Part shown: positions 1 through 64,000 of the stretch, piece by piece
How positions within the stretch are numbered: position 1 is the stretch's first letter
Layout of the letters: each line of letters starts with the position of its first letter
Source: Phyllobates terribilis
Taxonomy: Eukaryota
Length of the DNA stretch: 64,000 bases
Direction: 5' to 3'
Assembly (NCBI RefSeq): GCF_046119375.1
Contig: NW_027362763.1
Location: 72,168,001-72,232,000, forward strand
Position numbers and translations under genes: made by a program
The notes under the pieces: model-generated
Database searches by the model: none
The model's input: the letters and a program-made list of their open reading frames with translations, nothing else
What the model was told of the DNA's origin: nothing

Positions 1-51
1 GAGATAGTGAAGCCTTGTTGTAATGCCTTTTAATAGGGTGACTGTACTTAC

Positions 52-125
52 TTCCCAGTAGACGGTGTCATCATAGCAGTTCTCATCAGGTGGTGGCCCC
101 CAGAATGGACATTTTAAGATGAAGC
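52..125 (-). CDS. RHAG: RHAG exon 9, copy 1 ([25 protein letters not shown])
   Basis: 74 bp, ttttag|GCT...GAA|gtaagt; matches the RhAG LILKLP.WG.P.D.NCYDD.VYW motif. Confidence 0.95.
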
Positions 126-538
126 CTAAAAAGTAGGGCACAAAACAACAGAGAAATGAAGGCCAGAAAAATAACTTTAGAAATATATTAAAAAAAAAAA
201 AAAACCTTCATGAACAAAGCTGGTTTTTGGACCTAAATTGATATTCCTAACTTAGACATTTATGGAATATTCACGAGATATGCCATAAATGTGTGCTGGA
301 TGCAAGGGAATGTGGTCTGCTGACTCCACTGTGCCAATTCCAGGCTATAACACTCTCCATGGAGATGTGACTGCACTCAGACCCCCACTGTGGAGAGAAC
401 CGAATACAGCATACTGGATCCATGGATCCTAAAATTATGCTCAATCTTAGACCTATAAATCCCATTATAAAAAAGCCCATTGAAAATGTCATCATATACA
501 GTAAGGGATCACTTAAGATGATGCTCTCTATTACACAC

Positions 539-612
539 CTGTGATGACGCCTCCAGCAATAGCGATAGCGAAGGTTGCGGCTAACGCAGCTCCTTGATAA
601 ACAGGATAATAG
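539..612 (-). CDS. RHAG: RHAG exon 8, copy 1 ([25 protein letters not shown])
   Basis: 74 bp, ttccag|CTA...CAG|gtgtgt; last TM helix, in frame with exons 7 and 9. Confidence 0.92.
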
Positions 613-773
613 CTGGAAAATGTAAAAAATATTGTTATTATGCAGCAATTGAGTTTTTTTGCATAAAAATTGATTGTATTGGACTGTTATATGTACAGGT
701 TTGACATCAGCCCCAGGGATACCAGGGTAGATTTCATGTCTGTTTGGGCTTGGAGATTTAATGGGAATCTTAA

Positions 774-1218
774 AGGGAATCTATCAGAAGGTTTTTGCTA
801 TTTCTTCTGAGAGCAGCATAATATAGAGCAAGAGATCCTGATTCCAGGGATATGTCACTTATTAGGCTGTTTGTTGTAGTTTCCATACAATTAGGGTTTT
901 ATCGCCAGGAAATTATCACTGACTAACTATGTCTCACATGCACAGCAGTCCAGCTAATATTTCTAACCCCGCCACCACCATTGATTGGCAGCTTGCTGAC
1001 AGTGTACACAAGAAGCTGCAAATCAGTGATGTGGGTGGGGTTATGCACAGTTCAACATTTTGAGCACTGTTAGATCTGCAGCAGAAAAAACAGGGACGCT
1101 ATCAAAACTGCACCAGGCAGCACGGTAAGTGACACATCACTGGAATCACAGTCTCTTGTCCTATATTATGCTGTTCTCAAATTTACGTACTATGCAAAAA
1201 TTCATTGACAGATTCCGT
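774..1218. mobile_element. T2-family (Kolobok-type) MITE; also 27578-28022 and 56166-56610
   Basis: TTAA on both sides; termini AGGGAATCTATCA / TGACAGATTCCGT. Confidence 0.85.
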
Positions 1219-1574
1219 TTAAACATAGAAAAACAAATATCTGTAGATAAATCTTTGTATTTAACCTGCTGTCAAATGCTTTACAAAAAAATCTGTCTCT
1301 ACTGCCACCTTTTATTGTTAGACTTAACAGAGAGCTAATTTGCATATCTTTTCCCATAATGCTCTCAAAATCAATTTTATCACCACAAGGAGAAGCAATA
1401 CCCCCTCCACCCCATGCCCGAGAGCTTAGATGGAGGCTTTATAATTAAGAGATATAAACATGAAGGTGAAATAAAGTAAATATCAAATAATTTATGATTA
1501 AAGAGTGATAAAAAGAAGAATAATTAATGATATATATTTACATTAATTTGGCCATACATGTGCTTGTTAATAAA

Positions 1575-2135
1575 AAAGAGCAAAGGGAGGAAAAAAATGC
1601 TAATGAGCCAAAACAATAATCGATGTAGAAAATGAACCTTTATTAAATAAAAACAATTATGGACTCGGCATGAGTCCAACTGTAAAAGAAAGACGTCACA
1701 TACGGGAGGTGAGTGTAGTAGGGCTGTAAACTAATTAACATAAGTAAAATAATCAGTGATAGTGAGTCAACTTACAAACCGCATACCCATAATTGTCCTC
1801 TTCTGCTGGAATGATGCCAGCACCGAAGTGCGTTTCGCTCATTGCCTTCATCTGGGGGTGGTGGTGCCACCCCAGCAAAAAGTTGTAGAAATATGAATCT
1901 CTGCTAATCAAACTTCTATATTTTGGAGTCATTTGGCCTTATATGCAATTTGTAGTCATGAGTCTAGTCCCAAACTGCCTTCAGCATCATGAGGCGAGAA
2001 GCATGGTGGCTACATGAACACAATTTGTCATGATGCCTTTAATTTAATGTTGTTCTCATTCTAAGAGCATGATTGTTTTTATTTAATAAAGGTTATTGAT
2101 TATTTTTTTGGGCTCATGAACATTTTTGCTCTTTT
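1575..2135 (-). mobile_element. Degenerate Penelope-like relic with hammerhead remnant (1821-1860), intron 7; repeated in copies 2 and 3
   Basis: Imperfect inverted repeats at about 1575-1660 and 2065-2135 flank ccccAGATGAaggc-aatga-gcGAAAC on the minus strand. Boundaries approximate. Confidence 0.5.
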
Positions 2136-2343
2136 GTGTTTCCCTTTTGGTTTGCCCTATACTTAGTCCTTTATTACATACCCTTAATTATATGTCACCA
2201 GACTTTCTACTATTTCTATAGTTTATTTTTTTTCCTAGAGAGCTTATTTGATTTATTCAGTGCACTTTAAATCCATGAGGAGATATGTCTGAATGCCGAA
2301 ATGATCAAAAATAATTTTTAGCATTGGAAGGAGAATTACTCAC

Positions 2344-2465
2344 TTGGGTTTTGCTCCGAGGGCTGTGGCCACAATGCCTGCGATCCCACCCATAATTCCT
2401 GGTAAACCGTGAAGATTGTGCACTCCGCATGTGTCCTGAACCCTGAGCTTGGAAGCAAAAATTGG
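2344..2465 (-). CDS. RHAG: RHAG exon 7, copy 1 ([41 protein letters not shown])
   Basis: 122 bp, ttttcag|CCA...AA|gtgagt; [13 protein letters not shown] motif with the second pore His. Confidence 0.97.
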
Positions 2466-2654
2466 CTGAAAGAGATAATGGGGATGAGAACAAAGTTAAT
2501 AAAGAGCAATTTTACGTAATGAAGTACTGAGCCAAATATTGTAGGGATCGGGGTAAAATTTGCATTCATAAAGTGAGCAACAAATGTCACCATTATTGTA
2601 CTTCTAAGAAACAAGCCTAAGACTTAATCAATGAAAATTTAGGTGTCAACTTAC

Positions 2655-2792
2655 AGTTAAGAACTTGAATCCCAGGGTAGAGATTATTCCTGCAATGAAC
2701 CCAATAATCATTGCGCCAAAGGGTCCAATGTTCATGTCAGCGCAGGTTCCTACCGCTACACCTCCGGCCAGAGTGGCATTCTGGATATGGAC
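2655..2792 (-). CDS. RHAG: RHAG exon 6, copy 1 ([46 protein letters not shown])
   Basis: 138 bp, tccag|GTC...ACT|gtaagt; [12 protein letters not shown] Rh signature. Confidence 0.97.
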
Positions 2793-3319
2793 CTGGATGG
2801 AACAAGTCAATGAGTGTGAGACCCCAGGCTTGCTGATTATTTAGATATCATCATGGTTGATATGTCACAATTTATTTTTCAAGGCACTAGTTTTCAAAAA
2901 TGTGAATTTAGTAATTATAGATGTCACTCAAGATTCCATTTTTAGAAGGATGGAATCCCATAACTTCTACTGCACAGTCAAACTTCTGTTGTGGCCAACA
3001 GGGAATAGGAAGCATTGGAGAGTCAAACTGGATCCACTATAGTCTACAGTTAAGGGGAGATTGAGCCAGTGTGAGATAGGAAGAGGTAGGGATATCCTGA
3101 TTTTTTTGGGATAAAAAAAAATTATGGGTAAAATTGCATAAAAAGAAAACATTCCCAGTACTGTAGAAAAACATATACATGTGAGAGCTTTTCCTAAATG
3201 TTTCAGATTACATCTCAGTCCTTACTCAGATTCCGTCCGAAACATGTAGGAAAAGCTCTACACACAACATAAGAGCGAGGGTGGCTTGTTTTTCTAAAAA
3301 AAAGTAGGGGGATCTCTGT

Positions 3320-3712
3320 GAACAGCATAATGTAAGGGCAGAGACCCTAATTCCAGTGATGTATCACTTGTTGGGTTGCTTGGTGTAGCTTTGGCAAAAT
3401 CACTGTTTTATCAGAAGGAGATTATCACCATATAGCTCTCAATATTCATGAGCTTTGAATAACCCCGCACCACCACTGATTGGTAGCTTTCTGCCTATGC
3501 ACAGTGTACACAGAAAGGTGCCAATCAGTCGTGAGGGCGGGGCTATACACAACTCAGAATTTAGAAAACTGGTAGATCTGCAGCAGAGGAAGCAGGAATT
3601 TTATCAAAACTGCAGCAAGCAGCCCCACAGGTGATACATCGCCATAATCAGGGTCTCTGCCACTACAACATAACCCTTTTTACAAAGCAAAAAACCTGCT
3701 TAAGGATTCATT
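3320..3712. mobile_element. T2-family MITE with decayed left end; also about 30124-30516 and 58712-59104
   Basis: Interior resembles 774-1218; right end agcaaaaaacctgcttaaggattcatt-TTAA. Left boundary approximate. Confidence 0.65.
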
Positions 3713-3800
3713 TTAAGTCTGTCTGACTAAGCTCTAAATATTATATATAAAATGTGTAGGGATCAGTAAGAATTGTGACATTATTTATGCAGTTTCTTAC

Positions 3801-3967
3801 CATATCAAACTTTCCTTTGTGTTCAACCAGACTGGAGAAGGCATAGGCAGTGAGCACACAGGCCGCCAGTGAGAAGTAGGTGTTAATAATGGCCATTTCC
3901 TGATCTGCTCCATGTTCGGCAATGGCAGAGTTGAAGCTTGGCCAAAACATCCACAGAAAGAGGGTTC
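3801..3967 (-). CDS. RHAG: RHAG exon 5, copy 1 ([56 protein letters not shown])
   Basis: 167 bp, ttttcag|GA...ATG|gtaaga. [13 protein letters not shown] and [13 protein letters not shown] match RhAG better than RhBG/RhCG. Confidence 0.97.
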
Positions 3968-4398
3968 CTGAAAATACATGAGTTTTCGACAACAATAACA
4001 TCTTTGTGAGTGAATTTCATTGCTTTATAAACGATATATTGATTGATTAATTTATACATTCATTCATTCTGTTAATTTATAAAAAAAAAACTGACAGCAG
4101 AGGAAAAAGAGTGTGCTGATCTTGTGGGGGAAGTGACCTTTTTCACAAATGTGGTTCTTTGAAGACATGGTTGAATATGAAAGGGACAATTCCAAAAAAA
4201 TGTGAGTGGTTACAATATAATTTACCCAGTGAAACTATAGAAATTGTTGTATTCTGATCTTACAGGAGAAAGTGACCTTTTCTGTAGAAAATAAGGTTAC
4301 ATATCACAGTGGCAATTTTGAGGCAGGAATACAATATGCTGAAGGCATAACATAAATAACTGTAGCTGCAACAGATGAGTTTACTGATCTTGCAGAAG

Positions 4399-4892
4399 AT
4401 GAACAGGGAAGAGCCACAAGGCTCAAAAAATGAGTGATCCAGCCTTTGTCAAGGGGTGTTCAAGGGGTGGAGACTATGTTCACACCCCTTGACAAAGGCT
4501 TGTTTGCCGAAACGCGCGTCGGGGCTGGCGCGCATGTGGCAGTGACTGAAGGGTAATCTATCCATTGACAGGTAGACTATGTTTCCGATATATGTCTGTT
4601 ATAAGTATAATATGTGAAGTAGTCATCAATTATGTACCTGTCATGGTAGTGATATCTAATGTGATTATATTTACCATACTTTAGATACTTACCCTTTGGA
4701 GTTTCAATTAACTTTTTCTCCCTTAATTACTGAGCGACTGTTTCCACTGTGAGCCCTATTTTAAATACACTCTGTGTTTTCTGTGTGTGTTCATACACTT
4801 ACTTTGTTATCATGTAATAAAATCTAGATATTTTGATACCATATTGTGCTGGATCACTCATTTTTTGAGCATTGTGGCTCTTCCCTGATCAT
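4399..4892 (+). mobile_element. Penelope-like pseudo-LTR insertion with inverted terminal copy; also about 31203-31696 and 59792-60285
   Basis: 45-bp inverted repeats 4399-4443 / 4848-4892 (2 mismatches), internal hammerhead motif, AATAAA at 4816-4821. Confidence 0.7.
4485..4524 (+). ncRNA. Minimal type I hammerhead ribozyme motif; also 31289-31328 and 59878-59917
   Basis: CCCC-UUGACAA-a-GGC(uuguuu)GCC-GAAA-CGCGCG-UC-GGGG. Stems I and II close, stem III is palindromic, GUC site at 4518-4520, core carries U3/A8 instead of C3/G8. Confidence 0.7.
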
Positions 4893-5710
4893 ATATCCCC
4901 TTATGATGATCCTCCTACAATTGAGGTCCTAGGTGGGCAGAGATGAAGTGCAACAAGTATGTTATAATAATATTGCCTAAATCTGTCAGATATCTCTCTC
5001 TGATCTTGCAGAAGGCAGTGGCCATTTCACTCACACAAGTACATGTGACAGTCACAAAATCAAGAAATGGGCAGGGAGGTATATTGTACCAAATTACTTC
5101 TCTATGGGAATTATTGTAGCAGCGGGAGATTAGTGATCTGATTTTATTGAAGGCAGTGACCAATTCACTCACGTGGTAATATGTGACAGGCTTAATATCA
5201 AAAAATGGTCAATGAAAGCATATACTCTATTCAATAAAACTATGGGAATTATTGAAGCAGCGGAAGGTTAATGTTCTGATCTTGTAGAAGGCAGTGACTG
5301 CTTTACTCATGTAGCCTTATGGGACAGGTATAGTATCAAGAAATCGCAGGGGAAACATATACTGTGTCCAATGAAACTATGGAAATTATTGTAGCATCTG
5401 GGGATTAATTTTCCACCCTTGCAGTAAACAAGTGATGGTAATTTACAAAGCTAAATACAGTTATGTGGCTTAGCAGAAAAGAGTGTGGTTTAGTGAGAAA
5501 GGGATGTGATTTTAATTTTTACTTTGCTCAGGCAAGATTATTAAACCTGCCTCCGTGACTTTTCTAATCTTTTGGTTATGTGACAGTTTCAAAAAGCAAG
5601 CAGAAATAAAATATGCTGTAGCCAATAAGAGCGTGAAAATTATTAAAGCAGCAGAAATGAGTATTCTGATAATATGGGCAGCAGTGACCATCGCACTCAT
5701 GTGATTGTGT

Positions 5711-6163
5711 ATTTAAAGACATACTGTTTGTATAGTTTTGAGAAGTAGATAGTGATCAAATATGCTATAGCTCACAAGACCATGGAAATTAATATAGCAG
5801 CAGGAGATGATTGTTCTGATTATATGGGAGGCAGTGACCAGTGATTTTATGGTTGTGTATTTAAAGACATACTGTTGGTAAAGTTTTGAGAAGTAGATAG
5901 TGATCACATATGCTATAGCCCATGAGACCATGGAAATTAATATAGCAGCAGGAGATGATTGTTCTGATTATATGGGAGGCAGTGACCAGTGATCTTGTGG
6001 TTGTGTATTTAAAGATATACTGTTGTTATAGTTTTGAGAAGTAGATAGTGATAAAAATATGTTATAGCCCATGAGACCATGTAAATTAATATAGCAGCAG
6101 GAGATGATTGTTCTGATCTTAAGGGAGGCAGTGACCACTCCAACCTTGTGGTTAGGTATTTAA
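5711..6163. repeat. About 148-bp tandem repeat in intron 4 (3 young units; degenerate units of about 139 bp extend back to about 4100); also 32515-32967 and 61104-61556
   Basis: atttaaag recurs at 5711, 5859, 6007, 6158; ctgat...gcagtgacc-like motifs recur from about 4116 to 5690. Confidence 0.9.
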
Positions 6164-6421
6164 AGGGTGCACAGCTTCAGGAGACCACAGCTTCAGGGGC
6201 ACAGCCCCTGCCTCCCAGCTTCCTACTTTTTGGGCTTCCAGTATGGTTGAGCCTCTGGCCTGAATTGTGCACTCTATTTAGCAGCGATTGAACCAAAATG
6301 AAATTGCTTGCAGTCCATTCTTGAAAATGGAGAGAAATTTTAATAAGAGATAAATTGCAAAGTTGCTTGGTTTTACAAGAAGGTTCAGATTTTACCCATT
6401 TATTAGGATAGGACAGCCCCT
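6164..6421. mobile_element. T2-type MITE inserted at a TTAA inside the intron-4 repeat; also 32968-33225 and 61557-61814
   Basis: TTAA at 6160-6163 and 6422-6425; right end GGACAGCCCCT; the repeat unit resumes after it (agagatactgtg...atatgctatagcc). Confidence 0.75.
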
Positions 6422-7640
6422 TTAAAGAGATACTGTGTGTACAACAGAAAGTGATAGAATATGCTATAGCCAATCAAACCAGGGAAAAAATGAATGATCT
6501 GATCTGAACTTTCTGGGGAAAATGACAGCATGTTGCTTGTTAGTAAGGACAGGGATGCAGGTGATGGGTTGGAACAGTTCAGAATGATTACTTTGGATCC
6601 CCCGGGTCCTTTCATCACACATTAACAAAATAACTTCACTTAATGACCATATGAACTTTAGATTTCACTAATAATTAAAATGTCGTGATTACCCTGACTC
6701 AGATTCATGTACCTGGGAAAGGGCTACAGCAAGACAAACAAAGGTGTACAAGAACGCTTGGCGAAACGTCAAGTATTAGATTGTGACCTTTTGTTTTACT
6801 TTCTGTGACTCTCCAGCCAAGCTGTCTTTCTAAAGAGCATGGTCTGGAGAGTTTTTATTAATTTTAAAGGAATATTCAATTGTCCTCAAATAAGGCGTAT
6901 TCATTGTAAAATAAAAAGTTATAGAATTTTCCAATATACTTTTTTAAAAAAAAAATTCCCATGGCATCGCCATGATGACAATATGTCAAATATGTCCATT
7001 TTTGTTGCTGATTTGTAATGATTATTTTGTTTTTACAAAGAGCAGTAAGAATTATTATTACAGCTGTTTTTCATTTTTTTTTTGTTACTTCAAAAGGAAA
7101 ACAAACCTATGACTTTTATTTTACCTCTACTATACAAGTATGCAAATTATATAAGAGATGTATTGGTACATAGAAATGTAAAGCTGCTGCCTGCCAAGCT
7201 ACAGGTTGTGAGTTTGAATCCTGTGGAAAACCTTCAAAAACAAATTGCAGAAACTGTTTAACTGCACGTACATTTCATTGCATGTCGTTTGTTCAATTTT
7301 CCAATAAATTGCATAGTAGAATGACTGGTGTCATCCAAAACTACAACTCGTCCTGCAAAAATATGCAAGCCTTCAATATGGCAATGTTGATGGAAAAACA
7401 AAGTTATGTATCTTGAAAGAAGGTTGGAAAAAAACAAAAGCACAAAAATGAAAAAATGCTCTAAACTAAGGGTTAAAATCTCGGTCATTAAAATCCTTTT
7501 TTAAAGTGTTTTTGCGCTTTTTTTTTTTTTTTCCTTCCTATCTTCCCATTGGCGTCCGACTATCTCTGACTACTTGGGTGGAGGGTGGACAGTGACTTAG
7601 TGACTTACAAAATAAAGATTTGTACATTTAGTTACTTTAC

Positions 7641-7788
7641 CAATCATTGCAAATAAATCAGAGTGATAAACAGAGCCTTCATGTTCATGTCCTTTTTTCA
7701 GTCCAGATCGATACAGTACAGCCGAAGCAGCCAGCCCGAAATAAGCTCCAAATGCATGGATGACCATAGATGCACCAATATCTGTCGC
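7641..7788 (-). CDS. RHAG: RHAG exon 4, copy 1 ([49 protein letters not shown])
   Basis: 148 bp, ttgcag|GCG...ATTG|gtaaag; [16 protein letters not shown] motif with the first pore His. Confidence 0.97.
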
Positions 7789-8242
7789 CTGCAAGATAAA
7801 AAGATTGGATGATGTTATATTTAAAGGGAATTTCCACTGAGACACATATCATTTATATACACATAATGCGCATTAAGAAGCAGAGTCACTATGAAAACAC
7901 CGTGCATTTCTGATCCTGAAATACAAATTGTGCTCTACTCAAGAGCTGCATTTACAATTCTGCAGTTTTCAGAACTGAAATCTCACAGCATTCCCTGTTG
8001 ACTACAGAGAGGATTATCTAGTGCATGGTTACATACATTAATCTATAAGACTATCGACATAAAAATATTATACAGGTTCAGACCATCATTGAATATTGAA
8101 AAATTATTTATAGAAAATGTTTAAAAATATAGAGAAAAATGTAGTCACAATGTCTACTATAGTATATTGATATAAATAGTACTGCCTCCAAATATCAGAA
8201 TGATGTATAGATAGCATTTTCTCACTGTCTTTCCAAATGAAT

Positions 8243-8671
8243 CATGTAGGCACAGATAGTACTGACTCCTTGTTTCTTTCTGTTTATCATGTAGGCACAG
8301 ATACAACTGAATTCATGTTTCTATTTTTATATAATGTAGGCACAGATAAAACTGACTTCTTTGCTTCTTTTTGTGTATTATGTAGGGAAAGATACAGCCA
8401 ACTCAGTACTGACTCCTTGTTTCTTTCTATTTATCATATAGGCACAGATACTACCAACTCCCTGTATCTTTATATATATCATGCAGGCACAGATTCAACT
8501 GACTCCCTGACCCTTTTTTCCATATCATGTAGGCACAGAGACAATTCACACCGTGTATATTTCTGTATATGATGTAGGCACAGACACAGCTGACTCTCTG
8601 TCTCTTTCTATATATCATGTAGGCACAGATATAACCAACTCCTTGTATCTTTTTTAATATCATGTAGGCAC
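8243..8671. repeat. About 45-bp minisatellite (core catgtaggcacagat), about 10 units, intron 3; also 35048-35476 and 63634-64000
   Basis: Core at 8243, 8288, 8333, 8379, 8435, 8480, 8526, 8571, 8616, 8661; the last unit is cut at catgtaggcac by the hAT end. Confidence 0.95.
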
Positions 8672-11634
8672 TACTGATGAGCGAGCACTAAAATGCTCGG
8701 GTACTCATTGTTCGTGTCGAGCAAATTGGAATACTCGGGTGCTCGACCCGAGCAACGAGCCCAATGTAAGTCTATGGGAAACTCGAGCATTTTTCAGGCG
8801 ACTCCCACCGGTGGTCTTCAGAGGGCCTAAAAATTGCCAAAATCGATGGGAACAGTGCTCAATTGACATGGGAACAGCATGGGGAAGACCCCTGGAAGCA
8901 TTTCGGACTCCCAGGTCACTGCTGTCAACAATGTTGTCAGAGGTATTACGCCACTTTTACGGACTCACAATAAACATGCAAATACAAAATCAAAATGGAT
9001 TTTCCGGGGAAATATGTTAAGGAACATCCTTTCCAGGGTATATAAGGCAAAATAAATATGCAAAAACAAAAATACTCCTCCACACCTTCGGCTATGTTCA
9101 CATGTAGCGTTTTTGATGCATTTTTGCACTTTTATATTGCTTTCAACCAAGACAAATGCATTCACTGGGAATTGTCAAGTGGGTCTCCCATACTGTTATT
9201 CCGTATGCAGTGACTGCAAGGGCTTCAAAAAATGTGGATGCAACCCAATACCACTTTGAAGAGACATAGAGGAGGGTCTCAGTAAAAAAATGTTCCCATT
9301 ATAAAGAAGCCAATCTCCTATAGTGGTAATGCCCATGCTGTGACTGCAATGGCTGCCAAAATTTAGGAAAAACCCCACTAACAATTTAAAGACACATAGA
9401 GCATGGCCAAAGTAACGAGTACGACATGTTCCCTTTAGAAAGGAGAGGGTCTGCTATTCAGTTATAGGGTATGCAGTGAAGCAACGGCTGCCAAAGATTT
9501 GGAGGAACTCCAATGCCCCGTGAAAGAGACGTAGAGGTCGGAGGACCTCCTGCAAAAATGCTCCCATTATTAGGAAGTGGGTCTCCCATACTGTTTGCCT
9601 ATGCAGTGAAGCAACGACTGCCAAAAATATGGAGGAACTCCAATGTCCCTTATAAGAGACATATAGGTCAGAGGGCCTCCTGCAAAAAATGCTCCCATTT
9701 TTAGGAAGTGTGTCTCCCATACTCTTTGCTTATGCAGTGAAGCAAGGGCTGACAAAAATTTGGAGGAACTCCAATACCCCTTGCAAGAAACATAGATATG
9801 TTGGTGATATGGTGGTGGAGGATGAGGATGCAGAGAAGGAGGAGGACAATAGCAAATAGACAAAATGAGGAAGAATATACCCATGTCTGGGTGTGAAGAC
9901 GTAGGTGCATGGGAATAGAGTTAGACCTCTCAAAAAAAAGACACTGTATTTCAGCTTATCTTACGCTGCTATCATTCAGTGGTGTTGAGAATTCTGGCCA
10001 AATCCAGCCCTTGTTAATTTTTATAAGAGCCAGCCTGTCAGCATTTTCAGTTGACAGGCAGATGCACCTATCAATTATAAATCCACCAGCGGCACTAAAA
10101 ACCCGCTCTGACCAAACGCTAGCGGAAGGGCAGGCCAGGACCTCCATGGCGTAGAGAGCCAGTTCATGCCACGTGTCCAGCATGGATACCCAATAATTAT
10201 AAGGCACAGAGGAATCACGGAGGATGTTGCACGGTAGGCAAAGTACTCCCTCACCATCTTCCGAACTTTTCCTTCCTTGGGAGAATATCCCGAGCCTCAG
10301 GGCCTGTGCGATGGGAGGGTCTGAGAAAACTGTCCCAGAACTTTGACAGTGTTCCCCTGCATTTTTCTGGATTGCATTTCTGTCTCTCTTGCCTGCTGTA
10401 CTCCTTGGTTTTCCAATGAACTGTGACCTCTGCCGCCAGCGTTTTCAGATGGGAATTTTTTTATTAATTCCGCAACAAGGGCCTTCTCATACTGCCCCAT
10501 TTTATTAGGCCTGTCCTACAAGGGAATAAGAGACAGAAAGTTCTCCTTGTAGCATGGGTATAGAATTGTCACCAACCGGTAATGACTGTCACCCAAAATT
10601 TGGACAAAGCAAGGGTCACGGGAAAGGCAGCGTGACATAAACTCAGCCTTGTGTGCCAGATTGCAAAGAGACAAGACTTCTCTGTCCTCACCAAGAGGAC
10701 AACTGGCCTTGCTCTCCTCCTAATCCTTCTCCTCTTCCTCCTCCTCCCTGTCCTCAGGCTATCCATGCTGAACAGATGTTATGACAGTTGTGCAGGTAGT
10801 ACGGTCTATAGCACATTGTCACCCAATCCTCGTTGGGATGAGATGAGGCTGGGCTGTGTGTAATCACCCTATATTGTTCCTTGCTCCAGCTCATCATGCT
10901 CTGCCTGCAATGCATCCTCTTAAATTGTGAGCAGAGAGCGTTTCAGAAGACAGAGAAATGGGATGGTGACGCTAATTATGAAGTCATCGCTGCACACCAT
11001 CTTGGTGGAGTCCTCAAAGCTTTGGAGGACGGTACAAATGTCTGACATCCATGTCCACTCTTGAGGTTTCATGTGTGGAGTCTGACCTGAACACCGACAG
11101 CCTTGTTGATGATGGTAGTCAACAACTGCCCTCTTCTGCTCACAAATCGTTCCCAACAACTGCAATTTAGAGTTCCAAAGCGTGGGAACAACGAAGATGC
11201 AAGGGCGCTGGAAGCTGTAGCTGACTTTCTAAGATGGGCACACAGGCGGCATACTTTGACAAGCAGATTGGACATATCCGGATAGGTTTTGAGAAACTGC
11301 TTAACCACGAGGTTAAGCACATGGGCCAGACATGGTACGTGTGTGAGCTCGCCGCACCTCAGAGCCGCCACCAGTTTCCCGCATTGTCACACATGACCAT
11401 GCCTGGCTGTGGGGTCAGAGGTGTCTGCCACAGATCTGCCTGCTCTTTCAGAGCTGTCCACAACTTTTCAGCGTTGTGCGGCTTGTTGCCTAAGCATATT
11501 AGCTTCAGCACAGCCTGTTGCCGCTTGGCCGAGGCAGTGCTGCAGTGCTTCCAGCTTGCGACTGATTTGGTCATTTCGGAGATGGAGGCTGAAGAGGAGG
11601 AGGAGGTGCAGGAGCTGTAGAATGTGGGGGCAAC
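8672..11634 (-). mobile_element. hAT-A: 3' part of a decayed Ac-group hAT transposon (TIR, subterminal repeats, C-terminal transposase); also 35477-38436
   Basis: TIR TACTGATGAGCGAGCA at 8672. Frameshifted fragments MCDNAG, THVPCLAHVLNLVV (CxxH) and LACPSASVWSERVFSAAG (catalytic E / dimerisation domain). Confidence 0.9.
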
Positions 11635-12050
11635 TGTTCGAATTTATGTTGTTCTACTATTGTTGTGGTTTGCTGGCTTCTAGTCTTTTCCTCTGGTGCT
11701 TGGTGTCTTGTTCACATGATCTCTTCACTCTTTATTATTCAGCACCTGTCTCCCATTCCCCGCTGGACATCAGTGTTGTTACGCTTGTGCTCTGGCTAAG
11801 TTGCCTTGTTTATTTTGTTTGTTCGTCTGTCTGCTACTATTTCTGTTAGGAGGTGTCCATTTTGCTCCCAGTCCCTAGTACTTGTAGGGATTCCTTCCCC
11901 ACATCTATAGGTCTCCGTACAGACTAGCTTAGGACTTTAGCAGGTCTGATCGCAGGATCAGGTTCCCCGTTACATCGTAGGGATCAAGCTGAGTTCTATC
12001 GTAGGGACAGCTCTCCTCTCTTTCCTTAGCTTTGGTAGCAGAACATAACA
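11635..12050. mobile_element. Solo-LTR-like segment (416 bp, TGTT...AACA) without TSD; also 38437-38852
   Basis: hAT homology stops at ggggcaac(t). The segment ends cataaca. Flanks gcaac / ctttc do not match. The second occurrence starts TATT rather than TGTT. Confidence 0.6.
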
Positions 12051-12346
12051 CTTTCAATGCTGGCAAACAAGAGCCATGCAGTACAGCATATTCAAAACAT
12101 TATTCCCATTATTGGGGAGTGGGTCTCCCATAGTCTTTGCCTATGCCTTCCAAGCAAAAGCTGCCAAAAATTAGGACGGAGGAACTTGCAATGCTGACCA
12201 CGGTCACCCTGGTGGTATAGTGGTGGTGGAGGCTGAGGATAAGGAGAAGAGCAAAATACAGCCGAAATGAGAAAGCGTATACCCATGTGTGGGTGTGAAG
12301 CGGTGCATGGGAATACACGTCCCGAAATAACACAGTGGATTTGACT

Positions 12347-15300
12347 TTATGTTACTTTGCTGTCATTTGGTGGTGATGAGAAGTCTGGCCCAATCCAGCC
12401 CTTGTTCATTTTGATAAGGGTCAGCTTGTCAGCATTGTCAGTTGACAGGCGAGTGCACTTATCAGTTATAATTCCCCCAGCGGCACTAAAAACACGCTCC
12501 GATAACAAGCTAGCGGCAGGGCAGGCCAGGACCACCAAAGCGTACAGAGCGAGTTCTTTCCAAGCGTCCAGATTGGATATCCAATAATTAAAAGGCACAA
12601 AGGAATCACGGAGGAAGCTGGTACGGTCGGCAAGGTACTCCCTCACCATTTTTTGAAAGTTTCCATTCCTTGTGAGAGTACCCCGCGCCACAGGGCCTGT
12701 AAGCTGGGTGGGTCTCAGAAAACTGTCCCAGAATGTTGTCAGTGTTCCCCTGCCTCTGCTGGATTGGAGTTGCATCTCTCTCACCTGTACGCCTTGGTTG
12801 GTCAACGAACTGTGACCTCTGCTGCTAGCGTGTTCAGATGGGAATTTTTTTAACAGTTCTGCAGCAAATGCCTTCTGGTACTGCACATTTTTGTAGACCT
12901 ATCCACCTCAGGAATAAGAGAGTGAAAGTTCTCCTTGCAGCGGGGGTCTAAAAGTGTCATCAACTAGTAATGACTGTCACCCAACATTTTGAGAACGCGA
13001 GGGTCACGGTTAAGGCAGCGTAACATAAAGTCAGCCATGTGTGCCAGACTGGTAACGGGCAAGACTTCCGTGTTCTCCATAAGATGATCACTGACAATGC
13101 TCTCTTCCTCCTCCTCCTTCTACTCCTTCTCCCCCCTGTCCTCAGGCCACGCTGAACCAACGGTATGACAGTTGTACAGGTACTACCGTCTACAGCGCAT
13201 GGTACCAGCTACTGTTCTTACTCCTCCTCCTCCTCTCCCTCATTGTCCCCCAATGCACGTTGGGATGAGATGAGGCTGAGCTGTGTTTAATCGCCCATTA
13301 CGGCTCCTTGATCCATCTCATCATACTCTATCTGCAATGCCTCCTCTTTAATTCCCTGCAGAGAGCGTTGCAAAATACAGACATCTTGGTGGACTCCTCA
13401 AAGTTTGTCAGGATCGTACATATGTCAGATATCCAGGTCCACTCCTGAGGTATTATGTGTGGAGTCTGACCTGAATATTGACGGCCTTGTTGCAGCTGGT
13501 ACTCCACAACTGCTCTCTTCTGCTCACAAATCCTTTGCAACATGTGGAGGGTAGAGTTCTAAAGTGTGGGGACATCACACACCAGTCGGTGTGCCGGAAG
13601 CTGCAAACGCTGCTGCAACACAGCAAGGGCAGTGGAAGCTGTCGCCGACTTCCGAAAATGGGCTGACAGGCGGCGCACTTTGACGAGCAGATCTGGCAAC
13701 TCGGGGTACAATTTAAGAAACTGCTGAACCACGAGGTTAAGCACATGAGCCAGGCATGGTACGTGTGTGATCTCGCCTCGCCTCAGAGCCGCCACCAGGT
13801 TACTGCCATTGTCACACATGACCATGCCTGGATGTAGGTTCAGCGGTCTCAGCCACAGATCTTCCTGCTCTTTCACAGCTCTCCACAACTCACAAGCAGT
13901 GTGAGGTTTATCACCTAAGCTTATGAGTTTCAGCACAGCCTGTTGTCGCTTGGCTGAGGCAGTACTGCAGTGCTTCCAGATTGTAACTGATGTGGTGATA
14001 TCTGAGATGGAGGCTGAACATAAGGAGGAGGAGGATGATGCGCAGGAGCTGTACACTGTGGGGCAACTCTGACTGACATAGGGCCCGCAATCCTCGGTGG
14101 GATGATGTGTTCCATCCCAAAGTACGACTGGGTCCTGACTTCCACTATGTTTACCCAGTGTGCCGTCAGGGAGATGTACCGTCCCTGGCCACAAGCACTT
14201 GTCCACGTGTCCGTTGTCAGGTGTACTCTCCCAGTAACTGCGTTGTTGAGGGTATGGCAGATGTTTTGGGACACGTGCTTGTGTAGTGCGGGGATGTGTC
14301 GGCTGGGGACCGAGTACTGAGGGACGGCCACCGCCATAAGGTTGCGGAAGGATTCCGTCTCCACCAGCCTAAAAGGCAGCATTTCCAATGCAAGCAGTCG
14401 TGAAATGTGCAAATTTAGGACTGTGGCTGTGGGGCGTTGGCTGCGAATTTGAACTTTCATTCAAAGCTCTGGGATATGGACAATTGAACGCTGCGGTGCA
14501 TCATGCAGTATGGACAGGGGATTGCCTTGCAAGCTCAACAGGGGGTTCTCTTACATGCACAACAGCGGAAGAAGCAGTGGTGACACCCGCTGACACTGGT
14601 TGTGGACCCGGGGGTTTGCCCCACAAAGTCGCGTGCTTTGCTGACATGTGCCTGATCATGCTGGTGGTTGTCAGGCTGGTAGTTTTGTCACCCCTGCTGA
14701 TGCTGGTATGGCAGGTTTTACAAATGTTCTTTTTGGTGTTATCAGCAGAGTCTTTAAAAAAATTCCAGACCCTGGAAGACCTACCGGTTGTACTGGCAAC
14801 GTCCCTCATGTTGGTGTTACGGGGAACTGTTGCCCGCCTTCTGTGTGCGGCCACCACACTGCTTCTTCCTGCCTTTTGGGGTGCTCTGCCTCCCCCCTCC
14901 CACATGTGCTGCTGGCCTCACTCTGCGTGTCCTCCTGCCACGTTGGGTTAGTTACTAGATCATCCACCACCTCCTCCTCTTCCACTTGCGCACCACGATC
15001 CTCCTCCTCACTTCGTGACAATTGCGTCTCGTCATCGTTCACCTCTTGTGACAAATTGCCAGCGTCGACTTCCTCTGGCCGTGGTTTTTCAAATATTTGG
15101 GCATTGCTACATGGGATCTCCTCTTCCACCACTATAAGCGTAGGAGGCGAGGGGCCCAAAAATATGGAAATGGACCAGTGAACAGCTCTTCAGAGTGTCC
15201 AAGTGTGGGATCCGTTGCTGTCTGACGACACTCGGCATGGTGGGAGGAAGGAGCATCAGGGTGAGGAGGAGTATGCTGTCGAGACTCACGGCTACTAAAA

Positions 15301-15596
15301 CTTGACAGTGTGGAAGACAGACCGGAGGTGGTGGTGCCCAGGTAACTGGAAGTATTATCTGCTATATGATTAATAACCAGTTCACACTGATCAGTTCGCA
15401 ATACTGGTGTTGTAGTTTGCTTCCCTAGTAATTCGGTCAAGAAGTGGGAGCGAGAAGATGTGGCTGTTGGCTTTGGCACATTTTCACCTTGATCACGGCC
15501 CGGTCCTCTACACGCACCATCACCAGAACGTCCAGTTCCACGTCCCTTGCCACGCGCCTTGCCCATTGTAAATGAAGTAAAATAGCTTACACTCAC
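12347..15596 (-). pseudogene. hAT-B transposase pseudogene (BED zinc finger + DDE + dimerisation domain); also 39149-42398
   Basis: ORF fragments 15132-15596, 14806-15159, 14501-14905, 13930-14460, 13559-14206, 13328-13543 and 12347-12886 tile a transposase in changing frames. Confidence 0.9.
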
Positions 15597-15668
15597 ACTA
15601 CCAATGAAAAAAGGGAAATAAAAAGGAGATTAGTACCATGGAAGAGGAAAACCACTGTTCTATTTCTC

Positions 15669-16760
15669 TGGCCTACACCAGAATATTTTAAACAGATATA
15701 ATTGTGTCTGAACAGTCAGGGAGACAATATTACTATTTTTTTATGTAAAAAAGGCCAAAAGCTGGATAATACAGAGATTTGAACCGTGCAACTGCAAAAC
15801 CAAACTTCTAGTTATCTGGCCTACACCAGAATATTTTAAACAGATATATTTGTGTCTGAACAGTCAGGGAGACACTATTACTGTTTTTTTTATGCAAAAA
15901 AGGCCAAAAACTGCATAATACAGAGATTTGAACCGTGGAACTGCCAAACCAAACTACTAGTTATCTGGCCTACACCAGAATATTTTAAACAGATATATTT
16001 GTGTCTGAACAGTCAGGGAGACACTATTACTGTTTTTTTTATGCAAAAAAGGCCAAAAACTGCATAATACAGAGATTTGAACCGTGGAACTGCCAAACCA
16101 AACTACTAGTTTTCTGGCCTACACCAGAATTTTTTAAACAGATATATTTGTGCTTGAACAGTCATTGAGATACTATTACTGTTTTATTAATGTAAAAAAG
16201 GCCAAAAGCTGGGTAATACCGAGATTTGAACCGTGCAACTGCAAAACCAAACTTCTAGTAATCTGGCCTACACCACAATATTTTACACAGATATATTTGT
16301 GTCTGAACAGTCAGGGAGACACTATTATTGTGTTTTATGTAAAAAAGGCCAAAAGCTGCATAATGCAGAGATTTGAACCGTGGAACTGCAAAACCAAACT
16401 TCTAGTTATCTGTCCTACACCAGAATATTTTAAAAATATATATTTGTGTCTGAACAGTCAGGGAGACACTATTACTGTTTTTTTTATGTAAAAAAGGCCA
16501 AAAGCTGGATAATACTGAGATTTAAACCGTGGAACTGCAAAGCCAAACTTCTAGTTATCTGGCCTACACCAGAATATTTTAAACAGATATATTTGTGTCT
16601 GAACAGTCAGGGAGACACTATTACTGTTTTTTTATGTAAAAAAGGTCAAAAGCTGGATAATACAGAGATTTGAACCGTGCAACTGCAAAATCGAACTTCT
16701 AGTTATCTGGCCTACAACAGAATATTTTAAACAGATATATTTGTGTCTGAACAGTCAGGA
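15669..16760. repeat. About 148-bp tandem array inside the hAT-B 5' region (about 7.3 units); second occurrence 42471-45349 has one extra unit plus the Tc1
   Basis: tggcctacac-like motif at 15669, 15817, 15966, 16115, 16264, 16411, 16560, 16708. Confidence 0.95.
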
Positions 16761-18136
16761 GGACGCTCAATTTTTTTTGGGGGGGCCGGGGAAATACCAA
16801 AAGGTTAATAAGACATGTATTTGTACAGTCTGACTGAGGGAAAAAAATACAGGATTTAGATGAAAAAAAAATAATTTTTCCTGGCCCCTGAGACCGGGGG
16901 ATAAGTCTAGCAATTTGACCAACAGGAGCACACAGGACTGTAATGCAGTGTTTGTTGGTATAACCACTGCATCTCCTATACAGCCAGCCTGCCTGCCTGA
17001 TATCTGGGATGGATATTATTCCTGAGAAGGACTGTTTGTTTGATTTGGTAGGCTTTAGAGACCCTGCACTAACTATTTTGCAGTATAAATCTCTCCCTAG
17101 CTATGGAGCACTGACCCTACACTGTCTGATCCGGAGCGACTGTGTCCAAGATGGCGGCGCTGGGTTGTAAATACTCGTGGTGATGCTGTGCGGCCAGCCA
17201 ATCACTGTAATGCCCACAAACAACATGGCTGTGGCATTACAGTGACTGGCTGGCAATCCCTGCATGTTCATTGGCTCTGTAAAGAGCACCAAATGTGCAG
17301 GGCGGAGACCCGAGCTCCTGCCCGAGTAACCCGGAAATGCTCGGTGCTCGCCGAACATCCCGAGTAGCGAGTTGCTCGGCGAGTATCGAGCAGTGTTGAG
17401 CATGCTCGCTCAACACTAATTATTACTAGAAATGAGAGAACATGTTCGGAAAATGTTTGTTTTTTTCAAATTTGGCATGAACATTGCACATTCAGATTCG
17501 TGATCGGACACCAGAGTGTTTTTACTGAAAATTGGTCCAATTTAGCCAAAGTGCGGTAAATGATTGTGTTTCCATGACTGTAATTTTTATGACTTTGGCC
17601 AGGATAGTAGTGTGCTGTATGATGAGCGAAGGGGGGGTGGGGGAAGATGTGTTTGATGAGGGGACGGGTGAGGACAGGTCAGATTATCGGAGGGCTGTAA
17701 ATCTTATTTTTTTTTCTTCTTAACCTAATGTATGCAGATTCCGACAAGCCAATCAGGGTGCAGGAACCATTCACAATGTCCAGACATAAGGGCTTGTGCC
17801 ATTGGCTGCTGAAGTCACATGTCCCTCTCCACATAAAAAGTGGACATGTTGTTTTAGTGCCATTTTACCAGTGTAACAGCGCAGAGAGGCTGGTCCTGGA
17901 TACTGAGATATTGACGTAGTTATCTAGGCAGTTGCTTCTAAGTCAGATAGTTTAGATAGATAGGATCCTGTGTGGATGTGAAATTGACCTTCCAACATAG
18001 TAGTGTGGTCCAGATGGAAATAACAAGCCACACACATTTCAGCATAGAACTCTTTTGAGCTGATATAGTGCTCCATGCAGGAGTACACCTTTGAAATTAT
18101 TTTTTTCTGTTCCTACTTTGCTATATAAAGTAGGTC

Positions 18137-18760
18137 ACATCTGAGCTTGCAATTTATTTGCGCATAGATTCAGCAGTATCCAGAACTCATCCAAAGTAAA
18201 AAAAAATCTAATTTCATCTGTTACTACAGTGATACTCACAGAAGGCCAGATCTCAGCTTGCAATTTTTTGGCGCATATATTCTACTGTATCCAGGCCTCA
18301 TCCATAGTAAAAAAAAACTCTAATTTCTTCTGTTACTAATGTGATACACACAGCAGGCCACATATGAGCTTGTAATTTATTGGCGCATATATTTTACTGT
18401 TTCCAGGCCTCATCCACAGTAAAAAATCTAATTTCTTCTGTTATTAACGTGATACATACAGCAGGCCACATCTGAGCTTGTAATTTTTTGGCACATATAT
18501 TCTACTCTGTCCAGGCCTCATCCACAGTAAAAAAAAAAATCTAATTTCTTCTGTTACTAACGTAATACATATAGCAGGCCACATCTGAGCTTGTAAGTTT
18601 TTGACGCATATATTCTACTGTATACAGGCCTCATCCAAAGTAAAACATCTAATTTCTTCTGTTACTGACGTGATACATACAGCAGGCCACATCTCAGCTT
18701 ATATTTTTTTGCATCTGAGATTCTACTGTATCCAGGGCTCCACAGTAAAAAATCTAATTT
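18137..18760. repeat. About 111-bp tandem array in the hAT-C 5' region; also about 46726-47348
   Basis: cacatctgagcttg...gcatatattctactgtatccaggcctcatcca repeated about 6 times. Confidence 0.9.
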
Positions 18761-21700
18761 TTTGTTGCTATTAGAGTGCTCCAACCACACTATCTGAGCA
18801 ACATGAGTGTGAAAAATCGATGTCGTGGTGGAAGGAGGAATAGGCTTGGTGTTCAAGGTCTATGTGGGGTATGTGCTAATATTAGTGAAAGCTCTAGTGA
18901 ACCAACACCTTCACATTCTATCCAAAGACAACTGACAACTTATATTACTGGATGGGCTACTAAACTCTTTTTCTTCGGCAGCCACACAGCGGTACGCCTT
19001 GTAGATTAGGGCCAGAAAGAGCATGCGCTGCATCAAGTGACCTCTCCTCCTCTTATACCACCTCAACATCACACACAGTACAGTCCTCAGAGGTGGCACA
19101 GCAATTACCCTTGTTTAGTCCCTCATTACCACTCTCCAACTGCCTAGGTGACTGTAGGGAACCACAGATGGGCGAGTTTGCAGAGCTGTTCACACATTCT
19201 ATGCAATGGGCATCAGAGGTCTACTCCAAAGATTCACAGACTCATGAGGAGGAAAATATCTGCACAGATGGCCAAAATTTTTTTTCTGTTAGATCCAGGG
19301 CAGCAAGAAGTAGGATCCGAACAGAATCCTGACCCTTGTCACCAGATGTTAACCCCTGGGGGAAAAGTTGATCCTGATGAGACTCAGATACCTGAAGCAC
19401 ATGTGGATTATACTGTGCTGTCAGGGCAAAAAGAGAAGGAGGGTTACTCCCAGGGTGAGGAAAGGGAGAACAGAGAGGATGATGATGAGGTTGTAGATCC
19501 CACTTGATGTGAACCCAGAGGCACACAGCTGAGTAGGAGGAAGATGAGGAGGTTACGTTGCAGTTTCCCGTACAGACACTAGTAATGCAAACATTACAAG
19601 CACTGCATCCTCAGCCACAACTCTGGCTGTGGCCAGCACCAGTCGAGGGTCTGCAGCTTGCAGGGGGGGGGGAGGGTTGCATAGCCTGCGACTTAAAACT
19701 GCAAAGGATGAGCCAACTCACTTAATCTGCCAACTTTGCAAAAATGACTTAGTACAGGCAAAAATTGCAAGAATTTGACTACTACATGCAAGAATCGGCA
19801 CATTTACGATCAACATGCATTAGTCTGGCAATCTCAATGAGATAAAATGCGGACCAGTGGGCATCCCCAATCATTGGCCACCCTATCAATAGCATCTTCT
19901 GCTTCTTCCTCCTCTGTCACTGTGCCAAGTGTTGTCACACAGTTTTCCAGCCACAGAACCTCCACTTGTTTACTGACTCCAGTGAGGCTGAGTGAGAGCC
20001 CGTCAGCTGTAATGGAAGTGGACATGCCTGCTGTTTTTGCTTCACCGAGCACACCACATCTTTCTCAATCCACCGTAACATCTCCGCCTTCACCTGCACG
20101 TCACGGTGGTGCATTTTGTCATGTTCACCCTACTTCATCCTCTTTCAGAAAAGCAGCCAGTCCTCAGTCCCGAAGTTGTGGTCATGTAAAAGTTTGTTTC
20201 ATTCTACACATGATTAAGCTAAATGGTTGAACTCCACCATCTCCAATCTGTTGGCCATGGAAATTCTGCCTTTCCAAATGGTGGATACAGACAGTTTCTG
20301 AAAGCTGATGGCTATTGCAGTCCCCCAGTACTAGTTGCCCAGTCACCATTATGAAATCTGTGCCTGTGGTATACCATCATTAAGAAATCTGTGCCTATGA
20401 TACACCAGCATGTCACAGACAACATCACCCGTTCCTTGACTAAATCTATGTCTGCCAGAGTGCATTTCACCACAAACACCTGGATGAGAAAACATGGCCA
20501 GGGGCATTTTATCTCGCTGACTGGACACTGGGTGACTCTGATGGCTGTGGGGGTAGGCAGGGATGGGGCTTCTCCACAAGTCTTGGAAGGCTTGCGGGAC
20601 AAACTTCTGTATCTAACCATAACTCTAATGCTTATGCATCCTCCACCTTCTCTAGGGCCTCCACATAAGCCTTCAACCTATGCCTTAATGAAACACACAT
20701 TTCAACAGTGCAGAGAAAATCAACACAACCTCCGTACTGCGCAGCCAGGGCTCACCGCAATCAGGCAGTCTTAAAATTAATATGTCTTGGAAATCGCAGT
20801 CACACAGGTCAGGAGTTGTGGACAGCTCTCCAGGCTTAGTTTGAGCAATGGCTGTCTCCACTGAACCTGGAGCCAGGGAAGGCAATTTGTGACAATGGTG
20901 CAAACCTGGTGGCGAACCTACACTGGGGCATCCTCACACATGTGCCTTGCATGGCTTACATCCTCAACCTGGTGATACAGCAATTTCTCTGCCACTATCT
21001 CGGCCTGGATGCGCTGCTGCAGAAAGTAAGGTCACTGTATGCTCACTTCCCCACAGGTCATCGACTTGTATCGATACAGAGGTCTTTGACCATACCACCA
21101 GCTCATAGGAGATGTGCCAAAACAGTGGAATTCCACTCTGCACATGTTGTAGCAACTGTGGCAGCAGCGGTGAGCTCTGATGCAGTATCTCATGTCGTGT
21201 AGCCTGGGCCAGCGCAGTATGGACGTGATGCAAATCACGTTTGCGGAGTTGGTAGAGATTAAAAACCTCTGCACCCTTTTGCAGAGTTTTAAAATGACTA
21301 CTAAGATGGTTAGCAATGACGATGCTTTCATCAGCATTACTATTCCAGTCATCTAAATGCTGGCGCACACTTTAAATAGTATTCAAGAGGAGGCGATGGT
21401 CCTAGAGGAAGAGGAGAAAGTAGAGGAAGATGCAGAAGGGATAACGATGTCTCAGAGTTACACACTGTCATTACACAGACGGGTGTTTTACAGCGATCGA
21501 GGAGGGCTCGTGTTACCAGACAAACTGTTAGTGAAGGTGCAGTAGCATAGGAACAAATGGAGGAGGACGAGGAGGAAGAAGTGATGGGCGGGCAACAGTC
21601 AGGAGATGAAGAGGATAATGATCCATTCTCTGGTTGGCGGTAGGGGATGGAGGAAACAAGCATCAGTGTTACCCAGCAACCAAGACACCATAGGCTTGGA

Positions 21701-22539
21701 CCTCATGGAAGAGCCTGACACACAAGCTCCTTCTTGCTGCACTATCCGCAACATGATCCTCATATAGTTAGAATTTGAAATATTGCTGACTACTGGATTG
21801 CCAGTCTGTTATATCCACATTACAAGAGTAAATTTTCCAGATGCTTACCACCCTGAAAAGGGACCCGCGCAAGTTGGAATATCGAAACACGTTTTTAGAT
21901 CACCTAAAGGGAGGTTTTCCCTAAGACAGCAGTGAGGAACACAGTGTGCATCATAGCTCTAGATCTCCAACAAAGGGAATGTCAATTTGTCAATGCAAAA
22001 ACATTAGCAGCAGCAGAAGCAGTGTAAGTGTCAGAACCAATTTCTGTAAGTTCTTTCACACATTTTTTAGGCCAGCTCGTGCACCAGCACAACAGAATAC
22101 AAGTCTGACACATGGTGAACGACTGGAGAGGTTGGTGCAGGAGTATCTTAAGCTCAATATCATTACCATCAGAGAGGCTTTGGACCCTTTTACAATTTGG
22201 TCTTCAAAAATGGACGAGTGGCCTGAGCTCACCTGTCATGCTTTGGAGGTTTTATCATGCCAAGCAGCCAGCTTTCTCTCAGAACGTGTCTTCAGCACTG
22301 TTCATGGTGTCCTGATGGATAAGCGCATCCAGCTGTCCCCTGAAAGAGCAGACTGCCTAACTTTCATAAAAATGAAGAAGCCAAGGACTTTTACACCCCA
22401 ATTGCAGACTGTGCAGACTAGTAGATGGTGTATCTTTTAGTGTGCTGCATTGATCTCGCGTTATTGCAGTCTGTGATAGCTCTGCCTTGGCTTCTGTGCC
22501 TGCTGTTGCTGCTGTTGATGTCTGCCCATAATTGTTTAA

Positions 22540-23290
22540 AATGTGGAGACTCCTGATTGGGTTTCAATCTGCTGGGTGTCAGTCCTCCATTATACTATTT
22601 CTACTCTGGTGAAATTGATGCCACTTTTGTGGTGTCTGCCCATAATTTTTGGAAATGTGAAGGCTCCTAGTTGGGTCTCAATCTGCTGGGTTGGCTATAG
22701 TGGAAGAGGTGTCAGTCTTAATTATACTATTTCTACTCTACTGTAATTAATGCCACTTTGGTGGTGACTGCCCCTAATTTTTTGAAATGTGGAGACTCCT
22801 GATAGGATCTCCATATGATATGTTTTTTGCAGTGGAAAGGTACCAGTCCCCATTATACTATTTCTACTCTGGTGAAATTGATGCGACTTTGATTGTGCTT
22901 GCCCCTAATTTTTTGAAATGTGGAGACTACTGTTTGGGTCTCCATCTGGTGGGTTGACTGGAGTGGAAGGGTGTTGGTCCTCCATTATACTAGTTCTAGT
23001 CTGGTGAAATTGATGCCAGTTTCATGATGTCTGCATCAAATTTTTTGAAATGTGGAGACTACTAATTGGGTCTCCATCTGGTGGGTTGGCTGTAGTGGAA
23101 AGGTGTCGGCCCCCCATTATACTAGTTCTACTCTGGTGAAATTGATGCCACGTTGGTGGTGTCTACCCCTAATGTTTTGAAATGTGGAGACTCCTCATTG
23201 GGTCTCCATCTGATGTGCTTTTAGTAGTGGAAGGGTGTCAGTCCCCATTACACTATTTTTACTATGGTGAAATTGTGGTATCTGACCCTA
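22540..23290. repeat. About 130-bp tandem array in the hAT-C 3' region; also about 51129-51879
   Basis: aatgtggagact...cattatacta...ctggtgaaattgatgc repeated about 6 times. Confidence 0.9.
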
Positions 23291-23525
23291 TTTGAGCTGT
23301 TTTGGCAGCTTGGCCCCTTTGAAGGTGTTGTGTATGTGTTTGGTTTTTCCTCTCATTGAATCCAATGGAGTTTGGATATGTTCGACGAATCATTCGACAA
23401 ATTGTTTGGCGGACAACGGGAAGTTTGACAATCTGAAATGAATCGAACCTTTAAAGGTTCGCTCATCTCTAATTATTACTATGTAGTAAATTGAAAAAAT
23501 AAAAGACGTGATTCAAGAAAAAAAC

Positions 23526-23531
23526 TTTATT
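23526..23531 (-). terminator. Candidate RHAG polyadenylation signal AATAAA; also 52115-52120 (alternative at 24505-24510)
   Basis: AATAAA on the minus strand followed by a U-rich tract at about 23491-23502. Not confirmed by transcript data. Confidence 0.45.
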
Positions 23532-23671
23532 GACCAAAAGATACAATTCACTAATACATTTACATTATTGCTTTCATAAAACACTTTAGTTCCTATTGGT
23601 TTCTATTATAACTTTCAAAAATTAAGAAAAATATATGGTCTGATTAAGATATTTACCATTCTAAAGATTAA

Positions 23672-23759
23672 AGTGCCCCATTCTGGCAATCATTTGGATT
23701 CCCAGAGGTTGAATTCCTTTCAATTCAAAAGTTACAACTTATCCAACCAGAATACCCCT
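23672..23759. mobile_element. Short T2-type MITE remnant
   Basis: TTAA on both sides; right end ccagaatacccct, left end a degenerate inverse. Confidence 0.45.
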
Positions 23760-23884
23760 TTAAGGCTATAGTAGATTTAAATAATTATAAGTGCTCTATA
23801 GGGTAGGATTTTTTTCTTGCAACTAGTTTCTGTCTAATTCTTGGTCATGGTATCAATAAAAGGAGATATAATATATGTGACAAT

Positions 23885-24168
23885 TAGTGATGACCGAGTG
23901 TGCTACTCTAGTGAGTACAGGGTGCTTGGGTATGCATCGAGTATCGTGGGTGCTGGAGTGCCATGCTTGAATCCCTGACCCGCATGTTTTGCGGCTGTTA
24001 GATAGCCAATAAACATGCAGGGATTGCCTGCCATACACTGTAATGCCGTAGCCATATTGGCAAGCAATCCCTGGGGACTCAAGTATGGTGCTCGAGCATC
24101 CGCAATACTCAATGAGTACCCGAGCACCCCGTGCTCAATCGAGTAGTGGGCACATTTGCTCATCACTA
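23885..24168. mobile_element. 284-bp hAT MITE with perfect 8-bp TSD GTGACAAT; also 52473-52756
   Basis: TIRs TAGTGATGA... / ...CTCATCACTA; TSD 23877-23884 and 24169-24176; interior similar to the hAT-B terminal region (about 17200-17280). Confidence 0.93.
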
Positions 24169-25363
24169 GTGACAATACTTCAACCCAAGCTGTAAATGTG
24201 ATGGACTGTTATAGCCTGGTATTATGGTATATAACCAAGAAAGAAAGTAATGAGGGTATATATAATGACAATTGCCATATTCCTTACAATGGATTCGGAG
24301 AATCTATACATCTCTATGCTAGAAAACCATCATGTAGAACAGCCATATGTGACATGACCATTGGCCCAATCATGGCATCTGGCTAAAATATTGTGCCATT
24401 TACATCATGGCATCACAACTCAGAAAAACAGAAACTAGAATTTTAGAAAGGTTGAAAAGTTGGCAAGGGAGACTATGATAAATGAAATAATATTGTACTG
24501 TTACTTTATTGTGGGATACATTGTACTACATGTTAAAAACGCCTCTAAAAATGTAAAAAAAAAACATAAAAAAATAAAATATGTTGCAACTAATATTGAA
24601 AGAAAAAAAGTAAGGATTCCCTGTAATATAGGTATGACTAATTATGAAACATCAGGAATATAATTTTCCATTTATAAATGTTATACTGATGTATGGTCAT
24701 GAGCGTGGAAAATAGTAGTTATAGTAATAGTAATAGTTTTTGCTAAATACATGAAAAATATTTTCTTATTAATGTTTTAATATATCTTTATGGGATCAGA
24801 TCTCCATTTTTCTAACAAAAAGCTCTAAATTTTCAGCAAAGTCATTGAGTTAAGTGATTTAATTCCTTATGTCTGCAGTCACCAATAGAGGGAGCTCCAG
24901 AGTTTACTGCATACTGTGTACATATTTATCAATAACTGCTATGCTTCCCCTAGTGGTGACCCAAAGCAGCAAAAATGTTGTCAATCATTTCAATTTCTAT
25001 ATGGAGATTTTTAGCTCTGTAACAGAAGAACTGAGCTCCAAATGACCAAAAAAAGTAATGTTTTAAAATGAATCACAGAATGTTGAACCTAAAGTTGAAG
25101 ATTTACTGTATTTAAAAGATTTATACACAATGGATGAATCCCCTTACGCTCCGGAAATAATCTAAAGTAGTTGTCAATGTAGAGTTCAATGGTATCTATT
25201 ATAAAGGATCATGAAGCATGGTACCTATAATAGTAAATGGTGCCTTTTTAGGTCATGCCTACCATATAACAATCATTTCCCTCGCATAAAGTCATATATA
25301 TTGGGTATAAAGTTTATGGTATACTTTCCATACATTTTTTTGAGAAAAGTGACTGTGGCGACT

Positions 25364-25435
25364 TTATGCGTCTACACGGATTTTTCCATGTTCTCCTTGG
25401 TAATGGTGTTCTGCTTCTTCTTCTTCGAGGGGAAC
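25364..25435 (-). CDS. RHAG: RHAG exon 10, copy 2 ([23 protein letters not shown])
   Basis: tttttag|GTT...TAA; continues exon 9 as YWE-VP with an acidic tail. Confidence 0.88.
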   Translation of the reverse strand, partial: VPLEEEEAEHHYQGEHGKIRVDA

Positions 25436-25644
25436 CTAAAAAAATCATATGGTTCCAATTAAACACATATGCAAAGACTAAGGTGTCCAAATTATATTTC
25501 TTTTATTTCAATTATTTGGAGTAGTTTGCTCCTTTTTCATATGCTTATCTGAACTGCAGCTAATTTTACAATCATTTGTAACATTTTCAGTCTAATCTGT
25601 TTTCATTCATATCAGGATATTTTTTGATATGTGAAGTGGTCGGG

Positions 25645-26660
25645 TATGTGGGAGAGGGGGTAAGGGAAGACGATCGAGTAGAGAGGGGGAAAATTGAGAG
25701 ATAAGTAGTCAAGACAGTAGGGAAAAGGGGAAAAATAAAGGAGGGTATGGAGAGGAAAGGTTTAGACCAAGGCGAGAAAGGGATGAAAACATAGAATATG
25801 GATTAGTAAGGACAGTAAAAAATGTTAGAAGAGAGGTTAGAGGAAAAAGAAGAGCTAAAAGGGAGAGAGGAGAGGGAATATGGGGAGAGAACGGGTTGAA
25901 AAGGGGAGGGGAAATGAAAGAGGAAAAAGAGTTGGGAAAAGGAAAAAACAGGAGAAAAAGGTGATAGGGACAGAAAAGAGAAGAGGAAGAAGAGTGATGG
26001 GAAGTTGGAAGGAAGAAGAGAAGTAAAAGAGATGAAGAGAGGAGATGAGTGTTGTGAGGTGGAGAGTGAAAGCGGTAAAGGGGAGGTTAGAAAAAGAGAG
26101 AAGAATTAAAAGGGAGAAAGGAGAGGTAAGAGGGTGAAAAAGTGAGATGAGCGGTGGGAGCGGAAAAGAAGAAAGAAAGATTAGAATACAGGTAAAAGCT
26201 GAAGAGAGGAGGTAAAAATAGCTGATTAGAGGGAAGAGGGAGAGAAAAGAGATTAAAAATGGATGAAGCTGTAAGTGGGCGAGAGAAAACGAGGTGGTAT
26301 TTAGAGTGAGGGATTGGAAAAAGATAAGGAGGAGTGGGGAGCTGATGGAAAGGAAGAACTCCATAGGAGAGAAGAGCTAAAGAAAGGAAAAAGAGAGGAG
26401 AGGTGAAAAAAGAGATGAGAGGTATGAAAGGAAGTGTAGAGAAGAAAGAGTTGGAGATGAGAAAGAAAAGGAGGAAAATTAGGGGAAGTTTGAAAGAGAA
26501 AGGAATGAAATGGAAAGGGGGAGGGAACAGAAGAAAAGATGTGAAAGGTAGAAAGAAAGATGAAAATAGTAAAAAGGAAACAGGAAAATAAGTGAAAAAA
26601 GAAAACGTGGTAGAGGAACAGGAAGGGGAGGAAAATAAAATAAGGAAGAGACAAGACACT
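25645..26660. repeat. About 1-kb polypurine/polypyrimidine low-complexity tract in intron 9; also about 54233-55248
   Basis: Plus strand almost only G/A, with no clear period. Confidence 0.95.
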
Positions 26661-26856
26661 AGTGTATATGTATGTGCTGTCTTTTAATTCACAGGAAAGT
26701 TGCTGTATTTTTTAGGAATGTAATTCTCTTAATTTACAATATCAGATTTCTGAACCAATATATTGTCAGAACAGTCTGGGAGCTGAGGAAACAGTGAGTG
26801 AGATAGTGATAGTGAAGCCTTGCTGTAATGCCTTTTAATAGGGTGACTGTACTTAC

Positions 26857-26930
26857 TTCCCAGTAGACGGTGTCATCATAGCAGTTCTCATCAGGTGGTG
26901 GCCCCCAGAATGGACATTTTAAGATGAAGC
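26857..26930 (-). CDS. RHAG: RHAG exon 9, copy 2
   Basis: Identical to 52-125. Confidence 0.95.
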
Positions 26931-27342
26931 CTAAAAAGTAGGGCACAAAACAACAGAGAAATGAAGGCCAGAAAAATAACTTTAGAAATATATTAAAAAA
27001 AAAAAAAACCTTCATGAACAAAGCTGGTTTTTGGACCTAAATTGATATTCCTAACTTAGACATTTATGGAATATTCACGAGATATGCCATAAATGTGTGC
27101 TGGATGCAAGGGAATGTGGTCTGCTGACTCCACTGTGCCAATTCCAGGCTATAACACTCTCCATGGAGATGTGACTGCACTCAGACCCCCACTGTGGAGA
27201 GAACCGAATACTGCATACTGGATCCATGGATCCTAAAATTATGCTCAATCTTAGACCTATAAATCCCATTATAAAAAAGCCCATTGAAAATGTCATCATA
27301 TACAGTAAGGGATCACTTAAGATGATGCTCTCTATTACACAC

Positions 27343-27416
27343 CTGTGATGACGCCTCCAACAATAGCGATAGCGAAGGTTGCGGCTAACGCAGCTCCTTG
27401 ATAAACAGGATAATAG
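27343..27416 (-). CDS. RHAG: RHAG exon 8, copy 2 (..[10 protein letters not shown])
   Basis: Same as 539-612 except GTT (Val) for GCT (Ala) at 27360. Confidence 0.92.
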
Positions 27417-29147
27417 CTGGAAAATGTAAAAAATATTGTTATTATGCAGCAATTGAGTTTTTTTGCATAAAAATTGATTGTATTGGACTGTTATATGTAC
27501 AGGTTTGACATCAGCCCCAGGGAAACCAGGGTAGATTTCATGTCTGTTTGGGCTTGGAGATTTAATGGGAATCTTAAAGGGAATCTATCAGAAGGTTTTT
27601 GCTATTTCTTCTGAGAGCAGCATAATATAGAGCAAGATATCCTGATTCCAGGGATATGTTACTTATTAGGCTGTTTGTTGTAGTTTCCATACAATTAGGG
27701 TTTTATCGCCAGGAAATTATCACTGACTAACTATGTCTCACATGCACAGCAGTCCAGCTAATATTTCTAACCCCGCCCCCACCATTGATTGGCAGCTTGC
27801 TGACAGTGTACACAAGAAGCTGCCAATCAGTGATGTGGGTGCTGTTATGCACAGTTCAACATTTTGAGCACTGTTAGATCTGCAGCAGAAAAAACAGGGA
27901 CGCTATCAAAACTGCACCAGGCAGCACGGTAAGTGACACATCACTGGAATCAGAGTCTCTTGTCCTATATTATGCTGTTCTCAAATTAACGTACTATGCA
28001 AAAATTCATTGACAGATTCCGTTTAAACATAGAAAAACAAATATCTGTAGATAAATCTTTGTATTTAACCTGATGTCAAATGCTTTACAAAAAAATCTGT
28101 CTCTACTGCCACCTTTTATTGTTAGACTTAACAGAGAGCTAATTTGCATATCTTTTCCCATAATGCTCTCAAAATCAATTTTATCACCACAAGGAGAAGC
28201 AATACCCCCTCCACCCCATGCCCGAGAGCTTAGATGGAGGCTTTATAATTAAGAGATATAAACATGAAGGTGAAATAAAGTAAATATCAAATAATTTATG
28301 ATTAAAGAGTGATAAAAAGAAGAATAATTAATGATATATATTTACATTAATTTGGCCATACATGTGCTTGTTAATAAAAAAGAGCAAAGGGAGGAAAAAA
28401 ATGCTAATGAGCCAAAACAATAATCGATGTAGAAAATGAACCTTTATTAAATAAAAACAATTATGGACTCGGCATGAGTCCAACTGTAAAAGAAAGACGT
28501 CACATACGGGAGGTGAGTGTAGTAGGGCTGTAAACTAATTAACATAAGTAAAATAATCAGTGATAGTGAGTCAACTTACAAACCGCATACCCATAATTGT
28601 CCTCTTCTGCTGGAATGATGCCAGCACCGAAGTGCGTTTCGCTCATTGCCTTCATCTGGGGGTGGTGGTGCCACCCCAGCAAAAAGTTGTAGAAATATGA
28701 ATCTCTGCTAATCAAACTTCTACATTTTGGAGTCATTTGGCCTTATATGCAATTTGTAGTCATGAGTCTAGTCCCAAACTGCCTTCAGCATCATGAGGCG
28801 AGAAGCATGGTGGCTACATGAACACAATTTGTCATGATGCCTTTAATTTAATGTTGTTCTCATTCTAAGAGCATGATTGTTTTTATTTAATAAAGGTTAT
28901 TGATTATTTTTTTGGGCTCATGAACATTTTTGCTCTTTTGTGTTTCCCTTTTGGTTTGCCCTATACTTAGTCCTTTATTACATACCCTTAATTATATGTC
29001 ACCAGACTTTCTACTATTTCTATAGTTTATTTTTTTTCCTAGAGAGCTTATTTGATTTATTCAGTGCACTTTAAATCCATGAGGAGATATGTCTGAATGC
29101 CGAAATGATCAAAAATAATTTTTAGCATTGGAAGGAGAATTACTCAC

Positions 29148-29269
29148 TTGGGTTTTGCTCCGAGGGCTGTGGCCACAATGCCTGCGATCCCACCCATAAT
29201 TCCTGGTAAACCGTGAAGATTGTGCACTCCGCATGTGTCCTGAACCCTGAGCTTGGAAGCAAAAATTGG
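29148..29269 (-). CDS. RHAG: RHAG exon 7, copy 2
   Basis: Identical to 2344-2465. Confidence 0.97.
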
Positions 29270-29458
29270 CTGAAAGAGATAATGGGGATGAGAACAAAGT
29301 TAATAAAGAGCAATTTTACATAATGAAGTACTGAGCCAAATATTGTAGGGATCGGGGTAAAATTTGCATTCATAAAGTGAGCAACAAATGTCACCATTAT
29401 TGTACTTCTAAGAAACAAGCCTAAGACTTAATCAATGAAAATTTAGGTGTCAACTTAC

Positions 29459-29596
29459 AGTTAAGAACTTGAATCCCAGGGTAGAGATTATTCCTGCAAT
29501 GAACCCAATAATCATTGCGCCAAAGGGTCCAATGTTCATGTCAGCGCAGGTTCCTACCGCTACACCTCCGGCCAGAGTGGCATTCTGGATATGGAC
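29459..29596 (-). CDS. RHAG: RHAG exon 6, copy 2
   Basis: Identical to 2655-2792. Confidence 0.97.
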
Positions 29597-30604
29597 CTGG
29601 ATGGAACAAGTCAATGAGTGTGAGACCCCAGGCTTGCTGATTATTTAGATATCATCATGGTTGATATGTCACAATTTATTTTTCAAGGCACTAGTTTTCA
29701 AAAATGTGAATTTAGTAAGTATAGATGTCACTCAAGATTCCATTTTTAGAAGGATGGAATCCCATAACTTCTACTGCACAGTCAAACTTCTGTTGTGGCC
29801 AACAGGGAATAGGAAGCATTGGAGAGTCAAACTGGATCCACTATAGTCTACAGTTAAGGGGAGATTGAGCCAGTGTGAGATAGGAAGAGGTAGGGATATC
29901 CTGATTTTTTTGGGATAAAAAAAAATTATGGGTAAAATTGCATAAAAAGAAAACATTCCCAGTACTGTAGAAAAACATATACATGTGAGAGCTTTTCCTA
30001 AATGTTTCAGATTACATCTCAGTCCTTACTCAGATTCCGTCCGAAACATGTAGGAAAAGCTCTACACACAACATAAGAGCGAGGGTGGCTTGTTTTTCTA
30101 AAAAAAAGTAGGGGGATCTCTGTGAACAGCATAATGTAAGGGCAGAGACCCTAATTCCAGTGATGTATCACTTGTTGGGTTGCTTGGTGTAGCTTTGGCA
30201 AAATCACTGTTTTATCAGCAGGAGATTATCACCATATAGCTCTCAATATTCATGAGCTTTGAATAACCCCGCACCACCACTGATTGGTAGCTTTCTGCCT
30301 ATGCACAGTGTACACAGAAAGGTGCCAATCAGTCATGAGGGCGGGGCTATACACAACTCAGAATTTAGAAAACTGGTAGATCTGCAGCAGAGGAAGCAGG
30401 AATTTTATCAAAACTGCAGCAAGCAGCCCCACAGGTGATACATCGCCATAATCAGGGTCTCTGCCACAACAACATAACCCTTTTTACAAAGCAAAAAACC
30501 TGCTTAAGGATTCATTTTAAGTCTGTCTGACTAAGCTCTAAATATTATATATAAAATGTGTAGGGATCAGTAAGAATTGTGACATTATTTATGCAGTTTC
30601 TTAC

Positions 30605-30771
30605 CATATCAAACTTTCCTTTGTGTTCAACCAGACTGGAGAAGGCATAGGCAGTGAGCACACAGGCCGCCAGTGAGAAGTAGGTGTTAATAATGGCCAT
30701 TTCCTGATCTGCTCCATGTTCGGCAATGGCAGAGTTGAAGCTTGGCCAAAACATCCACAGAAAGAGGGTTC
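30605..30771 (-). CDS. RHAG: RHAG exon 5, copy 2
   Basis: Identical to 3801-3967. Confidence 0.97.
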
Positions 30772-33700
30772 CTGAAAATACATGAGTTTTCGACAACAAT
30801 AACATCTTTGTGAGTGAATTTCATTGCTTTATAAACGATATATTGATTGATTAATTTATACATTCATTCATTCTGTTAATTTATAAAAAAAAAACTGACA
30901 GCAGAGGAAAAAGAGTGTGCTGATCTTGTGGGGGAAGTGACCTTTTTCACAAATGTGGTTCTTTGAAGACATGGTTGAATATGAAAGGGACAATTCCAAA
31001 AAAATGTGAGTGGTTACAATATAATTTACCCAGTGAAACTATAGAAATTGTTGTATTCTGATCTTACAGGAGAAAGTGACCTTTTCTGTAGAAAATAAGG
31101 TTACATATCACAGTGGCAATTTTGAGGCAGGAATACAATATGCTGAAGGCATAACATAAATAACTGTAGCTGCAACAGATGAGTTTACTGATCTTGCAGA
31201 AGATGAACAGGGAAGAGCCACAAGGCTCAAAAAATGAGTGATCCAGCCTTTGTCAAGGGGTGTTCAAGGGGTGGAGACTATGTTCACACCCCTTGACAAA
31301 GGCTTGTTTGCCGAAACGCGCGTCGGGGCTGGCGCGCATGTGGCAGTGACTGAAGGGTAATCTATCCATTGACAGGTAGACTATGTTTCCGATATATGTC
31401 TGTTATAAGTATAATATGTGAAGTAGTCATCAATTATGTACCTGTCATGGTAGTGATATCTAATGTGATTATATTTACCATACTTTAGATACTTACCCTT
31501 TGGAGTTTCAATTAACTTTTTCTCCCTTAATTACTGAGCGACTGTTTCCATTGTGAGCCCTATTTTAAATACACTCTGTGTTTTCTGTGTGTGTTCATAC
31601 ACTTACTTTGTTATCATGTAATAAAATCTAGATATTTTGATACCATATTGTGCTGGATCACTCATTTTTTGAGCATTGTGGCTCTTCCCTGATCATATAT
31701 CCCCTTATGATGATCCTCCTACAATTATGGTCCTAGGTGGGCAGAGATGAAGTGCAACAAGTATGTTATAATAATATTGCCTAAATCTGTCAGATATCTC
31801 TCTCTGATCTTGCAGAAGGCAGTGGCCATTTCACTCACACAACTACATGTGACAGTCACAAAATCAAGAAATGGGCAGGGAGGTATACTGTACCAAATTA
31901 CTTCTCTATGGGAATTATTGTAGCAGCGGGAGATTAGTGATCTGATTTTATTGAAGGCAGTGACCAATTCACTCACGTGGTAATATGTGACAGGCTTAAT
32001 ATCAAAAAATGGTCAATGAAAGCATATACTCTATTCAATAAAACTATGGGAATTATTGAAGCAGCGGAAGGTTAATGTTCTGATCTTGTAGAAGGCAGTG
32101 ACTGCTTTACTCATGTAGCCTTATGGGACAGGTATAGTATCAAGAAATCGCAGGGGAAACATATACTGTGTCCAATGAAACTATGGAAATTATTGTAGCA
32201 TCTGGGGATTAATTTTCCACCCTTGCAGTAAACAAGTGATGGTAATTTACAAAGCTAAATACAGTTATGTGGCTTAGCAGAAAAGAGTGTGGTTTAGTGA
32301 GAAAGGGATGTGATTTTAATTTTTACTTTGCTCAGGCAAGATTATTAAACCTGCCTCCGTGACTTTTCTAATCTTTTGGTTATGTGACAGTTTCAAAAAG
32401 CAAGCAGAAATAAAATATGCTGTAGCCAATAAGAGCGTGAAAATTATTAAAGCAGCAGAAATGAGTATTCTGATAATATGGGCAGCAGTGACCATCGCAC
32501 TCATGTGATTGTGTATTTAAAGACATACTGTTTGTATAGTTTTGAGAAGTAGATAGTGATCAAATATGCTATAGCTCACAAGACCATGGAAATTAATATA
32601 GCAGCAGGAGATGATTGTTCTGATTATATGGGAGGCAGTGACCAGTGATTTTATGGTTGTGTATTTAAAGACATACTGTTGGTAAAGTTTTGAGAAGTAG
32701 ATAGTGATCACATATGCTATAGCCCATGAGACCATGGAAATTAATATAGCAGCAGGAGATGATTGTTCTGATTATATGGGAGGCAGTGACCAGTGATCTT
32801 GTGGTTGTGTATTTAAAGATATACTGTTGTTATAGTTTTGAGAAGTAGATAGTGATAAAAATATGTTATAGCCCATGAGACCATGTAAATTAATATAGCA
32901 GCAGGAGATGATTGTTCTGATCTTAAGGGAGGCAGTGACCACTCCAACCTTGTGGTTAGGTATTTAAAGGGTGCACAGCTTCAGGAGACCACAGCTTCAG
33001 GGGCACAGCCCCTGCCTCCCAGCTTCCTACTTTTTGGGCTTCCAGTATGGTTGAGCCTCTGGCCTGAATTGTGCACTCTATTTAGCAGCGATTGAACCAA
33101 AATGAAATTGCTTGCAGTCCATTCTTGAAAATGGAGAGAAATTTTAATAAGAGATAAATTGCAAAGTTGCTTGGTTTTACAAGAAGGTTCAGATTTTACC
33201 CATTTATTAGGATAGGACAGCCCCTTTAAAGAGATACTGTGTGTACAACAGAAAGTGATAGAATATGCTATAGCCAATCAAACCAGGGAAAAAATGAATG
33301 ATCTGATCTGAACTTTCTGGGGAAAATGACAGCATGTTCCTTGTTAGTAAGGACAGCGATGCAGGTGATGGGTTGGAACAGTTCAGAATGATTACTTTGG
33401 ATCCCCCGGGTCCTTTCATCACACATTAACAAAATAACTTCACTTAATGACCAGTTGAACTTTAGATTTCACTAATAATTAAAATGTCGTGATTACCCTG
33501 ACTCAGATTCATGTACCTGGGAAAGGGCTACAGCAAGACAAACAAAGGTGTACAAGAACGCTTGGCGAAACGTCAAGTATTAGATTGTGACCTTTTGTTT
33601 TACTTTCTGTGACTCTCCAGCCAAGCTGTCTTTCTAAAGAGCATGGTCTGGAGAGTTTTTATTAATTTTAAAGGAATATTCAATTGTCCTCAAATAAGGC

Positions 33701-34445
33701 GTATTCATTGTAAAATAAAAAGTTATAGAATTTTCCAATATACTTTTAAAAAAAAAAAAATTCCCATGGCATCGCCATGATGACAATATGTCAAATATGT
33801 CCATTTTTGTTGCTGATTTGTAATGATTATTTTGTTTTTACAAAGAGCAGTAAGAATTATTATTACAGCTGTTTTTCATTTTTTTTTTGTTACTTCAAAA
33901 GGAAAACAAACCTATGACTTTTATTTTACCTCTACTATACAAGTATGCAAATTATATAAGAGATGTATTGGTACATAGAAATGTAAAGCTGCTGCCTGCC
34001 AAGCTACAGGTTGTGAGTTTGAATCCTGTGGAAAACCTTCAAAAACAAATTGCAGAAACTGTTTAACTGCACGTACATTTCATTGCATGTCGTTTGTTCA
34101 ATTTTCCAATAAATTGCATAGTAGAATGACTGGTGTCATCCAAAACTACAACTCGTCCTGCAAAAAAATACAAGCCTTCAATATGGCAATGTTGATGGAA
34201 AAACAAAGTTATGTATCTTGAAAGAAGGTTGGAAAAAAACAAAAGCACAAAAATGAAAAAATGCTCTAAACTAAGGGTTAAAATCTCGGTCATTAAAATC
34301 CTTTTTTAAAGTGTTTTTGCGCTTTTTTTTTTTTTTTCCTTCCTATCTTCCCATTGGCGTCCGACTATCTCTGACTACTTGGGTGGAGGGTGGACAGTGA
34401 CTTAGTGACTTACAAAATAAAGATTTGTACATTTAGTTACTTTAC

Positions 34446-34593
34446 CAATCATTGCAAATAAATCAGAGTGATAAACAGAGCCTTCATGTTCATGTCCTTT
34501 TTTCAGTCCAGATCGATACAGTACAGCCGAAGCAGCCAGCCCGAAATAAGCTCCAAATGCATGGATGACCATAGATGCACCAATATCTGTCGC
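34446..34593 (-). CDS. RHAG: RHAG exon 4, copy 2
   Basis: Identical to 7641-7788. Confidence 0.97.
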
Positions 34594-37500
34594 CTGCAAG
34601 ATAAAAAGATTGGATGATGTTATATTTAAAGGGAATTTCCACTGAGACACATATCATTTATATACACATAATGCGCATTAAGAAGCAGAGTCACTATGAA
34701 AACACCGTGCATTTCTGATCCTGAAATACAAATTGTGCTCTACTCAAGAGCTGCATTTACAATTCTGCAGTTTTCAGAACTGAAATCTCACAGCATTCCC
34801 TGTTGACTACAGAGAGGATTATCTAGTGCATGGTTACATACATTAATCTATAAGACTATCGACATAAAAATATTATACAGGTTCAGACCATCATTGAATA
34901 TTGAAAAATTATTTATAGAAAATGTTTAAAAATATAGAGAAAAATGTAGTCACAATGTCTACTATAGTATATTGATATAAATAGTACTGCCTCCAAATAT
35001 CAGAATGATGTATAGATAGCATTTTCTCACTGTCTTTCCAAATGAATCATGTAGGCACAGATAGTACTGACTCCTTGTTTCTTTCTGTTTATCATGTAGG
35101 CACAGATACAACTGAATTCATGTTTCTATTTTTATATAATGTAGGCACAGATAAAACTGACTTCTTTGCTTCTTTTTGTGTATTATGTAGGGAAAGATAC
35201 AGCCAACTCAGTACTGACTCCTTGTTTCTTTCTATTTATCATATAGGCACAGATACTACCAACTCCCTGTATCTTTATATATATCATGCAGGCACAGATT
35301 CAACTGACTCCCTGACCCTTTTTTCCATATCATGTAGGCACAGAGACAATTCACACCGTGTATATTTCTGTATATGATGTAGGCACAGACACAGCTGACT
35401 CTCTGTCTCTTTCTATATATCATGTAGGCACAGATATAACCAACTCCTTGTATCTTTTTTAATATCATGTAGGCACTACTGATGAGCGAGCACTAAAATG
35501 CTCGGGTACTCATTGTTCGTGTCGAGCAAATTGGAATACTCGGGTGCTCGACCCGAGCAACGAGCCCAATGTAAGTCTATGGGAAACTCGAGCATTTTTC
35601 AGGCGACTCCCACCGGTGGTCTTCAGAGGGCCTAAAAATTGCCAAAATCGATGGGAACAGTGCTCAATTGACATGGGAACAGCATGGGGAAGACCCCTGG
35701 AAGCATTTCGGACTCCCAGGTCACTGCTGTCAACAATGTTGTCAGAGGTATTACGCCACTTTTACGGACTCACAATAAACATGCAAATACAAAATCAAAA
35801 TGGATTTTCCGGGGAAATATGTTAAGGAACATCCTTTCCAGGGTATATAAGGCAAAATAAATATGCAAAAACAAAAATACTCCTCCACACCTTCGGCTAT
35901 GTTCACATGTAGCGTTTTTGATGCATTTTTGCACTTTTATATTGCTTTCAACCAAGACAAATGCATTCACTGGGAATTGTCAAGTGGGTCTCCCATACTG
36001 TTATTCCGTATGCAGTGACTGCAAGGGCTTCAAAAAATGTGGATGCAACCCAATACCACTTTGAAGAGACATAGAGGAGGGTCTCAGTAAAAAAATGTTC
36101 CCATTATAAAGAAGCCAATCTCCTATAGTGGTAATGCCCATGCTGTGACTGCAATGGCTGCCAAAATTTAGGAAAAACCCCACTAACAATTTAAAGACAC
36201 ATAGAGCATGGCCAAAGTAACGAGTACGACATGTTCCCTTTAGAAAGGAGAGGGTCTGCTATTCAGTTATAGGGTATGCAGTGAAGCAACGGCTGCCAAA
36301 GATTTGGAGGAACTCCAATGCCCCGTGAAAGAGACGTAGAGGTCGGAGGACCTCCTGCAAAAATGCTCCCATTATTAGGAAGTGGGTCTCCCATACTGTT
36401 TGCCTATGCAGTGAAGCAACGACTGCCAAAAATATGGAGGAACTCCAATGTCCCTTATAAGAGACATATAGGTCAGAGGGCCTCCTGCAAAAAATGCTCC
36501 CATTTTTAGGAAGTGTGTCTCCCATACTCTTTGCTTATGCAGTGAAGCAAGGGCTGACAAAAATTTGGAGGAACTCCAATACCCCTTGCAAGAAACATAG
36601 ATATGTTGGTGATATGGTGGTGGAGGATGAGGATGCAGAGAAGGAGGAGGACAATAGCAAATAGACAAAATCAGGAAGAATATACCCATGTCTGGGTGTG
36701 AAGACGTAGGTGCATGGGAATAGAGTTAGACCTCTCAAAAAAAAGACACTGTATTTCAGCTTATCTTACGCTGCTACCATTCAGTGGTGTTGAGAATTCT
36801 GGCCAAATCCAGCCCTTGTTAATTTTTATAAGAGCCAGCCTGTCAGCATTTTCAGTTGACAGGCAGATGCACCTATCAATTATAAATCCACCAGCGGCAC
36901 TAAAAACCCGCTCTGACCAAACGCTAGCGGAAGGGCAGGCCAGGACCTCCATGGCGTAGAGAGCCAGTTCATGCCACGTGTCCAGCATGGATACCCAATA
37001 ATTATAAGGCACAGAGGAATCACGGAGGATGTTGCACGGTAGGCAAAGTACTCCCTCACCATCTTCCGAACTTTTCCTTCCTTGGGAGAATATCCCGAGC
37101 CTCAGGGCCTGTGCGATGGGAGGGTCTGAGAAAACTGTCCCAGAACTTTGACAGTGTTCCCCTGCATTTTTCTGGATTGCATTTCTGTCTCTCTTGCCTG
37201 TACTCCTTGGTTTTCCAATGAACTGTGACCTCTGCCGCCAGCGTTTTCAGATGGGAATTTTTTTATTAATTCCGCAACAAGGGCCTTCTCATACTGCCCC
37301 ATTTTATTAGGCCTGTCCTACAAGGGAATAAGAGACAGAAAGTTCTCCTTGTAGCATGGGTATAGAAGTGTCACCAACCGGTAATGACTGTCACCCAAAA
37401 TTTGGACAAAGCAAGGGTCACGGGAAAGGCAGCGTGACATAAACTCAGCCTTGTGTGCCAGATTGCAAAGAGACAAGACTTCTCTGTCCTCACCAAGAGG

Positions 37501-40500
37501 ACAACTGGCCTTGCTCTCCTCCTAATCCTTCTCCTCTTCCTCCTCCTCCCTGTCCTCAGGCTATCCATGCTGAACAGATGTTATGACAGTTGTGCAGGTA
37601 GTACGGTCTATAGCACATTGTCACCCAATCCTCGTTGGGATGAGATGAGGCTGGGCTGTGTGTAATCACCCTATATTGTTCCTTGCTCCAGCTCATCATG
37701 CTCTGCCTGCAATGCATCCTCTTAAATTGTGAGCAGAGAGCGTTTCAGAAGACAGAGAAATGGGATGGTGACGCTAATTATGAAGTCATCGCTGCACACC
37801 ATCTTGGTGGAGTCCTCAAAGCTTTGGAGGACGGTACAAATGTCTGACATCCATGTCCACTCTTGAGGTTTCATGTGTGGAGTCTGACCTGAACACCGAC
37901 AGCCTTGTTGATGATGGTAGTCAACAACTGCCCTCTTCTGCTCACAAATCGTTCCCAACAACTGCAATTTAGAGTTCCAAAGCGTGGGAACAACGAAGAT
38001 GCAAGGGCGCTGGAAGCTGTAGCTGACTTTCTAAGATGGGCACACAGGCGGCATACTTTGACAAGCAGATTGGACATATCCGGATAGGTTTTGAGAAACT
38101 GCTTAACCACGAGGTTAAGCACATGGGCCAGACATGGTACGTGTGTGAGCTCGCCGCACCTCAGAGCCGCCACCAGTTTCCCGCATTGTCACACATGACC
38201 ATGCCTGGCTGTGGGGTCAGAGGTGTCTGCCACAGATCTGCCTGCTCTTTCAGAGCTGTCCACAACTTTTCAGCGTTGTGCGGCTTGTTGCCTAAGCATA
38301 TTAGCTTCAGCACAGCCTGTTGCCGCTTGGCCGAGGCAGTGCTGCAGTGCTTCCAGCTTGCGACTGATTTGGTCATTTCGGAGATGGAGGCTGAAGAGGA
38401 GGAGGAGGTGCAGGAGCTGTAGAATGTGGGGGCAACTATTCGAATTTATGTTGTTCTACTATTGTTGTGGTTTGCTGGCTTCTAGTCTTTTCCTCTGGTG
38501 CTTGGTGTCTTGTTCACATGATCTCTTCACTCTTTATTATTCAGCACCTGTCTCCCATTCCCCGCTGGACATCAGTGTTGTTACGCTTGTGCTCTGGCTA
38601 AGTTGCCTTGTTTATTTTGTTTGTTCGTCTGTCTGCTACTATTTCTGTTAGGAGGTGTCCATTTTGCTCCCAGTCCCTAGTACTTGTAGGGATTCCTTCC
38701 CCACATCTATAGGTCTCCGTACAGACTAGCTTAGGACTTTAGCAGGTCTGATCGCAGGATCAGGTTCCCCGTTACATCGTAGGGATCAAGCTGAGTTCTA
38801 TCGTAGGGACAGCTCTCCTCTCTTTCCTTAGCTTTGGTAGCAGAACATAACACTTTCAATGCTGGCAAACAAGTGCCATGCAGTACAGCATATTCAAAAC
38901 ATTATTCCCATTATTGGGGAGTGGGTCTCCCATAGTCTTTGCCTATGCCTTCCAAGCAAAAGCTGCCAAAAATTAGGACGGAGGAACTTGCAATGCTGAC
39001 CACGGTCACCCTGGTGGTATAGTGGTGGTGGAGGCTGAGGATAAGGAGAAGAGCAAAATACAGCCGAAATGAGAAAGCGTATACCCATGTGTGGGTGTGA
39101 AGCGGTGCATGGGAATACACGTCCCGAAATAACACAGTGGATTTGACTTTATGTTACTTTGCTGTCATTTGGTGGTGATGAGAAGTCTGGCCCAATCCAG
39201 CCCTTGTTCATTTTGATAAGGGTCAGCTTGTCAGCATTGTCAGTTGACAGGCGAGTGCACTTATCAGTTATAATTCCCCCAGCGGCACTAAAAACACGCT
39301 CCGATAACAAGCTAGCGGCAGGGCAGGCCAGGACCACCAAAGCGTACAGAGCGAGTTCATTCCAAGCGTCCAGATTGGATATCCAATAATTAAAAGGCAC
39401 AAAGGAATCACGGAGGAAGCTGGTACGGTCGGCAAGGTACTCCCTCACCATTTTTTGAAAGTTTCCATTCCTTGTGAGAGTACCCCGCGCCACAGGGCCT
39501 GTAAGCTGGGTGGGTCTCAGAAAACTGTCCCAGAATGTTGTCAGTGTTCCCCTGCCTCTGCTGGATTGGAGTTGCATCTCTCTCACCTGTACGCCTTGGT
39601 TGGTCAACGAACTGTGACCTCTGCTGCTAGCGTGTTCAGATGGGAATTTTTTTAACAGTTCTGCAGCAAATGCCTTCTGGTACTGCACATTTTTGTAGAC
39701 CTATCCACCTCAGGAATAAGAGAGTGAAAGTTCTCCTTGCAGCGGGGGTCTAAAAGTGTCATCAACTAGTAATGACTGTCACCCAACATTTTGAGAACGC
39801 GAGGGTCACGGTTAAGGCAGCGTAACATAAAGTCAGCCATGTGTGCCAGACTGGTAACGGGCAAGACTTCCGTGTTCTCCATAAGATGATCACTGACAAT
39901 GCTCTCTTCCTCCTCCTCCTTCTACTCCTTCTCCCCCCTGTCCTCAGGCCACGCTGAACCAACGGTATGACAGTTGTACAGGTACTACCGTCTACAGCGC
40001 ATGGTACCAGCTACTGTTCTTACTCCTCCTCCTCCTCTCCCTCATTGTCCCCCAATGCACGTTGGGATGAGATGAGGCTGAGCTGTGTTTAATCGCCCAT
40101 TACGGCTCCTTGATCCATCTCATCATACTCTATCTGCAATGCCTCCTCTTTAATTCCCTGCAGAGAGCGTTGCAAAATACAGACATCTTGGTGGACTCCT
40201 CAAAGTTTGTCAGGATCGTACATATGTCAGATATCCAGGTCCACTCCTGAGGTATTATGTGTGGAGTCTGACCTGAATATTGACGGCCTTGTTGCAGCTG
40301 GTACTCCACAACTGCTCTCTTCTGCTCACAAATCCTTTGCAACATGTGGAGGGTAGAGTTCTAAAGTGTGGGGACATCACACACCAGTCGGTGTGCCGGA
40401 AGCTGCAAACGCTGCTGCAACACAGCAAGGGCAGTGGAAGCTGTCGCCGACTTCCGAAAATGGGCTGACAGGCGGCGCACTTTGACGAGCAGATCTGGCA

Positions 40501-42655
40501 ACTCGGGGTACAATTTAAGAAACTGCTGAACCACGAGGTTAAGCACATGAGCCAGGCATGGTACGTGTGTGATCTCGCCTCGCCTCAGAGCCGCCACCAG
40601 GTTACTGCCATTGTCACACATGACCATGCCTGGATGTAGGTTCAGCGGTCTCAGCCACAGATCTTCCTGCTCTTTCACAGCTCTCCACAACTCACAAGCA
40701 GTGTGAGGTTTATCACCTAAGCTTATGAGTTTCAGCACAGCCTGTTGTCGCTTGGCTGAGGCAGTACTGCAGTGCTTCCAGATTGTAACTGATGTGGTGA
40801 TATCTGAGATGGAGGCTGAACATAAGGAGGAGGAGGATGATGCGCAGGAGCTGTACACTGTGGGGCAACTCTGACTGACATAGGGCCCGCAATCCTCGGT
40901 GGGATGATGTGTTCCATCCCAAAGTACGACTGGGTCCCGACTTCCACTATGTTTACCCAGTGTGCCGTCAGGGAGATGTACCGTCCCTGGCCACAAGCAC
41001 TTGTCCACGTGTCCGTTGTCAGGTGTACTCTCCCAGTAACTGCGTTGTTGAGGGTATGGCAGATGTTTTGGGACACGTGCTTGTGTAGTGCGGGGATGTG
41101 TCGGCTGGGGACCGAGTACTGAGGGACGGCCACCGCCATAAGGTTGCGGAAGGATTCCGTCTCCACCAGCCTAAAAGGCAGCATTTCCAATGCAAGCAGT
41201 CGTGAAATGTGCAAATTTAGGACTGTGGCTGTGGGGCGTTGGCTGCGAATTTGAACTTTCATTCAAAGCTCTGGGATATGGACAATTGAACGCTGCGGTG
41301 CATCATGCAGTATGGACAGGGGATTGCCTTGCAAGCTCAACAGGGGGTTCTCTTACATGCACAACAGCGGAAGAAGCAGTGGTGACACCCGCTGACACTG
41401 GTTGTGGACCCGGGGGTTTGCCCCACAAAGTCGCGTGCTTTGCTGACATGTGCCTGATCATGCTGGTGGTTGTCAGGCTGGTAGTTTTGTCACCCCTGCT
41501 GATGCTGGTATGGCAGGTTTTACAAATGTTCTTTTTGGTGTTATCAGCAGAGTCTTTAAAAAAATTCCAGACCCTGGAAGACCTACCGGTTGTACTGGCA
41601 ACGTCCCTCATGTTGGTGTTACGGGGAACTGTTGCCCGCCTTCTGTGTGCGGCCACCACACTGCTTCTTCCTGCCTGTTGGGGTGCTCTGCCTCCCCCCT
41701 CCCACATGTGCTGCTGGCCTCACTCTGCGTGTCCTCCTGCCACGTTGGGTTAGTTACTAGATCATCCACCACCTCCTCCTCTTCCACTTGCGCACCACGA
41801 TCCTCCTCCTCACTTCGTGACAATTGCGTCTCGTCATCGTTCACCTCTTGTGACAAATTGCCAGCGTCGACTTCCTCTGGCCGTGGTTTTTCAAATATTT
41901 GGGCATTGCTACATGGGATCTCCTCTTCCACCACTATAAGCGTAAGAGGCGAGGGGCCCAAAAATATGGAAATGGACCAGTGAACAGCTCTTCAGAGTGT
42001 CCAAGTGTGGGATCCGTTGCTGTCTGACGACACTCGGCATGGTGGGAGGAAGGAGCATCAGGGTGAGGAGGAGTATGCTGTCGAGACTCACGGCTACTAA
42101 AACTTGACAGTGTGGAAGACAGACCGGAGGTGGTGGTGCCCAGGTAACTGGAAGTATTATCTGCTATATGATTAATAACCAGTTCACACTGATCAGTTCG
42201 CAATACTGGTGTTGTAGTTTGCTTCCCTAGTAATTCGGTCAAGAAGTGGGAGCGAGAAGATGTGGCTGTTGGCTTTGGCACATTTTCACCTTGATCACGG
42301 CCCGGTCCTCTACACGCACCATCACCAGAACGTCCAGTTCCACGTCCCTTGCCACGCGCCTTGCCCATTGTAAATGAAGTAAAATAGCTTACACTCACAC
42401 TACCAATGAAAAAAGGGAAATAAAAAGGAGATTAGTACCATGGAAGAGGAAAACCACTGTTCTATTTCTCTGGCCTACACCAGAATATTTTAAACAGATA
42501 TAATTGTGTCTGAACAGTCAGGGAGACACTATTACTGTTTTTTTAAATGTAAAAAATGCCAATAGCTGGAAAGGATAATACAGAGATTTAAACCATGCAA
42601 CTGCAAAACCAAACTTCTAGTTATCTGGCCTACACCAGTATATTTTAACCAGATA

Positions 42656-44285
42656 CAGTACAGACCAAAAGTTTGGACACACCTTCTCATTTAAATTTTT
42701 TTCTGTATTTTCATGACTATGAAAATTGTACATTCACACTGAAGGCATCAAATCTATGAATTAGCACATGTGGAATTATATACTTAACAAAAAAGTGTGA
42801 AACAACTGAAAATATGTCTTATATTCTAGGTTCTTCAAAGTAGCCACCTTTTGCTTTAATGACTGCTTTGCACACTCTTGGCATTCTCTTGATGAGCTTC
42901 AAGTGGTAGTCACCGGAAATGGTCTTTCAACAATCTTGAAGGAGTTCCCAGAGATGCTTAGCACTTGTTGGCGCTTTTGCCTTCACTCTGCGGTCCAGCT
43001 CACCCCAAACCATCTCGATTGGGTTCAGGTCTGGTGACTGTGGAGGGCAGTTCATCTGGCGTAGCACCCCTTCACTCTCCTTCTTGGTCAAATAGCCCTT
43101 ACACAGCCTGGAGGTGTGTTTGAGGTCATTGTCCTGTTGAAAAATAAATGATGGTCCAACTAATCGCAAACCGGATGGAATAGCATGCCGCTGCAAGATG
43201 CTGTGGTAGCCAGGCTGGTTCAGTATGCCTTCAATTTTGAATAAATCCCCAATAGTGTCACCAGCAAAGCACCCCCACACCAACACACCTCCTCCTCCAT
43301 GCTTCACGGTGGGAACCAGGCATGTAGAGTCCATCCGTTCACCTTTTCTGCGTTGCACAAAGACACGGTGGTTGGAACCAAATATCTCAAATTTGGACTC
43401 ATCAGACCAAAGCACAGATTTCCACTGGTCTAATGTCCATTCCTTGTGTTCTTTAGCCCCAACAATTCTCTTCTGCTTGTTGCCTGTCCTTAGCAGTGGT
43501 TTCCTAGCAGCTATTTTACCATGAAGGCCTGCTGCACAAAGTCTCCTCTTAATAGTTGTTGAAGAGATGTGTCTACTGCTAGAACTCTGTGTGGCATTGA
43601 CCTGGTCTCTAATCTGAGCTGCTGTTAACCTGTGATTTCTGAGGCTGGTGACTCGGATAAATTTATCCTCAGAAGCAGAGGTGACTCTTGGTCTTCCTTT
43701 CCTGGGGTGGTCCTCATGTGAGCCAATTTCTTTGTAGCGCTTGATGGTTTTTGCAACTGCACTTGGGGACACTTTCAAAGTTTTCCCAATTTTTCAGACT
43801 GACTGACCTTCATTTCTTAAAGTAATGATGGCCACTCGTTTTTCTTTAGTTAGCTGCTTTTTTCTTGCCATAATACAAATTCTAACAGTCTTTTCAGTAG
43901 GACTATCAGTTGTGTATCCACAAGACTTCTGCACAACACAACTGAGGGTCCCAGCCCCATTTATAAGGCAAGAAATGCCACTTATTAAACCTGACAGGGC
44001 ACACCTGTGAAGTGAAAACCATTTCCGGTGACTACATCTTAAAACTCATCAAGAGAATGCCAAGTGTGTGCAAAGCAGTTATCAAAGCAAAAGGTGGCTA
44101 CTTTGAAGAACCTAGAATATAAGACATATTTTCAGTTGTTTCACACTTTTTTGTTAAGTATATAATTCCACATGTGTTAATTCAGAGTTTTGATACCTTC
44201 AGTGTGAATGTACAATTTTCATAGTCATGAAAATACAGAAAAATCTTTAAATGAGAAGGTGTGTCCAAACATTTGGTCTGTACTG
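42656..44285 (-). mobile_element. Tc1-family DD38E (Intruder-type) transposon, 1,630 bp, TA TSD
   Basis: TA at 42654-42655 and 44286-44287; TIRs of about 268 bp starting CAGTACAGACCAAA; 38 residues between the second D (QQDND) and E (NPIE). Confidence 0.95.
42819..43871 (-). pseudogene. Tc1 transposase (351 codons) with two nonsense codons and no frameshift
   Basis: MARKKQLTKEKRVAIITLRNEGQSV* (TGA 43794-43796)...GRPR...WSDESKF...QQDND...NPIE...LQDC* (TGA 42927-42929) KTIS...GGYFEEPRI*. The 283-aa track ORF lies between the two stops. Confidence 0.93.
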
Positions 44286-47200
44286 TATATTTGTGTCTGA
44301 ACAGTCAGGGAGACAATATTACTATTTTTTTATGTAAAAAAGGCCAAAAGCTGGATAATACAGAGATTTGAACCGTGCAACTGCAAAACCAAACTTCTAG
44401 TTATCTGGCCTACACCAGAATATTTTAAACAGATATATTTGTGTCTGAACAGTCAGGGAGACACTATTACTGTTTTTTTTATGCAAAAAAGGCCAAAAAC
44501 TGCATAATACAGAGATTTGAACCGTGGAACTGCCAAACCAAACTACTAGTTATCTGGCCTACACCAGAATATTTTAAACAGATATATTTGTGTCTGAACA
44601 GTCAGGGAGACACTATTACTGTTTTTTTTATGCAAAAAAGGCCAAAAACTGCATAATACAGAGATTTGAACCGTGGAACTGCCAAACCAAACTACTAGTT
44701 TTCTGGCCTACACCAGAATTTTTTAAACAGATATATTTGTGCTTGAACAGTCATTGAGATACTATTACTGTTTTATTAATGTAAAAAAGGCCAAAAGCTG
44801 GGTAATACCGAGATTTGAACCGTGCAACTGCAAAACCAAACTTCTAGTAATCTGGCCTACACCACAATATTTTACACAGATATATTTGTGTCTGAACAGT
44901 CAGGGAGACACTATTATTGTGTTTTATGTAAAAAAGGCCAAAAGCTGCATAATGCAGAGATTTGAACCGTGGAACTGCAAAACCAAACTTCTAGTTATCT
45001 GTCCTACACCAGAATATTTTAAAAATATATATTTGTGTCTGAACAGTCAGGGAGACACTATTACTGTTTTTTTTATGTAAAAAAGGCCAAAAGCTGGATA
45101 ATACTGAGATTTAAACCGTGGAACTGCAAAGCCAAACTTCTAGTTATCTGGCCTACACCAGAATATTTTAAACAGATATATTTGTGTCTGAACAGTCAGG
45201 GAGACACTATTACTGTTTTTTTATGTAAAAAAGGTCAAAAGCTGGATAATACAGAGATTTGAACCGTGCAACTGCAAAATCGAACTTCTAGTTATCTGGC
45301 CTACAACAGAATATTTTAAACAGATATATTTGTGTCTGAACAGTCAGGAAGACGCTCAATTTTTTTGGGGGGGGCCGGGGAAATACCAAAAGGTTAATAA
45401 GACATGTATTTGTACAGTCTGACTGAGGGAAAAAAATACAGGATTTAGATGAAAAAAAAATAATTTTTCCTGGCCCCTGAGACCGGGGGATAAGTCTAGC
45501 AATTTGACCAACAGGAGCACACAGGACTGTAATGCAGTGTTTGTTGGTATAACCACTGCATCTCCTATACAGCCAGCCTGCCTGCCTGATATCTGGGATG
45601 GATATTATTCCTGAGAAGGACTGTTTGTTTGATTTGGTAGGCTTTAGAGACCCTGCACTAACTATTTTGCAGTATAAATCTCTCCCTAGCTATGGAGCAC
45701 TGACCCTACACTGTCTGATCCGGAGCGACTGTGTCCAAGATGGCGGCGCTGGGTTGTAAATACTCGTGGTGATGCTGTGCGGCCAGCCAATCACTGTAAT
45801 GCCCACAAACAACATGGCTGTGGCATTACAGTGACTGGCTGGCAATCCCTGCATGTTCATTGGCTCTGTAAAGAGCACCAAACGTGCAGGGCGGAGACCC
45901 GAGCTCCTGCCCGAGTAACCCGGAAATGCTCGGTGCTCGCCGAACATCCCGAGTAGCGAGTTGCTCGGCGAGTATCGAGCAGTGTTGAGCATGCTCGCTC
46001 AACACTAATTATTACTAGAAATGAGAGAACATGTTCGGAAAATGTTTGTTTTTTTCAAATTTGGCATGAACATTGCACATTCGGATTCGTGATCGGACAC
46101 CAGAGTGTTTTTACTGAAAATTGGTCCAATTTAGCCAAAGTGCGGTAAATGATTGTGTTTCCATGACTGTAATTTTTATGACTTTGGCCAGGATAGTAGT
46201 GTGCTGTATGATGAGCGAAGGGGGGGTGGGGGAAGATGTGTTTGATGAGGGGACGGGTGAGGACAGGTCAGATTATCGGAGGGCTGTAAATCTTATTTTT
46301 TTTTCTTCTTAACCTAATGTATGCAGATTCCGACAAGCCAATCAGGGTGCAGGAACCATTCACAATGTCCAGACATAAGGGCTTGTGCCATTGGCTGCTG
46401 AAGTCACATGTCCCTCTCCACATAAAAAGTGGACATGTTGTTTTAGTGCCATTTTACCAGTGTAACAGCGCAGAGAGGCTGGTCCTGGATACTGAGATAT
46501 TGACGTAGTTATCTAGGCAGTTGCTTCTAAGTCAGATAGTTTAGATAGATAGGATCCTGTGTGGATGTGAAATTGACCTTCCAACATAGTAGTGTGGTCC
46601 AGATGGAAATAACAAGCCACACACATTTCAGCATAGAACTCTTTTGAGCTGATATAGTGCTCCATGCAGGAGTACACCTTTGAAATTATTTTTTTCTGTT
46701 CCTACTTTGCTATATAAAGTAGGTCACATCTGAGCTTGCAATTTATTTGCGCATAGATTCAGCAGTATCCAGAACTCATCCAAAGTAAAAAAAAATCTAA
46801 TTTCATCTGTTACTACAGTGATACTCACAGAAGGCCAGATCTCAGCTTGCAATTTTTTGGCGCATATATTCTACTGTATCCAGGCCTCATCCATAGTAAA
46901 AAAAACTCTAATTTCTTCTGTTACTAATGTGATACACACAGCAGGCCACATATGAGCTTGTAATTTATTGGCGCATATATTTTACTGTTTCCAGGCCTCA
47001 TCCACAGTAAAAAATCTAATTTCTTCTGTTATTAACGTGATACATACAGCAGGCCACATCTGAGCTTGTAATTTTTTGGCACATATATTCTACTCTGTCC
47101 AGGCCTCATCCACAGTAAAAAAAAAAATCTAATTTCTTCTGTTACTAACGTAATACATATAGCAGGCCACATCTGAGCTTGTAAGTTTTTGACGCATATA

Positions 47201-50200
47201 TTCTACTGTATACAGGCCTCATCCAAAGTAAAACATCTAATTTCTTCTGTTACTGACGTGATACATACAGCAGGCCACATCTCAGCTTATATTTTTTTGC
47301 ATCTGAGATTCTACTGTATCCAGGGCTCCACAGTAAAAAATCTAATTTTTTGTTGCTATTAGAGTGCTCCAACCACACTATCTGAGCAACATGAGTGTGA
47401 AAAATCGATGTCGTGGTGGAAGGAGGAATAGGCTTGGTGTTCAAGGTCTATGTGGGGTATGTGCTAATATTAGTGAAAGCTCTAGTGAACCAACACCTTC
47501 ACATTCTATCCAAAGACAACTGACAACTTATATTACTGGATGGGCTACTAAACTCTTTTTCTTCGGCAGCCACACAGCGGTACGCCTTGTAGATTAGGGC
47601 CAGAAAGAGCATGCGCTGCATCAAGTGACCTCTCCTCCTCTTATACCACCTCAACATCACACACAGTACAGTCCTCAGAGGTGGCACAGCAATTACCCTT
47701 GTTTAGTCCCTCATTACCACTCTCCAACTGCCTAGGTGACTGTAGGGAACCACAGATGGGCGAGTTTGCAGAGCTGTTCACACATTCTATGCAATGGGCA
47801 TCAGAGGTCTACTCCAAAGATTCACAGACTCATGAGGAGGAAAATATCTGCACAGATGGCCAAAATTTTTTTTCTGTTAGATCCAGGGCAGCAAGAAGTA
47901 GGATCCGAACAGAATCCTGACCCTTGTCACCAGATGTTAACCCCTGGGGGAAAAGTTGATCCTGATGAGACTCAGATACCTGAAGCACATGTGGATTATA
48001 CTGTGCTGTCAGGGCAAAAAGAGAAGGAGGGTTACTCCCAGGGTGAGGAAAGGGAGAACAGAGAGGATGATGATGAGGTTGTAGATCCCACTTGATGTGA
48101 ACCCAGAGGCACACAGCTGAGTAGGAGGAAGATGAGGAGGTTACGTTGCAGTTTCCCGTACAGACACTAGTAATGCAAACATTACAAGCACTGCATCCTC
48201 AGCCACAACTCTGGCTGTGGCCAGCACCAGTCGAGGGTCTGCAGCTTGCAGGGGGGGGGGGAGGGTTGCATAGCCTGCGACTTAAAACTGCAAAGGATGA
48301 GCCAACTCACTTAATCTGCCAACTTTGCAAAAATGACTTAGTACAGGCAAAAATTGCAAGAATTTGACTACTACATGCAAGAATCGGCACATTTACGATC
48401 AACATGCATTAGTCTGGCAATCTCAATGAGATAAAATGCGGACCAGTGGGCATCCCCAATCATTGGCCACCCTATCAATAGCATCTTCTGCTTCTTCCTC
48501 CTCTGTCACTGTGCCAAGTGTTGTCACACAGTTTTCCAGCCACAGAACCTCCACTTGTTTACTGACTCCAGTGAGGCTGAGTGAGAGCCCGTCAGCTGTA
48601 ATGGAAGTGGACATGCCTGCTGTTTTTGCTTCACCGAGCACACCACATCTTTCTCAATCCACCGTAACATCTCCGCCTTCACCTGCACGTCACGGTGGTG
48701 CATTTTGTCATGTTCACCCTACTTCATCCTCTTTCAGAAAAGCAGCCAGTCCTCAGTCCCGAAGTTGTGGTCATGTAAAAGTTTGTTTCATTCTACACAT
48801 GATTAAGCTAAATGGTTGAACTCCACCATCTCCAATCTGTTGGCCATGGAAATTCTGCCTTTCCAAATGGTGGATACAGACAGTTTCTGAAAGCTGATGG
48901 CTATTGCAGTCCCCCAGTACTAGTTGCCCAGTCACCATTATGAAATCTGTGCCTGTGGTATACCATCATTAAGAAATCTGTGCCTATGATACACCAGCAT
49001 GTCACAGACAACATCACCCGTTCCTTGACTAAATCTATGTCTGCCAGAGTGCATTTCACCACAAACACCTGGATGAGAAAACATGGCCAGGGGCATTTTA
49101 TCTCGCTGACTGGGCACTGGGTGACTCTGATGGCTGTGGGGGTAGGCAGGGATGGGGCTTCTCCACAAGTCTTGGAAGGCTTGCGGGACAAACTTCTGTA
49201 TCTAACCATAACTCTAATGCTTATGCATCCTCCACCTTCTCTAGGGCCTCCACATAAGCCTTCAACCTATGCCTTAATGAAACACACATTTCAACAGTGC
49301 AGAGAAAATCAACACAACCTCCGTACTGCGCAGCCAGGGCTCACCGCAATCAGGCAGTCTTAAAATTAATATGTCTTGGAAATCGCAGTCACACAGGTCA
49401 GGAGTTGTGGACAGCTCTCCAGGCTTAGTTTGAGCAATGGCTGTCTCCACTGAACCTGGAGCCAGGGAAGGCAATTTGTGACAATGGTGCAAACCTGGTG
49501 GCGAACCTACACTGGGGCATCCTCACACATGTGCCTTGCATGGCTTACATCCTCAACCTGGTGATACAGCAATTTCTCTGCCACTATCTCGGCCTGGATG
49601 CGCTGCTGCAGAAAGTAAGGTCACTGTATGCTCACTTCCCCACAGGTCATCGACTTGTATCGATACAGAGGTCTTTGACCATACCACCAGCTCATAGGAG
49701 ATGTGCCAAAACAGTGGAATTCCACTCTGCACATGTTGTAGCAACTGTGGCAGCAGCGGTGAGCTCTGATGCAGTATCTCATGTCGTGTAGCCTGGGCCA
49801 GCGCAGTATGGACGTGATGCAAATCACGTTTGCGGAGTTGGTAGAGATTAAAAACCTCTGCACCCTTTTGCAGAGTTTTAAAATGACTACTAAGATGGTT
49901 AGCAATGACGATGCTTTCATCAGCATTACTATTCCAGTCATCTAAATGCTGGCGCACACTTTAAATAGTATTCAAGAGGAGGCGATGGTCCTAGAGGAAG
50001 AGGAGAAAGTAGAGGAAGATGCAGAAGGGATAACGATGTCTCAGAGTTACACACTGTCATTACACAGACGGGTGTTTTACAGCGATCGAGGAGGGCTCGT
50101 GTTACCAGACAAACTGTTAGTGAAGGTGCAGTAGCATAGGAACAAATGGAGGAGGACGAGGAGGAAGAAGTGATGGGCGGGCAACAGTCAGGAGATGAAG

Positions 50201-53200
50201 AGGATAATGATCCATTCTCTGGTTGGCGGTAGGGGATGGAGGAAACAAGCATCAGTGTTACCCAGCAACCAAGACACCATAGGCTTGGACCTCATGGAAG
50301 AGCCTGACACACAAGCTCCTTCTTGCTGCACTATCCGCAACATGATCCTCATATAGTTAGAATTTGAAATATTGCTGACTACTGGATTGCCAGTCTGTTA
50401 TATCCACATTACAAGAGTAAATTATCCAGATGCTTACCACCCTGAAAAGGGACCCGCGCAAGTTGGAATATCGAAACACGTTTTTAGATCACCTAAAGGG
50501 AGGTTTTCCCTAAGACAGCAGTGAGGAACACAGTGTGCATCATAGCTCTAGATCTCCAACAAAGGGAATGTCAATTTGTCAATGCAAAAACATTAGCAGC
50601 AGCAGAAGCAGTGTAAGTGTCAGAACCAATTTCTGTAAGTTCTTTCACACATTTTTTAGGCCAGCTCGTGCACCAGCACAACAGAATACAAGTCTGACAC
50701 ATGGTGAACGACTGGAGAGGTTGGTGCAGGAGTATCTTAAGCTCAATATCATTACCATCAGAGAGGCTTTGGACCCTTTTACAATTTGGTCTTCAAAAAT
50801 GGACGAGTGGCCTGAGCTCACCTGTCATGCTTTGGAGGTTTTATCATGCCAAGCAGCCAGCTTTCTCTCAGAACGTGTCTTCAGCACTGTTCATGGTGTC
50901 CTGATGGATAAGCGCATCCAGCTGTCCCCTGAAAGAGCAGACTGCCTAACTTTCATAAAAATGAAGAAGCCAAGGACTTTTACACCCCAATTGCAGACTG
51001 TGCAGACTAGTAGATGGTGTATCTTTTAGTGTGCTGCATTGATCTCGCGTTATTGCAGTCTGTGATAGCTCTGCCTTGGCTTCTGTGCCTGCTGTTGCTG
51101 CTGTTGATGTCTGCCCATAATTGTTTAAAATGTGGAGACTCCTGATTGGGTTTCAATCTGCTGGGTGTCAGTCCTCCATTATACTATTTCTACTCTGGTG
51201 AAATTGATGCCACTTTTGTGGTGTCTGCCCATAATTTTTGGAAATGTGAAGGCTCCTAGTTGGGTCTCAATCTGCTGGGTTGGCTATAGTGGAAGAGGTG
51301 TCAGTCTTAATTATACTATTTCTACTCTACTGTAATTAATGCCACTTTGGTGGTGACTGCCCCTAATTTTTTGAAATGTGGAGACTCCTGATAGGATCTC
51401 CATATGATATGTTTTTTGCAGTGGAAAGGTACCAGTCCCCATTATACTATTTCTACTCTGGTGAAATTGATGCGACTTTGATTGTGCTTGCCCCTAATTT
51501 TTTGAAATGTGGAGACTACTGTTTGGGTCTCCATCTGGTGGGTTGACTGGAGTGGAAGGGTGTTGGTCCTCCATTATACTAGTTCTAGTCTGGTGAAATT
51601 GATGCCAGTTTCATGATGTCTGCATCAAATTTTTTGAAATGTGGAGACTACTAATTGGGTCTCCATCTGGTGGGTTGGCTGTAGTGGAAAGGTGTCGGCC
51701 CCCCATTATACTAGTTCTACTCTGGTGAAATTGATGCCACGTTGGTGGTGTCTACCCCTAATGTTTTGAAATGTGGAGACTCCTCATTGGGTCTCCATCT
51801 GATGTGCTTTTAGTAGTGGAAGGGTGTCAGTCCCCATTACACTATTTTTACTATGGTGAAATTGTGGTATCTGACCCTATTTGAGCTGTTTTGGCAGCTT
51901 GGCCCCTTTGAAGGTGTTGTGTATGTGTTTGGTTTTTCCTCTCATTGAATCCAATGGAGTTTGGATATGTTCGACGAATCATTCGACAAATTGTTTGGCG
52001 GACAACGGGAAGTTTGACAATCTGAAATGAATCGAACCTTTAAAGGTTCGCTCATCTCTAATTATTACTATGTAGTAAATTGAAAAAATAAAAGACGTGA
52101 TTCAAGAAAAAAACTTTATTGACCAAAAGATACAATTCACTAATACATTTACATTATTGCTTTCATAAAACACTTTAGTTCCTATTGGTTTCTATTATAA
52201 CTTTCAAAAATTAAGAAAAATATATGGTCTGATTAAGATATTTACCATTCTAAAGATTAAAGTGCCCATTCTGGCAATCATTTGGATTCCCAGAGGTTGA
52301 ATTCCTTTTAATTCAAAAGTTACAACTTATCCAACCAGAATACCCCTTTAAGGCTATAGTAGATTTAAATAATTATAAGTGCTCTATAGGGTAGGATTTT
52401 TTTCTTGCAACTAGTTTCTGTCTAATTCTTGGTCATGGTATCAATAAAAGGAGATATAATATATGTGACAATTAGTGATGACCGAGTGTGCTACTCTAGT
52501 GAGTACAGGGTGCTTGGGTATGCATCGAGTATCGTGGGTGCTGGAGTGCCATGCTTGAATCCCTGCCCCGCATGTTTTGCGGCTGTTAGATAGCCAATAA
52601 ACATGCAGGGATTGCCTGCCATACACTGTAATGCCGTAGCCATATTGGCAAGCAATCCCTGGGGACTCAAGTATGGTGCTTGAGCATCCGCAATACTCAA
52701 TGAGTACCCGAGCACCCCGTGCTCAATCGAGTAGTGGGCACATTTGCTCATCACTAGTGACAATACTTCAACCCAAGCTGTAAATGTGATGGACTGTTAT
52801 AGCCTGGTATTATGGTATATAACCAAGAAAGAAAGTAATGAGGGTATATATAATGACAATTGCCATATTCCTTACAATGGATTCGGAGAATCTATACATC
52901 TCTATGCTAGAAAACCATCATGTAGAACAGCCATATGTGACATGACCATTGGCCCAATCATGGCATCTGGCTAAAATATTGTGCCATTTACATCATGGCA
53001 TCACAACTCAGAAAAACAGAAACTAGAATTTTAGAAAGGTTGAAAAGTTGGCAAGGGAGACTATGATAAATGAAATAATATTGTACTGTTACTTTATTGT
53101 GGGATACATTGTACTACATGTTAAAAACGCCTCTAAAAATGTAAAAAAAAAACATAAAAAAATAAAATATGTTGCAACTAATATTGAAAGAAAAAAAGTA

Positions 53201-53951
53201 AGGATTCCCTGTAATATAGGTATGACTAATTATGAAACATCAGGAATATAATTTTCCATTTATAAATGTTATACTGATGTATGGTCATGAGCGTGGAAAA
53301 TAGTAGTTATAGTAATAGTAATAGTTTTTGCTAAATACATGAAAAATATTTTCTTATTAATGTTTTAATATATCTTTATGGGATCAGATCTCCATTTTTC
53401 TAACAAAAAGCTCTAAATTTTCAGCAAAGTCATTGAGTTAAGTGATTTAATTCCTTATGTCTGCAGTCACCAATAGAGGGAGCTCCAGAGTTTACTGCAT
53501 ACTGTGTACATATTTATCAATAACTGCTATGCTTCCCCTAGTGGTGACCCAAAGCAGCAAAAATGTTGTCAATCATTTCAATTTCTATATGGAGATTTTT
53601 AGCTCTGTAACAGAAGAACTGAGCTCCAAATGACCAAAAAAAGTAATGTTTTAAAATGAATCACAGAATGTTGAACCTAAAGTTGAAGATTTACTGTATT
53701 TAAAAGATTTATACACAATGGATGAATCCCCTTACGCTCCGGAAATAATCTAAAGTAGTTGTCAATGTAGAGTTCAATGGTATCTATTATAAAGGATCAT
53801 GAAGCATGGTACCTATAATAGTAAATGGTGCCTTTTTAGGTCATGCCTACCATATAACAATCATTTCCCTCGCATAAAGTCATATATATTGGGTATAAAG
53901 TTTATGGTATACTTTCCATACATTTTTTTGAGAAAAGTGACTGTGGCGACT

Positions 53952-54023
53952 TTATGCGTCTACACGGATTTTTCCATGTTCTCCTTGGTAATGGTGTTCT
54001 GCTTCTTCTTCTTCGAGGGGAAC
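53952..54023 (-). CDS. RHAG: RHAG exon 10, copy 3
   Basis: Identical to 25364-25435. Confidence 0.88.
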   Translation of the reverse strand, partial: VPLEEEEAEHHYQGEHGKIRVDA

Positions 54024-57000
54024 CTAAAAAAATCATATGGTTCCAATTAAACACATATGCAAAGACTAAGGTGTCCAAATTATATTTCTTTTATTTCAAT
54101 TATTTGGAGTAGTTTGCTCCTTTTTCATATGCTTATCTGAACTGCAGCTAATTTTACAATCATTTGTAACATTTTCAGTCTAATCTGTTTTCATTCATAT
54201 CAGGATATTTTTTGATATGTGAAGTGGTCGGGTATGTGGGAGAGGGGGTAAGGGAAGACGATCGAGTAGAGAGGGGGAAAATTGAGAGATAAGTAGTCAA
54301 GACAGTAGGGAAAAGGGGAAAAATAAAGGAGGGTATGGAGAGGAAAGGTTTAGACCAAGGCGAGAAAGGGATGAAAACATAGAATATGGATTAGTAAGGA
54401 CAGTAAAAAATGTTAGAAGAGAGGTTAGAGGAAAAAGAAGAGCTAAAAGGGAGAGAGGAGAGGGAATATGGGGAGAGAACGGGTTGAAAAGGGGAGGGGA
54501 AATGAAAGAGGAAAAAGAGTTGGGAAAAGGTAAAAACAGGAGAAAAAGGTGATAGGGACAGAAAAGAGAAGAGGAAGAAGAGTGATGGGAAGTTGGAAGG
54601 AAGAAGAGAAGTAAAAGAGATGAAGAGAGGAGATGAGTGTTGTGAGGTGGAGAGTGAAAGCGGTAAAGGGGAGGTTAGAAAAAGAGAGAAGAATTAAAAG
54701 GGAGAAAGGAGAGGTAAGAGGGTGAAAAAGTGAGATGAGCGGTGGGAGCGGAAAAGAAGAAAGAAAGATTAGAATACAGGTAAAAGCTGAAGAGAGGAGG
54801 TAAAAATAGCTGATTAGAGGGAAGAGGGAGAGAAAAGAGATTAAAAATGGATGGAGCTGTAAGTGGGCGAGAGAAAACGAGGTGGTATTTAGAGTGAGGG
54901 ATTGGAAAAAGATAAGGAGGAGTGGGGAGCTGATGGAAAGGAAGAACTCCATAGGAGAGAAGAGCTAAAGAAAGGAAAAAGAGAGGAGAGGTGAAAAAAG
55001 AGATGAGAGGTATGAAAGGAAGTGTAGAGAAGAAAGAGTTGGAGATGAGAAAGAAAAGGAGGAAAATTAGGGGAAGTTTGAAAGAGAAAGGAATGAAATG
55101 GAAAGGGGGAGGGAACAGAAGAAAAGATGTGAAAGGTAGAAAGAAAGATGAAAATAGTAAAAAGGAAACAGGAAAATAAGTGAAAAAAGAAAACGTGGTA
55201 GAGGAACAGGAAGGGGAGGAAAATAAAATAAGGAAGAGACAAGACACTAGTGTATATGTATGTGCTGTCTTTTAATTCACAGGAAAGTTGCTGTATTTTT
55301 TAGGAATGTAATTCTCTTAATTTACAATATCAGATTTCTGAACCAATATATTGTCAGAACAGTCTGGGAGCTGAGGAAACAGTGAGTGAGATAGTGATAG
55401 TGAAGCCTTGCTGTAATGCCTTTTAATAGGGTGACTGTACTTACTTCCCAGTAGACGGTGTCATCATAGCAGTTCTCATCAGGTGGTGGCCCCCAGAATG
55501 GACATTTTAAGATGAAGCCTAAAAAGTAGGGCACAAAACAACAGAGAAATGAAGGCCAGAAAAATAACTTTAGAAATATATTAAAAAAAAAAAAAACCTT
55601 CATGAACAAAGCTGGTTTTTGGACCTAAATTGATATTCCTAACTTAGACATTTATGGAATATTCACGAGATATGCCATAAATGTGTGCTGGATGCAAGGG
55701 AATGTGGTCTGCTGACTCCACTGTGCCAATTCCAGGCTATAACACTCTCCATGGAGATGTGACTGCACTCAGACCCCCACTGTGGAGAGAACCGAATACT
55801 GCATACTGGATCCATGGATCCTAAAATTATGCTCAATCTTAGACCTATAAATCCCATTATAAAAAAGCCCATTGAAAATGTCATCATATACAGTAAGGGA
55901 TCACTTAAGATGATGCTCTCTATTACACACCTGTGATGACGCCTCCAACAATAGCGATAGCGAAGGTTGCGGCTAACGCAGCTCCTTGATAAACAGGATA
56001 ATAGCTGGAAAATGTAAAAAATATTGTTATTATGCAGCAATTGAGTTTTTTTGCATAAAAATTGATTGTATTGGACTGTTATATGTACAGGTTTGACATC
56101 AGCCCCAGGGAAACCAGGGTAGATTTCATGTCTGTTTGGGCTTGGAGATTTAATGGGAATCTTAAAGGGAATCTATCAGAAGGTTTTTGCTATTTCTTCT
56201 GAGAGCAGCATAATATAGAGCAAGATATCCTGATTCCAGGGATATGTTACTTATTAGGCTGTTTGTTGTAGTTTCCATACAATTAGGGTTTTATCGCCAG
56301 GAAATTATCACTGACTAACTATGTCTCACATGCACAGCAGTCCAGCTAATATTTCTAACCCCGCCCCCACCATTGATTGGCAGCTTGCTGACAGTGTACA
56401 CAAGAAGCTGCCAATCAGTGATGTGGGTGGGGTTATGCACAGTTCAACATTTTGAGCACTGTTAGATCTGCAGCAGAAAAAACAGGGACGCTATCAAAAC
56501 TGCACCAGGCAGCACGGTAAGTGACACATCACTGGAATCAGAGTCTCTTGTCCTATATTATGCTGTTCTCAAATTAACGTACTATGCAAAAATTCATTGA
56601 CAGATTCCGTTTAAACATAGAAAAACAAATATCTGTAGATAAATCTTTGTATTTAACCTGCTGTCAAATGCTTTACAAAAAAATCTGTCTCTACTGCCAC
56701 CTTTTATTGTTAGACTTAACAGAGAGCTAATTTGCATATCTTTTCCCATAATGCTCTCAAAATCAATTTTATCACCACAAGGAGAAGCAATACCCCCTCC
56801 ACCCCATGCCCGAGAGCTTAGATGGAGGCTTTATAATTAAGAGATATAAACATGAAGGTGAAATAAAGTAAATATCAAATAATTTATGATTAAAGAGTGA
56901 TAAAAAGAAGAATAATTAATGATATATATTTACATTAATTTGGCCATACATGTGCTTGTTAATAAAAAAGAGCAAAGGGAGGAAAAAAATGCTAATGAGC

Positions 57001-60000
57001 CAAAACAATAATCGATGTAGAAAATGAACCTTTATTAAATAAAAACAATTATGGACTCGGCATGAGTCCAACTGTAAAAGAAAGACGTCACATACGGGAG
57101 GTGAGTGTAGTAGGGCTGTAAACTAATTAACATAAGTAAAATAATCAGTGATAGTGAGTCAACTTACAAACCGCATACCCATAATTGTCCTCTTCTGCTG
57201 GAATGATGCCAGCACCGAAGTGCGTTTCGCTCATTGCCTTCATCTGGGGGTGGTGGTGCCACCCCAGCAAAAAGTTGTAGAAATATGAATCTCTGCTAAT
57301 CAAACTTCTACATTTTGGAGTCATTTGGCCTTATATGCAATTTGTAGTCATGAGTCTAGTCCCAAACTGCCTTCAGCATCATGAGGCGAGAAGCATGGTG
57401 GCTACATGAACACAATTTGTCATGATGCCTTTAATTTAATGTTGTTCTCATTCTAAGAGCATGATTGTTTTTATTTAACAAAGGTTATTGATTATTTTTT
57501 TGGGCTCATGAACATTTTTGCTCTTTTGTGTTTCCCTTTTGGTTTGCCCTATACTTAGTCCTTTATTACATACCCTTAATTATATGTCACCAGACTTTCT
57601 ACTATTTCTATAGTTTATTTTTTTTCCTAGAGAGCTTATTTGATTTATTCAGTGCACTTTAAATCCATGAGGAGATATGTCTGAATGCCGAAATGATCAA
57701 AAATAATTTTTAGCATTGGAAGGAGAATTACTCACTTGGGTTTTGCTCCGAGGGCTGTGGCCACAATGCCTGCGATCCCACCCATAATTCCTGGTAAACC
57801 GTGAAGATTGTGCACTCCGCATGTGTCCTGAACCCTGAGCTTGGAAGCAAAAATTGGCTGAAAGAGATAATGGGGATGAGAACAAAGTTAATAAAGAGCA
57901 ATTTTACATAATGAAGTACTGAGCCAAATATTGTAGGGATCGGGGTAAAATTTGCATTCATAAAGTGAGCAACAAATGTCACCATTATTGTACTTCTAAG
58001 AAACAAGCCTAAGACTTAATCAATGAAAATTTAGGTGTCAACTTACAGTTAAGAACTTGAATCCCAGGGTAGAGATTATTCCTGCAATGAACCCAATAAT
58101 CATTGCGCCAAAGGGTCCAATGTTCATGTCAGCGCAGGTTCCTACCGCTACACCTCCGGCCAGAGTGGCATTCTGGATATGGACCTGGATGGAACAAGTC
58201 AATGAGTGTGAGACCCCAGGCTTGCTGATTATTTAGATATCATCATGGTTGATATGTCACAATTTATTTTTCAAGGCACTAGTTTTCAAAAATGTGAATT
58301 TAGTAAGTATAGATGTCACTCAAGATTCCATTTTTAGAAGGATGGAATCCCATAACTTCTACTGCACAGTCAAACTTCTGTTGTGGCCAACAGGGAATAG
58401 GAAGCATTGGAGAGTCAAACTGGATCCACTATAGTCTACAGTTAAGGGGAGATTGAGCCAGTGTGAGATAGGAAGAGGTAGGGATATCCTGATTTTTTTG
58501 GGATAAAAAAAAATTATGGGTAAAATTGCATAAAAAGAAAACATTCCCAGTACTGTAGAAAAACATATACATGTGAGAGCTTTTCCTAAATGTTTCAGAT
58601 TACATCTCAGTCCTTACTCAGATTCCGTCCGAAACATGTAGGAAAAGCTCTACACACAACATAAGAGCGAGGGTGGCTTGTTTTTCTAAAAAAAAGTAGG
58701 GGGATCTCTGTGAACAGCATAATGTAAGGGCAGAGACCCTAATTCCAGTGATGTATCACTTGTTGGGTTGCTTGGTGTAGCTTTGGCAAAATCACTGTTT
58801 TATCAGCAGGAGATTATCACCATATAGCTCTCAATATTCATGAGCTTTGAATAACCCCGCACCACCACTGATTGGTAGCTTTCTGCCTATGCACAGTGTA
58901 CACAGAAAGGTGCCAATCAGTCATGAGGGCGGGGCTATACACAACTCAGAATTTAGAAAACTGGTAGATCTGCAGCAGAGGAAGCAGGAATTTTATCAAA
59001 ACTGCAGCAAGCAGCCCCACAGGTGATACATCGCCATAATCAGGGTCTCTGCCACTACAACATAACCCTTTTTACAAAGCAAAAAACCTGCTTAAGGATT
59101 CATTTTAAGTCTGTCTGACTAAGATCTAAATATTATATATAAAATGTGTAGGGATCAGTAAGAATTGTGACATTATTTATGCAGTTTCTTACCATATCAA
59201 ACTTTCCTTTGTGTTCAACCAGACTGGAGAAGGCATAGGCAGTGAGCACACAGGCCGCCAGTGAGAAGTAGGTGTTAATAATGGCCATTTCCTGATCTGC
59301 TCCATGTTCGGCAATGGCAGAGTTGAAGCTTGGCCAAAACATCCACAGAAAGAGGGTTCCTGAAAATACATGAGTTTTCGACAACAATAACATCTTTGTG
59401 AGTGAATTTCATTGCTTTATAAACGATATATTGATTGATTAATTTATACATTCATTCATTCTGTTAATTTATAAAAAAAAAAACTGACAGCAGAGGAAAA
59501 AGAGTGTGCTGATCTTGTGGGGGAAGTGACCTTTTTCACAAATGTGGTTCTTTGAAGACATGGTTGAATATGAAAGGGACAATTCCAAAAAAATGTGAGT
59601 GGTTACAATATAATTTACCCAGTGAAACTATAGAAATTGTTGTATTCTGATCTTACAGGAGAAAGTGACCTTTTCTGTAGAAAATAAGGTTACATATCAC
59701 AGTGGCAATTTTGAGGCAGGAATACAATATGCTGAAGGCATAACATAAATAACTGTAGCTGCAACAGATGAGTTTACTGATCTTGCAGAAGATGAACAGG
59801 GAAGAGCCACAAGGCTCAAAAAATGAGTGATCCAGCCTTTGTCAAGGGGTGTTCAAGGGGTGGAGACTATGTTCACACCCCTTGACAAAGGCTTGTTTGC
59901 CGAAACGCGCGTCGGGGCTGGCGCGCATGTGGCAGTGACTGAAGGGTAATCTATCCATTGACAGGTAGACTATGTTTCCGATATATGTCTGTTATAAGTA

Positions 60001-63000
60001 TAATATGTGAAGTAGTCATCAATTATGTACCTGTCATGGTAGTGATATCTAATGTGATTATATTTACCATACTTTAGATACTTACCCTTTGGAGTTTCAA
60101 TTAACTTTTTCTCCCTTAATTACTGAGCGACTGTTTCCATTGTGAGCCCTATTTTAAATACACTCTGTGTTTTCTGTGTGTGTTCATACACTTACTTTGT
60201 TATCATGTAATAAAATCTAGATATTTTGATACCATATTGTGCTGGATCACTCATTTTTTGAGCATTGTGGCTCTTCCCTGATCATATATCCCCTTATGAT
60301 GATCCTCCTACAATTATGGTCCTAGGTGGGCAGAGATGAAGTGCAACAAGTATGTTATAATAATATTGCCTAAATCTGTCAGATATCTCTCTCTGATCTT
60401 GCAGAAGGCAGTGGCCATTTCACTCACACAACTACATGTGACAGTCACAAAATCAAGAAATGGGCAGGGAGGTATACTGTACCAAATTACTTCTCTATGG
60501 GAATTATTGTAGCAGCGGGAGATTAGTGATCTGATTTTATTGAAGGCAGTGACCAATTCACTCACGTGGTAATATGTGACAGGCTTAATATCAAAAAATG
60601 GTCAATGAAAGGATATACTCTATTCAATAAAACTATGGGAATTATTGAAGCAGCGGAAGGTTAATGTTCTGATCTTGTAGAAGGCAGTGACTGCTTTACT
60701 CATGTAGCCTTATGGGACAGGTATAGTATCAAGAAATTGCAGGGGAAACATATACTGTGTCCAATGAAACTATGGAAATTATTGTAGCATCTGGGGATTA
60801 ATTTTCCACCCTTGCAGTAAACAAGTGATGGTAATTTACAAAGCTAAATACAGTTATGTGGCTTAGCAGAAAAGAGTGTGGTTTAGTGAGAAAGGGATGT
60901 GATTTTAATTTTTACTTTGCTCAGGCAAGATTATTAAACCTGCCTCCGTGACTTTTCTAATCTTTTGGTTATGTGACAGTTTCAAAAAGCAAGCAGAAAT
61001 AAAATATGCTGTAGCCAATAAGAGCGTGAAAATTATTAAAGCAGCAGAAATGAGTATTCTGATAATATGGGCAGCAGTGACCATCGCACTCATGTGATTG
61101 TGTATTTAAAGACATACTGTTTGTATAGTTTTGAGAAGTAGATAGTGATCAAATATGCTATAGCTCACAAGACCATGGAAATTAATATAGCAGCAGGAGA
61201 TGATTGTTCTGATTATATGGGAGGCAGTGACCAGTGATTTTATGGTTGTGTATTTAAAGACATACTGTTGGTAAAGTTTTGAGAAGTAGATAGTGATCAC
61301 ATATGCTATAGCCCATGAGACCATGGAAATTAATATAGCAGCAGGAGATGATTGTTCTGATTATATGGGAGGCAGTGACCAGTGATCTTGTGGTTGTGTA
61401 TTTAAAGATATACTGTTGTTATAGTTTTGAGAAGTAGATAGTGATAAAAATATGTTATAGCCCATGAGACCATGTAAATTAATATAGCAGCAGGAGATGA
61501 TTGTTCTGATCTTAAGGGAGGCAGTGACCACTCCAACCTTGTGGTTAGGTATTTAAAGGGTGCACAGCTTCAGGAGACCACAGCTTCAGGGGCACAGCCC
61601 CTGCCTCCCAGCTTCCTACTTTTTGGGCTTCCAGTATGGTTGAGCCTCTGGCCTGAATTGTGCACTCTATTTAGCAGCGATTGAACCAAAATGAAATTGC
61701 TTGCAGTCCATTCTTGAAAATGGAGAGAAATTTTAATAAGAGATAAATTGCAAAGTTGCTTGGTTTTACAAGAAGGTTCAGATTTTACCCATTTATTAGG
61801 ATAGGACAGCCCCTTTAAAGAGATACTGTGTGTACAACAGAAAGTGATAGAATATGCTATAGCCAATCAAACCAGGGAAAAAATGAATGATCTGATCTGA
61901 ACTTTCTGGGGAAAATGACAGCATGTTGCTTGTTAGTAAGGACAGGGATGCAGGTGATGGGTTGGAACAGTTCAGAATGATTACTTTGGATCCCCCGGGT
62001 CCTTTCATCACACATTAACAAAATAACTTCACTTAATGACCAGTTGAACTTTAGATTTCACTAATAATTAAAATGTCGTGATTACCCTGACTCAGATTCA
62101 TGTACCTGGGAAAGGGCTACAGCAAGACAAACAAAGGTGTACAAGAACGCTTGGCGAAACGTCAAGTATTAGATTGTGACCTTTTGTTTTACTTTCTGTG
62201 ACTCTCCAGCCAAGCTGTCTTTCTAAAGAGCATGGTCTGGAGAGTTTTTATTAATTTTAAAGGAATATTCAATTGTCCTCAAATAAGGCGTATTCATTGT
62301 AAAATAAAAAGTTATAGAATTTTCCAATATACTTTTAAAAAAAAAAAAATTCCCATGGCATCGCCATGATGACAATATGTCAAATATGTCCATTTTTGTT
62401 GCTGATTTGTAATGATTATTTTGTTTTTACAAAGAGCAGTAAGAATTATTATTACAGCTGTTTTTCATTTTTTTTTTGTTACTTCAAAAGGAAAACAAAC
62501 CTATGACTTTTATTTTACCTCTACTATACAAGTATGCAAATTATATAAGAGATGTATTGGTACATAGAAATGTAAAGCTGCTGCCTGCCAAGCTACAGGT
62601 TGTGAGTTTGAATCCTGTGGAAAACCTTCAAAAACAAATTGCAGAAACTGTTTAACTGCACGTACATTTCATTGCATGTCGTTTGTTCAATTTTCCAATA
62701 AATTGCATAGTAGAATGACTGGTGTCATCCAAAACTACAACTCGTCCTGCAAAAAAATACAAGCCTTCAATATGGCAATGTTGATGGAAAAACAAAGTTA
62801 TGTATCTTGAAAGAAGGTTGGAAAAAAACAAAAGCACAAAAATGAAAAAATGCTCTAAACTAAGGGTTAAAATCTCGGTCATTAAAATCCTTTTTTAAAG
62901 TGTTTTTGCGCTTTTTTTTTTTTCCTTCCTATCTTCCCATTGGCGTCCGACTATCTCTGACTACTTGGGTGGAGGGTGGACAGTGACTTAGTGACTTACA

Positions 63001-63179
63001 AAATAAAGATTTGTACATTTAGTTACTTTACCAATCATTGCAAATAAATCAGAGTGATAAACAGAGCCTTCATGTTCATGTCCTTTTTTCAGTCCAGATC
63101 GATACAGTACAGCCGAAGCAGCCAGCCCGAAATAAGCTCCAAATGCATGGATGACCATAGATGCACCAATATCTGTCGC
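53952..63179 (-). CDS. RHAG: RHAG copy 3: exons 4-10, frame intact; may be the copy joined to exons 1-3 beyond the window
   Basis: All seven exons present. The window ends about 60 bp before the position where the hAT-A junction would be, so the 5' context cannot be seen. Confidence 0.9.
55445..55518 (-). CDS. RHAG: RHAG exon 9, copy 3
   Basis: Identical to 52-125. Confidence 0.95.
55931..56004 (-). CDS. RHAG: RHAG exon 8, copy 3 (Val variant)
   Basis: Identical to 27343-27416. Confidence 0.92.
57736..57857 (-). CDS. RHAG: RHAG exon 7, copy 3
   Basis: Identical to 2344-2465. Confidence 0.97.
58047..58184 (-). CDS. RHAG: RHAG exon 6, copy 3
   Basis: Identical to 2655-2792. Confidence 0.97.
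59193..59359 (-). CDS. RHAG: RHAG exon 5, copy 3
   Basis: Identical to 3801-3967. Confidence 0.97.
63032..63179 (-). CDS. RHAG: RHAG exon 4, copy 3
   Basis: Identical to 7641-7788. Confidence 0.97.
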
Positions 63180-64000
63180 CTGCAAGATAAAAAGATTGGA
63201 TGATGTTATATTTAAAGGGACTTTCCACTGAAACACATATCATTTATATACACATAATGCGCATTAAGAAGCAGAGTCACTATGAAAACACCGTGCATTT
63301 CTGATCCTGAAATACAAATTGTGCTCTACTCAAGAGCTGCATTTACAATTCTGCAGTTTTCAGAACTGAAATCTCACAGCATTCCCTGTTGACTACAGAG
63401 AGGATTATCTAGTGCATGGTTACATACATTAATCTATAAGACTATCGACATAAAAATATTATACAGGTTCAGACCATCATTGAATATTGAAAAATTATTT
63501 ATAGAAAATGTTTAAAAATATAGAGAAAAATGTAGTCACAATGTCTACTATAGTATATTGATATAAATAGTACTGCCTCCAAATATCAGAATGATGTATA
63601 GATAGCATTTTCTCACTGTCTTTCCAAATGAATCATGTAGGCACAGATAGTACTGACTCCTTGTTTCTTTCTGTTTATCATGTAGGCACAGATACAACTG
63701 AATTCATGTTTCTATTTTTATATAATGTAGGCACAGATAAAACTGACTTCTTTGCTTCTTTTTGTGTATTATGTAGGGAAAGATACAGCCAACTCAGTAC
63801 TGACTCCTTGTTTCTTTCTATTTATCATATAGGCACAGATACTACCAACTCCCTGTATCTTTCTATATATCATGCAGGCACAGATTCAACTGACTCCCTG
63901 ACCCTTTTTTCCATATCATGTAGGCACAGAGACAATTCACACCGTGTATATTTCTGTATATGATGTAGGCACAGACACAGCTGACTCTCTGTCTCTTTCT

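Follow-up and report, generated by a model that had tools for sequence, protein, structure and literature searches.

The window analyzed here, i.e. the whole 64-kb stretch of Phyllobates terribilis DNA, is filled from end to end by a direct tandem repeat carrying three sets of exons of RHAG, the red-cell ammonia-channel gene, with unit lengths of 26.8 and 28.6 kb by self-comparison. The repeat units are 99.5-99.9% identical, introns and spacers included, and the window has an N count of 0. Self-alignment paired positions 3-15846 with 26808-42655 at 99.6%, 15697-35414 with 44286-64000 at 99.8% and 3-8609 with 55396-64000 at 99.5% identity, so that the window holds ~2.3 units and its left and right ends both lie within the array. 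Head-to-tail, multi-kb units with high identity in non-coding sequence as well are the hallmarks of a tandem segmental duplication. The limits given in the initial annotation (52 and 63179) are exactly the positions at which exon 9 of copy A ends and exon 4 of copy C begins. Read from right to left, the window contains the following features.

53952..63179, minus strand: copy C, RHAG exons 4-10 (exon 4, 63179-63032; exon 5, 59359-59193; exon 6, 58184-58047; exon 7, 57857-57736; exon 8, 56004-55931; exon 9, 55518-55445; exon 10 with stop, 54023-53952); the translation equals residues 167-430 of XP_073530132.1
34594..53951, minus strand: spacer C-B, 19.4 kb, made up of the 3' flank of exon 10 and intron-3-derived sequence
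42656..44285, minus strand: Tc1/mariner DNA transposon, present in spacer C-B only, with termini CAGTACAG and a TA target-site duplication
34170..34635, no strand: interval in copy B, spanning exon 4, in which the odd-one-out copy switches (copy-A coordinates 7365-7830)
25364..34593, minus strand: copy B, RHAG exons 4-10, 5'-truncated (exon 4, 34593-34446; exon 5, 30771-30605; exon 6, 29596-29459; exon 7, 29269-29148; exon 8, 27416-27343; exon 9, 26930-26857; exon 10 with stop, 25435-25364); RefSeq model XP_073529040.1, 257 aa, ATG at 34572
7789..25363, minus strand: spacer B-A, 17.6 kb, ~99.9% identical to the homologous spacer C-B
52..7788, minus strand: copy A, RHAG exons 4-9 (exon 4, 7788-7641; exon 5, 3967-3801; exon 6, 2792-2655; exon 7, 2465-2344; exon 8, 612-539; exon 9, 125-52), with exon 10 beyond the window; corresponds to XP_073529038.1

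All three copies share the same exon 4-9 lengths (148/167/138/122/74/74 nt), have AG/GT splice sites throughout and contain zero stops. Exons 4-9 add up to 723 nt with phase 0 at the start and at the end, exon 4 begins in phase 0 behind an identical acceptor sequence in every copy, and exon 10, comprising 23 codons and the stop, is visible in 2 of the 3 sets (B and C). The canonical splice sites and the freedom from stops and frameshifts described earlier are thus borne out, and the 257-aa open reading frame starting at MVIHAFG was reproduced exactly. As to the three exon 4-10 sets claimed in the initial annotation, all three are present but only two are complete in the window, the stop and exon 10 of copy A being placed ~1,450 bp to the left of it by a gene span of 9,218 bp.

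Several lines of evidence identify the gene. Exons 4-7 each scored 34-44 bits against the Ammonium_transp profile (PF00909; cut-off 23.2), jointly spanning profile positions 149-328 of 399, and exons 8 and 9 were also recovered by a C-terminal HMM. The twin pore histidines are present, with His in IHAFG aligning to His175 and His in NLHG to His334 of human RhAG, and the product keeps the WPSFNS motif. In comparison with solved structures, human RhAG scored 394 bits, vs. 318 for RhCG and 132 for RhCE; the best database matches were all named RhAG, with Ranitomeya imitator RhAG 96.3% identical. Judged by these similarities, the gene is RhAG and not RhBG, RhCG or Rh30. Copies B and C match XP_073529040.1 at each of its 257 residues and are also identical to residues 167-430 of XP_073530132.1, while copy A carries Ala for Val in exon 8 (Ala204), the variant of XP_073529038.1. 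With moderate confidence (mean pLDDT 74.9), the 257-aa product is predicted to fold into seven helices, equivalent to ~TM6-TM12; the model matches human RhAG in its C-terminal half (TMq 0.71) and covers about half of RhAG (TMt 0.48); helices were counted by structure prediction, since Kyte-Doolittle analysis under-called them (8 of 12 in the full protein). Alignment and predicted helices therefore agree with the earlier assignment of exons 4-10 to ~TM6-TM12 with both pore histidines and WPSFNS. A complete subunit of 11-12 helices is not encoded by copies A and B alone, with 7 helices and no exons 1-3, and copy C would amount to one only if joined to exons 1-3 outside the window.

Exons 1-3 were sought within the repeat by several routes. 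None was found by tblastn with 16 long Rh proteins against the window; a profile HMM of the N-terminal region, run against all reading frames, reached no better than E = 0.076, and that in unit 2 alone, whereas the C-terminal HMM, serving as its control, recovered exons 4-9 in 3 of 3 units; and when the N-terminal 170 residues of six close frog RhAGs, proteins 92-96% identical to the product of the window, served as tblastn queries, the lowest E was 0.05. Together with a motif scan, the tblastn sets and the N-terminal HMM ruled out that the spacers of 17.6-19.4 kb conceal exons 1-3, in keeping with the earlier statement that the unit lacks them. The one recurrent weak N-terminal match, at 42669-42556 (E 0.05-0.08), is confined to unit 2, where it sits on the border of the Tc1 insertion; it was put down to chance, as was a weak plus-strand resemblance to Rh at ~20716-21024 (tblastn E 0.2; HMM E 35). 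The copies are not processed pseudogenes, as evidenced by retention of all introns with AG/GT boundaries and by their adjacent, in-register arrangement. With RhAG identity, unit identity and missing exons 1-3 all in place, the tandem partial-gene expansion originally proposed for the half of RHAG with exons 4-10 is upheld.

The spacers hold no other genes, only hAT and Tc1 transposase remnants; no Rh exons lie in spacer C-B, and neither a tRNA nor an Rfam family was found. Spacer C-B contains satellites, hAT remnants and the copy-specific Tc1/mariner insertion, which has terminal inverted repeats of ~277 bp and a transposase open reading frame of 283 aa (43778-42927) with HTH_Tnp_Tc3_2, HTH_32 and DDE_3 domains. 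Spacer B-A differs in lacking this element, with the empty site at ~15846, and in the number of 149-bp satellite repeats.

Divergence between the copies falls into two classes, 0.41 and 0.39% vs. 0.13 and 0.10% (Fisher p = 3.5e-6), with 0.41% between A and B, 0.13% between B and C and 0.10% between the spacers. That the expansion is recent, as the initial annotation held, is in line with units only 0.1-0.4% apart. All three copies are distinct, with 26/6/7 private substitutions overall in A/B/C, and copy A is the most divergent. The outlier, however, is not the same throughout: it is copy A in the gene body (26/6/4 private substitutions) and copy C upstream of the switch interval (0/0/3 upstream of exon 4; Fisher p = 0.006), the latter part of the pattern resting on three substitutions. 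We surmise that the switch interval at 34170..34635 marks the breakpoint of an unequal crossover or of a conversion event. A chimeric middle copy, along with spacers aged like the younger body pair, is what unequal crossing-over (NAHR) leaves behind, but a long gene-conversion tract or an out-of-register join of haplotypes would make copy B look the same. Two collapsed haplotypes of a single-copy locus are excluded by the three distinct copies. The low Ts/Tv of the inter-copy differences (0.56) was rejected as an argument for sequencing or consensus error, their spectrum of 23:41 not being significantly different from 86:112 and 51:72 in old satellites, Tc1 inverted repeats and dispersed repeats of the same window.

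The open frames of the copies had been stressed in the initial annotation. Every copy is indeed in frame, but at a divergence of 0.1-0.4% intact frames are expected and carry no information on selection. A stop would result from just 3.8% of random changes, and we counted 1 coding difference vs. 2.97 expected (P = 0.20), with no sign of coding constraint; intact frames were therefore dropped as evidence of selection.

RefSeq models of the truncated copies are named 'ammonium transporter Rh type A-like' (XP_073529040.1 and XP_073529038.1), and the database entries are silent on array structure, origin and truncation. In GCA_046119375.1, the full-length RHAG spans 108,682 bp and the two RhAG-like models span 9,209 and 9,218 bp. 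The 9,209-bp span corresponds exactly to the distance from the ATG of copy B at 34572 to its stop at 25364, whereas copy C would give 9,207 bp; as the single gene position of XP_073529040.1 thus fits B and not C, copy C remains for the full-length model. This gene-span arithmetic suggests that the real 108.7-kb RHAG ends in copy C, which would form its 3' half, with A and B as downstream 5'-truncated copies. The length of 108.7 kb requires no additional units, given that the single-copy gene of D. tinctorius spans 90,484 bp. Because the RefSeq models derive from the same assembly, they lend no independent support to the array. The 90% cluster that includes these models contained no 257-aa RhAG-like entry from any other annotated dendrobatid. 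The published P. terribilis genome is a different, fragmented assembly (GCA_045270155.1), and RHAG is unmentioned in that report (PMC12208295). The locus had been viewed as an undescribed, intragenic array; we found no paper on GCA_046119375 or on any amphibian RHAG array, but RefSeq already holds the copies, and the gene spans suggest that B and A trail downstream of the gene rather than lying within it.

Taken together, we consider it probable, at roughly 70%, that the array is a young tandem segmental duplication of the 3' part of RHAG, in which B and A are silent, neutral fragments. The duplicated segment of ~27 kb would have comprised exons 4-10 and the 3' UTR together with parts of intron 3 and of the 3' flank. 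A first duplication may have given rise to two copies, the ancestors of C and A, which are today ~0.4% apart; misalignment of these copies followed by unequal crossing-over at or near exon 4 would then have created the chimeric copy B and the second spacer, each ~0.1% from its partner. With a neutral rate near 1e-9 per site per year assumed, the two divergence classes would date to ~2 and ~0.5 million years. Copy C, the most upstream, is presumably spliced to exons 1-3 to the right of the window, yielding the normal 430-aa RhAG, while B and A would lie past the RHAG stop and 3' UTR, lacking a promoter, first exons and a natural start codon of their own. We postulate that they are most likely inert by-products whose open frames reflect youth, and that the 257-aa 'RhAG-like' proteins are annotation models that take as their start the first Met in frame in exon 4. 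The silence of B and A is what we infer, together with the crossover mechanism, the dates and the full-gene assignment. Young human duplicates have a median span of 36 kb, and 83% of them are complete (PMC4546093). For a duplicated span of ~27 kb in a gene of ~100 kb, a truncated copy is the expected outcome.

The alternative that fares best, which we nonetheless deem unlikely, is a partial assembly artefact, with two true copies or fewer and the third produced by joining haplotypes out of register; the ~0.1% class would then be heterozygosity, for which 0.1% is a plausible level, and the Tc1 element a heterozygous insertion. Such a join predicts just what we see, a chimeric copy in the middle and two spacers that are nearly identical, and at 12.6 Gb with ~88% repeats the P. 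terribilis genome is hard to assemble (PMC12208295). Several observations speak against it: 1) the window is free of gaps; 2) three distinct body sequences require at least one true duplication; 3) copies A and C differ at about every 250 bp, and the switch point has no long identical stretch that might mislead long accurate reads; 4) the transversion-rich spectrum matches old repeats of the same window. The lack of N, the three distinct copies and the Tc1 insertion with its target-site duplication also lend indirect support to a genuine array.

We regard it as very unlikely that the truncated copies are expressed and functional, with a 257-aa half-channel (TM6-TM12) joining or poisoning Rh trimers, or with read-through transcripts that give in-frame concatemers. 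Their frames are intact; splicing of exon 9 to the next exon 4 would, with 723 nt in exons 4-9 and phase 0 at both ends, stay in frame; the seven predicted helices agree with human RhAG in its C-terminal half (TMq 0.71), both pore histidines are kept, and RefSeq modelled the copies as protein-coding. Against this, copies 0.1-0.4% apart would be expected to stay intact by chance, neither a promoter nor a first exon nor a signal is evident, the ATG (TCTATGG) has a weak context at -3, and the first helix is of low confidence (pLDDT 55-60) in a model devoid of its N-terminal partners. Moreover, because the Amt/Rh pore takes both halves of a single subunit, the fragment alone cannot be a channel, and RNA-seq reads in support of the models would look the same as those of the real gene, whose exons are identical. 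B and A could be transcribed by read-through from RHAG or from a spacer transposon promoter; that transcripts so initiated would yield a 7-helix half-RhAG, or an exon 9-exon 4 concatemer, which enters Rh trimers strikes us as exceedingly improbable. The remaining proposal, that the copies serve as alternative 3' cassettes, with RHAG transcripts reading past the polyadenylation site of copy C and exon 3 joined to exon 4 of B or A to give a full-length RhAG with the C-terminal half of another copy and Val or Ala at one position, would suit the phase-0 exon 4, the identical acceptors and the shared orientation with the promoter upstream, but it calls for 19-47 kb of read-through and skipping of nearer identical acceptors for products that differ by at most one residue, hence with no clear functional gain, and is highly doubtful.

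Among known systems, the P. terribilis proteins XP_073530132.1, XP_073529040.1 and XP_073529038.1 represent the same loci as the window, with zero sequence difference. The alpha-globin triplication and the red/green opsin arrays are products of unequal crossing-over that consist of complete, expressed genes. The RHAG array resembles these in the presumed passage from a misaligned two-copy repeat to three copies with a chimeric middle and sister spacers, but its repeat unit lacks the promoter and exons 1-3. Primate RHD and RHCE, of the Rh30 branch, are whole genes in opposite orientation, both expressed; they share with RHAG a recent Rh-family duplication with exchange between copies, whereas the RHAG copies are partial and head-to-tail. 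From young partial gene duplicates in general, in which the span is shorter than the gene and the 5' end is lost, the RHAG array does not differ in kind.

For users of the P. terribilis annotation, this means that neither of the two 257-aa "RhAG-like" proteins is likely to be a new member of the Rh family, both probably being truncated duplicates, and that short reads and RNA-seq will multi-map over RHAG exons 4-10. Rh channel biology would be affected only if the fragments were proved to be expressed, in which case a half-RhAG or a concatemer that entered Rh trimers might act as a natural dominant modifier of the Rh channel, and of ammonia or CO2 transport, in poison frog red cells or skin. 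The RHAG array is most likely a real but ordinary kind of event, in which a giant gene of a 12.6-Gb genome was only partly copied, the duplicated span being far below gene length; it offers a clean, datable case of array growth, by duplication and then, probably, by unequal crossing-over with a chimeric middle copy.

Self-comparison placed the whole window, which contains 0 N in 64,000 bases, inside a direct tandem repeat with neither array end within it and with unit lengths of 26.8 and 28.6 kb, a difference due to two features of the second unit, a 1.63-kb insertion and an altered number of 149-bp satellite repeats. Six-frame translation revealed Rh-type motifs on the minus strand only, one set per unit; we refer to the three sets as copies C, B and A, in transcription order. 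The initial annotation had described a tandem amplification of RHAG exons 4-10 between 52 and 63179, and this observation held in every detail that could be checked, the two limits being the end of copy A exon 9 and the start of copy C exon 4.

Repeats, exon sets and spacer elements (forward-strand coordinates)
3-15846 vs. 26808-42655, repeat pair from self-comparison, 99.6% identity
15697-35414 vs. 44286-64000, repeat pair from self-comparison, 99.8% identity
3-8609 vs. 55396-64000, repeat pair from self-comparison, 99.5% identity
63179-53952, minus strand, copy C, RHAG exons 4-10
34593-25364, minus strand, copy B, RHAG exons 4-10
7788 to past the window start, minus strand, copy A, RHAG exons 4-9 inside the window
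25435-25364 (copy B) and 54023-53952 (copy C), minus strand, exon 10, matching the last 30 residues of frog RhAGs
42656-44285, Tc1/mariner element in one spacer only, CAGTACAG termini, inverted repeats of ~277 bp that are 94.6% alike
43778-42927, minus strand, Tc1/mariner transposase ORF of 283 aa, matching HTH_Tnp_Tc3_2, HTH_32 and DDE_3
12347-12886 (minus strand) and 21946-22440 (plus strand), with counterparts in the second unit, ORFs with a hAT C-terminal dimerisation domain, E ~1e-9 to 1e-10
15626-16759, 18125-18752, 22575-23275, 9470-9796, 8241-8671 and 5102-6165, with counterparts, short tandem-repeat arrays with periods of 149, 108, 132, 131, 45 and 138-148 bp, respectively

Each unit harbors six exons (148, 167, 138, 122, 74 and 74 nt), all flanked by an AG acceptor and a GT donor; these exons 4-9 sum to 723 nt with phase 0 at both start and end, and exon 10 (23 codons plus stop) follows ~1.4 kb downstream of the sixth, that of copy A lying ~1.45 kb beyond the left window end. 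Exons 4-7 each exceeded the Pfam Ammonium_transp threshold, covering profile positions 149-328, exon 5 alone scored 92 bits against human RhAG vs. 74 against RhCG and 43 against RhCE, and a profile search of a large protein database returned RhAG proteins throughout. The closest relatives were from Ranitomeya imitator (96.3% over 241 residues) and Dendrobates tinctorius (94.6%), and the 90% cluster of the Ranitomeya RhAG includes the Phyllobates terribilis RhAG XP_073530132.1 (430 aa) as well as two "ammonium transporter Rh type A-like" models of 257 aa each, XP_073529040.1 and XP_073529038.1, all three placed on one 932.5-Mb sequence. Translations of copies B and C showed 0 differences from XP_073529040.1 and equal residues 167-430 of XP_073530132.1, while copy A carries Ala for Val in exon 8, the sole variant setting XP_073529038.1 apart; the window is thus from P. 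terribilis, and the 257-aa ORF predicted from sequence is exactly the RefSeq model. Latimeria chalumnae also has a 192-aa 'Rh type A-like' model truncated to approximately exons 5-8 (XP_006014259.2), which may represent a fragmented assembly or a further partial copy.

The unit lacks the first three coding exons of RHAG, as had been claimed, since none of the N-terminal searches matched: tblastn of 16 long Rh proteins against the window detected exons 4-7 and 9 at E-values of 1e-7 to 1e-24 but did no better than 0.2 over the first ~165 residues; an N-terminal profile HMM, run with filters off on all reading frames of at least 12 codons, reached only 0.076 at a site in one unit, with the C-terminal HMM control recovering exons 4-9 in 3/3 units; and the first 170 residues of frog RhAGs 92-96% identical to the product found no match in the window (best E 0.05), their last 30 residues locating exon 10.

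Gene spans point to where the full gene lies. A single gene position is recorded for XP_073529040.1, and its 9,209 bp correspond to copy B measured from the exon-4 ATG (34572) through the stop (25364); the equivalent span is 9,207 bp in copy C, and that of XP_073529038.1 (9,218 bp) fits copy A extending off the window. Full-length RHAG spans 108,682 bp and encodes Val, like copy C, and given that the single-copy gene of D. tinctorius spans 90,484 bp, the 108.7 kb in P. terribilis needs no additional units. Based on these spans, we surmise that the normal RHAG gene ends in copy C, which would supply its 3' half; exons 1-3 would then lie no more than ~100 kb beyond the right end of the window, and copies B and A would follow downstream of the stop codon of C. 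The array would then be a run of 3' partial duplicates and not the intragenic amplification originally proposed, although the core interpretation, a recent tandem partial-gene expansion, is supported. Three copies in total are most likely because the cluster has no further protein models, but unannotated or pseudogene copies may exist outside the window.

Across the 8.6 kb common to the three units, all copies were distinct, with 26, 6 and 7 private substitutions in A, B and C. In the body of the unit (exon 9 to intron 4), divergence was 0.41% for A-B, 0.39% for A-C and 0.13% for B-C, and the two spacers differed by 0.10% (A-B vs. spacers, Fisher p = 3.5e-6). Copy A is the odd one out in the body (26/6/4 private substitutions in A/B/C), a role that passes to copy C over 1.2 kb on the upstream side of exon 4 (0/0/3; Fisher p = 0.006); the switch maps to 7365-7830 in copy-A coordinates, with exon 4 inside this stretch. 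Copy B is therefore a chimera, its body sister to that of C and its upstream side, as judged from three sites, sister to that of A. We postulate that misaligned copies of an older two-copy array crossed over unequally to yield copy B as a third copy, which would also account for why the two spacers resemble each other as closely as B and C do. If neutral substitutions accrue at ~1e-9 per site per year, an assumed value, the two events (the first duplication and the crossover) would be ~2 and ~0.5 million years old. According to PMC12208295, P. terribilis diverged from P. bicolor ~2 million years ago. Instead of unequal crossing-over, a long gene-conversion tract could also have left the chimeric pattern. 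Copy-A private substitutions are densest near exons 8-9 (1-2000 vs. 26806-28800; 7 in the first kb), and A and B differ at 14 sites within the initial 2 kb, compared with ~2-5 in stretches of that length across the remaining body; this patch could mark an old breakpoint nearby or have escaped conversion.

The spacers yielded no other genes, tRNAs or Rfam families, just satellites and remnants of Tc1 and hAT transposons, the latter represented by the hAT-domain ORFs. Of the six short arrays per unit, one is within intron 4 and one directly upstream of exon 4, and the two spacers contain different numbers of 149-bp repeats. Two spacer segments ~2.4 kb apart (10396-11613 and 12784-14038) are 62-83% alike, the result of either an older duplication within the spacer or the presence of the same transposon twice. 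The Tc1/mariner element, bounded by TA target-site duplications (42654-42655 and 44286-44287) and facing an empty site in the other spacer, entered the 149-bp satellite after the spacers had separated, which suggests recent Tc1 activity in the P. terribilis genome.

The absence of gaps, the three distinct sequences and the Tc1/mariner sites, filled with a clean TA duplication in the spacer between C and B and empty in that between B and A, favor a real array; the RefSeq RhAG-like models come from the same assembly and hence lend no independent support. Had the assembler merged the two haplotypes of an array with two copies in the wrong register, with the 0.1% being heterozygosity, exactly this chimeric third copy would be expected; we consider such a join improbable. 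The transversion excess among copies (23 transitions vs. 41 transversions) is of the kind that random error would give, but old satellites, dispersed repeats and the inverted repeats of the Tc1 element share this spectrum within the window (86:112 and 51:72), and the excess is thus probably a feature of sequence context. Across all repeat classes of the window the Ts/Tv ratio is ~0.56-0.77, unusually low for a vertebrate, for which an AT-rich, CpG-poor context or alignment noise are candidate causes. Two haplotypes of a single-copy locus are ruled out by the three distinct sequences.

The 257-aa product aligns to residues 172-406 of the 409 in human RhAG and retains, as initially noted, the WPSFNS motif along with both pore histidines (at human His175 and His334). 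Given an alignment of 42 sequences, AlphaFold2 predicted seven helices (mean pLDDT 74.9), and the low confidence of the first (pLDDT 55-60) is consistent with lost packing partners; in Foldseek, the model resembled half of human RhAG (TMq 0.71, TMt 0.48), followed by RhCG, Nitrosomonas Rh50 and AmtB. The fragment alone is not a complete Amt/Rh subunit. The intact open frames carry no message, because 1 coding difference between A and B was seen vs. ~3 expected at the intronic rate (P = 0.20) and a stop would arise from just 3.8% of single-base changes made at random. The context of the exon-4 ATG is weak at -3, and splicing of exon 9 to exon 4 of the next copy would keep the frame, so that in-frame concatemers are formally possible; the proposed functional roles of truncated or concatemeric products nevertheless seem unlikely.

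Our literature search found no description of this RHAG array, but its copies are already catalogued in RefSeq as RhAG-like proteins. The array is a partial-gene tandem duplication, a well-known type of event. Young human duplicates have a median span of 36 kb and 83% are complete (PMC4546093); with a span of ~27 kb vs. a gene of ~100 kb, truncation is the expected outcome here, and growth from two to three copies would resemble the alpha-globin triplication, a textbook case of unequal crossing-over.

Follow-up and report, generated by a model that had tools for sequence, protein, structure and literature searches.

A mosaic LTR at the joint of a transposable element-mediated tandem duplication carrying RHAG exons 4-10 in a frog genome

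A 416-bp segment lying between two incomplete hAT transposons in the genome of the frog Phyllobates terribilis is a weld of two distantly related chromovirus LTRs, which share a strand and flank exons 4-10 of the RHAG gene. It occurs twice in the window, the whole 64,000-nucleotide stretch of DNA analyzed here (G000:C3:72168001-72232000 of an assembly of 10.57 Gb, or ~10.6 Gb, representing a TE-rich genome). The array that it joins is a real and fully traceable tandem duplication mediated by transposable elements (TEs) and followed by non-allelic homologous recombination (NAHR), and thus belongs to the known class of TE-mediated rearrangements (TEMR). The locus is an unusually complete natural record: still readable are both parental LTRs and both target site duplications (TSDs), as well as the seam and the trace of a later crossover.

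Composition of the array and its seam

The window was extended by 100 kb per side; extended coordinates are below 0 or above 64000, and adding 72168000 to any coordinate gives its C3 position. Self-comparison revealed a tandem array, in which 3-15846 corresponds to 26808-42655 and 15697-35414 to 44286-64000 at 99.6-99.8% identity. The three units, the two copies of the seam, the parental LTRs and the associated elements are located in Table 1.

Table 1. Features of the array, in window or extended coordinates
Feature	Coordinates	Strand	Description
Unit U1	-17826..11810		29.6 kb, starting 17.8 kb left of window; in-window part 1..11810
Unit U2 (middle)	11811..38612		26.8 kb; recombinant, its left 22.3 kb from U3 and its right 4.3 kb from U1
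Unit U3	38613..67216		28.6 kb; in-window part 38613..64000; its exons 4-10 come after exon 3 of the intact gene
Junction J1	11635..12050	+	mosaic LTR, 416 bp, TGTT...AACA; flanks GCAAC / CTTTC, one TSD half per parent site
J1 5' part	11635..11810	+	bases 1-176, from right parent; 175/176 identical
J1 3' part	11811..12050	+	bases 177-416, from 3' LTR of left parent; 236/240 identical
Junction J2	38437..38852	+	same seam, second copy; 415/416 identical to J1
Left parent	-22553..-17587		outside window (G000:C3:72145447-72150413); full-length Ty3/Gypsy chromovirus, 4,967 bp, CTTTC on both sides
3' LTR of left parent	-18004..-17587		source of junction bases 177-416
Right parent	67041-67482		outside window (G000:C3:72235041-72235482); 442-bp solo LTR in hAT-A, GCAAC on both sides
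hAT-A	8672..11634	-	3' terminus to mid-transposase; TIR ~8672; Dimer_Tnp_hAT; cut at LTR insertion site; former RHAG intron 3
hAT-B	12051..17418	-	subterminal repeats to right-hand TIR; broken transposase with zf-BED and Dimer_Tnp_hAT
RHAG exons 4-9, U1	52..7788	-	exon 10 at -1450..-1379, left of window; open frame, one V>A in exon 8
RHAG exons 4-10, U2	25364..34593	-	open frame, AG/GT sites intact, identical to U3
RHAG exons 4-10, U3	53952..63179	-	part of complete gene
RHAG exons 3, 2, 1	~83.1 k, ~114.4 k, ~162.5 k		extended coordinates; once each, right of array
Second-crossover interval	34170..34635		465 bp; contains U2 RHAG exon 4 (34446-34593)

An initial annotation of the sequence had described a TSD-less TGTT...AACA segment set between halves of two hAT elements, and this is what J1 comprises. 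hAT-A ends with GGGGCAAC (11627-11634) just before it, and hAT-B begins at 12051 with CTTTCAA, inside its 131-bp subterminal repeats and with no terminal inverted repeat (TIR). The two flanks are unmatched, though 5-bp TSDs are the rule in both parental LTR families; J1 is not a single-family solo LTR with a matching TSD. Alignment places a clean switch from right-parent to left-parent sequence at 11810/11811, confirming the mosaic of both parents that had been predicted. The sole difference of the 5' part from the right parent, at 11639, is common to J1 and J2, while the four mismatches of the 3' part reflect changes found in the left parent's 3' LTR alone, all 25 of the other copies agreeing with the junction.

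The seam has a single origin. A 28-mer spanning it matched only J1 and J2 across 10.57 Gb (two matches with at most one mismatch; a control pattern gave 0), and the chimera was absent from unrelated loci, where its presence had been named in advance as evidence against a duplication breakpoint. When the genome was searched with all 416 bp and 40 of 2245 candidates were scored, two matches were full-length (11635-12050 and 38439-38852), 37 spanned only ~177-416, and one (1-284) lay just right of the window. It is hardly credible that the segment belongs to a recombinant LTR family older than the array, or that it arrived whole as a composite hAT-LTR-hAT element: nothing was found in its favor save that both halves belong to abundant repeat families, and it is opposed by the confinement of the 28-mer to the two junctions, by the scored matches, of which just two span the entire segment, and by the presence of both parents, TSDs included, at the ends of the array. 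In four of 24 listed public runs (X2, X3, X5 and X11; none of the 24 is listed as RNA) searched over 11300-12400, whose short contigs are swamped by repeat copies, no bridging of 11810/11811 with 31 letters on each side occurred among the 32 pieces listed, besides which there are 87,797 further ones; loose ends left of 11811 in three of the runs were ordinary family LTRs diverging there. At 11639 the junction-type and the parental base are each present in run X2, possibly derived from the assembled animal, consistent with a sample having both borders.

Both ends of the array were as predicted. At the right end hAT-A is interrupted by an LTR with a GCAAC TSD and resumes beyond it, the empty site matching hAT-B and a third hAT copy. 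At the left end an LTR with a CTTTC TSD occurs in hAT-B, as part of a whole element. The proposal of one LTR in hAT-A and another in hAT-B therefore stands as to location, and the right parent is indeed a solo LTR, but the left parent belongs to a full-length element, of which it is the 3' LTR. For the two predicted 5-mers (GCAAC and CTTTC) both to match by chance has a likelihood of roughly one in a million.

The left element sits in the subterminal repeats of hAT-B, its empty sites matching other hAT copies, and has the attributes of Ty3/Gypsy elements: TG...CA LTRs, a 5-bp TSD, a polypurine tract before the 3' LTR, and Pfam matches to protease, RT, RNase H, integrase, SH3 and chromodomain in PR-RT-RH-IN order with the chromodomain C-terminal. 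No env was found by Pfam in this element. Its reading frames are broken; between its two LTRs there are seven differences in 418 columns, in addition to a 4-bp insertion. Among 27 loci of its family an exact TSD was present in four solo LTRs and six LTR pairs, including the left parent itself; in the right family, nine of 29 loci are solo LTRs with an exact 5-bp TSD. Both halves of the junction thus derive from real LTR families, bearing out the LTR identity initially assigned. Since pol of the right family is 64-88% identical to that of the left parent in four of four loci tested, with matches extending into the chromodomain stretch, the parents represent related subfamilies.

A crossover with the 5' LTR of the left element, followed by solo-LTR formation, was considered and rejected. 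The junction is nominally nearer to that LTR (1 versus 4 mismatches) but agrees with the 3' LTR at the two sites where they can be told apart: the junction does not have a 4-bp insertion confined to the 5' LTR, and at one position junction and 3' LTR share the minority letter.

Formation of the seam

The parental LTRs are identical at 273 of 389 ungapped columns (70%), with a longest exact run of 15 bp. Their 3' parts align far above shuffled sequences (score 115 versus a maximum of -34 in 100 shuffles) and their 5' parts barely so (-7 versus a maximum of -8), the join being situated at the left edge of the collinear block. Microhomology at the seam is 0 bp: the join is blunt, skips ~5 nt from an otherwise in-register match, and is adjoined by a 4-bp shared word. 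The right parent has a 45-bp deletion, the left edge of which falls exactly at the seam position between two CTTGTT words; this deletion is private (one match genome-wide, and none in 25 usable family copies). When 23 undeleted right-family copies were used to count register (six of 29 being left out for length), the first base contributed by the left parent (L3 position 179) aligned 5-6 columns past the right edge of the deletion in 18 and 11 columns past it in five. Landing by chance within 5 nt of register has a probability of ~2.5%, and within 10 nt of ~5%, in a T-rich region that leaves the register uncertain by 5-10 nt.

The right parent is further altered 20-40 bp past the seam, where a patch of seven substitutions and a 5-nt insertion (LTR positions 198-218) makes its 177-229 stretch the most changed among 25 copies compared; no 9-12-mer local template for this scrambled patch was found within ~750 bp or in a family copy. 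An unrelated 9-bp deletion is common to the right parent and the junction, indicating that this parent had decayed before the duplication. We also considered a deletion hotspot in the right-parent family and rejected it as query bias, 15 of 29 copies being gapped near the seam when the deleted LTR served as query and one of 25 usable copies when retrieved with the 3' part (four of 29 dropped from that set: three with a mis-called 5' end and one of another 5' type).

Attributes of a TE-mediated duplication are evident in the location of both breakpoints in directly oriented, related TEs, with a chimeric TE at the junction and its parents at the ends of the span. Those of classical NAHR are lacking for this first event, in which the flanks do not overlap in register, microhomology is nil, and the longest run, 15 bp, falls short of the >100 bp of perfect identity cited for NAHR in mammals in PMC9675761. 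The seam agrees with the TEMR-NHE pattern: microhomology <5 bp, flanks that do not overlap, and partners diverged by 15-30% or more. The rule given in that source assigns joins with neither microhomology nor overlap to the non-homologous class, in which we accordingly place the first event, and joins of diverged repeats with 0-5 bp of microhomology are described there. Alus diverged by 15-30% steer end joining to their vicinity, a process termed homeology-influenced NHEJ in PMC4356517.

The structural inference of the initial annotation is right, and its mechanism needs correcting: rather than sister LTRs undergoing a plain unequal crossover, the partners are members of two subfamilies, only ~70% identical and sharing no long exact run, welded bluntly 5 nt off register. 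We consider it probable that a homeology-guided weld at the solo LTR was succeeded by a younger unit-to-unit crossover. The 45-bp deletion in the solo LTR would have come first, marking the left edge of the collinear block at which the join was resolved; a broken end at this LTR in hAT-A would then have been joined, guided by the ~70% similarity, to the Gypsy 3' LTR in hAT-B ~29 kb away, duplicating everything between the two LTRs. The pathway, we infer, was homeology-influenced end joining or a template switch and not a RAD51-type crossover. Deletion before duplication is the favored order because a near-register landing is then natural, whereas simultaneity makes the landing site a second coincidence.

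That simultaneous order is embodied in an unlikely alternative, in which a single break in the solo LTR left two scars: its left end would have joined the Gypsy 3' LTR and the 29-kb unit been copied, the break then being closed with the 45-bp microhomology deletion, so that deletion and duplication are one event. The coincidence of the left edge of the deletion with the seam, between the CTTGTT words, speaks for it, as do the restriction of the deletion to the right parent and the heavily changed adjoining stretch. Against this, a broken end still carrying the 45 bp would have lain 50 nt out of register, but the landing site is the homologue of the right edge of the deletion, and seven TGTT words were available in the 3' LTR; the shared 9-bp deletion, moreover, indicates a right parent already in decay before the duplication. 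We regard as similarly improbable an unequal crossover in which the LTRs exchanged in register at a short word common to both beside the seam, 5 bp being lost later. Such an exchange would be compatible with the shared strand, the related families, the landing within 5 nt of register and the rebuilding of a full-size LTR (416 versus 418-442 bp). It is disfavored by an identity and exact run far below what PMC9675761 cites for mammals, by the zero microhomology of the seam, and by the need for an additional deletion, itself lacking microhomology. The preferred reading, a homeology-guided weld, has a counterpart in its reciprocal product, which would delete RHAG exons 4-10.

Unequal recombination between LTRs is the reciprocal of solo-LTR formation and leaves LTRs with unmatched TSDs and flanks from two insertion sites; it usually involves near-identical LTRs of one family and is usually scored as a deletion. 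The TSD-less LTR described here is comparable, but the identity of 70%, the blunt seam, the duplication product and the persistence of both parents in place are different. The non-homologous class of TEMR in PMC9675761 is alike in having both breakpoints in related same-strand TEs, a chimeric TE at the join and microhomology <5 bp; median partner similarities are 82.6% for HR-type and 59% for NHE-type events, against 70% here, and higher-order amplification is also reported, including a triplication flanked by homologous TEs. That study concerns human Alu and LINE-1 pairs, the word LTR being absent from its main text, whereas two chromovirus LTR subfamilies of a frog are the partners here, each nested in a hAT element, and what resulted is a tandem duplication of 29.6 kb that includes exons. 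Homeology-influenced NHEJ or in-register MMEJ between diverged Alus (PMC4356517) is alike in that 15-30% divergence shifts repair from recombination to end joining near the repeats and yields a near-register chimeric element; its reporter scores deletions only, whereas a duplication calls for either a template switch or an exchange involving sisters or homologues, and the sources consulted do not describe the process in amphibians. The present case indicates that LTRs only ~70% alike can seed a 29.6-kb duplication of part of a gene, the seam then feeding ordinary copy-number gain, and that an apparent solo LTR lacking a TSD can be a duplication breakpoint, a caution for annotation.

Origin of the third unit

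The initial annotation invoked one event, and one event does make the seam, but an array of three units needs a second, younger crossover. At 153 sites either U1 or U3 stands alone; the ratio of odd U1 to odd U3 letters is 127:11 left of 34170 and 2:13 right of 34635, a switch of class with Fisher p 9e-11 and matched by none of 300 permutations. On the left U2 differs from U3 by 0.12%, on the right from U1 by 0.09%, while U1 and U3 differ by 0.62% on the left and 0.35% on the right. Between its two neighbors, the middle unit switches identity once, the mosaic form that NAHR produces. A later, ordinary unequal crossover between two ~28-kb units, in or beside exon 4, would have generated U2 together with J2 and, judged from sequence divergence, would be several times younger than the seam itself. 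This step resembles NAHR between tandem segmental duplicates (99.5%-identical units of 28 kb, two copies becoming three, a mosaic middle unit) with no difference of substance.

It is quite unlikely that the third unit is an artefact of assembly, two 2-unit haplotypes having been threaded into three, and the duplication itself would be real in that case too. Compatible with such an error are the distance of U2 from its templates, only ~0.1% and in the range of heterozygosity, and its mosaic form, which a mis-join would also give; in run X2, junction- and parent-type letters at 11639 stand at ~11.8 to 8.9 contig depth, nearer 1:1 than 2:1 (one contig, crude depths), and the private change of J2 at a neighboring site is absent from the X2 listing. 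Opposing it are the absence of any N in the 264 kb of window and extensions, the brevity of the 465-bp switch interval, which has informative sites on both sides and could be phased by any long read, and a 1.79-kb deletion specific to U2; X2 possibly represents another animal, in which a two-unit allele would be a copy-number polymorphism.

With three true units and two successive events, some features of U1 are nevertheless not accounted for by a simple two-step history. Its divergence from U2 and U3 is uneven, at 1.7% at the seam, 0.9-1.2% in hAT-B and 0.4% in the gene (11811-17418 compared with -17826..-9384), and polarized hAT-B changes are skewed toward U1 (22 of 32, or 22:10; p 0.05). 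Exchange between diverged homologues, or later replacement of the left end of U1, may explain this pattern.

A 1.64-kb element having 277-bp terminal inverted repeats between TA dinucleotides, which we take to be Tc1/mariner-like, is present in the 149-bp repeat array of hAT-B at 42653-44288 in U3 and at -12590..-10955 in U1. Both this element and roughly one unit of the repeat, 1.79 kb in all, are missing from U2, consistent with a recent deletion between the repeats on either side.

RHAG exons and the surrounding elements

An RHAG exon of the window matches Pfam Ammonium_transp, and the closest named proteins are those annotated as frog 'ammonium transporter Rh type A' (95-100% identity). 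As had been proposed, exons 4-10 are multiplied, occurring three times, while each of exons 1-3 occurs once; assembly-wide, exon 5 is present three times, besides one 72% paralogue. All three sets of exons 4-10 retain open frames and AG/GT sites, U2 and U3 being identical over 795 nt and U1 differing by one V>A. No signal of selection was detected in the extra exons (one change in 795 nt versus ~3.2 expected from the surrounding rate, p 0.17). The complete gene, comprising exons 1-3 and exons 4-10 of U3, is intact. The two extra sets lack promoter exons and most likely represent passengers, lending the case modest biological weight.

Exons 4-9 total 723 nt, or 241 codons, with phase 0 at the start of exon 4 and the end of exon 9, and the copies are arranged head to tail, sharing the strand of the gene. 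There is accordingly a slim chance that the extra exons are used, by skipping of exon 10 and in-frame splicing of U3 exon 9 to exon 4 of U2 and U1. This would produce an RhAG with the C-terminal half of its channel repeated once or twice, a concatenated Rh/Amt protein arising from the LTR-to-LTR weld of two retrotransposon subfamilies. No paper on partial RHAG duplication in frogs or on this locus appeared in the literature listings searched, which cover few subscription papers.

The C-terminal half of the hAT transposase is present twice, as initially noted: 9684-11635 aligns to 12095-14068 with 74% identity over 2053 columns, and both halves match Pfam Dimer_Tnp_hAT. By its domains (zf-BED and dimerization domain in hAT-B, dimerization domain in hAT-A) the transposase is Ac/hobo-like with a BED finger. 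The claim that the start of hAT-B matches about 9140 of hAT-A reflects a 7-letter coincidence, collinear homology beginning at 9684/12095. The outer flanks of the hAT halves differ (GTAGGCAC versus ATTATTAC). Matching 8-bp TSDs of the parental hATs were not recovered in the array ends and extensions: the far TIR and TSD of the parental hAT-A were not found within ~95 kb, and the left TIR of the parental hAT-B is degenerate, with a non-matching flank. Because the parents too are without recoverable matching TSDs, the mismatch of the outer flanks is not diagnostic either way; the single event proposed to explain both TSD mismatches does so for the LTR flanks, and the hAT mismatch has no bearing on it.

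The parental hAT-A stops just beyond the transposase start (~69020, L041), the rest of the 45-bp minisatellite surrounding it not being found within ~95 kb, and an older deletion or rearrangement probably removed its far end. Flush against the right TIR of hAT-B, on the opposite strand and in all three units, is a hAT-like element (17427-23471) with a perfect 8-bp TSD (ATTATTAC). The left part of hAT-B (-34828..-22554; L037, L038) consists of stacked nested insertions, among them an inverted hAT with a near-perfect 8-bp TSD (-28555..-24571) and a 5-kb insert bounded by 1.26-kb direct repeats (-34180..-29158), likely another LTR element. A further piece of the hAT-B family, 91% identical, lies ~60 kb left of the array (-76206..-71964, L033) and consists of the 5' half with its 149-bp array expanded.

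Members of the LTR family of the left parent also occur in RHAG intron 2 (89575-89797, 91289-93940 and 106372-106612; L043, L045), one of them continuing into 2.6 kb of internal sequence (95%); these copies are further same-family substrates for rearrangement within the gene. Elsewhere, family copies with identical flanks (L017/L018 at C5:448433558 and C5:443714600, L057/L058, and L111-L113) point to other segmental duplications or to redundant contigs in the assembly.
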